A stretch of 64,000 nt of DNA from Lepidodermella squamata (GCA_047495785.1 JBLDXI010000007.1:1240001-1304000), one strand, 5' to 3'. Positions 1-64,000 are shown, counted from the first letter of the stretch. Program-made: numbers and translations. Notes: a model not told the origin generated them from the sequence alone.

Positions 1-797
1 ATGTAAGCAACTATAAGATCGAAAATTACAACCTGAATCTGAAATATTGCTCGGAGAAAATATGGTACAACATACATTCCGGAAGTCATCATCTTCATCA
101 GGATTCATTTATACAGGCGGAGAGAGCCGAAACTTGAATGAATGTGCGAATGAAGCCAAATTTGAGTTGGCTAACTTTTGAGCTGGGAACTGATAATCCT
201 CAGTGTCTTTTGTTAATCCTGAGGTGAGTCTCAAGTGCTCGTCAAATCAACCCGCCATCTTGTGCAAACCAATATTTCTAATGGGTAAACTTCTTGACGA
301 ACATCTGCACTTGCGTTTTTACTTCAACTAATAAGAAAATTATAATGAATTAACTTTAAGGCGAATAATAACACGACGAAAATATTTGCGAACTGACACA
401 AATTTTCGGCTTGATTTCGGCTAGTTAGTTGAGTTTATCTCACATGATGAAGAACTGCCAAAACTGCCTTTACGAGGTGCGACAATGCCGATTAACGCCG
501 ATTAGCCCGATTATTATTTTCATCGGGGTGAGTTTTTTTTTAGATTTTTTCACAAGCAAATTACCGTAAATACCGAATTATAAGGCACTGCCTTATATTT
601 TTTCGTAGGGTATTTCCAGAAAATTGAATTGCTCGCCTGCCCATATTTGAATAATCTAGAGTAATATAGAGCAGTGCGCGAAGTAGGATCCTCGAACTAG
701 GGGGTATTTTCATGCCCTAATTCCCCTGTGGTCCCCCTGTGGTTTTTTGGGGGATTTTCCGCTGCGGCCTGACGAAGCGAAGCTTGACGGAGAAAAT

Positions 798-926
798 CCG
801 GAGAAATTTGGTCCAACCGGGTAAAATAACGAAAATTACCGAACCAGTTACCATCGGAATTTTCCACCGCTGCATTATCTATTATCTATTTCTTCACTAA
901 TTGCGCAACCTCTGGGACACGCCGTA
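798..926 (-). mobile_element. Tc1/mariner-type non-autonomous element end (fragment)
   Basis: Reverse complement begins TACGGCGTGTCCCAGAGGTTGCGCAA and shares ACTGGTTCGGTAATTTTCG with copies at 7100 and 24242; TACAG.GTGTCC ends are typical of mariner-type TIRs. Confidence 0.55.
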
Positions 927-1454
927 ATTCCTAATTAGCGACGTTATTACAGCTAATTAGCTGTAAGTATATCTCACAACTCACAAGTGGTGAGAGAACG
1001 GGCTTTTTAGAGTTGTGACCATTTTTGGCAACGGAGTTTCTGGCATAATTCAGCAAGAAAATTCTATTCATTTGGAACGTTAAAAATTCAAGACAATTTA
1101 GCTGAGTTTTCGTAGGTTCATCTGTCGGGCTCATCAATTGAGCTGAATTTTTGCAATTATTTCGATACTGTATAAATAAAAACTGAATTGATTTGTTTGG
1201 GAATCGCTTTTTTGTCGAAATTTCAAAATGACCTCGGTGTTTTACAATTTTCATGGCTTATCAAGCGCGGAGAAAACTACGCTGGCAACTTGCCGAGCTG
1301 ATCGACTTGTTCACGACTATATAGCAATAACAATTGATATTTTGATCCCGAATTTAATTTCCGCGCGCATAAGTATTTGTTTTACTGAAGAATTTCATTC
1401 CCACGCGGTAGCTTATGAAAAAACTCACTGTATTTTTATTCTATTAAAAGAAAC

Positions 1455-3673
1455 ATGTTTCAGGTTAACAGAATATTTTTTTCAATTGCTGCTTTGGTCT
1501 GTCTTTCAGGCGGCTTAGCAGCGAATGTCCTTCTTCCAGAGTTTTCATTTTCTGGCAAAGATACAGGTAATAATTGCCGAAATGCAACAGGAATGTCCCG
1601 AAGAGCTGTCAATTTTCAGACAAGGAAAATTGGTATTTTTTATCGAAAAATACGCTAGGTACTCGCGAGTTGCCCATTCAACCTGCCGGGGCCTCTGGTT
1701 TCCCCTTCTACAAAGCGGAATGGGCGGCTTACGCTGTAATTTCAAAAAAGGTCCAAACAATATTAGCTGAAATAATTTAATTTAATTTTCCTTATTTTTA
1801 TTTGAAGATGCTGAAAAATGTAGATGGATTGTTTCTGAGTGTTTCACTAAATATTGACCCTAACAAGCAATCAGACGGACTGCTTGTCTTCATTTTAAAA
1901 CCTGATTCGCTGCAAGCTTTTGACGAATGTAAATCTATAAAATTACTGCGTAATCTCATTCATTTCTTTTGACCTAATTCAGTCGAAGCATGCAATGTTT
2001 TCATGGGTCAACAAATTCGTGGTTTGATTGTTCAAAGCTTTTACGGGGCAAACGTGGGATACGTGTATTTTCGCAACGGCACCGAGGCTATAGAACCCGA
2101 CAAATTGGGCTTCGTTAATGCGCGCAGCTTAGCCGGGGGCGTTTCACTGAATGACGCGGCGTATGGTGACCACAGATATGAGATTTCTATCGAAAACGAT
2201 GTTCTGAAGGTGATGAAACCAGTTCTCGAGCTTGAAGTTTAACAATTTGGATTCTTTCAGGCTAAGGTCGTGAGCAAACAAGGTAGTACGGTGGATTTGG
2301 TGACCGGAGCATCGATAGCTGGCTTCAAGACAGGAGGACCCTTTGTTGTAGGCGTTGCTGCAGAAAATAGTGCGAGGTACCCTAGTAACATGACTGGAAG
2401 ATTGTACTCGTTCGAAACCTACGTCACTTCTGGCACTTCTGGTATCCAAATTCAGCCGGTAATATCTGAGGCAAGATTCTTGCCTCCAACCCCTTCGACA
2501 ACTGCGATGACCACACCTTCTTCAACCCCATCGGCATCTTCGAAGGAAGGTTCCAGCTCACCATTGGCCCGATACATACCAAGAATACCTGGTTTTCGAA
2601 CCAACCCGCTTACAATTGGCAAGATAATGGATCATTGCGATGATTTCGCAGCTTCGAAAGCCTTCCCTCCAAATAACAACCAACCGAACCCTATAACCTT
2701 CATTTTCATCATAAGCTCACTGCGGGGCGTCGACAATGTTGAGCAGAAGATCGATGTTGACGTCATCATGTTCGCGAAATGGAGGGTGACAACTTGTCCG
2801 AAGAAATCTGATGACTGGCATGTCGGCAGTGATGACAGTCAAAAATTAATGGTTACAACAGCGAAAGAAGTCTGGCTGCCAGCTGCGAGATTCACATCGA
2901 CAGCTTCGGCGAATTACCATCTCGACGGTTTTCACGATGATTTAACAGTTTATATGGATGTCCCGGAAAAGGGCGACAACATCACGCTGGATTTCTATTG
3001 GTTGAGAGAGGGCCGTCTCGAGACAGACTGCCCGTTGAACCTTGACAACTTCCCATTCGACACTCAGCAATGCGACTTTACGTTTCAAATGATTCGAAAT
3101 CACGACCGAGTCCAATACTCGGCCATCTATTTTGATTGGACTGAGGACAATGAGACCGCGGAGTGGCGGCTAACTCGTATGGAGAAAAATACGTCGATTC
3201 GAGACTTTATGGGTGAATACGTTCATGCCGCTAATTTTTCAATCACAATTAAACGAATCCCTGACTACTACCTATTGAATTTGGCCCTGCCAAGTGCTGT
3301 CATGTCGTGTATCAACTTGCTGACGTTTTTCCTGCTACCCGAGACTGCTGAAAGGCCCACATTCACAGTCACATCGCTTCTAGCCCTGGTCGTAGCCCAG
3401 GCCGATGTAAGATCGGTTCTGCCTCAGACAGCAAATCGGTCCTTACTGGGTGACTACATCATGCAACTGGTGTTTTTCGCCGCAGCTATCACAATTTACC
3501 AAATGGCGACGGTCTGGCTGGTTGCGAGCTGTAGAGGAGGTGAGAAAGTGGGTGGAATGTTTAGGAAACGCATCACTGTGGTGAGACTGATCGACGTCAT
3601 CGCGTTCATCCTTTCTCTGGCCGGCTTTATCGGCATTCACGTTTACGCCTACTTGGCTATTCGCAACATGTAA
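1455..3673 (+). CDS. Cys-loop ligand-gated ion channel subunit with N-terminal L-type lectin-like domain and Ser/Thr stalk (LGIC-1)
   Basis: Signal peptide MFQVNRIFFSIAALVCLS; in-frame splicing via introns 1567-1619, 1751-1807, 1929-1982, 2210-2260; Cys-loop CPLNLDNFPFDTQQC; pre-M1 KRIPDYY; M2 ERPTFTVTSLLAL; four TM helices. Confidence 0.88.
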
Positions 3674-4309
3674 CCCTCTAGTAATTTTTTTCAGCCTGTG
3701 CAAAAATTCAGGTTAATTCGCAGAAATAGCGTGGAAAAATAGATGTTGTGCAATTTTCAATACAATTTTTTCGAACATTTTATATTAAATTTTTCATCGT
3801 TATTTTATCGTGGTTTTATGTATTGAATTTCATGAACACGACACGTTTATTTACCAGCGTTATAAACATTTGTTTCTGTTCAATAAAAACAGCTAAAGAG
3901 GAAAGCCTTTGATGGAAACCCAAAAATAGCAAAATGAATTGGATGAAAATCGATGATTTGAAAATAATGCTTTATTAACAGCGTGGGGAGTAATCTAGCC
4001 GGAAAAAGGATTTTCGGTAGCTGTTCAACTGTCAAACAAAAATTTTGGCAGCGAGAAACTACATGCGTATATTTCAATCGACCCAGGTCGAAAACTGACG
4101 GAATTTTTTCAATGTTTCGACAGAAGCAACAAACGTTTTTTGTTCCGCTCCCAGAGTCCATTAAGGCCAAAAATGCTTCGCAATCAACAGAGCCGCCAGA
4201 CCTTGTAACAACTTACCAAGAAAAACTGAAAATTTAGCCTGATAATGCAAGAAACGCTCATTCCAATGACACCATTCTCCAAAAAAATTACTCACCGCTA
4301 TTGGAAGTA

Positions 4310-5490
4310 CCGTAACGCGCCCTAAATTTGGACACCCCAAATTTGGACACTTTGAGCTTTAGCCCCAAATACCAATTTGTGCATAACTGATACAAATTTA
4401 AAAATTTCACTGAAAAATAGCTCCCTTCATGGGCTTTCCAACGGTACCGAATTTGCCAATACTTTTTATGTACTATCGATTTGCGAAAAATCACCGAAGC
4501 TCGATCACTCAGAAAGGTGTTTTGGGACCCCCCTTGCCAAATGCTCACCTGTGAACGGTTGGGACTGAAATTTGTTTTGCACATGGGGATTTACCTAAAC
4601 TAAATTCTGTAAAAAAATCTCGGCAGAAGGACACGCCAATTTTGACACAGGTGACTTTGAATTTAGCCTCTAAATTTGGACACTTTTAATGATATTTTTA
4701 TCTCTATGCATATGCAAACGAAATGTATGCTTTTTGTCAGTTTTTGAAAAGAATGGCAACGCATTGATGGAACCTTGGAATTAGCTTAATGACTCCCGGC
4801 CTAGGCTATGCTTTCATGAGTTTGGCTAGAGAGCATAGAGAATAATAATGAATCCGAATACAAATCCGACGGCGCCCAATCTTTAATTAAACAGGTGAAC
4901 AGCAGGTACCATGGGACTAATGACAGTTCAATTTCGGTAAATAATATCAATAGTTCGGCGATAAAGAAACTGAGTTTGAGGTTAAACCATGGGTTGAGGT
5001 TTGAATGAGTCCCTCCGTCTACTTTCTAAGTGAGACTCGGTGCTTCAGAGACATTTTCACCTGGTTTATCATAGTTTTGAGAAGATTCATCGTTCATAAA
5101 GGTATTAAAAGCCTGGTGTATTATTGGTATTGCGTACATCTGCATTAAATCTGACGATGAGTGAATCCTATCGGTAGCAATATTTTAGTGTCAAGTGGCT
5201 ACAAAAGTCGCCTTTAAAAACACGAGAAAAATTGCGCAACAAGGAATAAAATGTGTGTAAGGTCGAATTAGCATATGCAAATGAGGTGTCCAAATTTGGG
5301 AACGAGTGTCCAAATTTAGAGGTTTCTTTACCTATTTTTTTAAAATCAAGGTGAGCTTCTAAATTTTCCAAACTTCACCTGTCCACGCAGATTCTTTGGG
5401 CGGAGGTTTGGCTATTTTTTTCCATTTTTTTAGACGAAAAATTTTTAAAATTAAAAAAGGTGTTTTGTCCAAAGTTAGGACGCGTTACGG
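4310..5490. mobile_element. pogo/Tc1-mariner-type non-autonomous DNA transposon
   Basis: TIRs CCGTAACGCGCCCTAAATTTGGAC (left) and CCGTAACGCGTCCTAACTTTGGAC (right, reverse complement), flanked by TA at 4308-4309 and 5491-5492; no transposase ORF. Confidence 0.8.
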
Positions 5491-5874
5491 TAAAATTCAT
5501 GTAAAAAAACGAGAAATTTACATGTAAACATGCATGGCGAAAAAGAATAAAAGATTTAATCAAGTTTTTTGCAATATTTAAGGAGGAGTTTTGTAATTTA
5601 ATTTAGGCTTCATTTTTCTGCGAGAGTTAACACTCTGATCACTCCGTTCTCTATGTTTTTCCTGTATGGACTAAAAGCGACAAGGTGGCATTTTTCAAAC
5701 CAAGCTTCCAGCCAAGCTATTTAAGTCAAAGGTAGAATAACAGGCTTAACTCGTTTATTCTCTTAAAAATCGGCAATCAATTGGTCGTCCTTACTTTCAT
5801 CAAGGAAACATTAACAATAAAAAACGCTAAAACAATGATAAACAATGAAGTCTTTCTGTTTGTGCGATATGTTT

Positions 5875-6942
5875 TCACATCTCGTTTTGACTAGCTGACA
5901 GCGACATCAAGAAGTCAGCAATTCCGAAATGCCCTCGTTCATTAGCTTTTTCAATAGGCGTTGAACCATTCATGGTTTTCGAATTCGCAATTTCAGGCTT
6001 CGATTGACACAAATACCGAACTATTTCAATGTGACCACCTTGAATTGCGAGAAAAATCGCTGAACTGTTGTCAATTTCGTGGTCAGCCTTGCAGAATACC
6101 GTCACATCAGCCCCGGCTTCGACCAGTAGTTTCACAATATCCAAATGGCCAAGACCGGCTGCTTTCATAACCGCTGTTCGATGCCATCGATTCTGCTCAT
6201 TAACTTCGCAACCAATCGATAACAGATATTTGACAATTTCAATATTTCCAGACCCAGCAGCTGATGTTAAAATTGTTTCATAGCGAGAAGCTTTCTTCGA
6301 TTTCAAAAGTTTCGGATCGGATTCGATGAGAAATTTAAGCACATCGAGATGGCCCTCTTGAGTTGCGAGATGGGCCGCGGTCATGTCGTCCGAGTCCAGT
6401 AACCTAGTTTTCGCACCTTTTTCAAATAGAAGTTTAACGCCAGGCAGGTAACCAAAGGAAGCCACGCGATGCAGGGCAGTTACATCGCTGAAATTTGTTG
6501 CATTGAAGTTGACCTTCATTTCTTCAATTAAATACCGCATGACCTCAACGCTCTCGCCGTCACAGGCGTTGAGCAAGGGCGTTCGTTTGTAGAACTCTCG
6601 AGCTTCGGCCAGTTTCGGGTCAGTCTCGCAAAGCAGTTTCACGATTCCGAGATGGCCATTCAAACAGGCGAGATGAATCGCCAGGGTGTCTTCCTCCACC
6701 GCGTTCTCTCGAGCGTCATTTCGAACCTTTGCCCAAACATCGGCGTCATGCTCTTCGATCAGGTAATGCGCTAATTCCAAGTGGCCATTTTCGCAGGCGA
6801 TATGTAAAATTCGCTTGCATTTGTTCCATTCGTCGGCGAATTCAGCAGCGTATTTCACGCAATCAGCCGGAAGTTCGTTGAGAATTCGCTTGATTTTATG
6901 TAAATCGCCACACTTGGCAGAGCTATGGAGAATTTTCGCCAT
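5875..6942 (-). CDS. ankyrin-repeat protein
   Basis: Many ankyrin motifs (LHIACENGHLELAHYLI, TALHRVASFGYLPGVKLLF, TAVMKAAGLGHLDIVKLLVEAGAD); first ATG at 6942. Confidence 0.9.
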   Translation of the reverse strand: MAKILHSSAKCGDLHKIKRILNELPADCVKYAAEFADEWNKCKRILHIACENGHLELAHYLIEEHDADVWAKVRNDARENAVEEDTLAIHLACLNGHLGIVKLLCETDPKLAEAREFYKRTPLLNACDGESVEVMRYLIEEMKVNFNATNFSDVTALHRVASFGYLPGVKLLFEKGAKTRLLDSDDMTAAHLATQEGHLDVLKFLIESDPKLLKSKKASRYETILTSAAGSGNIEIVKYLLSIGCEVNEQNRWHRTAVMKAAGLGHLDIVKLLVEAGADVTVFCKADHEIDNSSAIFLAIQGGHIEIVRYLCQSKPEIANSKTMNGSTPIEKANERGHFGIADFLMSLSASQNEM

Positions 6943-7099
6943 TGGAGGTGTTCTCTGTTTGTAAAATTTTAAGAAAATAATTCTAATGATATTTTTGCTT
7001 AATGTAGCAAGTAAATCTAATCGTAAAACATCCACATCGAACGCGATTTTATGAAAAAAAGTAACGCATTTTTTTCCATATGCGAGACTAATTTTGAAC

Positions 7100-7315
7100 T
7101 ACAGCGTGTCCAAGAGGTTGCGCAATTTTTTTTAACTTTTTGTAGGAAATTTAACTAATTTCTTTAAATTGAACCTACCGAGAGAATATTCCATCTTTTA
7201 TCCGCGATTTGAACGAAGAAAAAAATGCATAGCAAAGAAAACCCGGAAAAACCAGATGGTAAAACTGGTTCGGTAATTTTCGGTATTTTTTACCCGGTTG
7301 GAAATAATTTCTCCG
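7100..7315 (+). mobile_element. Tc1/mariner-type non-autonomous element end (fragment)
   Basis: TACAGCGTGTCCAAGAGGTTGCGCAA start; internal blocks shared with 24242-24472 and 798-926. Confidence 0.6.
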
Positions 7316-7490
7316 AATTTTTTTAATCCCATTAACTATTTTCGTAATGTTTTAATTTTTCTTAAAATTATCTGGCCATGAGATGTGACTTCGTCTCTTG
7401 TTTCAGAGTTTCTCTATCCTTTTCCGTGTATTTTCTTTGCTTGCATTACTTATGGGACTAAATGGATTGCAAATGGACCAGTGGATTGAA

Positions 7491-8882
7491 CTAAATTGAA
7501 CTAAATGATTTATTTGACTCGAAAATTACCTTTAACGACGGTTCGATAACAGTATAGCGCATCTTTTCGGTGAGATTTGACAGCAACTGCTGCAAATTAT
7601 CGAGGTCATTCCCAGGTTCGGTATTCAGCTTTTTCAGTCCTGCCAAGATCGAACCCGCAACATGGGCCTCAAGTCGTGCCAGGGCGTAATTTGAGGCAAT
7701 TGTCTCATGCTGCATTTGCTCAACAACCAGGGTTGTTATTGGATCGTAATTTTTATCAGCTTTGAAAATCGACCTGGTTGTAGCTATGATTTGCGAGAAT
7801 TTCTGGCGAATAGGCGACTCTGGTTCGTCCACGACGGTATATTTTTTGGCCATTATTTCAAGCAATGAGACAATTTCTTCTTCCTGCATAGCGAGCTATT
7901 GAAATGATCAAACAAAATTTTAAACTCATGCGGTCAATTAGTGCCAAAAATTATGCGCTTTTCGTCAAAACGTTTTAAACTGCCAAAAATCAGATAAAAA
8001 TAGAAAGATTTCCCGGATAATCAGAAAATCAACTTGGCCAATTTTTGTCCAAATTTGAGAATTTTTCGGGCTAAATTCGAAAACAAGTTTCGTCCAAAGT
8101 TGACCCTCGTTTTTTCAAATTTCTTACGTGTCTGCCAAGCCATATAGTTTCAATGCGAACTCGTTCCATATGGCGAAGCAGGCAAATTTCGCAAAACTCT
8201 CGTTTGCAATGGTCACATTTTTTAGGATCGTTGGTCACTGGCAGATGAGTGCAATCGTCCATGACGGCGTCGTAATCACCCACCACCGTGGTTTCGTCTC
8301 GATCTTTCACCAAATCCGACAGTTTTTGAACGGCATAGTTTGTCGCGAAGCCTTGAAAAAATTGATAATATTCAACATTCAATAAAAATAGCAATTCGAA
8401 CATCCAGCATTTGGTGAACTATGAAAATTTCAACTAAATTTCTCTTTCATTATTACGAAAAAAGTCCACATTTAAAAAATTAAAATCCGAATTTTTTTGG
8501 TATAAACGATGATCTCCAAGGATTAATAATTACGCATGGTTGATCAGAATCTTAAAAAATCGAAAACTATTTTCAATACTAGATATAGGAGTTGTTCTTG
8601 TACCTCTAGCCAGGTTGGGTCCAACCTTATAGGAATAGTCGCATTGCGAACACTTCAAAGTGTCGAAATTAGCGAACTGCTCGCCGATACAACCTTCGCA
8701 AATTTGATGGCCACAATCAGGTAACACCTTCAACGGATGGCCGCCAAGATCGGAGCTCGACCTTCCACATTTGAAGCATTTCAGAAGCTGAATACGTGAA
8801 CATCACAAAATTGGCTGAAGTAAAACCAACTTGGACCTGTACTCACCATTCGGAAGTCACCTTCCGCATTCATTTGCGACAT
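7491..8882 (-). CDS. RING finger / B-box-like / coiled-coil (TRIM-like) E3 ligase, multi-exon
   Basis: C3HC4 RING CFKC...CGHQICEGC...CSQC; post-RING NYAVQKL; B-box-like CTH...CDHCKREFCEICLLRH; helical C-terminal exon; start and some exon bounds approximate. Confidence 0.7.
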
Positions 8883-9684
8883 ACTTGGTTCGAAAACGAG
8901 AAGATAATGGCAAAAGGGTCTCTTGAAACCTGAAATAAATGAAACCTTTTGACGAATGACTAAAAATAACTGTGGTTGATTTTATGCGCGGCCTTAGAAT
9001 TAGGTCATCCGTGACACCTTGTGCAGTTAGTTTCGTTTTAAACTCGCACCTTCTGCCAACACACGGCCAGACGGACAACGGCATGGAGCCATGGAGTGAA
9101 TGTTTATTCTATTTTGAATTATTGGTATCCAGGTCGAGATTTCGAATGAAACTCCTTTTAATTTAGCTAAGAAGATCATAACCTGAGGAAAAATCGCTCG
9201 AGCTCAACTGTTGAGTATAGTGCCGTCGTATTCAGAGTGAAATAATGCGTAAAATATAATCTAATCTGTTACCGCTTTTTGCTTGACTGTCACCTCAAAA
9301 CTCACGTGTAACTTGAAAGGCTTTAACAACGCGAACGATATTTCGTGCAAAAATCAATATTGAACATTTTTCTCACTTCTCACAGTGTTTGATCACGAAG
9401 AACTGTCGAAGCTACAGATGTCGAAGAGGTAGCTACCAAGCTAGCTCGCGAAATTCATGCGTTCAGTTTCAATCTTGACTTTTATTAAACAAAAATTCAT
9501 AAAAAAAGAACCTGAACAAACATATGGCTGGCGTTGATCATCGTCGTGACGTTTCCACTTCGAGCAAACATGCGTTGATTCAGGAAAAACGAATAAGTTC
9601 TAACACCAGATCTGGCGGAAAATCATCCTATTTTTGCTACACACAGTAGCAAGATCCATCAGTGAAAGCATAGGTAATATCCCA

Positions 9685-12304
9685 ATGATCCATCTGAAAC
9701 TATTTTTGATCGCGTTAGCGACGCAGTGGCCACTTTCAAGCACCTTTTTGAGTAAGTCGAATCAAAATTCATGTCGACTACCATTCAACTTCTTCCACTC
9801 GTAGCCTGTGATGATACAAATCGAATAACTGATTGGTCACTAGGTGGCTCAGATGAAAGTAATCATAATCATCATCATTATCATTATTTTGCTCATTATT
9901 TTGCTTAGCCCAGTTCGATGATTCATTGAACAATTGGAACCACCTCAGCAAAACATCAGACGGATCTCAGGCCCCTGCGCTTATGTCTGCTTCTCCAAAT
10001 TACGTGTATTTTCACAAAGTATCCACTCCGGGGGCACAATCTATTTTCTACACCAAATCGGTAAAGACATAAAATGCGTTTTAATTTTGAATGTACCCGA
10101 TTCTATCTCCTTGCAGGCTTACAATTCAGGGGCGTAACTAAGGGGGGGCCAGGGGGGGCACCGGCCCCACCAGCTGGAAAAATACCCTCAGGGTACCACA
10201 GGGGGGACCCTTTGGTCTGAAAAATTCGGGGCCGCAAATACGTAGAAAAGATGTGCTGGCCCCAAGGCTGGCCCCACCAGTTTGGTAGACCTAGTTACGC
10301 CGCTGTTACAATTTTTCTGACATAAGGATCGTCATCAGTATGTCGGCGACAACATCACTGGATAACTATGCTTTTGTAATTGTTCGTCCTGATGTCATCG
10401 TATCAGGGGGTGCATGTGAGTCATTTGATCGGCTGTTCAAAGCATTGTTTTTAATGGGAACTTGCAGATGGAGACACTGTCAGTCAAATAACGCGGCCAT
10501 TTCAGGGGTTGATTCTAGACATGAATTATTTGAGTCTCGCCGCACGCGTATTTGTGGGTACATACTACTTTCGTGCAGTAAATGACTGGCGAAATTTGTC
10601 ACCCTCCGGTGAGTATAAAAACAGCGTAAGAGTCAGTATGACGATGCAGACACACGTTATTGAGATAATCAGTGGAAAGTTGTCGGTAAGCTTTTTCTTT
10701 CCTCTCCTATTTGCTTGGATTATCCTTTGAATAAGTCGTGGTGGTACGCCCCAGTCAACAATTCCATTACCCAGTTCATCACCGACCTTGATGTATCTGA
10801 CATTTACGGCGGTGGGCCTTACGTCTTCGGGGTTGCAGCGCAAAGCAAAGCGAATCTTACAAATCCTCAAGAAATTCGGCTTTACGGAATTCAAGCTTGT
10901 GGCACTTTTGAGAGAACGACAACCAGCACGACAACTAGCACAGTTGGAGCTAGGACCTCTAGCACAGCAGAAACATCGACGGTAAGGGACTCAACAACTC
11001 AAACAAATCAAGTGACTAATTCAGCAGTCACAACTGAAACTGCAACTACAATTTCCTCACGAAATAACAACGACTCATCGTCAGTTCAACCAACTTCTGC
11101 GAAATCTTCATCCTTGCGGCCAGAAACAACATCGGTTAGTCTTGCAGCCCCGACTCCAACATTCGGACCTGACGCATCAATCGGATCTGCGAGGAGGTTG
11201 TCTGGACTGGATAAACTGATGCCGGCGATTCCTGATCTCTCGCCGAATCCAATCAATGTCAAAACTGTTCTTGCAGTTTGCGATGATTTCGCTGCAACGC
11301 GGAGTGCCCCGCCGAATAACTATCAGCCGAATGAGGTCCAATTCGCTTTCTTCATCACAGAGCTGACCTCTGTCGATACTGTAAACGAGGATATTTCAGT
11401 GGACGGTGTCCTGTTCCTCTCGTGGAATGTTACAACATGTCAGAAAAATACAACTAACCTATTTTTGCAGAGAGATGCTCGCGAAACACTCTACGTTTCC
11501 TCCCCAGACGAAACCTGGCTACCGAAACTTCGTTTCTCGACATCATCAACGGCTAATTTTCTTCTGGAAGGATTCGCTAGTGACTTGACTGTTGTACTTT
11601 CCTCTAACGAGAAAGACTCAAATTATGTCTTGTCTTTCTACTGGTTGGTTGAAGGAAATTTCCAATCCGAATGCCCACTCGGCCCTAAGCTTGCGAAATT
11701 CCCCTTTGACACCCAAACTTGTGATTTCACATTTGAATTTATCAGGCCTTACAGCAGGGTTCAGGCGAAGAAAGTCGTTTTCGAATGGCTTGAGGCTAAC
11801 GAAACAAACGAATGGCGCCTTGTCGATTACAGCCACCAAGCAGCCAGGCGTCGTTATTTCGGCTCGGTCGTACAGGCTGTGGATTTGTCTGTTACAGTGA
11901 AGAGGATTCCCGATTACTACCTGATCAATCTGGCAGCTCCGAGTTTGGTTCTATCTGTCATAAATTGGCTGACAATGCTTTTGCCTCCTGATACTGTCGA
12001 GCGTCCTACTTTCACTGTTACATCCCTGCTGGCTCTGATAGTCGCCCAGGGTGATGTCAGACAGGTTTTGCCGAAGACTTCAACCCGGACTATACTTGGT
12101 GATTACATCGTCGCCCTAGGATTCTTGACGGCGGCTATTACAATCTATGAAATAGTGACAGTTTGGTGGGTCAGAAGCGCGAATGGGGAGAAGAAAATTC
12201 TCCGAGGTAGGATAAGCCTGGTACGATTCCTTGATGTCTTCGCATTTGGGGCGGCTTTTATCGCACTAATCGCGATCAACGCACTGCCACTGGCGAACAT
12301 CTAA
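9685..12304 (+). CDS. lectin-stalk-Cys-loop receptor subunit (LGIC-2), exon interrupted by MITE
   Basis: Signal peptide MIHLKLFLIALATQWPLSS; exons collinear with LGIC-4; Cys-loop CPLGPKLAKFPFDTQTC; four TM helices; MITE at 10127-10305 brings an in-frame TAA. Confidence 0.8.
10127..10305. mobile_element. hAT-type MITE
   Basis: TIRs CAGGGGCGTAACTAAG / CAGCGGCGTAACTAGG (right, reverse complement); 8-bp TSD TTACAATT at 10119-10126 and 10306-10313; absent from paralog LGIC-4. Confidence 0.92.
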
Positions 12305-13042
12305 CCGCATTTAAGAGCGGTGAAAAACACCCTTTGATAATCATAGCTTCTAGCAGTCAATCTTTAACCTTGTCGTCTGATCTCTGGTTCACTTTGCACT
12401 ACCATTCCTATCATAAGATTATATCATTAATCATTACTGCGCCGCAATGGCACGTAACTTGATCCTTGATTATCAAAATAAAAAATATACCGTGAAGTCC
12501 ATATATTTTTTATTGTTTACACCCAAACCCCTTCAGTACGCAACATCCTTGAGATCAGTCAGTCAACGGAATATGGACAGACGCCTATAAACTCGCTGCC
12601 AATTCTGCCGATTTTCTGAAATCGCTAAGATTTCACGATAAAAGAATGACAAAGCACAAACCCGGCTACAATTCTTCTGCAAGCCTTCTGATGCTGCCGC
12701 TGCGCTCGCCTATGATTTTTCTGTGTACATAACAATCGTGAAATTTCGATCATCAAGTTTTCATCAAATCTATTTTCCTAGCGATGGAATGGTAGTCCAT
12801 CCCCCTCGCATTCCACCAGGAATTTCCGATTAAAATTTTTTGTATTAGTTGCCATATTGAGCATTCCATCTGCTGACGGTAGCTCAAAACATTGTGACCT
12901 GGGCGTTGTCTAATTTCCGTTGTGAATGTCAATAAACATCATTTGATATTACAATATATCTCGAATTCCATAACGCTGCTGAACGGTACAAAAGCTCTCC
13001 GAAATCATTATTTTCGTGACTCTAATCAATTTAGCCTTTGCA

Positions 13043-15507
13043 ATGTCGAGACTCGTCTTTTTAACGGCAACTCTCTTTTTTCAACATGCCGCCTGTGGTA
13101 AGCTCAATCTTCTTGAAACGGAGACTGAATTATCATGTATTTTCTATATTGCAGCCGAAGTTCAAGTCATGATGCCTGAGTACACCTTCGATGCGTTAGA
13201 TTCGGCATCAGGCAAATACTGGGATAGCTTTGTAACGACTGAAGCGATACCGAAACTGACAGCTTGGGCCCCGGTTACATGGTCAGGACGCAATATGATG
13301 TTTCAAGACAAAACCAAACCAGTCTCCGCCCAGACTGCTATAATTGCAAAAAAGGTATTGAATGCAGTGGAAATCGCTTATAATTTATTACTGCGAGTTG
13401 CAGACCATAACTATACCAAATAAATTGTTTATGAGCGTTAAAATATCAATGGGACCCCTGGATGGAAAATCACCTGGTTTTCACATTTTCCTTCTCAAAA
13501 ATACATCACTATCGTGGAACAAATGTAAGTTCTTCGTCCCTAATGAAACTAAAGGCACGAATTTATTTACTGTAAAGATTCGAAGAAGGATGGATTCATG
13601 GCAACGCCTTTTGTCGGCTTCACTATGCAGCTCTTCTATCAAATCAAAAAGGTTTTCGTCTACTGGTACAATGCGGGCCAGCCTACCCCAGGCACGCGCT
13701 GGTACGACGTAAAGAACATTGCCAATACCGATTCTATTGGAGACTTGGGCAGCGCGATTTTCGGGGACGTTACGTTTGAATTCCTCATAAGCCAGGATAA
13801 ACTAACCGTAATATTGCTACTTTTTGATTTTTAATCTGCTAATATCTTGTCTTATAGCTGAAAATGACTGGCTCTGACGGGAAGATCTATAATTTTCTCG
13901 ACAATGTGTCTATTCCTGGATTTGCAGCTGGAGGGCCTTATGTTATCGGCATGTCTGGGGAAAATCTTTTCAATGATGAATACAAAACGAATACGCTCGA
14001 CGGCTACTTGTACCATTTCAAGACGTATACTTATGAGGAGGAGACAACATCGACAAAATCAACTACCGCCAAACCGACGACGCCTGCCGCAGTAGCGGCG
14101 CCTTCGACAAAGGCAGCCCCGCCCTCGCAACCGAATGTACCAGCCTCGACAAAATCAGCCCCGCCCTCGCAACCGAATGAACCAGCCTCGACAAAGGCAG
14201 CCCCGCCCTCGCAACCGAATGAACCAGCCTCAACAAAAGCGGCTCCGCCCACTCCAACCTCAACTGCACCAGACCAAACAACAATTCAGCCCACCACGGA
14301 ATTACCAAGTAGCTCGGCGCCTACTGCATTCAACCTCCCGTTCACTGTGCCATCGGTCATTGAAATACCAGATGGATTTATGAATTTGCCCCAAGTTCGC
14401 TCCTTAGTTGGGCAGTTCATGCCAGGAATTCCGCCGTTGCCATCGCAGCCTATCGAAACGTCACAAATGCGAGCTGAGTGCAATGATTTCACGAAAAGCC
14501 GTGCATACCCGCCAAATAATGGTAAACCAAACCAAATCCAACTCGCCGTTTACATCACAGGGTTCACCGATATTGTTAACGTCGATGAAACGATATCAGT
14601 GGATGCAGCGATTCTTGAGACGTGGAACGTAACTACATGTCAATTCGACTCGATCAAGATCGACGACGACCAGCAAATCATGGTCTCATCCGCTGAAGAC
14701 ATTTGGTTGCCGAAGATGCGGTTCACTTCAACTGCGAATTCAAATTTTCGCATGGACGAAGGCTTCGATAGCGACTTGACCGCTGTTGCTTCGAAGGATA
14801 ACGTAACCGGCAATTTTTCGATGGATTTCTATTGGATTCGAGAGGGCGCGCTTCTGTCGAAATGCCCACTGCAGTTGGATCGATTTCCGTTCGATCAACA
14901 AACTTGCTCGTTCAACTTCACGCTCGTCCGTGATTGTAAGCACGTTCGATTCGCGCCCGTGAGTTTCGAATGGCTGGAAGCGAAAGTAACCAGGAATTGG
15001 CGTTATCTCGGCAGCAACGTTTCAGAGTCAATTCAGCAATTCATGGGGGAGTTAAAGCACAGTGTTGTATTGACAGTTAAATTGCAACGCATACCGGATT
15101 ACTATTTGATCAACATGGCCTTACCTAGCTGTGTCTTGACGGTTCTCAATTTGCTGAGTTTCCTATTGCTGCCAGATACAGCTGAACGGCCAACTTTTAC
15201 GATCACCTCGCTGCTAGCTCTAGTCGTCGCGCAATCTGACATTCGTGGGGAGTTACCGAAAACAGCCAGTCGTTCTTTGTTTGGCGATTACATCTCATCT
15301 TTGGTTTTCTACGCTGCGGCAATCACTATCTATCAAATGGCCACTGTGTTGTTTGTTGGCAGCTTCATTAGCGGCAAACAATTGGGAGGCTGCATGCGGA
15401 AACGGGTATCGATTGTTCGATTTGTCGATCTTTTGGCGTTCGTCATCGCTGTTGCGGGATTCGTTGCCATTCATGTTCGAATCTATTTGGCTATTGTTAA
15501 AAATTGA
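13043..15507 (+). CDS. lectin-stalk-Cys-loop receptor subunit (LGIC-3)
   Basis: Signal peptide MSRLVFLTATLFFQHAAC; four short introns in the N-terminal domain; Cys-loop CPLQLDRFPFDQQTC; M2 ERPTFTITSLLAL. Confidence 0.88.
14101..14250 (+). repeat. coding 42-bp tandem repeat (~3.6 copies) in the LGIC-3 stalk
   Basis: Encodes repeats of ASTKAAPPSQPNEP. Confidence 0.9.
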
Positions 15508-16726
15508 TCGAGGCGCCAATTCTTGACATAACTATCGGATTTTATCGCTTATCATACTTGAAATCGCACCTAATATATTCTACGCTAATATCACTATACG
15601 CAACCCTCATTGTGAAATATTGCACAAGTGCCATCTTTCTTTTTCTTCTAGCATTTTTTTCACTTTGCGAACATTTTCTACTGGAAACCTATCCATTTTT
15701 GTAAAATCGAACCTATCTATACAAGAAGCATCTCCTATCATCGATTTCAACGAGAAATTGAAAAATCCCCCGAGGAAACCCCGGGAGAAACCCTGCCCCG
15801 CTTATTATAATATTGATTTGTGCTAGATACTATGGGACACTTTACCTCTTTTTTTTTAAATTTACTGCTCTATCACTGTTTGTGCTGTAAACAGTAAATA
15901 GTAACTGTTGTTGCATCCCCTAGACTTGCTAGCTTCGCTGGAATCGGTCCATGAGAATCCTGCCTCTTTGTCAGGGATTTCGTCTTAATCCATTATTCCG
16001 CTCTCTTCACGGTGGGCGTATGGCAATGGGAGGTTGGGCGAGGGAGCGATTTTACAAGCAGCTTCATTGCTTTATTGAAACCCACCCCACGCCCACCCCG
16101 CGATGTGTCAATATGAAACAGCGAAGAATCGAAACTCGCTTCTGACATTTTTATTTGACAGGTTCTGCTGTTTGGACTAGTGTTTGACTTACCGCTGAGC
16201 TTTGAAATTTGTAAAAAAAAACGTATTCAGCCGCAATACATATTCGGAGGCTGCTCTATCAAATTTCCGGTAAACTCCAACCCAGGGGTTCGCGGCGATC
16301 GAGCAATATCGTTTTAAGCCTATTGACGTCAGTTTCTGGATGTGGGTGGCAAGTAGAAATGTCATTTTGGACCCGTCAAGTAAAACCGGCCCTATCTTAT
16401 TTACAGCTATATGAAAAGACAACAACTCTGACGCATAATTATTATTGCGCAACACCCCGTTTCAACTGACAGTGAAGATAAGATATGGTCAAAATCGCTT
16501 GACGGGTCTCATGTGTTGTTGGGACTTCAGGCTCGCGTTCCTAAAGCGAGGAAGCCGAACTGGGAGTAAGTTAAGCCGACTCTTCTTGAATGCAATAGCG
16601 ATAGGATAAATCCACGATCAGTGCAAGCGGGGATTTGTTCAAAATCATGAAAAAATATCATGAAAAATCAGTACAGTTTCGCCTTTCTACATAGTCATTC
16701 TGATCTGAAGATTTTAGACTGCATTT

Positions 16727-17011
16727 TTATGATAGGCAACAAGGCCCGTCAGGACACTTACAGTCCGGAGGATGCCCCCGAAGGGCGCGGAGAATGCCTC
16801 CGGAACACTTGTGTTGACCAAGCGGGCTATCCTTGGAGCATTTACACCTGCCAGGCAGGCAGTAGCAGTTGTCACTCATTCCCGTCTTGCAACAGGAATC
16901 AGGTGGGCACTTGCATTCGCCAGGCTTGCAATTACATTTGCCGCATTCGTGCCCCTTGCAGCAAGAGCCTTCAGGACATTTGCTTTCTTGTTTTTCGCTA
17001 TTTCCAGACAT
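16727..17011 (-). CDS. metallothionein-like protein
   Basis: 94 aa, 19 Cys in CxC and CC motifs, repeated CKCPxxxCC, Lys/Gly/Ser-rich, one aromatic residue, no signal peptide. Confidence 0.72.
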   Translation of the reverse strand: MSGNSEKQESKCPEGSCCKGHECGKCNCKPGECKCPPDSCCKTGMSDNCYCLPGRCKCSKDSPLGQHKCSGGILRALRGHPPDCKCPDGPCCLS

Positions 17012-17051
17012 TTCTAAGCGATTTAATTTACGTGAGTGATATATTGCTCTT

Positions 17052-17199
17052 CCCGTATCAACAATTTTCAGTATTCCGTAGGATGAAATATGCTAATGAG
17101 CTCTTTTCATTGTTCAATTGAGTTCAGTGTTGATTTCACAACGAAAAGTGCTCATTAACATATTTCATCCTACGGAATACTGAAAATTGTTGATACGGG
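17052..17199. repeat. long near-perfect inverted repeat (foldback/MITE-like)
   Basis: CCCGTATCAACAATTTTCAGTATTCCGTAGGATGAAATATG is perfectly inverted at the other end; pairing continues inward with few mismatches. Confidence 0.9.
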
Positions 17200-18029
17200 T
17201 TGTTTCACCGTTCTCATGAGGTATGATAAGTTTTGCCATTTTCATACACAACAGACATGGGACATGGGTTGCGTTGATACCAGCGTAATCTTCGTTTTTC
17301 CATTTGGCGATTATTCCAAGCCCGGAGTATGCCAGGAATTCCGCGACAGTCTAATCTCTGGCCAAACCTCTCAAGTGAAACCATCTGTCATTAGTGCCAA
17401 CTTTATTTTGATAAAGCGTGTCCCATATCATTTCCACCAACATTTTCAAGAAAATTATCAATTTTTCTGTATGTATACCTCCTACCGAAATTTTAATGGG
17501 AAAATGCTTGCCATACAGGTATCTAATTTCAGACATTCTGCTCCTTTTCTGTGAATTCGGGGCTACACTGTACACAGTCTGTGATGTGAAATTCACAAGT
17601 CAAGCTGCTCTCTCTTGGGCGTCATAGCTTTGAAATAAATAAATAAGTCGTAATAACCGGAGGCTGGATGGTAAGCCAGACCTTGTCAACCCTGGCTAAT
17701 GGCTGCTAATTTAGCCTCAGTAGCCGAATTTTCACATTTTTGAAATGCCTCTGTGCACTCAGTTTTCAATTTAATTGATGGATACCAATGTAGGAAAATT
17801 ACATTGAAACGCAGTGAATCGTTTGAAATCAAATTTGCCGAAATAAATTTTTAACGAAATAGCGAAATAACGAAATTTTGCGTGGTTTTACATTAGGCTA
17901 CATCAGCAGCGAAAACTGCGTAGGAAAGGCAAAGGAGAGACAGAGACATATAGGGACAGCTAAAAAGTTGAAACAGTCAGCTATAGGAAGGATCATTCAA
18001 CGTGTCAGCTGATCGTCTTCACCTTTGCA

Positions 18030-20520
18030 TTAGGTATCGATGCTTTTCAGTGGTATCACGTTGATGACAACCAGTGCAACGAAAGCCAATCCAAAAGCTA
18101 CGATATCGCAGAATCGAGTCAGGCTGATCCTTTCGCCGATAATTTTTTTCTCGCCATTAGCACTTCGAACCCACCAAACCATCGCTATCTGATAGATTGT
18201 AATACCTGCTGCAAAGAAGCCCAAGGCCACGATATAGTTACCCAACAGAGTTCGGGTTGAAGTCTTCGGTAGAACTTGTCTCACATCACCCTGGGCGACT
18301 ATCAGAGCCAGCAGGGATGTCACGGTAAAAGTGGGACGTTCGACTGTGTCAGGAGGCAGAAGCATGGTCAACCAGTTGATGACAGACAGCACCAAGCTCG
18401 GAACAGCTAGATTGATCACGTAGTAATCCGGAATACGTTTGACGGCAACAGACAGGTCCACAGCCTGTACAACAGAGCCGAAATGTCGTCTCCGGAACGC
18501 TTCTTGGCTGTAATTGACCAGGCGCCATTCATCCGTTTCGCTGGCCTCAAGCCACTCGAAGTAGACTTCTTTCATAAACACCCGACCGTATGGTCTGATG
18601 AATTGGAATGAGAATGTGCATGTTTGGGTATCAAATGGGAATTTTGCTAGCCTGGGACCAAGTGGGCACTCAGACTGGAAACTTCCTTCGACCAGCCAGT
18701 AAAATGTCAAGAGAAAATTCGTCTCGTTCTCCCCTCGGGTTAGTACGACAGTTAGGTCACTTGCGAATCCTTCAAGAAAGAAGTTTGCGGTCGAAGATGA
18801 TGAAAAGCGAAGTTTTGGCAACCAGCTGTCATCCGGCGATGCGACGTGAAGTGTTTCACGGTCATCTCGCTGCAGAAATATGTTTGTTGAATTCCACTTA
18901 CATGTAGTAACATTCCACGAGAGAAACAGAACGCCTTCGACCGAAGCTGCTTCGTTGACAGTATCTACTGCAGTTAGCTCATTTATGAAGAACCCGAACT
19001 GAACCTCGTTAGGTTCTTGGTTGTTCGGTGGCACGCTTCGGGTTGCAGCGAAATCGTCACAAACTTCGAGGACTTTCTTTATATCGATCGGGTCTGCTTT
19101 GAGCTCCGGTATCATCGGCATTAGCTTCTCGACCCCAGAAAACTTCTTCACTATATCTATGAAAGAAGGAGGCTTTGTTGCCGGTTTCGTCGCAGCTTTA
19201 GCCGTGGATGGCTTTGTTGTAGGAGATTTAGAAGTTGTTGTTGATGACGTCATTGTCACGGTTGTCGATGGGTTCGATATTGATGTAGATGCCGATGTTT
19301 GTGAGGAACTTATTGTCGTTGCAGTCAATGCCTTCGGAAGTAAGGTCGGTGCCGTTGATGCTTTGACTGTCGGCGCTGCGGAAGTTGACCCAGTTGTCGC
19401 AGCCTTTGTCGTGGATTTAGTTGTTGTTGTTTTAGATGTCGTGCTTGTTGTTGTACTTGTTGTTGTACGCTCAACAGTGCCACAAGCTGAAATTCCGTAA
19501 AGCCGAATTTCTTGTTCAGTTGCGAGGTTAGCTTTGCTTTGCGCTGCAACCCCGAAGACGTAAGGCCCACCGCCGTAGATGGCAGAAACGTCAAGTCCAT
19601 TTATAAACTGCGTCATGGAATTGTTGACTGGGGCGTACCACCACGCCTTATTCAAAAAGAACTTGAACATACTACGGAAGAGAGGCAATAGTTACCGTAA
19701 ACTTTCCACCGATTATCTCAATAACGTGAGTTTGCCTCGCCGCACTGACTCTGACGCTGTTTTTATACTCACCGGATGGAGGCAAATTGCGCCAGTCGGT
19801 TATCAGCGACGCGACGGTTGTGCCAACGAATACACGCGCCGCAAGGCTGAGATAGTTCATGTCTAGAATCAGTCCTTGAAACGGCCGCTTTATTTGGCTG
19901 ACAGTGTCACCATCTTCAAATTTCAGATTATTAATTAAGAATGTGACAGCAACATATCAAATACTCACATGCACCCCCTGATACGATGATATCACGACGA
20001 ACAAGTACAAAAGCATAGGTATCCAGTAGTGTTGTTGCCGACATATCAATTACGATCCTGATGTCAGAGAAATTGTACGCCTGCATGGGAGCAAATATCG
20101 GGTTCATTTTAGGATAAATAAACGTATTACAAGTTATCACCGATTTGCTGTAGACAATTGATTGTGCCCCTGGAGTTGCTACTTTATGAAAATAAACGTA
20201 ATATGGTGAATCAGTCATAAGCGCAGGAGCCACAGATCCATCTGATGTTTTGCTTAGATGGTTCCAATTAAGCAATGAATCATTTAAGAATGCTGGATAT
20301 AACAATAATGAGTGTGAGATCGACAGTGACAAGTTGAAGATTACTTTGATCCGAATCGCCCAGAGTCCAGTCTGATATTCGATTTGAGTCATCGCAAGCT
20401 TCGAATCAAGTAGCTTAAAGGTAGCTATTCCCGAGTCAAAATTCCAAATTACTTACTGATGATGGCTGCTGTTGGTAAAGTTGTCGCAAGAATTAAAAAC
20501 AATAGTTTCAGCTCAACCAT
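18030..20520 (-). CDS. lectin-stalk-Cys-loop receptor subunit (LGIC-4)
   Basis: Signal peptide MVELKLLFLILATTLPTAA; short introns; Thr-rich stalk; Cys-loop CPLGPRLAKFPFDTQTC; close paralog of LGIC-2 in inverted orientation. Confidence 0.88.
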
Positions 20521-21418
20521 AATGATTACTAAATGTTCGCGAAAGAAGTTCCATTCAATGTCGCGTCTCAGATTTCCCTCAAGTTTGCCGGTCTATATCA
20601 ATTAAAAGTTCTAGGAATAGAGCCGACATTCTTAATTTTACAATCAATTTTTAGCCAATCAGTGTTTGCCTACAATTATTTGAAACGTCAAAAACAAAAT
20701 TGTCCATGGAATTCCAAGCAAAATCTGTCGAGTACGAGAAAGCGGCGCCTTTGATGTCAACACAGCGGATCTTATTAAAATTGTTATCTTTGACAGATGA
20801 AACGCTCGGAATCTGATGTTCATTTGCTCTTCGAAATCAGTTTTAAGGTATGTATATCACAACCCTGCCCGTTTCCAAGTTTCAAGGTTATTAATTCAAT
20901 TGAAACGCTACTATATTATTATAAAGATTTTTTCTTACGATTAAAATGAATTAAATAGCTGATATTTAATATTTCACATGGAAATTATACGAAAGTTCAA
21001 GTCATTTTAGCACTGAATTTCTCCCCATAAATTTTCATCACCAATTTATAAAGTGTGAAAGATTCCGGAACTGCTGGAAGCAAAGTAGAACAAAAAGGCG
21101 GGGCATCTCGATTATCGTTGTCTGGGAAAGAAAAACATCGCGAAAGCGGAAAAGTAAAGAGTGTTTGCTTTAAATTAAATCAGAACGTCAGGGAGGAAAA
21201 CAAATGCAAACGTGTCAAAAAATGTCTTTGGCCTATGTTTTAGATGTTACAATTCTGTTGAAACTGTGACGATTAGACACAAAAAACAACCTCTCAGATC
21301 AGCGTGCTGAAACCGAAAAGCGCAAAAGTTTCGACCGAAATAAAAAAATAACGGGAACAACGTTAACAACGTTAACAACGGGAAAAATAACGGGGAGAAT
21401 AAAAAATTCATCTTTGTT

Positions 21419-22537
21419 TTATTCTAACATTAGACATGAAAATTCGCCAAAATTGAGAAAGCTGAGCAAAACAGCTGGTAAATCAAGCCCATAAATGGCA
21501 CGTTTGCGTTCGGTCAAACCGATAGGCAAGCTTGATAGAATGGACCGGCGACAGAGTGACTGCAATTTCATCGGGTACGAATTTCGAAGCGGTGCGATGT
21601 AACTTTCGTCCAGTGTTAACCTCGACTTGCGATGAAGTTCCAATACCAACTCGACAAAAACGCCTTTCCTGCCCCAAAGCATGGCACTGAAGTTGTGGCT
21701 AATTTCAAGGCACGTTTTCAAGAAAGCATCAGGACTTCCGAACACACTCCCAGTTTCAAACGCATCCGGTTAAACGTAACACCCGGCTCGAAGAAGAGGT
21801 AGAACGGCGAAAGAAACAATTTTCGCTAAAGAAAGACGGTCAAGTGAGCCGATTGTCTCCATTTCGAAAATATCGTACAAAACCGTGGTGAGGGGTGAAT
21901 AATTGAAAGTCTCAGCCGATGAGATCGCGTTTATCGGCGTAGCTTCGAGCAAAACATCAGCAGCCTCCTGGCCATACAAGGCAACGTAGGCCAATTTGTG
22001 AATCGCAATCGTATTCGGGCCAATTAAAGCCGGTATTTCAGGGTGATTAATCGATGACCAGGCTAGGGGTATGTGACTTTGCCTAGCCATCACATCGGCG
22101 CCGTGGCTGATCAAAGATCTTAAAATGTTGGCGAAAGGCTTCGTATTTCTAGCCATATCTCGCTTGATAACCAACGGATCGCTATCTGGACCAGCGTGGT
22201 CGATAATGAAAGCTAATGGCTTGTAATCATCGCCATCAGATTCGGTCAAGCTAATTCCTCGATTCGGATTAGCGCCGTGTTGTAGCAGCAACTCGACGCC
22301 CTTATCGAAAAATCGAGCGCAGGTGAAAATCAGCAAGCGTTGGACCATATCAGCCGGGATGAGGTGGCCGATTGTTTTTAGCAATTTTTCAAAGCCAGCT
22401 ACATCGTATTTATCGATGAGGTCGTAAAGTAATCGCTTCATGTCATTGTCGCACTTTTTTATGCGAGCGAGCTGCGAATCTAGGTCAAAGTAATCTTCAT
22501 TTTTCACGCAGCTATTTTCATTCGTTTTAGATAACAT
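21419..22537 (-). pseudogene. ankyrin-like/SOCS-box (ASB-like) gene with one in-frame TAA
   Basis: ORFs 21770-22537 and 21419-21745 share a frame; TAA at 21770-21772 in RAGCYV*PDAFE aligns to paralog RAGSKLAPDPFE; SOCS box PMKLQSLCRRSI...LPAVLLSFL. Confidence 0.7.
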
Positions 22538-22712
22538 TTTTTTTGTTAATTCTAAAAATAAAGCAAAATTTATTTAATGAAATTTTATTTTCAACAAAAT
22601 TATTAACAGGTAAAAAAGGTATTTTTTAAAGCGTAAACAACGAGCCGCAAAAATTGAGCGATTATATTTGATTTAAATAAAAAAGGAATTATTAAGGCGG
22701 ATTTTTTTGTGT

Positions 22713-25203
22713 TCAACCGATCGCTGCTTGTTGATGTTCATAAACGCCGTGAATTTTTATATCAAACTCGCTGAAATTGAGATAGTTTTCCAGACATTTC
22801 GGCAGGCTGAGTTGTTCAACAGCCAATCGGCGCTGTTTGACGCCCAATGGCAAGAATTCGGTGATTTTCAGGCGGCAAATAGCCTGGAGTTTCATCGGGA
22901 ACATCGATCGAACACAGGCGGAAAAACGGCGGCATGTTTCGCCTAATAAAGCCGCTAATTGTTGCTCGTGTTCGCCGAAACTTGGCGCCGCTCTTATCGC
23001 AGGGGTTCCAGAAAGAGCCCAGAGAAATTGCCCGATGTCGATGCCAGATTTTCGACGAGCTTGAACCAACAACTCGATTGTTGCGAAGGGCCGGTTCCAA
23101 AGCGAGAAGTTAACGTCATCGCGTTGGCTTCGCGATGGGTTACAGCAGAAATACGGCAAATAACGGCCGATTGTTTGAAGTTCAAACGGATCTGGCGCCA
23201 ACTTGGAACCGGCTCTTAATAACGGCAGAACAGCGTAGGAAAACATTTTCAACATCCGCATCCGATCTGGGCCGAAATTCGAGTCGAAATACATGGCATC
23301 GTACAGGACTGATGATAACGGCGAGCATTGCATGTCGAATTCGTTAAATTTGGTTCCAGACAGCAGTCCTTCTGGGCTTGAGGCGTCGATCAATTTCAAA
23401 GCAGCTTCTTGGCCGTATAAAGCTACGAAGGAGAGTTTGTTAAGGGGAATTAAACAATCGCCGATTGTTCCAAGCTCAGCGGCCCAGACTGATGGAACTT
23501 GCTTGTAGCGAGCCAGAGGCTTTGCGCCAGCATCGAGTAGGAGCCGGAAAATGTTGAAAAGCGGCGTCGAGTACCAGTAAAGCTCGTCCTCAGTCATCAA
23601 AAATGCTCGTTCAGGGCCAGCGTGATCGACCTTAACAAACCGTGAAGCAGTTAAAAAAGTCCAATCAGCTTTTGCTTGATATAAAAATTAAAGAAAATCG
23701 AGGTGATTAGACCAAAAGTCGATTCTCGAAATCAGTTATAAGCAGTATGACTTAGGATGTCGCATTCAAACGTCTAATTTCTTTGAAGAAATTTAGTATG
23801 GAATCGTTCTTCCCTTAATTCTCGCTGGAATCGAAAAAAATGATAGCCTAATGATATTTTTAAAAACGGTGATAAATCAGATATAAAATCGGGTTCATCA
23901 ATAGGTGAATGGGGATAAATTCATTTTATTCGAATTTGAAAAATAGCTGATTTTAAAATTGCAGAAAAAAAACAAAGTTCTCCTTAAATTTTGAAAAAAT
24001 GAAAAAATCTGGAAACTCACAATGCAAATCCATATGCAAATAAGGTCCAAATTAACCGCTCGGTGTTGAATGCGAGCCGCAAGTTTTAAATTGGCAAAAA
24101 TCAGGTGAAATTTAAATAATTCTCAAAATTTACAGGAAAATCAGGAATCACTTCGCCCACCTATGGTCATATTTTAAAAGGTTTTGAGGTAGTGGTGATT
24201 TTTAACCTAAAATCATTCGTGGTGCGTACGCCAAATAGTCCTACAGCGTGTCCCAGAAGTTGCGGAACTATTTTAATTTGGCAACATTTTTGTAGGAAAT
24301 TCAATAAAATTAAATAAAACCTACCGAGAGAATATTCCATGTTTTACTCGCGATAAGAAAATTAAAAAAAAATTAAAAATAAAAAATTTACTGGAGGATT
24401 CCCGGAAAACTCCGATGGTAACTGGTTCGGTAATTTTCGGTATTTTACCCGCGGTTGGACCTTATCTCTCCGAACTTTTTGTAATCCCAATAACAGGTGA
24501 CATACTTGATATCTATTCTCGGGATTTTTATAAAGATAAAAGCGCCTATGTACATGCATTAGAAAAGTGCATAAAAAATCCCATGTCCAACAAGAAAACT
24601 CTTTCAAAATTTGTGATGCTCAGCAAATCGCAAACAGAAAAATACGAAATAGTGAGGAATCGAACTGCGGAAACCTCGGAAAATTTCGAAAATAAAGCTG
24701 TTTTTTTTCGATTTATCTTAAAATGAACCCTCTTGGACCTAGGACAATTTGGCGTACGCTCGGCGACGCATGGTTCTGTCCAAAGTTCAAAGTTGGCTAC
24801 AATAACTGGGTGAAAGGTTGGCAAAAAATTAAGAAAATTGTTATACCATGTTTGCCAGCAATCCATATCCGAAATCTCCACCTTTGAGGCCGTAATTAGG
24901 ATCTGCGCCACTTTTGAGCAGGATCTCGACACCCTCGACAAAATACAGCTCACATGCGAACTTCAACAACTGACTCAGGCGGTCCTTTGAGACAAGATCT
25001 GGCCGTAGCTTGAGGATAGCTGTCAGAGTTTCGATATCTCTTGAATGGATAACATCGACCATTAGGACGTCGAAGCTTTTCGGTAGCTGATAGCGTCTGT
25101 GTCGCTTTCGATTGAGAAAGGCGGTCAACTCATCGCCGAGTAGAGATCTCGCATCGAAATCAATGTCAGGCAACACGCTGAGTAATTTGGCGGAGGATTG
25201 CAT
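22713..25203 (-). CDS. ankyrin-like/SOCS-box (ASB-like) protein, two exons
   Basis: Exon 25203-24847, intron 24846-23631, exon 23630-22713 gives LLANM-VDHAGP, matching paralog LAFIIDHAGP; VEILLKSGADPN; SOCS box PMKLQAICRLKI...LPKCLENYL. Confidence 0.82.
24018..24185. repeat. fragment of pogo-like repeat family (intronic)
   Basis: Similar to 35713-35900; shares CATATGCAAAT...GTCCAAA with the 4310-5490 element. Confidence 0.5.
24242..24472 (+). mobile_element. Tc1/mariner-type non-autonomous element end (fragment, intronic)
   Basis: TACAGCGTGTCCCAGAAGTTGCG start; collinear with 7100-7315. Confidence 0.6.
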
Positions 25204-25701
25204 CCGAAAACAACGGGTATGCTACGGCAAGAGGCGAAGAGATCGAACCCTAACCCAGTTCTGTTATAGCTGCCTGCAATACCAGATGAGCTTTCACTGT
25301 GATGGAGTGTTGTGGCCATTTGAAAGCGTAACTCTAGTGGCAGATGTTGCTACCAGAACTTTATTGTTTGCTTTTGTCCCTTTCTAGTTCGTTGTCTTTA
25401 GCTAGTGTCGTGTCTAGTCAAGGTCGAAGTCCATTGCTCTAGATAATAATTCTATATTCTATTCTATTGTTGAACAGAAAGTCTACCCTGTGATTCACAG
25501 CACGTGTCAATGGGTATATAATTTGAAAAAATGCAGACAAAAATCAATAATTACCTAGTTTGAATCGAAAAAAAGAAGATCTGAATAGAGGATAAATTGA
25601 CCAGCCCTTGAAACAAAACTAACCAGAACCCCGCGACGAAAATAGTTTGCTTGATAGCCTGCCCGATAAAAGTGAAAAAGAGACAAAAATGTTGCGACAT
25701 T

Positions 25702-25773
25702 TAGCAGAGCGTAGTTTCGATCTACAGACCTCTGGGTTATGGGCCCAGCGCGCTTCCACTGCGCCACTCTGCT
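25702..25773 (-). tRNA. tRNA-iMet(CAU)
   Basis: 72 nt; A1-U72, three G-C anticodon-stem pairs, T-loop AUCGAAA (eukaryotic initiator signature). Confidence 0.97.
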
Positions 25774-25840
25774 TGTCTGAGAACGAACATCAACTCAAAT
25801 TATTTGTAGTTCCTAATTTTAAATTTCCCATTTCAAAAAT

Positions 25841-25922
25841 TGGCAGCGGTGGGGTTCGAACCCACGCCTCCGAAGAGACTAGAGCCTAAATCTAGCGCCT
25901 TAGACCACTCGGCCACGCTACC
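25841..25922 (-). tRNA. tRNA-Leu(UAG)
   Basis: 82 nt GGTAGCGTGGCCGAG...CCGCTGCCA, long variable arm, anticodon TAG. Confidence 0.97.
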
Positions 25923-26345
25923 CTGCTGGAATGGAACCACTTGACCAAGCGCAAAATTAAAATTCCGAGAAAAATCGTCGATTTGAGCTACCATTTAAAG
26001 ACGTTAAATTTGCCGATTGCGGAAACCGCTGATGTAGAAAATTTCCTAAGACGGCCTTTGGACCATCGCCCTAAAATGCGTGGGTAAGTGAAGATCGGCA
26101 ATAGTCTACAATAAGGAGCAAATTGTGTAACATGACTAGTCGGATGCTTTGAGTTGCTTTGACTCTCAAAACGTCGATTTCTTCGATCAAATTGCTCAAT
26201 AGGTACTCGAAGTAATTTTGCATTGCATTGGCAATAAATACGGAAAGGGACTAAAACCTCGAAATTGCCGGCTCAAATTGTGAGAGAATATTCATCCCTA
26301 TGGGTGGGATAGTACGGGGAATTACGGTATTTTTTCGTGTTTTTA

Positions 26346-26504
26346 CGGGTGTGGCGCGAACGCCGGTACCCAAGTGAAATATTTTGCACCCGACTCCACC
26401 GATGAGGCAGAGCGCAGGGGTCAGCGGACCGCAGTGCAATGGCCCGCCTCGCCCTGGGGCGACCGACTTGCTGAGCTCGGTGCATCCCAGTGCCAGGTAA
26501 GTTT
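26346..26504 (-). ncRNA. U1: U1 snRNA (divergent)
   Basis: 5' AAACTTACCTGG, SL2 loop ATTGCAC, SL4 with TTCG tetraloop, ~159 nt. Confidence 0.92.
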
Positions 26505-26621
26505 AGTGGCCATAGGTCCACGCGATCGACCCTACTCAGCAGTTGGACCATAAACGGATGCTGAAGTCATTTGATTATTCCTCAGATCTTGAAAAAGTCT
26601 GATAAAAAAGATTGCGACATT

Positions 26622-26693
26622 TAGCAGAGCGTAGTTTCGATCTACAGACCTCTGGGTTATGGGCCCAGCGCGCTTCCACTGCGCCACTCTGCT
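26622..26693 (-). tRNA. tRNA-iMet(CAU)
   Basis: Same sequence as the 25702 copy. Confidence 0.97.
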
Positions 26694-26762
26694 CGTCTGA
26701 AGAGTAATCCAATCACTTGATATTGAATGCGAAATTTCTAAGAATTTAAATGGGAAAAATGA

Positions 26763-26844
26763 TGGCAGCGGTGGGGTTCGAACCCACGCCTCCGAAGAGA
26801 CTAGAGCCTAAATCTAGCGCCTTAGACCACTCGGCCACGCTACC
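26763..26844 (-). tRNA. tRNA-Leu(UAG)
   Basis: Same sequence as the 25841 copy. Confidence 0.97.
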
Positions 26845-27041
26845 TTGATGAATTTAAGAACTCCCGCTGAAAATTCGGTTGTTCCTCCTGCCAGTGAGCT
26901 CATGACGTCAGCTCCAAGTTGGATCAAGCTTCTTATCACGGTGATTGTTATCACGATATCCTTTCACCCTCTCAGAGATTAAAATTCCCACAAAACTTAT
27001 CCTTCTCTTTGTTAATCTTTCAGCACAAGAATTATACAAGA

Positions 27042-27656
27042 ATGTCCGAGCCACTACCATTATGCATGTATCGGGAAGACTTAGCCAATCTTCCATCTCT
27101 CTCTTTAATACCTGAAGGTTACAAACTCCGCCGACTCACTGAATTCAATGACAGCGAGATCCAGCAAATCCTTGATCTGGTAATATCAGCTTTCGGCACC
27201 TCCCGAGGCAACATGTCCGCAGAACGAATCCAGTCAGCTTTGATCGACGACAAAACAGTGAAAGCTGCCTTCGTCATCGAACACGTCGAAACAAATCAAA
27301 TCGTGGCTATGGCATGTGCTCGAATATTCGATTCGCCCGAGGAATGCCTTAGTGATACTAGAAGCTTGGAGGATATGCGTAAACTGGTCGCCGACTACCT
27401 TCACGCTGGCTACGTCTACTGGGTAGCTGCCTCGCCGCAGCATTCTGGCAAAAAGTTGGGATATTACGTTTCCGCAGCTGCCCTTAAATTCATGGCTGAG
27501 GAGACGGCGAAAACAGCGGCTTACCTGGAGACCCATGACCAACGACTAGCTGCGATCAAAACTTATTTAAATCTTGGCTTTCACAAAGTCATTAGAGATG
27601 ACACTCAGGAGGCTCGCTGGGAAACTGTTGAGGGCCAATTAAATATTAAAAAATGA
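27042..27656 (+). CDS. GNAT N-acetyltransferase, bacterial-like (GNAT-1)
   Basis: Uninterrupted ORF; motif A GYVYWVAASPQHSGKKLG; motif B LETHDQRLAAIKTYLNLGF. Confidence 0.9.
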   Translation: MSEPLPLCMYREDLANLPSLSLIPEGYKLRRLTEFNDSEIQQILDLVISAFGTSRGNMSAERIQSALIDDKTVKAAFVIEHVETNQIVAMACARIFDSPEECLSDTRSLEDMRKLVADYLHAGYVYWVAASPQHSGKKLGYYVSAAALKFMAEETAKTAAYLETHDQRLAAIKTYLNLGFHKVIRDDTQEARWETVEGQLNIKK

Positions 27657-27692
27657 ATAAAATTCAATAAACGTGGCAATTTTTTATTGTTT

Positions 27693-28481
27693 TCAGCTAT
27701 TGAAGTCAGCTATTTCCTTTACAGCCCTTGAAATTACAGCTCCCAATCGGTTATTTTCCAAATTTTTGCCAGCCGTATTCGTGTTGTAGTAATCCGTCAC
27801 AACTGCAATCGAGGCGTAGGGAATCTTAAATTTGTGAGCTAAAATCACTTCATCTGCATTGTGTCCAAGAACGTGTCCTCCCAGCATCGCATACATTTTA
27901 TTCTCCGCCCGTGACCGGACTGATTGTCCCCCGTCAACAGCCACGTAAGTCGCAACTTGATGCGGATTCAAGCCTTCGCCCAATGCAGCAACTGAAAGCG
28001 CGTTTCGAAGTGATTGGCAATATAGCGGCATATCGAAATGATAGTTCCGATTTTCGCGGCTCGTAAAATCGATCAGTTGATCAATAATAGCTAAATCTCC
28101 GATTCGATGCAAATCAGGCCGCAGAGAAACAACCGAATTTACAGCGAAAATTGCGTCGCATTTGAGAATTTTCTTCACCGCGAAAAGATCAGCCCGGCAT
28201 GAATTCGAATCTCGTTTCATGAAAATCGCATCAATATCATTAATTTTTCCTGAAAAATTAAGAACGATGAAGCAATTAAGGAGGAATTTTCATCTTTTTT
28301 ACCTTCGAAAATTGCAGTCGTAGTAGGTCCATATTTGGTGTCAAGTGGGGTTGGAACTTCTCGTTTTGCATTAATAAATGATGTTTCGACCAACTCAGAA
28401 CCGCTAATTATCGCTACCTATTGAAATATTTAAAAAATTCTTCAAGGTATGAGCTGAATCGATATTACTTACCCTGACCAT
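27693..28481 (-). CDS. divergent MTAP/purine nucleoside phosphorylase-like protein
   Basis: VAIISGS, DTKYGPTT, SLRPD..IGDLAIIDQLIDFT, RSRAENKMY, YASIAVVTDY; two short introns at the 5' end. Confidence 0.78.
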
Positions 28482-28811
28482 TTTCCCCCGATTTTTCACA
28501 GGCAATCTATGCGTGAATTGCTACATAAAATAATTATATGAGTGCGCTTTTTATTGTCAATGTTTTTTGTTTTGCTGCGCGTGTAACAAAGCTCTTAGCA
28601 TTAATCTGTTTTGAAAACAAAGTATACCTAACACCTCGGGTCATGAAATATGAGCGTCTCCGTGTGAAAGGTGAGATCCTGGTTTCATAATAATGAAAAG
28701 CTGCTAGGCCTAGTGGCCTGAGGGTCAAAAGCTGAGAGGTATTAGGCCGACGTATAACGGTGCAATCCACTTGAAAAAAAGTTTTCTTTGTTTTATTAGG
28801 ATCAAGGTTAT

Positions 28812-29960
28812 TTAAGCTGCGATTAAATCAAGGGCGTGGTTCAAAACCTCTGACATAGTAATTCTTTGATCGGCCTCTGCGTGAAGCATTCGTGATTCAA
28901 CCAGCTCGCGAAATTGTTCGCTGAAGACACTTGGTAAAGGAATCAACCTATTGCTGTGAAAAAATCGGTTTTAAATGAAGAATAAATCGGGGGAAAGTTG
29001 CTTCTTACTTCATTACAGCTTCGTAACATTGAAGAATGTTATTTCCAGGGAACTATCATTGGAATACAATTAATTTTTTGGAAAAAATGATTTTTTAAGG
29101 TAACAAACTGGGAGTTTCAAACTCGCGATCTCGTAAACAGTGGCGCCAAGAGACCAAACCTCGGCTCGAAAATCGTAAGTTGACTCGCCAGAAAGCAGTT
29201 CGGGAGCCATATAGGAAACAGAACCAACAATAAAATTTGATGGTATGCTGTTCCTATATTATAGGAATACAATTATAGAATTTTAGGACAGGCCTACGAA
29301 AGTTTTACGTGTTCAATGATTTCGCAATCCCAAAATCGCCGAGCTTGAGATTTTGATCTTCAGCCACAAAAATATTCTGTAATTAGATAGTTTATTTATC
29401 AGCTGAAATTGGAAGGTGAGTCATTACTTCAGGCTTAACATCGCGATGAAGAACGCCTCGGCTGTGAAGGAAATTCAATGTCTCAGCTAGTTGAGCAGTC
29501 CATTTCAAGACTTCGGGTTCAGAAAAAAGGGAACCATTTTGTGCTTTGATGAGATCCTTCAGCGTTCCTTGAATTACAAATTTCACATTTCAAATTATTT
29601 TTTTCAGTTTTCAACAAACCTGTAAATAACTGCAAAATTGTATGAAGGCTCGCATCCTCTGCAATTTGGATAAAAATAAATAATTGATTTTATAACGATT
29701 TGATTATTACCTACGAACCATCCATATATTTCGACAATATTAGGGTGTTTATGAGCAGCCATTAATTGCGGCTCTCGATAAGCCATTTTCGTGAGCCTTT
29801 CTCCAGCTTCCTTGTCATTTTCGCCGAGACTGTCAAGTCGCACAACCTTTAACGCGTAGTGGCTGCCGTCGCTTTTGTCGCGAATTTTGTAAACGCGACC
29901 AAAGCCACCTCTCCCAATTTCGCCTTCGACGGTGTACTGGTTTGAGGAGCTGAATTTCAT
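28812..29960 (-). CDS. NIMA-related (NEK-like) Ser/Thr kinase, multi-exon, kinase domain only
   Basis: GRGGFG, YALK, HRDVKPE-NIF, KLGDFGIAK, VGSVSYMAPE, VWSLG, joined by short introns. Confidence 0.85.
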
Positions 29961-30249
29961 GATCTGCTAGACTAAACTGAAAAGATGGTGTGAAAAAATA
30001 AGTGTGAGCAATAGAACAACGCTATTGCGGTTGATCGATGGGAAAATAATATTCTTTTTCTCACAGTCAGCAATAACCACATCACATCGATCGATTTAGT
30101 TTCGCGGCTTGGATGAAATATTCATGAGATTTCGTTTTTTTGCCGTTGAAGGTTATATAGCATTCCTGTGTTCGAACACGCATTGAATGTTGCATGATTA
30201 TTCTGTCATGAAAGCGCAGAGCAGGCAATTAAATGACAAATATTACCGC

Positions 30250-30331
30250 GGTAGCGTGGCCGAGTGGTCTAAGGCGCTAGATTTAGGCTCTAGTCTCTTC
30301 GGAGGCGTGGGTTCGAACCCCACCGCTGCCA
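30250..30331 (+). tRNA. tRNA-Leu(UAG)
   Basis: 82 nt, followed by a T-run. Confidence 0.97.
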
Positions 30332-30401
30332 TCATTTTTTCCATTCGAATTCTTGAAACATTTAAAAACAATGATCGAATGGCTAAGTCACTCTTCAGAC
30401 A

Positions 30402-30473
30402 AGCAGAGTGGCGCAGTGGAAGCGCGCTGGGCCCATAACCCAGAGGTCTGTAGATCGAAACTACGCTCTGCTA
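30402..30473 (+). tRNA. tRNA-iMet(CAU)
   Basis: 72 nt initiator signature, T-run downstream. Confidence 0.97.
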
Positions 30474-30519
30474 ACTGTCGCAATATTTTTATCAGCATTT
30501 TTCTAAAAAAAGAGGAATA

Positions 30520-30590
30520 ACCAAATGACTTGATTGTTCGTTTATGGTCCAACTGCTAAGTGGGGTCGATCGCGTGGACCTTTGGCCACT
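30520..30590 (+). promoter_or_regulatory. putative U1 proximal promoter (PSE region), conserved before all five U1 copies
   Basis: CAAATGACTT ~70 nt upstream, then ACTGCT..GTGGGG..G.TCGC.TGGACCT.TGGCCACT, conserved while flanking spacers diverge. Confidence 0.6.
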
Positions 30591-30749
30591 AAACTTACCT
30601 GGCACTGGGATGAACCGAGCTCAGCAAGTCGGTCGCCCCAGGGCGAGGCGGGCCATTGCACTGCGGTCCGCTGACCCCTGCGCTCTGCCTCATCGGTGGA
30701 GTCGGGTGCAAAATATTTCACTTGGGTATCGGCGTTCGCGCCACACCCG
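30591..30749 (+). ncRNA. U1: U1 snRNA (divergent)
   Basis: AAACTTACCTGG...CCATTGCACT...GGCGTTCGCGCC. Confidence 0.92.
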
Positions 30750-32411
30750 TAAAATTACGAAATAAATTACCGTATTTCTTGGAGCTATTTTTGGAGCTCG
30801 TGAAAAAGGAGACATTTCGGTCCGTTTTGCAGGAGATAAACAGTCTCATTTCGCACGTACGAAAAATTTCAACTAGCATCGCGCCTCAATTCCACCAAGC
30901 GGATCTTTTGATTTTCACTTTCGCCTGGGAGTGCTACGACTATGGCTACGACAATGGGACTAGTCTCGTTCGATTCGTCTTGATATTCTACGTCGGACAG
31001 TGTACTTTTATGTGCGCCTAAAACAGGTAAATGCGTTTTAAATTTGACAGAAATCATCTCAGAGTGAAATAGGCTAAAAATAGGCTGAAAAACGCGATTC
31101 ACCGGGCCTCTTTATAGTTCGACAACCATTAAGGCTGCAATAACGTGCTTGGTCTCTAAAAATTCAGTGGAAAATTTGCTGCATTTTACGTGTAGTCGCT
31201 TAGGAGCGCTATCGCGGTAAGGTGTCAAAATATTTGACGAAAGTCGGCAAAATGAAATTTTCAATTTTCACAAAAATCAACCGCGCGTCAGACATGAGAG
31301 CTGTAAAAAGAAGATGGAAAACTAGCCATATTACAACTTAAAGATGCTTTGAAACATTCACCTTAATTATTAACTCAACTTCAAATTTCGATTTAATTTC
31401 TTAATCAATCCCTGAAGATGGTTATTGTGTATAACCGAAACGTTGGAATAAATGCGTTACGTTTTATAAACAAGATTTATTCGAAAAAACTTTTAATACG
31501 GTAATAATAATTAACAATCAAATTACTGACTCGGAATTCCTCTGCGTCGATTTGAAGACTAGTTTGAATACATCACTTTCAGCTTTTGTTATATAATATC
31601 TGAGAAGCGTTCTTTCATTCTCGACTCACGCCATCAACCTTTCATGATTCGTATAATATGTTGTTGTCTGTTCCTTTGAATTATTGCCTCAAAAATAATT
31701 ATTGGAGAGCTTAGGTTTGAGAAAAGCATAAATAAAAAAGGTTGTCTTCTTTCTTTCAGAAGCTTGCAAGTAATGTAATGTAACACTAAGAACTGTTCCT
31801 CAAAGATAATGAAGCAACTTAGATTTTCAAGAATTCTGTCACCTGGGTGGAGCCTGGTTCCCTCGGATGCGTATGTAGACAAAATTGTAAATGTCGACTT
31901 TTAAAATCTGCGCAAAATAACAAAATCAACAGCGTCTCTTTCTTATCATTTCCCAACTTGGAACTGTAACGTGGAAAAGCTTGAACCTGACTTTTTCGAC
32001 GATGAGGATCGTGCCAAGATAAATATTTTGATTTTCATCCACTATTTGATCAAGAAAAACTGATCGAAGTTGCAGATTTCATAAAATATTGCTACCAGTA
32101 GGGTTTCCGCCCACGATGCTCACGAAAGTTGTGCGATACTGCGATACTTTTAGTCTTGACTCCGATCATATTGAAATTCATACATAGACGATGAACAAAC
32201 AGATGCATGACTGTCATGTTCAACATTGGCGTTCTACAGAGCATCAAAAGAGCACGTATTCAATAAAACTTTTCTCCCATCATTCAATCCTATTTCTGGA
32301 CAAAAAGCAGTAAGCTGCAAAATAATTTCAGGCTCACAGTAGCAATATTCCTTCAGCGAATGCATGCAAGACTTCCCAATGATTTACCTAAAACTGTTTC
32401 TAGTCGCATAG

Positions 32412-33268
32412 TAATGCTGGATTTAGAAACTACTTCGTACGGCCATCCGAAGTTCGGACGGCTTCGGATGGCCGAAGTTGCGTAATACGCACCGAAGTTG
32501 GGCGCGCGCGCGTCCGAAGAACGAGAACAATATACTTCGGATGGGCCGTCCGAAGCGTCCGAATCCGAAGAGCCGAAGTTACACGCATTAAAACAATAAA
32601 GGCGGGCGCACAACGCCGTAAATTAGGATACACGGGAAGCCACAGCTATTAAGATGTTTATCACATTGCTAGTAGTCCACCTTCTTGGCCTCATTTTAGG
32701 CTTTTTAGGCGAGGCCACGGTGCACTTATGTGCGCTCATGACCTGCGCTCCTTGGATTGACCTTTGACACTTGACTACACTTGTCGCCGCGTGCTAATCC
32801 GATTTGAAAACCGCACTCGCCGGCATACTAATGACTAAATTAGCTAATTACGAGGCGGCTACACCGTGCGCCCTTTTAGCTACCGCCCGCTGCGTGTGAA
32901 CAACTGTTGCCCTAAACCGCGGATGTAACAGCTAAAATAGGACGAATTTTCAAATATTTCAATGAAATTTATATGCTCAAGCTCCTCTCGCAATGAAGAA
33001 CTCGTTTACAATAAAATCAACAGCATTTGAGCATTTTCCGCATTTTTTAACTCAACCTCGTCGATTAAGCGCATTCGCCGCGCCACGCGCTTTTGTTCTG
33101 GGCCGCGCACGTCGGACAACTTCGGAGAGCAAACAATAGAAACGTCGGACGAAATTTGCCGTTCTTCGGAACTGATAAGGCATCCGAAGTTACGCGCATG
33201 GGCTCCGAAGTTCGGATACATCCGTCCGAACCGAAGCGCCGTCCGAAGTGTTTATAAATCCAGTATAA
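32412..33268. mobile_element. non-autonomous TIR element with subterminal TCCGAAG/CTTCGGA motif arrays
   Basis: Ends GCTGGATTTAGAAACTACTTCGTACGG and (reverse complement) ACTGGATTTATAAACACTTCGGACGG; many CCGAAG motifs near both ends; no transposase. Confidence 0.65.
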
Positions 33269-33606
33269 TGGTGGTTAGTGGCTGGAAAGGGTGAGCAATA
33301 AATTGTAAAAAAAACAATTCGACGATTTTTACTAAAATTGTTAATTTTCTGGCTTGCGTCAACTGTCGTTTAAAGTATCCATTATTGTGGTCTCCGAAAT
33401 ACTACGCACGATCAAAAATCCTTTCAAACCGACACCGAAACTTCTAACCTAGCGCTAGCGCTAGCTTGTTTGAGGATTAGAGGTTTGAGGGTAACTCCAG
33501 CCCCTCGGATAAGCTGGTTACCTATGGCTTATTGAAACGAAATCAATAGATTTTTAAAGCTAGAATTGTTCTAGTGACTGATTTTTTCTGTTTTCATTTG
33601 AGAAAT

Positions 33607-34934
33607 ATGATTAATATGTACATAAGAATGGCTCTAGTTTTCTTCGCAGCAATTTTATTAGAGATCGTCTTGGTTATAGAAAGTTTGGCCCTGGGCAATG
33701 CCAGCAACATTTCGGCTAATTGCAACCCCGATGCTTTGCGTGATATGTTCTTCGAGCTTTGCCCGATAGCAAAATCCAGCAATCTGCCGACGTCATTCCA
33801 CAGGCAGATTAATAACTTATCGGTACCCATCAAAAGTTACTTTGTAACACGTCTATTGGCAATAAACGATGTCAGCGATGTAGCGATGAGGTATTTTGAA
33901 TTATCCAGTTGAACAACTAATTTAATATTCATCATTCCAGCATGGCTATATCCATGACATTGGGTATGATTTGGGACATGCCGTGCGGAGAAGATATAAG
34001 GGAGAAGTTGTGGCCGGGTTACTCGGCTTTTAATCAAGATTTACTTGATAGGATTCAATTCGAAGTTCCGATCGATCAAGTATGGTGGCCGGATCTCCAA
34101 CACATAAACACTATCGGGGAATCACGACCGTTCCGAGGGTAAATATCTAAAACTTTGGTTGGAAATTCCAACCTAAATTTAACTTAAATTAAATTAAATT
34201 TGTTTTACAGGGAAAGGTTGATAAAAGTGCGGCCATTTGTCGTAACCGGGCCGAGATTTGTCATTTACACTGTGCGGATATTTGAATCGCACTGTTTTCA
34301 CTTCAGCTACATCAAGTTCCCGTTCGATGTTGCAAATTGCACCTTCGAGTTCGAAAATGAAAATCTCAACAACGAGGTTGATCTTGTGATCGATACTGTT
34401 GAGGCCAATTTAAATCTACTTAGGGACGATGATATTTGGACTTTCGTGGCATTCAACGGGGTCGTTTATGACTTCGGTGGATATCCGCATGTCACTGTTA
34501 CTCTAACTCTAAAACGAAAGTTTCAATACTACGTCGGAAATGTGCTCCTGCCAATGCTCACCCTTTTTATTCTCCAAATTGCCTCTCTAATTATGGACCC
34601 TGCGCATCCAGACCGGCCAAATTTTTGTGTGACTGTTAATTTGGCTACCGCTGTTTTACTCGCACTAGTCTTTTCGCTGATTCCTCGAACGTCGCAGGAT
34701 GTTTATTTGATCAATATCCTAGTCAGCTTCATGGTGATCTGTACACTTCTCACGTGTTATGCCTTGACTACCTGCAGTCTCAGCAGTTGGAAGCCGGCTC
34801 GACAAAGAATTGGAGGAAAATTGTTCCACCGAGGGATCAAGGTAATCAGGATTGCGGATCTGGCGATGGGATTAGCTGCATTCATTACCGGCATGGCAGT
34901 TGCTACTTACTATGGGGTCAAAATGTTGGCCTGA
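33607..34934 (+). CDS. divergent Cys-loop receptor subunit without lectin domain (LGIC-5)
   Basis: Signal peptide; two introns (~33890-33940, ~34139-34210); VWWPDL; Cys-loop CFHFSYIKFPFDVANC; M2 PDRPNFCVTVNLAT; four TM helices. Confidence 0.85.
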
Positions 34935-35712
34935 GGGGTTCTCTGATCTGAAGGCTTCATATTGCGATACGAACTCACTGCAAGCGTGAATTTTTACAAC
35001 CCAAAACATAATAATGCTAAATGCTACTGTTGTTGAATTGATAATGCTGTTTTATTTCTGATTTTGATATTGTGCAGCATAATTTTCCATGTTGTCAACA
35101 TGTTAACCATTAAATAAAATGCGACCTCATTTTATGATAATATTCACAAGCTTACATTTTTCTGATTTTGTACGAGTATGTTGTTCATATCTGTGGTTCG
35201 TAGCACGAGCTTTGGGAAATCGGCACGAAGCGTAGATGACCAAATCGAGTGCGGAGAATCAAGTCACGCCATCCATGTTTGCTCATTGGTTTGGGCACTA
35301 GCCTCAGTTACCAAGTTCGCAGTTCGCAAGTTCGATTCCCCAAGGCTCCAATTTTTTCTTCGTGGACGTGAGATGGCAAAATAATTTGAATTATCGTATT
35401 TGAATGTTCGTTTGTGGCATGGGTCCCGTTAAATTCAAATCAGCAAATCGTTAAATGATGATTTTTCGCAAAAAATGCTAGCAAGCCCAGCGATTTGAAT
35501 GTTGACGGATGAATTGGTGATTTGACGCGCGTTTGTGGCCCGACCTTCAGGAAGGCAACAGCAGGTAGGCCCTTAACAGGAATCATTGGGTCAACTCTCT
35601 TACGCATTTGTTCTCTTCTGCATTTTGTATCATTAAATTTATGCCTATTTTTTCGAAATCTGACTCGAGAATAAATGAACAGCCATGAAAAACTGATAAT
35701 TCACAATGAAAT

Positions 35713-35950
35713 TGCAATGAAAATGCATATGCAAATGAGCGTCCAAAATTACCCTCTAATTGTCCAAAGTTACCGCAACACATTTCAATTTGCCAAAAGT
35801 CAGGTGAAATTCTTAAAATTCTCAAAATTTGCAGTAAATTCAAGAATCACCGTCCCCACCTTTGGTGAAAATTTCAGAAATTTAGGAGCAACGGCTGATT
35901 TTTAATTTTCGAAAAACACGTTTTGTCCAAAGTTACCACTCGTTATGGTA
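35713..35950. mobile_element. right-end fragment of pogo-like family
   Basis: Ends GTTTTGTCCAAAGTTACCACTCGTTATGGTA, similar to the right TIR of 4310-5490. Confidence 0.55.
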
Positions 35951-36707
35951 TTCGCTTCAAAATGAGCTGATGACACAAAAACCTTTAGGTGGGCAATAAT
36001 CGTTAATCCTGTCCGGCTTACAATAGTCCTCAATCCTGCAGACATCCGTCCAACGAGCGCTAATCCACACTCGCACACATGGTTTTGAAATGTGGGTGTC
36101 CACTCCCAGGAATCATTATGTGTACAAACAACATACGAGCGCGCAGTTGGTGACGTTCGCGGGAGAGAAAACCAGCTTCCTTGATCTCTTTATCTGCTTT
36201 ATTATTACCCTGGGAGAATCACTTAATTGACCCACGACGTAAAATCATTTAGGACAAGGAGAAAAAGATCTCAAAAATACTAGACCTAGCCGTTATTAGA
36301 CAGAATTTTCCTCTATCCGTGAGACGATGACGAAAATACGATGATGAAAACACATCTGCCGGCCAGCGTTCAATAAGGCGAGACCAGTTCGAGTTCGTCA
36401 TTTTTCCTGCAAGCGTCGCGTGCGGGCATGTTTTAGAGCGGCCTGAGCGCGGAGTGGTAAATCCCCGCTGCCCCGATCGAACGCGCTCGGGCCGAGATTT
36501 TTTAACCCGGACAGGCCCTTCAAAGGAGTCCAACAAGCCGACCCGGCCCGTGGTCACCGTCGGGACTAAATCAGAAACTCTAAACTCATTCTAGCTTGCA
36601 GTTGGGCAAATATTTGAGGTCATGCGTGACTCCGGGTAATTAGGATACAAATTTCTTTATGTAGTAGCCAATTATATGAAGTCAGCTGATCACTTATATT
36701 TCAGCAA

Positions 36708-36789
36708 GTCGCTATGCCCGAGTGGTTAAGGGGTCTGACTAGAAATCAGATGCGGTCTCCGCGCGTAGGTTCAAATCCTACTGGCGACG
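36708..36789 (+). tRNA. tRNA-Ser(AGA)
   Basis: 82 nt; anticodon arm TCTGA-CTAGAAA-TCAGA; long variable arm; G discriminator; T-run downstream. Confidence 0.95.
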
Positions 36790-37021
36790 AATATTTTTTG
36801 TAAAAAAAAAAGAAATTTCATTCAGCTTGAGGCAACGATATAGGATACAACAAACATATCTCATTTATTATGGCCAAGCAGTACCCTCATCCGAATTTCA
36901 ACCATTAGGCAGTTCTTACTGCTTTTGAATGTATAATTAATAAATGAATAAATTAATGATTTTGAAAGTATTATTTAAAATACTGACGCAGATTTCTTCT
37001 CCAATATTCCGTGGTCTCTGC

Positions 37022-37615
37022 TCACAGCTTCCACGGAACTTTGACGAATCCTAATCTTAAATAAATTTTGACTGCCGCCAGTCGCCAATCATTAGTCTCC
37101 AGATACGCCGCCGTCTTATCAGTACGCTCCGCCAGGTATTTCAGACAAGCAGCCGAAGCGTAGTACCCCAGTTTCTTCCCAGCATGCTGCGGCGATGAGC
37201 TAACCCAACAGATGTAGCCGGCGTGAATGAACCTAGCAACCAGCGCTCGCATGTCTTCGAGAGTGGTAAAACTGGTCAAACATTCTTCGGGCGAATTGAA
37301 AAGTCGGACGCAGCTCGTGGCCACAATCTCATTAGTATCTACGGTTTCCACGACAAAAGCCGCCCGCATTGTTGGGTCTTCAATCAGTGCCGATCGAACC
37401 AAAGCTTCAGTACAAGGGCCGGTTACAGGGTCAACCCCGTAAGCTGCATCCCAGAGTCGTAGAATTCCAGAGGTTTCATGCTCAGTGAACTCCGTGACCA
37501 GACGTAATCGGTAACCAGCTGGAAGATTCTCTAAAGATGGCAGATCGTTAAGATTGTCGCGATACATGCATACTATATCTTGAGCGACGGCCCGTTGTTG
37601 CGGTTCTGCGGTCAT
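37022..37615 (-). CDS. GNAT N-acetyltransferase (GNAT-2)
   Basis: HAGYICWVSSSPQHAGKKLG; LETNDWRLAAVKIYLRLGF; C-terminus shorter than paralogs. Confidence 0.88.
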   Translation of the reverse strand: MTAEPQQRAVAQDIVCMYRDNLNDLPSLENLPAGYRLRLVTEFTEHETSGILRLWDAAYGVDPVTGPCTEALVRSALIEDPTMRAAFVVETVDTNEIVATSCVRLFNSPEECLTSFTTLEDMRALVARFIHAGYICWVSSSPQHAGKKLGYYASAACLKYLAERTDKTAAYLETNDWRLAAVKIYLRLGFVKVPWKL

Positions 37616-38756
37616 TTGAGATAATCACTTATATTCAGCCTTTGCCGAATTGTATGAGGCGGAGGTTTTTCTTAAAGTGAGCAGCAATTATAATGCTATG
37701 ATGTAGTCAATTCGCTTTTCTTGGTCTGCCGGGTTCAGTAGTAGCCAATATAGCACACTACTACGTCAGTCTTGTGTTTGCGTTCCAGGGTTCAAGCTTC
37801 AGCTGGCACCGGCGCCTCCGCTCTATGGAGAAAAAAATTGCTGAATTAGGGCTATTATTCTTGCCAGTGTTGCTAAATTGGAGGTATCCGAAAACCGATG
37901 CGGTAGCATCTTAACCATCAGTCTCAACTATCAGCCTGAATACTGCTCGAAATCATAATCCTTCAGCCCTGAATAAAGACCATCAAAGAAAATGCCGCTT
38001 ATGAAATACTATCTATAAAATGAGAGATTAAATAATTTGAAGGTGGTAAAATATCTTGAGGCCTTTCACATTTCTTGCGCTCAATTACGGATGCTAAAAA
38101 ATGTTTGCTACCGTTTCTTGGCTCCTGGTAGCCTGAAAGACCAGCTTTCCAGCGGCACCAAATAAATAGCGTTTTGAAAATTCCTGATCCCTTCATTGCG
38201 GAATGTCCCAACTTAACACTGCTGCCCAAATGTATCGTAATCGGTCAAATCTTTATAAAGGGAAAATGGGAAAATTCTAATTTTTCTTAGAAATAGGAAG
38301 TCAGCCTTCTGAAAGTCTCGAAGCAACAGTTTTGTCCAAAATAAGTGCCTCATTAGGCTGAATTTTTTACAGATTATGTTTTAGCGGAACCAAATGGCAA
38401 ACTTATGAAAGTTGCCATTATCGAACAATTGTTTTAGTTCGGAAAATAACGACCAGGCCTTAAACAGAAAACCTCGGAGAATTTTAAATTAATTTATTTG
38501 GATTCCTTGAATTTATCGTGTAATTTCAGAAAATTCAGAAAATTTGGTTCCAATAACAGTTACATGTGAGGAACATGAAGGAAATAGTTCCATCTTTCAT
38601 CTTTTCCTTGGGACATTAACCATGATGTCAGCTTTACGAGTCAAAACGAAACCATCAAACTATAATTTATTGGTCAAAATTTGAATTTATTCATAATATT
38701 ACCTAATTTTCGCAGTAATTAAAATTTGAAAAATCAAATGCTACTGTCATGAGTTG

Positions 38757-39380
38757 TCACTGAGAGCTAAGGTTAAGCTTCTTTTCAACCTCAGACCAAC
38801 GAGCCTCGTGAGTTGGGTCTCTAATAACCTTGCGAAACCCAAGACTTAGGTACATTTTCAGAGCCGGAAGCCGCCAATCATTCGTCTCCAGATAAGCCGC
38901 AGTTTTATCCGTGTGATCAGCCATAAACTTCAAAGCCGCAACAGTGGCGTAGTAGCCAAGTTTCTTGCCAGGATGTTGCGGCGAGGCACAGACCAAATAG
39001 AGGTACCCAGCGTGGATGAAATCACTTATTAACTGCCGCAGTTCTTCAAGCCCAGTAAAAGCACTCGTACAATCATAGGGCGAATCGAAAATTCTCGCGC
39101 TTCCAGTCGCCACAATTTCATGAGTTGCCTCATGCTCGATAACAAAAACAGCTTTCACAGCCTTATCTTCGATCAAAGCATTTCGAATTCGCTCCTCGGT
39201 GAATCTACCGGCTATGTGAGAGTCGCCATAAGCAGCGATGCATAAATTGAGAATACCATTGATATCAGTTTGATTGAACTCAGTGACCCTGCGAAGTCGA
39301 TAGCCGGCTGGAATTTCCGATAGAGAGGGTAGATTCAGAAGGTTCTCTCGATACAGGCATAACATCTGCTCCATGGCCAT
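38757..39380 (-). CDS. GNAT N-acetyltransferase (GNAT-3)
   Basis: HAGYLYLVCASPQHPGKKLG; LETNDWRLPALKMYLSLGF. Confidence 0.9.
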   Translation of the reverse strand: MAMEQMLCLYRENLLNLPSLSEIPAGYRLRRVTEFNQTDINGILNLCIAAYGDSHIAGRFTEERIRNALIEDKAVKAVFVIEHEATHEIVATGSARIFDSPYDCTSAFTGLEELRQLISDFIHAGYLYLVCASPQHPGKKLGYYATVAALKFMADHTDKTAAYLETNDWRLPALKMYLSLGFRKVIRDPTHEARWSEVEKKLNLSSQ

Positions 39381-39490
39381 TTTCTGGAATGAATACTGGA
39401 AAAAACGTACTTTTACGCTTTATCTCTAGAACGCTATCACTTGATAAGAAAAAGCATAATATGCCCGCGATTCTTCTTTTATTAAACTTT

Positions 39491-39656
39491 CAAAGACCTT
39501 TCAATGTCATTCCAAGCAGCCTCATGGTTCTTCTGTCGAATGAACTTACGAAAGCCAAGGCTATAAGAGGTTTTGAAGGCTGAAGCTCGCCAATGTTTGC
39601 CTGAAGAAAATCAGCAGTTTTATATATCTTCTCAGCCATGAAATTCAGAACAGCAA
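39491..39656 (-). pseudogene. 3' relic of a GNAT-6-type gene
   Basis: Collinear with 56111-56286; remainder deleted. Confidence 0.8.
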
Positions 39657-39729
39657 AATAGTCACCATACTATGAATTAAGAAGTATGATAAGACTGATT
39701 TAGATAATAAATTTCCATCAAAACACCGC

Positions 39730-39811
39730 GGTAGCGTGGCCGAGTGGTCTAAGGCGCTAGATTTAGGCTCTAGTCTCTTCGGAGGCATGGGTTCGAACCC
39801 CACCGCTGCCA
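39730..39811 (+). tRNA. tRNA-Leu(UAG), variant with G>A at the first T-stem base
   Basis: GGAGGCATGGGTTCG instead of GGAGGCGTGGGTTCG, giving an A-C mismatch. Confidence 0.9.
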
Positions 39812-39881
39812 TCATTTCGTCCATTTGAATTCTTCGAAACTTCGTAACCAAAGATCCAGTGATTAAATCACTCTTCAGACA

Positions 39882-39953
39882 AGCAGAGTGGCGCAGTGGA
39901 AGCGCGCTGGGCCCATAACCCAGAGGTCTGTAGATCGAAACTACGCTCTGCTA
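39882..39953 (+). tRNA. tRNA-iMet(CAU)
   Basis: 72 nt initiator signature. Confidence 0.97.
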
Positions 39954-40069
39954 AATGTCACATTATTTTTGACCAGAGCTTAAATGAAAAAAGGAATAGC
40001 CAAATGACTTGAGTCCCCACTTATGGTCCAACTGCTGAGTGGGCTCGATTGCGTGGACCTTTGGCCACT

Positions 40070-40228
40070 AAACTTACCTGGCACTGGGATGAACCGAGCT
40101 CAGCAAGTCGGTCGCCCCAGGGCGAGGCGGGCCATTGCACTGCGGTCCGCTGACCCCTGCGCTCTGCCTCATCGGTGGAGTCGGGTGCAAAATATTTCAC
40201 TTGGGTACCGGCGTTCGCGCCACACCCG
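40070..40228 (+). ncRNA. U1: U1 snRNA (divergent)
   Basis: Full-length copy. Confidence 0.92.
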
Positions 40229-41098
40229 TAAAATTACGAAAATAAAGAGCCCAACTATCAAGGTCACCTAACCTATGTATTGCGGGGCAGCGGCCTGAGG
40301 GCTTAACTTACAAAGGCAGTTTCCTCTCTCGACCAAGGTTGAATGTATATTTCACAGCAACCTTAATGAAATGATTAATAGCATGCATTGATTTGTTTTG
40401 CGCTTTGCGCTGAAGCTCCACAAACGTTCGAACTCAGCCGCTCCTCCTGGCTTCATGGAGGTGAATCTTTTCTCGCCCCTCCTCAAGCTTGGAGGGGACA
40501 GGGAAACCATTCAAAATCATGAGCAACATGACTAAGACTAAGCAGGTTCCAGCAGCAGCGTATCACGCGTCAAAGTCATTGATTCGAGCATCTCAAAGCA
40601 TTATACCAAGTTAATGTATAAAATCATGCCAGGGATTCCGTTTAATCATTGCCAGCTTAAGCGGCAATCTTTGACAAACTTTGAAACTTTGACAAATCGT
40701 GACTTATTTTGCCCCGAAATTCTCTCTAAATTTCTCACAAGAATATGGCGTTAACGTCATTCTCCGAGTCATATTTAACTAGGCATCACAATAAATTCCA
40801 CAGCGTTCAAGTGAAATGCTCCAGACATATGCTTGAAAACCATTTTTAGCATAAAAATAAAAAATGGAAAGAGCGCGAGGAGCATTCCTGCCGCCGTGTT
40901 GCTCTAAGAACGTCTAAGCTCTAAGAACGTGCTCCAAGTTAATATGAATAAAATGCTCATCTTTAATCTTGTTAAACTACTCTCGGCTGTGATCTTTTGA
41001 CCATAAGACTAGTGTACTCATCTCGTGTGTGTACTCGAATGCCTGTCTTACATGATGATTACAAGCTACAAATTACCTTCAAATATCTCACTCTGTAG

Positions 41099-44755
<3,657 letters not shown>

Positions 44756-44932
44756 CTTGGAGCAATAGTAACTTGGAGCACTTTGATTTTATCTGGACTA
44801 ATTTTGCAAATGATCAAGAGCAACAGAGGCGTGCAAATAAAAACGCCAGTGTGGCTACATACAAGTTGCTTTTTATTATGTTAGCTATCAGCAGGGTTAT
44901 TAGGTTCAGTCAATCTGCGAAGGCAGTGATCC

Positions 44933-45015
44933 TCTGAAATTAGGGACAGTGATGGCAGGCCGCTCACGATAAATCTCGATAAATGGACAAATTCAAAGCA
45001 TGAGGTCGTCAGAAA
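44933..45015 (-). pseudogene. 5' relic of a GNAT-6-type gene
   Basis: Degraded match to 56656-56728, head-to-head with tRNA-Leu 45096. Confidence 0.7.
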
Positions 45016-45095
45016 TTTATTGAGCCTTTAAAGCTAAGAAGACCATACTTTGAATTGTGTATGATAAGGCTGATATAGATACGTAATCAATGCCC

Positions 45096-45177
45096 GGTAG
45101 CGTGGCCGAGTGGTCTAAGGCGCTAGATTTAGGCTCTAGTCTCTTCGGAGGCGTGGGTTCGAACCCCACCGCTGCCA
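45096..45177 (+). tRNA. tRNA-Leu(UAG)
   Basis: 82 nt copy. Confidence 0.97.
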
Positions 45178-45246
45178 TCACTTTTTTCATTCTTATCTTC
45201 AATAACTCAAAAGCAATGATTGATGGATTAATGCCTCCCTCAGACA

Positions 45247-45318
45247 AGCAGAGTGGCGCAGTGGAAGCGCGCTGGGCCCATAACCCAGAGGTCTGTAGAT
45301 CGAAACTACGCTCTGCTA
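45247..45318 (+). tRNA. tRNA-iMet(CAU)
   Basis: 72 nt copy. Confidence 0.97.
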
Positions 45319-45433
45319 ACTGTCGCAACATTTTTATCAGAATTTCGATGAAAATAGAAATAACCAAATGACTTAATTGTCCGTCTATCGCGTAACTGCT
45401 AAGTGGGGCCGGTCGCTTGGACCTTTGGCCACT

Positions 45434-45592
45434 AAACTTACCTGGCACTGGGATGAACCGAGCTCAGCAAGTCGGTCGCCCCAGGGCGAGGCGGGCCATT
45501 GCACTGCGGTCCGCTGACCCCTGCGCTCTGCCTCATCGGTGGAGTCGGGTGCAAAATATTTCACTTGGGTACCGGCGTTCGCGCCACACCCG
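45434..45592 (+). ncRNA. U1: U1 snRNA (divergent)
   Basis: Full-length copy. Confidence 0.92.
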
Positions 45593-46008
45593 TAAAATAA
45601 CGAAAAAATATCGTAATTCCCCGTACTATCCCACCCATAGGGATGAATTTTCTCTCTCAATTTGAGCCGGCAATTTCGATATTAGTCCCTTCCCGTATTT
45701 ATTGCCAATGCAATGCAAAATTACTTCGAGTATTGAGCAATTTGATCGAAGAAATCGACGTTTTGAGAGTCAACGCAACTCAAAGCATCCGACTAGTCAT
45801 GTCACACAATTTGCTCCTTATTGTAGACTATTGCCGATCTTCACTTACCCACGCATTTTAGGGCGATGGTCCAAAGGCCGTCTTAGGAAATTTTCTACAT
45901 CAGCGGTTTCCGCAATCGGCAAATTTAACGTCTTTAAATGGTAGCTCAAATGGACGATTTTTCTCGGAATTTAATTTTGCGCTTGGTCAAGTGGTTCCAT
46001 TCCAGCAG

Positions 46009-46090
46009 GGTAGCGTGGCCGAGTGGTCTAAGGCGCTAGATTTAGGCTCTAGTCTCTTCGGAGGCGTGGGTTCGAACCCCACCGCTGCCA
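46009..46090 (+). tRNA. tRNA-Leu(UAG)
   Basis: 82 nt copy. Confidence 0.97.
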
Positions 46091-46287
46091 TCAATTTTGA
46101 GCTTGGAAATGAAAAATGAATTTTCGAACCTTTGCTTGCATTCATTCCCGCGCCTGTAACGGGTTTTACGATTATTATGATACTCTTCGGCAGACTTTAA
46201 AAAATTCCAAATGTTTGGCTGGTCACGATATATAAGACCTTCAAAAATCAAGTGAATTAGCTGCGATAATAAATTATTCGTTTATTT

Positions 46288-46944
46288 TCAAAAAAGGCCA
46301 CTCGAATTTACTTTCAACAGATTGGGATCCACTTGTCCGCGAGAGGCGATAAGCTTTTCGATAGTATCCCACCGATCCTCGTGAGTTGGATCCCTGAACA
46401 GCTTTTTGAAACCAAGGTCAAGGTATATTTTAATAGCAGGCAATCGATGGTCGTGAGTTTTCAGTATAGCAGCAGTTCTATCGGTTTTTTCAGCTATAAA
46501 CCTCAAAACTGCTGCTGTGACGTGGTATCCAAGCTTTTTGCCGCTATGTTCCTTCATAGCAGCGACGTAGCAAATGTAGCCAGCATGCAAGTAGTCAGCC
46601 ATAAGAAGCCGATTCTCCCGAGCAATTTTGTCATCCCCGCGACATTCATCCGGCGAGTCGAAAATTCTGGTACAGGCTATAGCCACTATTTGTTTAGTTG
46701 GAACGTGATCGATAACATAAGTTGCCTTTAATGTTGTATCGCTGACCACCGCCATGCGAATGTGATCTTCGGTCAGTTTACCAGATGGAATTTCGTAAGC
46801 AGTCATTAATAGGTTGAAGATTTGCGTGATTTCTTCCGGCGAATATTCAGTCATCAATCGAAGAGAGTAGCCGTCTTGAAGTCCTGTCTGATCGGGAAGA
46901 TCATCGAAATTCTCGCGGTACATAAATAGAGGCACTGAATCCAT
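46288..46944 (-). CDS. GNAT N-acetyltransferase (GNAT-4)
   Basis: HAGYICYVAAMKEHSGKKLG; LKTHDHRLPAIKIYLDLGF. Confidence 0.9.
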   Translation of the reverse strand: MDSVPLFMYRENFDDLPDQTGLQDGYSLRLMTEYSPEEITQIFNLLMTAYEIPSGKLTEDHIRMAVVSDTTLKATYVIDHVPTKQIVAIACTRIFDSPDECRGDDKIARENRLLMADYLHAGYICYVAAMKEHSGKKLGYHVTAAVLRFIAEKTDRTAAILKTHDHRLPAIKIYLDLGFKKLFRDPTHEDRWDTIEKLIASRGQVDPNLLKVNSSGLF

Positions 46945-48261
46945 TTATAATTATGAATTTCTAAGAAATAAAAATTACGCAAAAAATGAACAATTAAAAC
47001 AAAATTGGAGCTAGAGGGAAGTAGATTACAGATAGCGAGCGAATGACCACTATCTCTTGATAATTCTAGGCTGATATGAGGTTCCGATGAATCATCTTCT
47101 CATGCTTTTCGTAAGAGAACAAAAATATTGTCCTTTACAATGAAATGTTGCATGAAACCAAATATGGCGATCAAGACAAATCAAAAACTGAACCATTTTC
47201 ACTGATTTTTCAAAATAAATTTTGGGACACTCAATTTTTCACCTGACATATTGAGAGAAAGGAATTTCGAGTAAAAATCAATGCGTTTGGTATGAAATTT
47301 GGCAGATTTCTGGAAAGTTTAAGGACAGATTCGCCAAATAATTACAAATCATCCGTAGAGCTTCCAAAAATCTGAACATTGGAAAGGTCATTTTTATGAC
47401 CCATAACTAGTTCAATAAATAGGTCAATAATTACAGGGTGTTTACAAATATTAATATCTAATCCAATTATAGAATGAACTTTAACCAGGCAGCACGCGAC
47501 ATAAATTTTCAAATTTCTAAGAAACTGGACGGCATGTGGCTCGAGTTCTAGAACTAGTTCAAAAACACGTCTTTCTAATCAATACTTTCGCGCTAATATT
47601 CAGTCATTTTTATAGGGAGAAAGAATTCAAACCTATGAACCTGAAAATTGAAATTCGGTAAGTTCAGACAGAGAGCAAAAAAAAACGCGCGCTCAGTAAA
47701 ACGGATGTCACTCGTTCAAAGTTCAATGCTAAACATAGGTAGCCATTAGCCATTATTTCTTGAACACCCTAAAGGCCTAATAAAAAAATAGGTCAATAAA
47801 ATTCGCGAAGTAATTAGCAATTTTTGCATCCCAAAATTATCCTATCCATCAATCTAGAAACTGTTTTAGGTATACTCTTTTTTGTTCCTGTAGCAGCCCG
47901 GGCTGCTAAAATTTCAAATTCGAAATTATGAATTATAATTATATTCGATAATTCGATAATTCGATAATTCGATAATTAATTGTTGCTTAATTGTTCATTT
48001 TTGAGGTTTTTGAACCGAATGAACCCCTCTGCCCTGGGATTAGGGATTATTAGCGACCGGGCTACTATCTGAAAAGTACATTCCGTCCAACAATTCCATC
48101 TCAATAACATTTTCAAGTCCTGAAAATTGCGCAAATTTTCTTTTATATTTCTCATATTTACCTTTATTAACGCTAAACCAATTGAAAGATCGTCGACTAG
48201 AGCAGATTTTCCATATAATTAGAAAGATAGTGTCATCAAATAAATCACGATTCCGGAGTTC

Positions 48262-48876
48262 TTATCTCTTCGCAGCCAAATTAGTTTCTATCGCTTCCCA
48301 CCGGCTCTCGTGTGATGGATGACACAGAACTTTGTTGAAACCCAGTCGAAGGTATGTCTTAATCGCAGCTAATCTCGGGTCACTCGTCTTCAAAACAGCC
48401 GCCGTTCGATTAGTTTCCCTTGCTAAGAAGTGCAACAACGCTGCTGTAACGTAGAACCCTAATTTCTTGCCTTCATGCGACGGTGAAACAGCGACGTAGC
48501 AGATGTAACCAGCATGCAGGTATTGCGCCATGACATCCCTCGACTCAACAGCATCAGCCCAATGGCCTTCACATTCATCCGCTGAGTCGGCAATCCGAAC
48601 ACAAGCAATGCCAACTATTTCCTTAGACTGTTCGTGGTCTATTACATAGGTAGCTTTTAGCGTTTTGTCGAGGATTAAAATTTGTCGAATGTGCTGCTCC
48701 GATAGCGTGTCGCTTGGGATTTGATAAGCGGCCAGGATTAAATGATGAATTTCGGTTATTTCTTGCTGGTTGTAGTCGGTTATCCTCCGCAGTGAATAGC
48801 CCTCTGGTAGGTTATCAATTGATGGCAGATTGTTGAGATGTTCTCGATACATGTAAAGCGGGAAACGCCGTTCCAT
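48262..48876 (-). CDS. GNAT N-acetyltransferase (GNAT-5)
   Basis: HAGYICYVAVSPSHEGKKLG; LKTSDPRLAAIKTYLRLGF. Confidence 0.9.
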   Translation of the reverse strand: MERRFPLYMYREHLNNLPSIDNLPEGYSLRRITDYNQQEITEIHHLILAAYQIPSDTLSEQHIRQILILDKTLKATYVIDHEQSKEIVGIACVRIADSADECEGHWADAVESRDVMAQYLHAGYICYVAVSPSHEGKKLGFYVTAALLHFLARETNRTAAVLKTSDPRLAAIKTYLRLGFNKVLCHPSHESRWEAIETNLAAKR

Positions 48877-51274
48877 TATCGATCAGATTCAACCTTCGTG
48901 TAATCGTAGACTTTAACAAAAAGAATTACTCTTTTATAAAAGGTCGATTCAAATGTATAGAAGTGAAATAGGACTATATACTATAGCTATGAATGAATAG
49001 TTGAGCATGCTTGAATGAAAAAAAACCCTACTCATGCGTGGTTGAATTTCCAAGTTTTTACGGCTTGGTTCTATGCTGCGAACTACGTTGTGGTAGTAAC
49101 AATTATAGGTCCGTGATAAGGCATATAGTAAGAGGGCTGGCGAAAATGGGAGCAAAATTATACGCCCATTTTTTTACCGCATTTTTCGAGAGATAACCGA
49201 GTGAGGTGCGTAGCCGCCTTAAAAAATAATTGTTAGGCTTCAAGGTTTTCCTGAGTTTCGAGATAAAAGGCCTACCTATAGCTTTTTTGAACATTATTAT
49301 CCCGCATGGAGAAAAATCAATGAAAAAGGTTGAGATGGCATCGTCGAAAACTTTCGCGAATAAAGTCGCCTGAATATGCTGAAAAAGTGTGCCGATCCAA
49401 GAAATCCAAGTCTGCGATAAAAGTCAGCAGTAACTTGGACTCAATTTCGAAGCCTTAAACGAGCTTGAACCTTGAATGAAACTAGCCGGAACACCATTGT
49501 CTACAAAGCCGACGAGATTCGATTTTTAGTATAAAAATTAGCCGTTATACTAATTTTACCTCAATCTGCGTTGCTGGGTTCCAAGCTGATCGATATCGGA
49601 AAATCACTGATTTGTAAAATCGATGCTTGTATATCGGCTCTACGGACTGAAGTATACCGACCAGCCATAACCAAAAATACGTGTAATATGCAGACCTATC
49701 GGTTAGACATAACAGAAAAATTGAGATTCTGGTTCAAAACTCCAGAATTTGGGACAGTGACGAGTAGGATCCGACTGCTGCGGTGTTTTCTAGCTACCAG
49801 CCGAAGAAACCAAAGGGTGTCAAATGTAGTTTTTCCAACCTTCCTCTGGTTGAAGTCCCGGAGCTGGTTTTTACGATTTTCTCTCCGCGGGGCATGCGAT
49901 TTCTTCTACAGCGTCCCGCGTCCCACGATTTTTACATTAATCTCTTTTTCAAAGTTGATTTTTAGGATTATCCCTCTCCTCGTTGTCATAGCTGCATATA
50001 ATATAATGGGATTAGGAATAACAATGAAAGAGCACTATTTTTTCGAGGGCAGAATGACCCAAGCTTTCTAAATTGAGTTTCAAAAAAGTCCCAATTTCTG
50101 AATAGCCTCGATACAGCTGCAGTATCAGTTTCGTATCATTTCTGGTTTAACATCATCGTTCAAACATTCATTGTCACTCATTTGCGGTATTTGCGGTACT
50201 GCGGCTTTTCCCGAGACAGAATTGGCAACAATTGCCCGGCGCGCTTCGGTCTGCTGGCAACATTATAATCCATGCGCATTTCTAATACCCACTGGACATT
50301 TATTGCTACCTTCAGTTCCACTCACATGGCAAAACAAGAACGCTTAATATCGGCTCTGCGGCGGATCTCCACGTCACTTGGCTTATAAGAGTATACGCTG
50401 TAATATAGGTGGACAATACTGTTTCTATGAAAATTCCTATTTTCCACACCTCGCGTGGCTGCGGACAAATAGCCGGCGCTCGAGATGCGAAAAATAATAA
50501 TAATAATATATTACGCGAATTTTTTTAGGTACACACGCGATAAAGGTAGATACATACTATATATAGGAAAAGCGCATTCTTTTTATTAATATTATAGAAA
50601 AAGCAGCCGCATATCGCGTTGTATTTTTGCGCTGGCCAGTGTCGCGTATAGTAGTAAACACCTTGTTTGTTTGTGTCTCCTACGAGACACGGGTGCACTT
50701 GGCCGTTTTTAAGGCGCGCTTGTTTGTTGTTCGCGGCCCGGTGCAATATCTACTTACTACTACGACTAATAGGTAATACTACTACTTAATAACTCGCCGT
50801 GCGCGCTGCATTATTATTAGCCAAGAATTCTACAGTAATATATTACACGCTCAGCAATTTGGGTGCAAAAATTTCATAAGTATACATTTATTATTCGCCG
50901 CCAGGTTTGGCTAAAATGCGGCGCATAGTGCTGTGAATCGCCATCGGTCATCGCGTATATAATATTCCGCTATATATAGTCAAGCGCTAATATTTGTATA
51001 TTCATTATGGAACTCACGATATGTTTTTCTACGCGCACATCGACTCAATAAAACGGGATATCATTATGATACCGCGCTACCTGTCGCATTTTATTGCTGG
51101 CACTAGCCACGCCTGTAAAAATTTTCATTAATAGATTTTTATATAGGTATAGCATTCTCCATTGTTCTATCGAAATTTTTGATATGAATTTTTATTTTAA
51201 GGAGGATTTTTTCATTTTAGAAATTTTATTTTTGAGCTAGTCTATTTTTACGCCTGGCTATCATGCCGTAGAAA

Positions 51275-53193
51275 ATGTACAACAGCAACGGTGGATATTA
51301 CTGTTACCCAGCGCCTGTGCCAGTTCCAGCTCCAATGCCGGTTCCAGCGCCGGTACCGGCTATGATACCTGGGCCAAACGGAGCTGGAACTTTTGTTTTA
51401 TTCGTCAACGGCCAGGCGCAATCTTACGGGCAATATTCGGCACCGGGTGGCGTGAACCCACTTCAAATCCAGCCGTGTTTCAATTATCCACAACCGACTG
51501 CTGGCAATTACCCACCCGGAACGAGTGTTAGCTACTACTACGACCCATCATCGGCGTTTAACAGCACTGGATATTTTAATAATAATAATAATTACGGGTA
51601 CTACCCGCCGCAACAACAACCGCAAACGTGGGCGGGTGGAGGCGTCTGGCCTGGCTACGACGCGAATAATAATAATAATAACGGCTACTATAATTATCAA
51701 CAACAACCGCAACAACCGCAGTATCCGCCGCCTAGTTATGGCGACCCTAATTATTACCCAGTTAATAATAATAACTCCAACAATCAGCAGCCATATCCTC
51801 AAAAACCGGGTGATAATTACTACAAAAAGCCCGAAAAAAACCGACCCGGTTCGGCGACGCATCACCACTGCCCGAGGCCGGGTTCCAGCTCGGCATATGG
51901 CTGTGACCTAGATAACGACGAGCCGTGTGACAGTGAGGTCGATGCAATAAATACCGGGGCGGGAAAACCACGCCCGGTATTACCCGAAAAACCGCCGAAT
52001 CTTAACCCAACCTCGCCCGTTGTTTTAACCGATAAACCGAATAGCACGGCAAGTTCTGGCACGATTCGAAGGCCGAAACCAGCGAAACCGGGTAGTAGGA
52101 AGCCGCTACCGCCCGCGCCGAGTGAGGGCAGCCAGACTACGGCAATTATCGCGGCAGTTGGCGCGTTACCGCCCGAATCGGTCACACCAATCCCGCCTAA
52201 AACACCGCCGCCTATTGTTGTTAGGCTACCGACCCCTGTTTACGACAGATGCTGCCAGTGCCATCGCGACCCAAACCCGGCCTGCATGAGGCCTGTCGCG
52301 TTAGCCTTGGCGATATTTTCGCTATTCTGCGCGCCGCCGTTTCTGTCGATTCCGGCCGTGGTTTTCGCGTGTCGCAAGGCCGATCTGCCGCCTATGGCGA
52401 ACAAGTACCAGATGGAGAGGCGGCGGTCGAGTTACCGGACTTCGATTATTTTATCAACCCTCGGAATTCTGCTGGGAGTTACGGCGATAATTACGGCTGT
52501 TGTTGTTTTCAGGCTACAGGATCCGCAATTTTATCAAAAACAGCCGGATATCAGATATTCTATACGGTGAATCATTATTGAAAAATTAACTAGAAAAAAT
52601 CGGCGGGCTAAGTGCACACCCTAAATTTAGGCTATATTTAGGCTCAAATATTATATTTCCTAAAATCAAGGATTTTGCGACAGTATCGTTTTCCTTGTGA
52701 CCTAGTTTTTTTATTATGCCCAACCGATGAAATATGGCACTTATAAAATTTAAAAAATCACAATTTTCCTTGAAACCTAAGATTCAATCGAGAAAATGAT
52801 TTGAAGTTGCATTTAATTTAATTTAATTTTGCTGAATAGTTTGCTAAATCACGAAATTTTGGGGAAATCCTGATCTAATTATTTCTGAGCTCGAAGAACG
52901 ATCGAAATGAATTTGTGTTTAAAGCTAAAGGCTCGAATCATTTATAATTTCTGATGATGTAAATAGCTCAAATTCTATTTTTATTACATTCTATTTTCGG
53001 GTTGATCGAATATTTAACCTTTATTTTTTTTCTTTAATTTAGTGGTTTCGATCGAACGGCAACGTGTTGGTGCAGCGATTATTTCGCATCGCAGTGCAAG
53101 TGTCAAGTTGACCAGGGCAAAATCTATCCCAACTGCCACTGCAACGGCAACGTCTGCGACTGCCCGGGCTGGTCTAATTTCATCAAAGTCTAA
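51275..53193 (+). CDS. proline-rich CD225/dispanin-like membrane protein with C-terminal CxC-rich domain
   Basis: Pro/Tyr/Asn-rich N-terminus; LALAIFSLFCAPPFLSIPAVVFAC and a second hydrophobic segment; intron 52567-53042 joins exon CWC..CKC..CHC..CDC, which matches the paralog tail. Confidence 0.72.
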
Positions 53194-53351
53194 CTCTTAT
53201 TTATCGGCAAAACACTAGTTTTTTTCGATGCACCAAACTGTCGGCAGCTGTCAATTTTTCTAACTCTTTTGAGCAAAACAAAATCGTAAAATATGTTAAC
53301 TCAGTTTTTCAATTATTTTAGGATGAGGGAAATTAAAAAAAAATGAGTTAA

Positions 53352-54251
53352 ATGACGTCTTCTCAATCAGTGCTGGGCAATGGACCCCCAGCAGAACCGG
53401 CTCAGGTCTTAGTTGCCAATCCTATCTTGGAGACTCCACCGTTACTACGTAACCGGGACGCCAATGGCAATCCGCTGATTCAAGTCTGGAACCGATATTT
53501 CAGCCAAAATACCACGACTACAACGCAGGGTGTCGTAAACTCTGGGTACCAATCTGGAACCCTGCATAGCAACAACAGCTCAGCTAGAACAGCGCCGAGA
53601 TCTGTTCGGTTTCAACTCGATAATCAATCGAATAGTTCGAATGGCCGAGATCAGTCGGTGTTCAGCATCGTCGCAGCCCCGCCTCGACCACCACCTTACT
53701 ACCCAAGTTCAGACCAATTAACCGGGTCCTTATCGTCAATAAGCAACCCTAGCAATTCGAAATTGAGCTACTCTCACCCTCTATCTTCCCTACCCTACTA
53801 CGCAGATGGCGATAATGACGCTGAAATTCAGGAATTAGCTCATACCCTCGAATGTTTAAGGCCGACCTCTTTAGGGTTGTCCTTATCTTCGATTATTATG
53901 GGACTCCCGATATTGTCTTGCACCGCTCTTTACTACGCTTGCAAATCGCCGTCTCGAGGCGGTCGGCGGAAACACTATTGTCTATCAATTGTTCTCAGCA
54001 TTGTTGCTATGCTACTTGCCGTTACGCTGGTCGTCGGCATTGTGCTAGGCATGAGGTTGCCGAAGCAGAACACGTTTGTCGCCGGTTTCGGGCACAACAT
54101 TCGCTACACGGATGGGACTTTTACGTGCTTTTGTAAGAATCAGTACTTGGAAGACTGTGAATGCTCGAAGCGGCTTGGAAATGGCCGGTTTGAAAACTGG
54201 GACAAGTGCCACTGTAGCTACAACAGAGTTTGTGATTGCGAAGGTAAATGA
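53352..54251 (+). CDS. CD225/dispanin-like paralog with C-terminal CxC-rich domain
   Basis: PPPY motif; CLRPTSLGLSLSSIIMGLPILSCTALYYACK; TM segment; CFC..CEC..CHC..CDC. Confidence 0.75.
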   Translation: MTSSQSVLGNGPPAEPAQVLVANPILETPPLLRNRDANGNPLIQVWNRYFSQNTTTTTQGVVNSGYQSGTLHSNNSSARTAPRSVRFQLDNQSNSSNGRDQSVFSIVAAPPRPPPYYPSSDQLTGSLSSISNPSNSKLSYSHPLSSLPYYADGDNDAEIQELAHTLECLRPTSLGLSLSSIIMGLPILSCTALYYACKSPSRGGRRKHYCLSIVLSIVAMLLAVTLVVGIVLGMRLPKQNTFVAGFGHNIRYTDGTFTCFCKNQYLEDCECSKRLGNGRFENWDKCHCSYNRVCDCEGK

Positions 54252-55191
54252 TAATCCTATTTTTAGAAAATTTTAGAAAAATAAAATAAAAAATTGAAAT
54301 TTAAAATTAATTTTCAATTTAATTTCAATTTCAATTTTTTATTATATTTATGTTTTTCAATTTTTTCAATTTTCGATTTTTCAATTTTTCAAAATTCAAA
54401 ATTCAAAATAAATTAACTTGAAAAATAAATATAATTTCATTAAATTCACTTGATTTTTTTTCATCAAATCAGGTTGGACAGATTCGGTCTCGTTTTTCGT
54501 ATGATTTCGGCGATTCAGCCTCCAAATGCAACAAACATGCGCATGAAACTGCTTCAATTCTTCTCAAATTTGGTGCAAAAACTTGTTTTGTCCCCAGCGA
54601 TGGTTCGACCTTCGACCTTGGCTGCTGCGATGCGACAGAAAATAACTCTACCTTTGACAAATTAGTGCAGACTTTATTAGTCTCGATTGGCTGTATTAAT
54701 ATTCGCACCACCCTGGGACGCATATCGTTGTTATAACCTGATAGTTGATAGACACGGTGTGCGAGCACGCTTTCATTTTCTTTCACCGCTATCTTCATCA
54801 TCGTATTTACGCGGGCGAAAAACACGCAAGTATACATCAACCTACTTTGCATGACAACAGCAAAACGTGTTTTCGTCGTCTCGTGTATAGGGTAGAAATT
54901 CGCGCCTCAGTATGGGAAATTTCCGACGACTTATTGTGACTAGTATTTGTGTGGCGCTCAACGATTTCTTGTGTTTAGAATGCAGAGAAAGTACTAACTT
55001 TTATTTTTTTTGTATCGAAAGCGAGTGAAAATGGATGATTTAAAAATAAATTGAAAGGAATGTAATTTCATACTCTGTTCTAAGTTCAAGTTCAGTCTCC
55101 GTTTTAGAGACAAAATGCGATCGGAAAAACCCGATTATCTGGGCTTATTACTTAACATTATAAAGACTTCAGAAGAATATAATTTCAGACG

Positions 55192-55263
55192 AGCAGAGTG
55201 GCGCAGTGGAAGCGCGCTGGGCCCATAACCCAGAGGTCTGTAGATCGAAACTACGCTCTGCTA
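55192..55263 (+). tRNA. tRNA-iMet(CAU)
   Basis: 72 nt copy. Confidence 0.97.
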
Positions 55264-55382
55264 ACTGTCGCAATATTTTTAATCAGAATTTATGAAGAAA
55301 AGAGGAATATAACCAAATGACTTCAGTACCCTTTTATGGTCCGACTGCTGATTGGGGTCGATCGCTTGGACCTATGGCCACT

Positions 55383-55508
55383 AAACTTACCTGGCACTGG
55401 GATGAACCGAGCTCAGCAAGTCGGTCGCCCCAGGGCGAGGCGGGCCATTGCACTGTGGTCCGCTGACCCCTGCGCTCTGCCTCATCGGTGGAGTCGGGTG
55501 CAAAATAT
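55383..55508 (+). pseudogene. U1: 3'-truncated U1 snRNA
   Basis: Matches U1 up to CAAAATAT; rest of the Sm region and SL4 replaced by AAATTACG(T) repeats. Confidence 0.85.
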
Positions 55509-55879
55509 AAATTACGTAAAATTACGTAAAATTACGAAATAAATTACCTTACCTATTTCTCGAAAATATGCCGCCCTTCCTTGCCAGAAGAGTACTAATG
55601 TGAACCACCCGATTTTATTTTTCAGGTCTTATCCCAGACGGGAGAGTTTTACTCGTTGTACGGGGTTTCCGTTTCCATCAATTTTGCATTGAGGCAATTG
55701 GGCACATCAAAGTCTCGAAACAGCAAGGCTATCCAAATAAAACTTCCTGAAACAAAAATTCCTTCAGTTTTATACAAAAAGTTGGGTCCAATCTGACGCA
55801 AGTGGGCCCAAATCATAGACCAAATCAGGCAGAATTAGTTGTAATCGTCTCACTTGAAATCTATCTCGGTCTACGGATA

Positions 55880-56010
55880 TAAGCAGCAGCTATCCATGAA
55901 TTGAAAATGCCATCGATTGAGCTCGGTAACCCTGCGAAGTCGATAGCCGGATGGAATTTCTGATAAGGAGGGTTCTCTCGATATAGGCATAAAATCAGCT
56001 CTATGGCCAT
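55880..56010 (-). pseudogene. 5' relic of a GNAT-3-type gene
   Basis: Collinear with ~39230-39380 with deletions (SLSEIPSGYRLRRVTE). Confidence 0.8.
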
Positions 56011-56110
56011 TTTCTGGAATGAAAAATCTGACTTTAAGCTTTATCTCTAGACCGCTATCAGTTGATGAGAAAAAGCTTAATTTGACCACGAATCTCATTT
56101 TATTTGACTT

Positions 56111-56728
56111 TCAAAGACCTATAGCTCTTTCAATGTCATTCCAAGCAGCCTCGTGGCTAGTTAGTCGAATGAATTTACGAAAGCCAAGTCTGTAATAGGT
56201 TTTGAAGGCTGGAACTCGCCAATGTTTCGACTGAAGATAAGCGGCAGTTTTATCGGTCTCTTCAGCCATAAAATTCAAGACAGCAATTGTCACGAAATAG
56301 CCAAGCTTTTTGCCGGCATGACGTGGATGTGAGCACACCATATAAAGGTAGCCAGCGTGAAGGAATTGGGCAATCAGCCCTTTGAAGTCGTAAGTGTCCT
56401 TATCAGGGCTATAGGGGCATTCATCTGGTGAATTGAAAATCCTAGCACAGCCTGTTGCGACGATTTCGTTCGAAGCAATGTGTTCAATTACGAAGACTGC
56501 CTTGACTGTTTTGTCTTCGGTCAGGTACGATCGAGTTTTAGCTTCTGTGAATAAACCGCCAGAGTGGCAAACACCGAATGCAGATGTATAGAGCTGTGTG
56601 AGGGCGGAGATTTCGTCTACGGTGAATTCAGTCACCCTGCGAAGGCGATAACCATCTGGAATTAGGGACAGTGATGGCAAGCCGGTCAAGTTATCTCGAT
56701 ACATGCAAAGCATGAGGTCGCCAGACAT
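56111..56728 (-). CDS. GNAT N-acetyltransferase (GNAT-6)
   Basis: HAGYLYMVCSHPRHAGKKLG; LQSKHWRVPAFKTYYRLGF. Confidence 0.9.
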   Translation of the reverse strand: MSGDLMLCMYRDNLTGLPSLSLIPDGYRLRRVTEFTVDEISALTQLYTSAFGVCHSGGLFTEAKTRSYLTEDKTVKAVFVIEHIASNEIVATGCARIFNSPDECPYSPDKDTYDFKGLIAQFLHAGYLYMVCSHPRHAGKKLGYFVTIAVLNFMAEETDKTAAYLQSKHWRVPAFKTYYRLGFRKFIRLTSHEAAWNDIERAIGL

Positions 56729-56845
56729 TCTGAATATCTTTCTCGAGCCTGTCAAAAGAGCACTGAGAAGCTAAGAAGACCAAAGTGTGAATTAAGTATG
56801 ATAAGACTGATATAGATAAGGAATTTCCCTCAAAACACCGCGGAA

Positions 56846-56903
56846 GTGATGGCAGGCCGGTTAAATTATCACGATACATGCAAAGCATGAGGTCGTCAGA
56901 CAT
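56846..56903 (-). pseudogene. duplicated GNAT-6 5' end
   Basis: MSDDLMLCMYRDNLTGLPS inside a tandem duplication (56671-56843 / 56846-57025). Confidence 0.8.
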
Positions 56904-57023
56904 TTTGAATGTCTCTGTCATTGAGCGTGTAAAACGTCAATTTATGAAGCGAAGAAGTCCATACTATGAATTAAGAAGTACGATAAGACTGATTTAGATA
57001 ATGAATTTCCATCAAAACACCGC

Positions 57024-57105
57024 GGTAGCGTGGCCGAGTGGTCTAAGGCGCTAGATTTAGGCTCTAGTCTCTTCGGAGGCGTGGGTTCGAACCCCACCGC
57101 TGCCA
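57024..57105 (+). tRNA. tRNA-Leu(UAG)
   Basis: 82 nt copy. Confidence 0.97.
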
Positions 57106-57270
57106 TCATTTTGCTATCAGCCACGGTTGACACAGAAACTCCAAGCTAATTTCAGCAGGCAGTTTGGCAAATATTTGAAGTCATGCGTGACTCAGGGTAA
57201 TTAGAGGATACAAGTTTCTTTATGAAGTAGCCAACTATATCCAGTCAGCTGGTCACTTATATTTCAGCAA

Positions 57271-57352
57271 GTCGCTATGCCCGAGTGGTTAAGGGGTCTG
57301 ACTAGAAATCAGATGCGGTCTCCGCGCGTAGGTTCAAATCCTACTGGCGACG
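57271..57352 (+). tRNA. tRNA-Ser(AGA)
   Basis: Same sequence as the 36708 copy. Confidence 0.95.
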
Positions 57353-57628
57353 AACATTTTTTCAAATTTATCTTCGTTCGAAAAGCTAATTTCGAATTTG
57401 AAGTTCGATAAAAAATGGAAAGGCATGGCGAAAAATCTAATGACTCGGAGCTAAGAAGATCACGTCGCATTCAAAATTTAAGATATTTTTGTTCATTTTC
57501 TTCGTTACTAGGGTTGGTCCTTCAAAAAGAGGCATCCAAGAATAATATGAAACATTTATTGTTGTTGTTATACTTCAACACTTGAAAACAATTCAACAGT
57601 GAGTTCATTACGAAAAATAATTAAAAAT

Positions 57629-60064
57629 TTAAGCCGAAACTCTCGAAACAAGTCCCTTAGCCGATGAATAGCTAGTTATCAGGCTCAGCGCCAGTGAATA
57701 AATCAAAGCTGCAACTGCAATGATAACTTGTCTGAGCACTCCCGGGCCCACGATGAAAACAGCGCCGAACGCACATCCGAAGAGCGTAGCCGCAAAAACG
57801 ATCGCAACTTCAAAGTACTGCAGCTGCTGAACCGCCCTAGCTCGCTTGTTGTAGCGCAAATTCAACGCACATACAATGCCTAAGATCAACGGAAGAGCAT
57901 TGAAGCCGAACAAAGCAGCCGCCCAGAATTCGCCTTCATTGCCATTCGACGTCCCGCTCTTGCAGACTGTGACAATGTAAGTCGAGTAAGTGTCATTCGC
58001 TTCGTCATATATCGTGTCTCCAATGAGTACTTGAACAGCTCTTAGAGGGTCAAATATCAACCAAACCACTATCACGCACAGATTCACCGCCAGGAAACAA
58101 GCGGAGGGTAGAAGGACCTCACGATTGTTTGTTTGAATGACTTTGCGAGGGAGAGGCAGACTACGCGCACTATTAACAGACGAATGCCTCACAAGAGACT
58201 TCGCAGATACAACTGATACAGCACCAACCGATACTACCTTAGCTTGCTGGAGCGATCTTTGAGTTGATCTTTGTTGAACAGAATTCCTACTTGGAGCGGT
58301 TGTCATTGGTTGAGTGGAAAGATTCCAATGAACTCGGAAAAGGACCATGCTCATGCATCCATGGAGTAGAGATATCCCGAAAACAAGCATTGCAGCTCTA
58401 GTGGCGCAAGATCCATCACGAGAGGCAAGGTTATTCGGAACGACGAAAGCAACAGCCGTTCCGTTCAAAACCAAGGCTGATAGTAGAATCGCTAGACTGA
58501 CGAATGCGATCGGCTTGTCAGGGTGATTGATTTCGTTGCGAAGGATCTTGAAAATGATCGAAACCTGAAGAATCGTGATGAAGAAAGCTAGTCCTGCTAT
58601 CACGCCAAAGGTTGCCCAAGGTACATCGATGTAATACGTAACATTCCTACCATTATCCCTCGGAAAATTCCACTTATATTTCTCATCAATGTAATCGATT
58701 TTGTAGGAATCAACACGGTCTGCAGATGCATTATCTCGGCAGGAAATTGTGCCAAGGAGTTGGAAAGAAGTTTCTGGAGACCATCGAGCGATTAGTTGTG
58801 GCTCCATGTCGAATTCGAGCCGCTTGGAGTAGCGGAAACGACCATGTCGAAGATTCCAAAAGTCGATATCAGCCGCACTTTTATTCGTTGCCATCATCAC
58901 CTCACGAGGGAACTGTCGATAGTCTCGCAGAGAAAGATTTTGCTTCGCCAGCAATTTCTCCGCTCCATCGAGAATCAAAGCTCCCTGTAGAGCTCTGTCG
59001 TAGCAAACATGGCGATAGTCGTAGTCAGGGGATCGGGCGCCATTTGTGTATTTGTCAAACAGAACTTCAAACTCTCGAACAGTGTGGCCTAGAGTTGTTC
59101 GGTCGTTGCTGTTTTCACGTCCTGTGGCTTCATTCGTTAGTCCAATATACAACGCTCGTCTGTATTGATCGTAAATCATTTCTCTAGTGCATCCAGGCGG
59201 CAATGCTGCGGTTGCTACTGAATCTGGGTGGACGTAGGTACCGAATTGGAACAGAAAGAAGTACTTAGGACCCCTGATTCCAGCTCTGTAGGCTTGGCAA
59301 AGGAATCTGAGCCCTGAGCCTCCTTCGGCAGCTTCGTGGGTGAAAATTCTGACGTCCAGCTTTTTTATTTGAGCCATAACTTCGTCGTTGAAATCAGGAC
59401 TGGCCTCGAACGAAACAACTTCAAAACCTTCATTCGTTGCAATTCTGTGGAATATCAGGGCAGTGTCGTAGTTGTGAGGATTGCCATTGAGATTCATCGT
59501 CACCGCGATTCGTCGCCACGGAGTCATTTTCTTGATGAATAGCAACCTGGCGTACAGTGACAACTCGGCGGAGCATCTTGGTCTGTAAACGTTAGGATAC
59601 AACGATCGACGCGCTGCCAGAGCCGGGGCAGTGCATGAAGCAACAAGGGTGACCATGTTGAAGTGATGCGGCAACACACCCCAGCTTTTGCACCCACCAG
59701 CGAACAGTGGACCCATATTCAAGGGAGCTGGGAGCAAAGTTGGGTCACGATTCTCTTCCATCCTTCGAATATATTCGACGGCGACTTTAGGGACAAAGTT
59801 CCCGCTAGGACCTTCGTTGACATAATCCAGCTCGAGTCTGTAGTCGGGCAGCAGGTCCGTTCTGTTGTTGATGATTTCGATTGTCATCTCTTGAGCGGCC
59901 TTGCATAGCATATTGTCCCGGGGCTCGAAGCCTGTGAAAGCGTTTATGGAAAGTACTGACAAGCGGTACGGCTTCAAGAATTGCTGAGCTGACGAAGTTA
60001 CCATGAGGATAAGCAATATAGCGACCAGCATCTCGATTCGAAGAACGCCAAACATCGATGTCAT
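57629..60064 (-). CDS. class C GPCR, GABA-B receptor-like (Venus flytrap + 7TM), intronless
   Basis: Signal peptide; INNRTDLLPDYRLEL, LAARRSLYPNVYR, LDVRIF, LCQAYRAGIRGPKYFFL; no Cys-rich domain; TM4 VWLIFDPL with ECL2 Cys. Confidence 0.85.
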   Translation of the reverse strand: MTSMFGVLRIEMLVAILLILMVTSSAQQFLKPYRLSVLSINAFTGFEPRDNMLCKAAQEMTIEIINNRTDLLPDYRLELDYVNEGPSGNFVPKVAVEYIRRMEENRDPTLLPAPLNMGPLFAGGCKSWGVLPHHFNMVTLVASCTAPALAARRSLYPNVYRPRCSAELSLYARLLFIKKMTPWRRIAVTMNLNGNPHNYDTALIFHRIATNEGFEVVSFEASPDFNDEVMAQIKKLDVRIFTHEAAEGGSGLRFLCQAYRAGIRGPKYFFLFQFGTYVHPDSVATAALPPGCTREMIYDQYRRALYIGLTNEATGRENSNDRTTLGHTVREFEVLFDKYTNGARSPDYDYRHVCYDRALQGALILDGAEKLLAKQNLSLRDYRQFPREVMMATNKSAADIDFWNLRHGRFRYSKRLEFDMEPQLIARWSPETSFQLLGTISCRDNASADRVDSYKIDYIDEKYKWNFPRDNGRNVTYYIDVPWATFGVIAGLAFFITILQVSIIFKILRNEINHPDKPIAFVSLAILLSALVLNGTAVAFVVPNNLASRDGSCATRAAMLVFGISLLHGCMSMVLFRVHWNLSTQPMTTAPSRNSVQQRSTQRSLQQAKVVSVGAVSVVSAKSLVRHSSVNSARSLPLPRKVIQTNNREVLLPSACFLAVNLCVIVVWLIFDPLRAVQVLIGDTIYDEANDTYSTYIVTVCKSGTSNGNEGEFWAAALFGFNALPLILGIVCALNLRYNKRARAVQQLQYFEVAIVFAATLFGCAFGAVFIVGPGVLRQVIIAVAALIYSLALSLITSYSSAKGLVSRVSA

Positions 60065-61669
60065 TTTCAAAATAGGATTCTATGAAATGTACACGGGAAA
60101 ATCAAAACATTGAATTTTAGAGACATTTTCGGAAATCAGCGTCTCATCCGGAGAATGAGAGTCTAGTGTGCCTTACATTAGATGTCGTGTTTGCGTAGTA
60201 TACAGTGATGCCCTGCATCGGACATGCATACTGCATATTTTGGTATTTAACCTTAAAAACCCATTTTCAACTTTGCGTTATTTGGGAAAGGTGACTATAG
60301 TTGAAAGCTTATGGATAATACAACTTAAGCTTTCAACGATGCCCCGTTCAAAGTTGAAGGTGGATGGACACAGAAATGCGTTGCTGCACCATAAGGTAGC
60401 GAGCATTAACTCTTTTCATTCGCGCCATTTCACAGCCTCATTCTTTTCCCTTAGGCTGAAATAGCGCGAATGAAAGGTTGTTGGAAGTTGGGTTTCAAAA
60501 GCGCATCAATCATCGTAGAAACAAAATAGTTTTTTGTGTCTTAGATTAAGTACCTACCACTCACTGGCCAATGGGAGTTGGAGTAGGTCCAATAGTTAGG
60601 AAACAGAGCTTTTTAAACTTGGATTAAGAAACTTGATTGCTATTTGATTGATAATCGAAGTTTGCACGCTTTATATACCGCTGCTAATACGTCATTAAAA
60701 AGCCTGCTGGTTCGCTACGTGACAATTGCAAAATCAGCGCGCCTCGACGGCGGCATTGACGCAGAACGTTTGACGTATATATGGTTACTTCACAGACCTT
60801 GTGATAATTTCTCCTGCATTTTCTGGTCTATTCAGTGCAGGATTTACTATCTATTTTTGCTAATTGCCACGATTACCAGAAATAGAAACACGTCCGGTTG
60901 TTAAGCAAAATGGGAGAACGTAACACGTGTGCAGCCAATGTTTTGGCTCGGGCAAACATTTTCGGTTCGTTCAGTTTGAAACATGATATCGATGGTTCTA
61001 AAGAGCAACCATTGAGCTTTCTCCAGAACTTTCGCCGAAAATTCAGACGCATTCGATGTGGGAACCGATGAGCCCAGGGTGTAGTATTAATATTAGGTGC
61101 TTACACGAGAAATGCGCACTTACATTGACATGGGCTCAGTTAAAAATGAGTCCTCGAAATAAAGGAATAGAACTTAACATTCTACTATGAGACGATGACT
61201 CATGAAGGCGCAACAAGGCTTTCTTATCTGAGCTTGAGCCAATAGGTAATAGGGATCAATTATAGTTTCGCTGAATCAACAGTTGTATCTTTGGAAATTA
61301 GTCATTCAAAATTCAAATGTGTTCTCGGGGATAATCAGGAAACAATTTACTGCACTGGAACGCTACCCTCATCCTTTTAAGTCTTGCACCGCCAATGCTC
61401 ACGCCTATTACAGATTGTATGTATACCTATGCCTTAGCTTTACAGACTGCCTGCGCAGTCCATTTCAGCTTCCATTCAGTTTTGGGCTGGCATCGGCACA
61501 AAAAGGGACGGATATTGACGCTTAGAAGACTAAGTGGTACGGAATAAAGCGTGTCGCCGGCCTTTTATGTCGAATCATAAATCAGAAGAATTAAGCAATC
61601 TTGGATGGCTCAGAATGCAGAAACACTTTTCCTGCACAAATGACCGCATGAGGTTCCGACGATCGAGAA

Positions 61670-63830
61670 ATTAAGGAATTCTTCCCGGTGTTGAGGGCAG
61701 AACCGAGAATTCTGCCCGCTGAAAATGCCCGAGGGCGTAGCGGAGCGCAGCGAAGCGAAGCCCGAGGGTATTTTCAAGGGCTGAATTCGAGGTTTTGCCC
61801 GAGACACAAGGGAAGAGTTCCTGTTCCTTCCCAGTTGGTTATTTTTGTTAATCCGACACTCGGACGAGTGAAAATGGGGAATGGTGTATAGTGCGTATGA
61901 AAGATGACCGTTGTTAATAACGAAAATAAGAAATCCAGCTTAAAATGTGTAGCAAATTTTTTTTTTGAATTTTTTTTGTTCGTTGTTCATTTCCTTGTTT
62001 TATTATCAATTGAATATTGCGAATTTCCGTCGAATTTTCAATGGAGATCACTTTTGATATTGGCGACCTGGGCCTCGGTGCTCTCGCTGACGGCTCCGTG
62101 GAAGTGAAAGAGCGCGAAGAATCCGATCCAATTCGACTTCTCGAACGAGAACTTGATGCTGATATCGAAGAAGAAGAATCCGATGAAGAGGGTGATACGT
62201 CGGAGTTCATTCAAGAAGTCGAAAATTTCGTGGCTGGTTTTGAAGCAAACGGCACAGCTCAGAAAACCAAGCAGCACTGGAGCCGATTTGTCGCATTTGT
62301 CGAGCAGCGATTCCACATTTCGGAGCAACTATTAGTTGAACTTACGGTCAAGGATATGGATCTCTATGTCGCTCTTTTTCTCAAGCAGTTGACGAAGACT
62401 GATGGTAGCGCGATGGAGCCGACGACGATTCGAGGCATTTATTCCTCCATCATTCGCCATCTCCGCGATGTGACGAAGAACGAAATCAACTTCACCATGG
62501 CGAGAGTCGATTTCTTCTATAGCATGAAAATGCTGAAATCCAAGTTTGTCGAATCTAAGCGTGCTGGAAAGGGAAATAAAGCCCGAGCATCTGAATGCCT
62601 AGAACGAGAAGATATTGATAAAATGCGTGAGGCGAAAACGCTGATTGATGACACGCCAATCGGTTTGATCACGATGCTGTGGCTGGTTTTCACCGTGTAT
62701 TTCGGTCTTCGTGGCCGTGATGAACATCTACAAATGAAGTAGGTTGTTGGATTGCCATTGAAAAATTGTTAAATTGGCCGTTTTCAGGTTTGGTGATGTC
62801 CAGCTAAAAACCGAATCTGGAGGTCGCAGGTATCTCGAATTCAACGAGCGACAGACTAAAACCAGGAATGGCGAATCAACCCACTCAAAACTGGCACCAC
62901 GAGCATACGAGAACGGTGGCTTTTTCTGCCCGGTTCGATTGTTCCTTATTTTTTGTGCAAAACGACCGGGAAAGTTTTCGCGCCCGAGTGACCCAATGTA
63001 TGTTGGTTGCCTGACCCGATTTCGACCCGACGGCCTCTTCTACAAATGCCAAAATTTGGGCAAGAACCCCCTTGGATCGCTCCTCAAGGACGCCGCTGTC
63101 GGTGCTGGTATTACCAAACGAATCACGAACCACTCGGCTCGAAAGTTTCTCGTCTCAACCCTCTCTGAACTCGGTGTCGATTCTCGAAAGATCATCCAGA
63201 TTACTGGTCATGCATCGGTCGATTCTCTGAACAGTTACCACAAACTCAACACCTCTGAACGACGAAGTATCAGCGACAAACTGGCTGTCGGTTTCGGTGA
63301 TGGACAATCAGCTGCAGTTTCGGGTGTGTCTGCACAAGAGATCAAGCCAACCGAAGGATTGGTGGTGGCCGAGTCGCATTTCTCGCAAACGCTGCTGCTT
63401 CGAAACGTCGAAAATGACCCGCGCGATGAGCCACCCGTAAAGCAAGCTAAACCCATGCCGATCTTCAATTTCTCGAATTGCTCCGTCGTTATTAACAATT
63501 AATCCGGCCCAAACACTTGTTTTAAAGTTTAAACATTCTAATAAAGGTTATTCACTTGTTCACTCGTTTGGTCAGAGTCTGAAGGTTGTAGTAAAGGGAC
63601 TGGGAACGGAAATTGAAGTTGTGCAACATTATTTCAGGTGAGAGGTTTTCCCGAATTTTCGAGAGCATCAATTGATTTTCGAAAATAAAAAATCCACCCT
63701 AATCGTTTGAGCGGGCAGGAACAGCGGGCAGAAACATCGGGCAGAATCACTTTTTCCGTCTAGGCAAAAAATAACCAACTGGGCAGGAACACTACTTCTG
63801 AATCGTATTTTAGCCTCAATCATAGGAGAA
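61670..63830 (+). mobile_element. Crypton-type tyrosine-recombinase DNA transposon (ends approximate)
   Basis: Imperfect palindrome ~61680-61817 centred on CCCGAGGGCGTAGC...GAAGCCCGAGGG; subterminal inverted repeat AAAAATAACCAACTGGG(A/C)AGGAACA at 61822-61846 and 63767-63791; YR gene inside. Confidence 0.75.
62041..63502 (+). CDS. Crypton tyrosine recombinase (DUF3504/KIAA1958-like)
   Basis: Intron 62739-62787 joins the two ORFs in frame; FGLRGRDEH, ERQTKTRNG, ITNHSARK, ITGH, LNSYH. Confidence 0.88.
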
Positions 63831-64000
63831 ACACTTTTCCTATATCGTTGACTCATGCCCGCATTGTTATAACAATGAAAAAAAGCCATAACCGTATTAG
63901 GCAATTCAAAGGTTATTTCCAACTGAACTGCTGTCCTAACGCTTTTTGCTGTTAATTAAGCCAATTTCTTGTATTTTTAATACGATTTTACGCTCTCAAA

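Follow-up and report, generated by a model that had tools for sequence, protein, structure and literature searches.

GNAT acetyltransferase genes and fragments of a tRNA/U1 array at one locus of Lepidodermella squamata: neighbours probably by descent

Animals have gained bacterial GNAT genes by horizontal transfer, as described for Hoplolaimina nematodes (PMC4828791), and in yeast tRNA genes are reported to lie, as replication-fork barriers, at the breakpoints of segmental duplications (PMC2518615). Both descriptions bear on a 64,000-nucleotide stretch of the Lepidodermella squamata genome (GCA_047495785.1 JBLDXI010000007.1:1240001-1304000; this whole stretch is called the window below), where GNAT genes lie among genes for tRNAs and U1. 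Like the nematode genes, the GNATs of the window are single-exon, their nearest relatives are bacterial, and the host copies are monophyletic; they belong, however, to another GNAT subfamily, and the transfer is here a candidate, suggested by those bacterial nearest relatives. As in yeast, the limits of duplicated blocks coincide with tRNA genes or lie no more than 25 bp away, and identical tRNA genes offer homology; the mechanism proposed here is read from block boundaries. The third comparison is with this genome's own tRNA/U1 array unit, parts of which recur in the window as Leu-iMet-U1, U1-Leu and Leu-Ser pieces with the same RNA sequences; in contrast to a head-to-tail multi-tRNA array, the unit is split in the window into short fragments scattered among protein-coding genes. 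We suggest that the locus is probably a mosaic of local segmental duplication, inversion and deletion, in which the GNATs adjoin RNA genes by descent, not function.

RNA genes of the window were called with ARAGORN for tRNA and Rfam covariance models for U1, yielding 15 tRNA genes and five U1 genes where the earlier note on this DNA had placed them. That note's description of a Leu(UAG)>iMet>U1 unit present four times at fixed spacing, with partial copies besides, is borne out: in the four complete units, Leu and iMet are 69-70 bp apart, and iMet and U1 115-117 bp.

25702-25922, minus strand: partial unit, Leu-iMet without U1 (Leu(UAG) 25841-25922, iMet 25702-25773; ARAGORN, Rfam)
26345-26844, minus strand: complete unit 1 (Leu(UAG) 26763-26844, iMet 26622-26693, U1 26345-26504)
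30250-30750, plus strand: complete unit 2 (Leu 30250-30331, iMet 30402-30473, U1 30591-30750)
36708-36789, plus strand: solitary tRNA-Ser(AGA)
39730-40229, plus strand: complete unit 3 (Leu 39730-39811, iMet 39882-39953, U1 40070-40229)
45096-45593, plus strand: complete unit 4 (Leu 45096-45177, iMet 45247-45318, U1 45434-45593)
46009-46090, plus strand: extra Leu(UAG) downstream of unit 4 (ARAGORN)
55192-55538, plus strand: partial unit iMet-U1 (iMet 55192-55263, U1 55383-55538 with divergent 3' end)
57024-57352, plus strand: Leu-Ser partial unit, with which the larger array unit opens (Leu(UAG) 57024-57105, Ser(AGA) 57271-57352)

All five U1 genes score above the gathering threshold of RF00003 (69.5 bits), four at 102-103 bits and the copy at 55383-55538 at 77.4 bits, and the CAU tRNA carries eukaryotic initiator marks in an 18-copy invariant consensus (A1:U72, a GGG/CCC anticodon stem, A54 and A60). 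Among copies, the RNA genes hardly differ (p-distance 0-0.013), and the spacers that separate them differ by 22-33%. Leu and iMet are trailed by T-runs and U1 is preceded by conserved upstream blocks, features that make every RNA gene look like a separate transcription unit.

The larger array unit comprises 12 genes, Leu(UAG)-Ser-Gly-Gln-Ala-Leu(CAA)-Arg-Lys-Ala-Leu(UAG)-iMet-U1, and was found again at L008, L010, L011, L019, L024 and L026. From 413 first-look candidates across the genome, no fewer than 18 complete cassette copies and some 20 partial ones were scored, on contigs C7, C16, C32, C17, C10, C48 and C1. The window pieces belong to this unit by gene order and by spacing (Leu-iMet ~70, iMet-U1 ~116 and Leu-Ser ~165 bp). 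At 20 other cassette loci, covering 200 kb, we found no GNAT or GNAT relic at E<=0.05; their 5' neighbours, of other gene families, stand 80-1355 bp away, divergent in 11 cases and in the same direction in nine, and include a PI-PLC-X-like family at six loci (a lead only) and a methyltransferase-like family at three. "Co-amplified", the earlier note's word for this association, is only partly right, as a window cassette resembles the other window cassettes no more than it does copies from the rest of the genome. In a star-like cassette tree they form a clade in none of 200 bootstraps, and a single window-cassette clade is not rejected by an AU test (p 0.08); spacer divergence is 0.33 and 0.22 in the window against 0.34 and 0.24 genome-wide, and flanks differ among most cassette copies of the genome.

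Using Pfam and tblastn we identified in the window six paralogous GNAT genes, all of them full-length and single-exon, and four relics, listed here with one further reading frame to which we return below.

27042-27656, plus strand: GNAT 27042, 204 aa (PF00583 31.7 bits, tblastn, tree)
29604-29960, minus strand: protein kinase fragment or exon (Pfam Pkinase, E 1.4e-13)
37022-37615, minus strand: GNAT 37022, 197 aa, C-terminus short; 3' end 233 bp from tRNA-Ser
38757-39380, minus strand: GNAT 38757, 207 aa; the copy chosen for folding (pLDDT 93)
39485-39654, minus strand: frameshifted GNAT relic covering roughly the 57 C-terminal residues; 76 bp from Leu 39730
44896-44967, minus strand: decayed N-terminal GNAT relic, a weak match (tblastn E 0.002, 62% over 24 residues)
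46288-46944, minus strand: GNAT 46288, 218 aa; 3' end 198 bp from Leu 46090
48262-48876, minus strand: GNAT 48262, 204 aa; no RNA gene within 2.1 kb
55880-56013, minus strand: N-terminal GNAT relic, nearest to GNAT 38757
56111-56728, minus strand: GNAT 56111, 205 aa; ATG 296 bp from Leu 57024
56817-56909, minus strand: duplicated 5' fragment of GNAT 56111 (91% over 22 residues); 115 bp from Leu 57024

The six GNAT proteins share 43-63% mutual identity, and so have diverged strongly beside near-identical RNA genes, as had been claimed. The whole genome holds nine full paralogs, six of them in the window and three elsewhere (C54, C25 and C26), and none of the latter has a tRNA or U1 within 5 kb. 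In the tree the window GNATs are a clade (100/97) nested inside these tRNA-less paralogs, so the GNAT-tRNA link arose once. Saturated dS and a dN/dS of ~0.09-0.30 indicate that the copies are old and constrained. A genome-wide linkage of GNATs to tRNA genes, which had been proposed as a check, thus fails from both sides, at the three paralogs elsewhere and at the 20 cassette loci.

The nearest relatives of the family are bacterial (Phycisphaerae, Armatimonadota and Capsulimonadaceae, 33-43% identity), and the monophyletic host copies have in common an insertion of ~20 residues. Word-based searches, not exhaustive and with mostly nameless matches, gave no named eukaryotic homologue. The family is of probable bacterial ancestry. 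The relatives lie in dense bacterial gene neighbourhoods, with a DeoR-type regulator adjoining at two of five loci and sugar-metabolism genes at several; none of the five loci has a tRNA as neighbour of the GNAT.

Within the window, a GNAT gene or relic had been described head-to-head with tRNA-Leu at 26844, 39730, 45096 and 57024, with ATGs ~120-200 bp away where the 5' end is preserved. An intact gene takes this place at 26844, where the ATG of GNAT 27042 is 198 bp off; at the other three junctions a relic comes first or stands alone. At 39730 the C-terminal relic, which matches the corresponding end of GNAT 56111 at 75% identity, intervenes before an intact ATG at 350 bp; at 45096 the GNAT side is reduced to the relic 130-200 bp upstream, with no intact gene; and at 57024 the 5' relic at 115 bp precedes the intact ATG at 296 bp. 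The unit at 30250 is head-to-head with the kinase fragment 29604-29960, not with a GNAT.

Alignment of the window with itself shows several duplicated blocks. The segment 25816-26844 recurs inverted at 46117-45096 (91.7% identity), its boundary falling precisely on the Leu 5' end, and 39665-39817 matches 56959-57111 at 98%, ending 6 bp past Leu, after which iMet follows in one copy and Ser in the other. Ser(AGA) with its flanks is likewise duplicated (36572-36799 and 57133-57362, 91.7%), so Ser 36708 is a remnant of the array unit's Leu-Ser portion. The two copies of a GNAT-GNAT-Leu block, 39231-39656 and 55885-56286, are 77% identical, 44905-45087 matches 56627-56824 at 70% at the nucleotide level, and 56670-56846 matches 56845-57028 at 81.5%. 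About 65 bp upstream are common to Leu 39730, 45096 and 57024, and the GNAT 5' relic is also common to the last two, which points to one ancestral junction. The 26844 junction does not align with the other three, making a second, independent GNAT-Leu junction possible. The genes separating the modules are unrelated to each other, so the locus does not have the form of a simple tandem array, and some other route may have carried small GNAT+tRNA modules to their places.

We therefore favour, as probable, the mosaic reading, in which two kinds of element, array-unit fragments and a lineage-specific GNAT family, would be functionally untied. The array unit holds two Leu(UAG) genes, and the compared Leu(UAG) copies differ by ~1%; recombination between the two would leave a short Leu-iMet-U1 cassette. 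One ancestral GNAT-to-tRNA-Leu junction, possibly two, would have been copied together with the GNATs, and identical tRNA genes may then have supplied the homology for later exchange and conversion. Of the two explanations offered by the earlier note, hitchhiking on tRNA-linked recombination is the one supported by these results: the link is at one locus only, three of four Leu junctions have common flanks, and blocks end at tRNA edges.

A regulatory tie is unlikely. On this view the divergent tRNA-Leu, a Pol III gene that TFIIIC occupies and nucleosomes leave free, would lend open chromatin, as promoter or as boundary, to an intronless GNAT of foreign origin; the GNAT could thereby have become established, and duplication of GNAT and tRNA as one module would be favoured. 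The head-to-head layout at four junctions fits such a role, as do purifying selection on all six window GNATs and the finding that these bacterial-like, single-exon genes nevertheless have a host-like GC content and, in most copies, poly(A) signals soon after the stop. Three older paralogs, however, have no tRNA within 5 kb; the tRNA-proximal GNAT is decayed at three of four junctions, with the intact ATG 296-350 bp off or gone, so GNAT-Leu spacing is not conserved; GNATs 46288 and 37022 face tRNAs by their 3' ends, not their 5' ends, and 48262 has none nearby; and cassette neighbours elsewhere have no preferred orientation. It is distinctly unlikely that a bacterial GNAT became established in this animal genome by landing head-to-head with tRNA-Leu at the edge of an array, the Pol III gene giving open chromatin or a promoter and identical tRNAs driving amplification of GNAT and tRNA; if this were true, tRNA arrays would be nurseries for foreign genes.

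We give little credence to a mobile cassette that inserted repeatedly and independently, by preference at GNAT 5' ends. The star-like cassette tree, the differing flanks of most genome copies and the unalignable 26844 junction would suit it, but the three junctions with a common flank represent one event, the 20 other cassette loci have no GNAT, and a domain search of the neighbouring reading frames scanned gave no transposon-related Pfam domain.

The proteins themselves speak to function. Five copies score 31.7, 26.4, 23.3, 21.1 and 41.0 bits against PF00583 (cut-off 20.7 bits), placing them in the GNAT superfamily (the PF00583 clan of Pfam), as does, for GNAT 56111, a score of 22.2 bits against FR47 (cut-off 22.1), its PF00583 score being 19.3 bits. 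An AlphaFold model of GNAT 38757 (pLDDT 93.1, pTM 0.90) matched many GNAT structures in Foldseek with probability 1.00, and H136, G138, L141 and G142 are invariant across all nine paralogs and the aligned bacterial relatives, in line with a GNAT fold bearing the pyrophosphate-binding acetyl-CoA motif of the Q/R-x-x-G-x-G/A type. The window GNATs are a lineage-specific, single-exon family of predicted acetyl-CoA-dependent N-acetyltransferases. The top Foldseek matches were MshD, MAB_4324, a clavulanate tandem GNAT, glucosamine N-acetyltransferase, VipF and GNA1. MshD and amino-sugar N-acetyltransferases (PDB 1ozp/2c27, 7q3a, 5kf1, 1i12) gave the best fold matches (E 1e-7 to 1e-4), and the acetyl-CoA motif H-x-G-K-K-L-G and the Tyr of the I-K-T-Y-L-x-L-G-F block are conserved as in them; in contrast to the MshD type, the window GNATs have one domain and no tandem pair. 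Mycothiol synthase MshD proper (TIGR03448) was rejected as an identity (15.8-40.9 bits against a cut-off of 163.1, single domain). From fold and relatives, the predicted substrate is most likely a small molecule: an amino sugar, an amine or a thiol.

Such a substrate sits poorly with the functional link that the earlier note entertained and itself called speculative, in which the GNATs would acetylate tRNA (ac4C-like) or aminoacyl-tRNA (AtaT/TacT-like) and the Leu, iMet and Ser dosage would compensate. We regard this as very improbable. Proximity itself is in its favour, as are MprF/aa-PG synthase domains, users of aminoacyl-tRNA, at Foldseek ranks 18-50, albeit with low TM-scores (0.43-0.48). 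NAT10, Kre33 and TmcA, which write ac4C in tRNA and rRNA, are large proteins of several domains, in which a helicase-type ATPase and a tRNA-binding tail accompany the GNAT domain PF13718. This ac4C-writer identity was rejected for the window GNATs, single-domain proteins of 197-218 aa with no PF13718 match; NAT10/TmcA is not among the fold or sequence matches listed, and the genome's canonical NAT10-type (PF13718) gene lies on C29. AtaT and TacT, whose features the earlier note had already found not obvious here, appear neither among the PDB sequence profile matches (E<=0.01) nor among the 50 best Foldseek matches. With both groups the window GNATs have only the general GNAT fold in common, lacking an RHH antitoxin partner, helicase and tRNA-binding domains and any specific sequence or fold match. 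No RHH/DUF1778 antitoxin gene lies beside a GNAT in the window, or in an operon with it at the five bacterial loci; in the relative L028 an Unstab_antitox gene, which is unrelated, is found ~300 bp from the GNAT on the other strand. Against the link stand also the tRNA-free surroundings of the three paralogs elsewhere and of the bacterial relatives, and the dozens of cassette copies without a GNAT.

That repeats in this repeat-rich region were mis-joined or collapsed in assembly is scarcely credible, as the copies differ by 8-30%, the region is internal to a 4.66-Mb contig, and 68% of sampled words of 36500-40400 occur in one public run, possibly the source sample.

Five of the six window GNATs lie at most 350 bp from a tRNA. 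Under random placement inside 25702-57352, five of 20000 trials left five of six GNATs no more than 350 bp away from an RNA gene, a proximity far from random, and one that would count against duplication by descent, if the copies, which are mutual duplicates and not independent, are taken as independent.

GNAT genes do neighbour tRNA and U1 genes in the window, and this pattern is best explained by descent: a junction where a GNAT gene meets the edge of a tRNA/U1 array fragment, one or possibly two, multiplied and reshuffled by segmental duplication. ARAGORN and Rfam place 15 tRNA genes and 5 U1 genes where the earlier note had put them, and bear out its four complete Leu(UAG)>iMet>U1 units (cassettes) with fixed spacing (69-70 bp, then 115-117 bp) and further partial copies:

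26844-26345, minus strand, complete cassette
30250-30750, plus strand, complete cassette
39730-40229, plus strand, complete cassette
45096-45593, plus strand, complete cassette
25922-25702, partial unit, Leu-iMet
46009, partial unit, Leu alone
55192-55538, partial unit, iMet-U1, the U1 3′-divergent (77 bits)
57024-57352, partial unit, Leu-Ser(AGA)
36708, Ser(AGA) standing alone

The CAU tRNA of the cassette carries eukaryotic initiator marks, and Leu, iMet and U1 look like separate transcription units, judging by T-runs 3′ of Leu and iMet and conserved blocks within 70 bp before U1. With 77 bits against 102-103 for the other copies and a loss of similarity across roughly the final 34 bases, the U1 at 55383-55538 (+) is probably decaying.

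Pfam and tblastn identified six full-length, single-exon GNAT paralogs in the window, 43-63% identical and named here by start coordinate, together with relics:

27042-27656, plus strand, GNAT paralog
37022-37615, minus strand, GNAT paralog
38757-39380, minus strand, GNAT paralog
46288-46944, minus strand, GNAT paralog
48262-48876, minus strand, GNAT paralog
56111-56728, minus strand, GNAT paralog
39485-39654, GNAT relic
44896-44967, GNAT relic
55880-56013, GNAT relic
56817-56909, GNAT relic

The neighbourhood described in the earlier note holds for five of the six GNATs, which lie ≤350 bp from an RNA gene, a proximity matched by random placement in 5/20000 trials, the GNAT copies not being independent; GNAT 48262 has no RNA neighbour, and opposite the cassette at 30250 lies a kinase fragment rather than a GNAT. 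Its head-to-head arrangement likewise stands at the junctions to Leu, where a GNAT or relic lies upstream, but fails for GNATs 37022 and 46288, which point their 3′ ends toward the tRNA. Synonymous sites are saturated and dN/dS is ~0.09-0.30 (rough, given that saturation), indicating from codon comparison that the duplications are old and all six copies constrained. GNAT 37022-37615 (-) stops ~20 residues early, just past an invariant Trp, and lacks most of the last helix; its dN/dS against its sisters is ~0.15 despite the shortened C-terminus. An MTAP-like (5′-methylthioadenosine phosphorylase) exon (27693-28220, -) lies tail-to-tail with GNAT 27042-27656, 37 bp past the GNAT stop.

Checked genome-wide, the GNAT-tRNA linkage is not general. 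Only three further GNAT paralogs exist in the genome (contigs C54, C25 and C26; 35-38% identity), the 5 kb to each side of them containing no tRNA and no Rfam match, and a GNAT or relic is absent from 20/20 other cassette loci (200 kb, E≤0.05). Maximum-likelihood analysis separates the nine host paralogs, as a single clade, from 30 bacterial or metagenomic relatives (100/97), with the topology (C54,((C25,C26),(six window copies))); given the tRNA-less paralogs, the tRNA association maps to a single branch. A metagenome scan with the four closest paralogs found no relative. Around the earliest-branching GNAT, on C54, are three Cys-loop receptor genes (2766-3833, 5822-6889 and 8339-9406 of its locus, L004), and the same receptor family flanks the window's GNAT cluster (34200-34934 and 1455-20520), so a GNAT/Cys-loop-receptor linkage may be older than the tRNA link.

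Compared with itself, the window shows homology among the flanks of Leu 39730, 45096 and 57024, with ~65 bp in common, and a GNAT 5′ relic shared by the flanks of 45096 and 57024. The 77% match between 39231-39656 and 55885-56286 indicates that an ancestral GNAT tandem pair beside Leu was duplicated, one member per copy decaying later. A 98% identical patch (39665-39817 against 56959-57111) stops 6 bp past Leu, after which one copy continues with iMet and the other with Ser, so that recombination or conversion appears to have made a joint at the tRNA. A 1-kb block, 25816-26844, recurs inverted as 46117-45096 (91.7%) and ends exactly at the Leu 5′ end. Junction 26844 is not alignable with the others, and may thus have an earlier or a separate origin. 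The four window cassettes are not a clade (0/200 bootstraps; AU p 0.08), and the nearest relative of each lies elsewhere in the genome. Because spacers have diverged to the genome-wide level (0.33 and 0.22 in the window, 0.34 and 0.24 genome-wide) while RNA genes differ by ≤1.3%, the near-identity of the latter is mostly a matter of purifying selection; the disparity previously remarked between these genes and the strongly diverged GNATs (43-63% protein identity) is upheld. Within the same region, 42400-45000 is GC-rich (0.49-0.52 against ~0.42 around it), with overlapping 130-190-aa reading frames on both strands that have no Pfam match, one of which (43932-44348) resembles L016:9473-9775 at another fetched locus; a decayed repeat is one possibility for this stretch, an unknown gene another.

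The genome is of animal type and comprises 121 Mb in 151 contigs, the window lying on C7 (1240001-1304000) and including Cys-loop receptor, SOCS-box, ankyrin and class C GPCR genes. A one-cassette query (413 first-look candidates) yielded at least 18 complete and ~20 partial cassettes on seven contigs. Across 20 fetched loci the cassette forms the last part of a longer unit that recurs, Leu(UAG)-Ser(AGA)-Gly(UCC)-Gln(CUG)-Ala(CGC)-Leu(CAA, opposite strand)-Arg(UCG)-Lys(UUU)-Ala(AGC)-Leu(UAG)-iMet-U1, often followed after U1 by the Leu of the next unit; each of the pieces found in the window (Leu-iMet-U1, U1-Leu and Leu-Ser) is a sub-segment of it. Leu(UAG) copies, two per unit, differ by ~1%, and exchange between them would remove the nine intervening genes and leave Leu-iMet-U1. 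A GNAT gene would have come to lie, once or possibly twice, next to the edge of such an array fragment, and segmental duplication would have multiplied and reshuffled the junction, identical tRNA genes serving as exchange points. This agrees with yeast, in which duplication breakpoints have tRNA genes at them (PMC2518615). The earlier suggestion that the GNATs hitchhike on tRNA-linked recombination is therefore favoured by three homologous Leu junctions, by duplication blocks ending at tRNA and by the restriction of the link to one locus.

A regulatory link, in which a tRNA gene would serve a foreign gene as its promoter or boundary, is unlikely: the tRNA-nearest GNAT copy has decayed at 3/4 junctions, which argues against selection on head-to-head spacing. 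An enzymatic link to tRNA, also raised earlier, is very unlikely: neither AtaT nor TacT is among the PDB sequence matches at E≤0.01 or the 50 listed Foldseek matches, the NAT10/TmcA-type domain PF13718 has no match in the six window GNATs and is found in a gene on C29, and the loci of five bacterial relatives contain no adjoining RHH antitoxin and no tRNA.

The AlphaFold model of GNAT 38757-39380 is confident (pLDDT 93.1), and Foldseek matches it best to the active domains of MshD, MAB_4324 and a clavulanate-pathway tandem GNAT, along with clostridial glucosamine N-acetyltransferase, VipF and GNA1; PDB and NCBIfam profile searches gave weak matches to Naa30 and MshD and nothing else. Word-based searches of 5.8 billion proteins returned no relative above 43% identity, those named being all bacterial (Phycisphaerae, Armatimonadota, Capsulimonadaceae). 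The five relatives' loci are densely packed with bacterial genes, among them DeoR regulators, an aminotransferase, DeoC, sugar enzymes and Lon. Since the relatives are bacterial, and the host copies share a ~20-residue insertion (in all nine, missing in relatives), host-like GC content and, in most, poly(A) signals soon after the stop, the family likely originated in bacteria and then expanded, like the precedent of bacterial GNAT transfer to animals (PMC4828791).

We suggest that descent by itself can produce a striking gene neighbourhood: one enzyme-gene/tRNA-gene junction, copied repeatedly amid tRNA arrays, mimics functional pairing. The locus offers no new route into tRNA acetylation biology; what it contributes is a probable GNAT transfer from bacteria to an animal, with later expansion to nine constrained copies, and a concrete case of array fragments in which tRNA genes bound the duplication blocks. 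Promoter capture, if true, would bear on how foreign genes gain expression in animals.

Elsewhere the cassette's 5′ neighbour is divergent at 11 loci and co-directional at 9 (80-1355 bp away). Cassette neighbours include a PI-PLC-X-like family at six loci (Atlas lead only), a methyltransferase-like family at three, and Cys-loop receptor and SOCS-box genes; the other cassette-linked families drew no name from NCBIfam. A brief look at tRNA-array regions as general collectors of foreign genes found no clear bacterial signal in the PI-PLC-X-like and methyltransferase-like families, and the MTAP-like gene is ordinary. A literature search for tRNA/U1 clusters in rotifers returned nothing relevant. 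The PI-PLC-X-like family, of ~277 aa and without Pfam match, lies directly downstream of U1 at six cassette loci and is near PI-PLC X-domain proteins in the protein Atlas (score 0.94, lead only):

L012:2713-3546, minus strand
L026:3631-4464, minus strand
L010:9230-10003, plus strand
L011:9232-9981, minus strand
L019:9415-10002, plus strand
L008:1-681, minus strand

A second small conserved reading frame often follows (e.g. L012:1949-2329), and the ~277-aa family is another one duplicated along with the cassette. The GNAT window has no second copy of the kind seen for the locus pairs L008/L019, L009/L017, L011/L026 and L014/L018, which match over their full 10 kb, with flanks 88-99% identical and reading frames in common. 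From this pairing, ~70 kb near the end of C16 (1009-1079 kb) looks like an inverted second copy of C7:1470-1542 kb; large segmental duplication, a divergent haplotype and an old homeologue are all possible sources of it.
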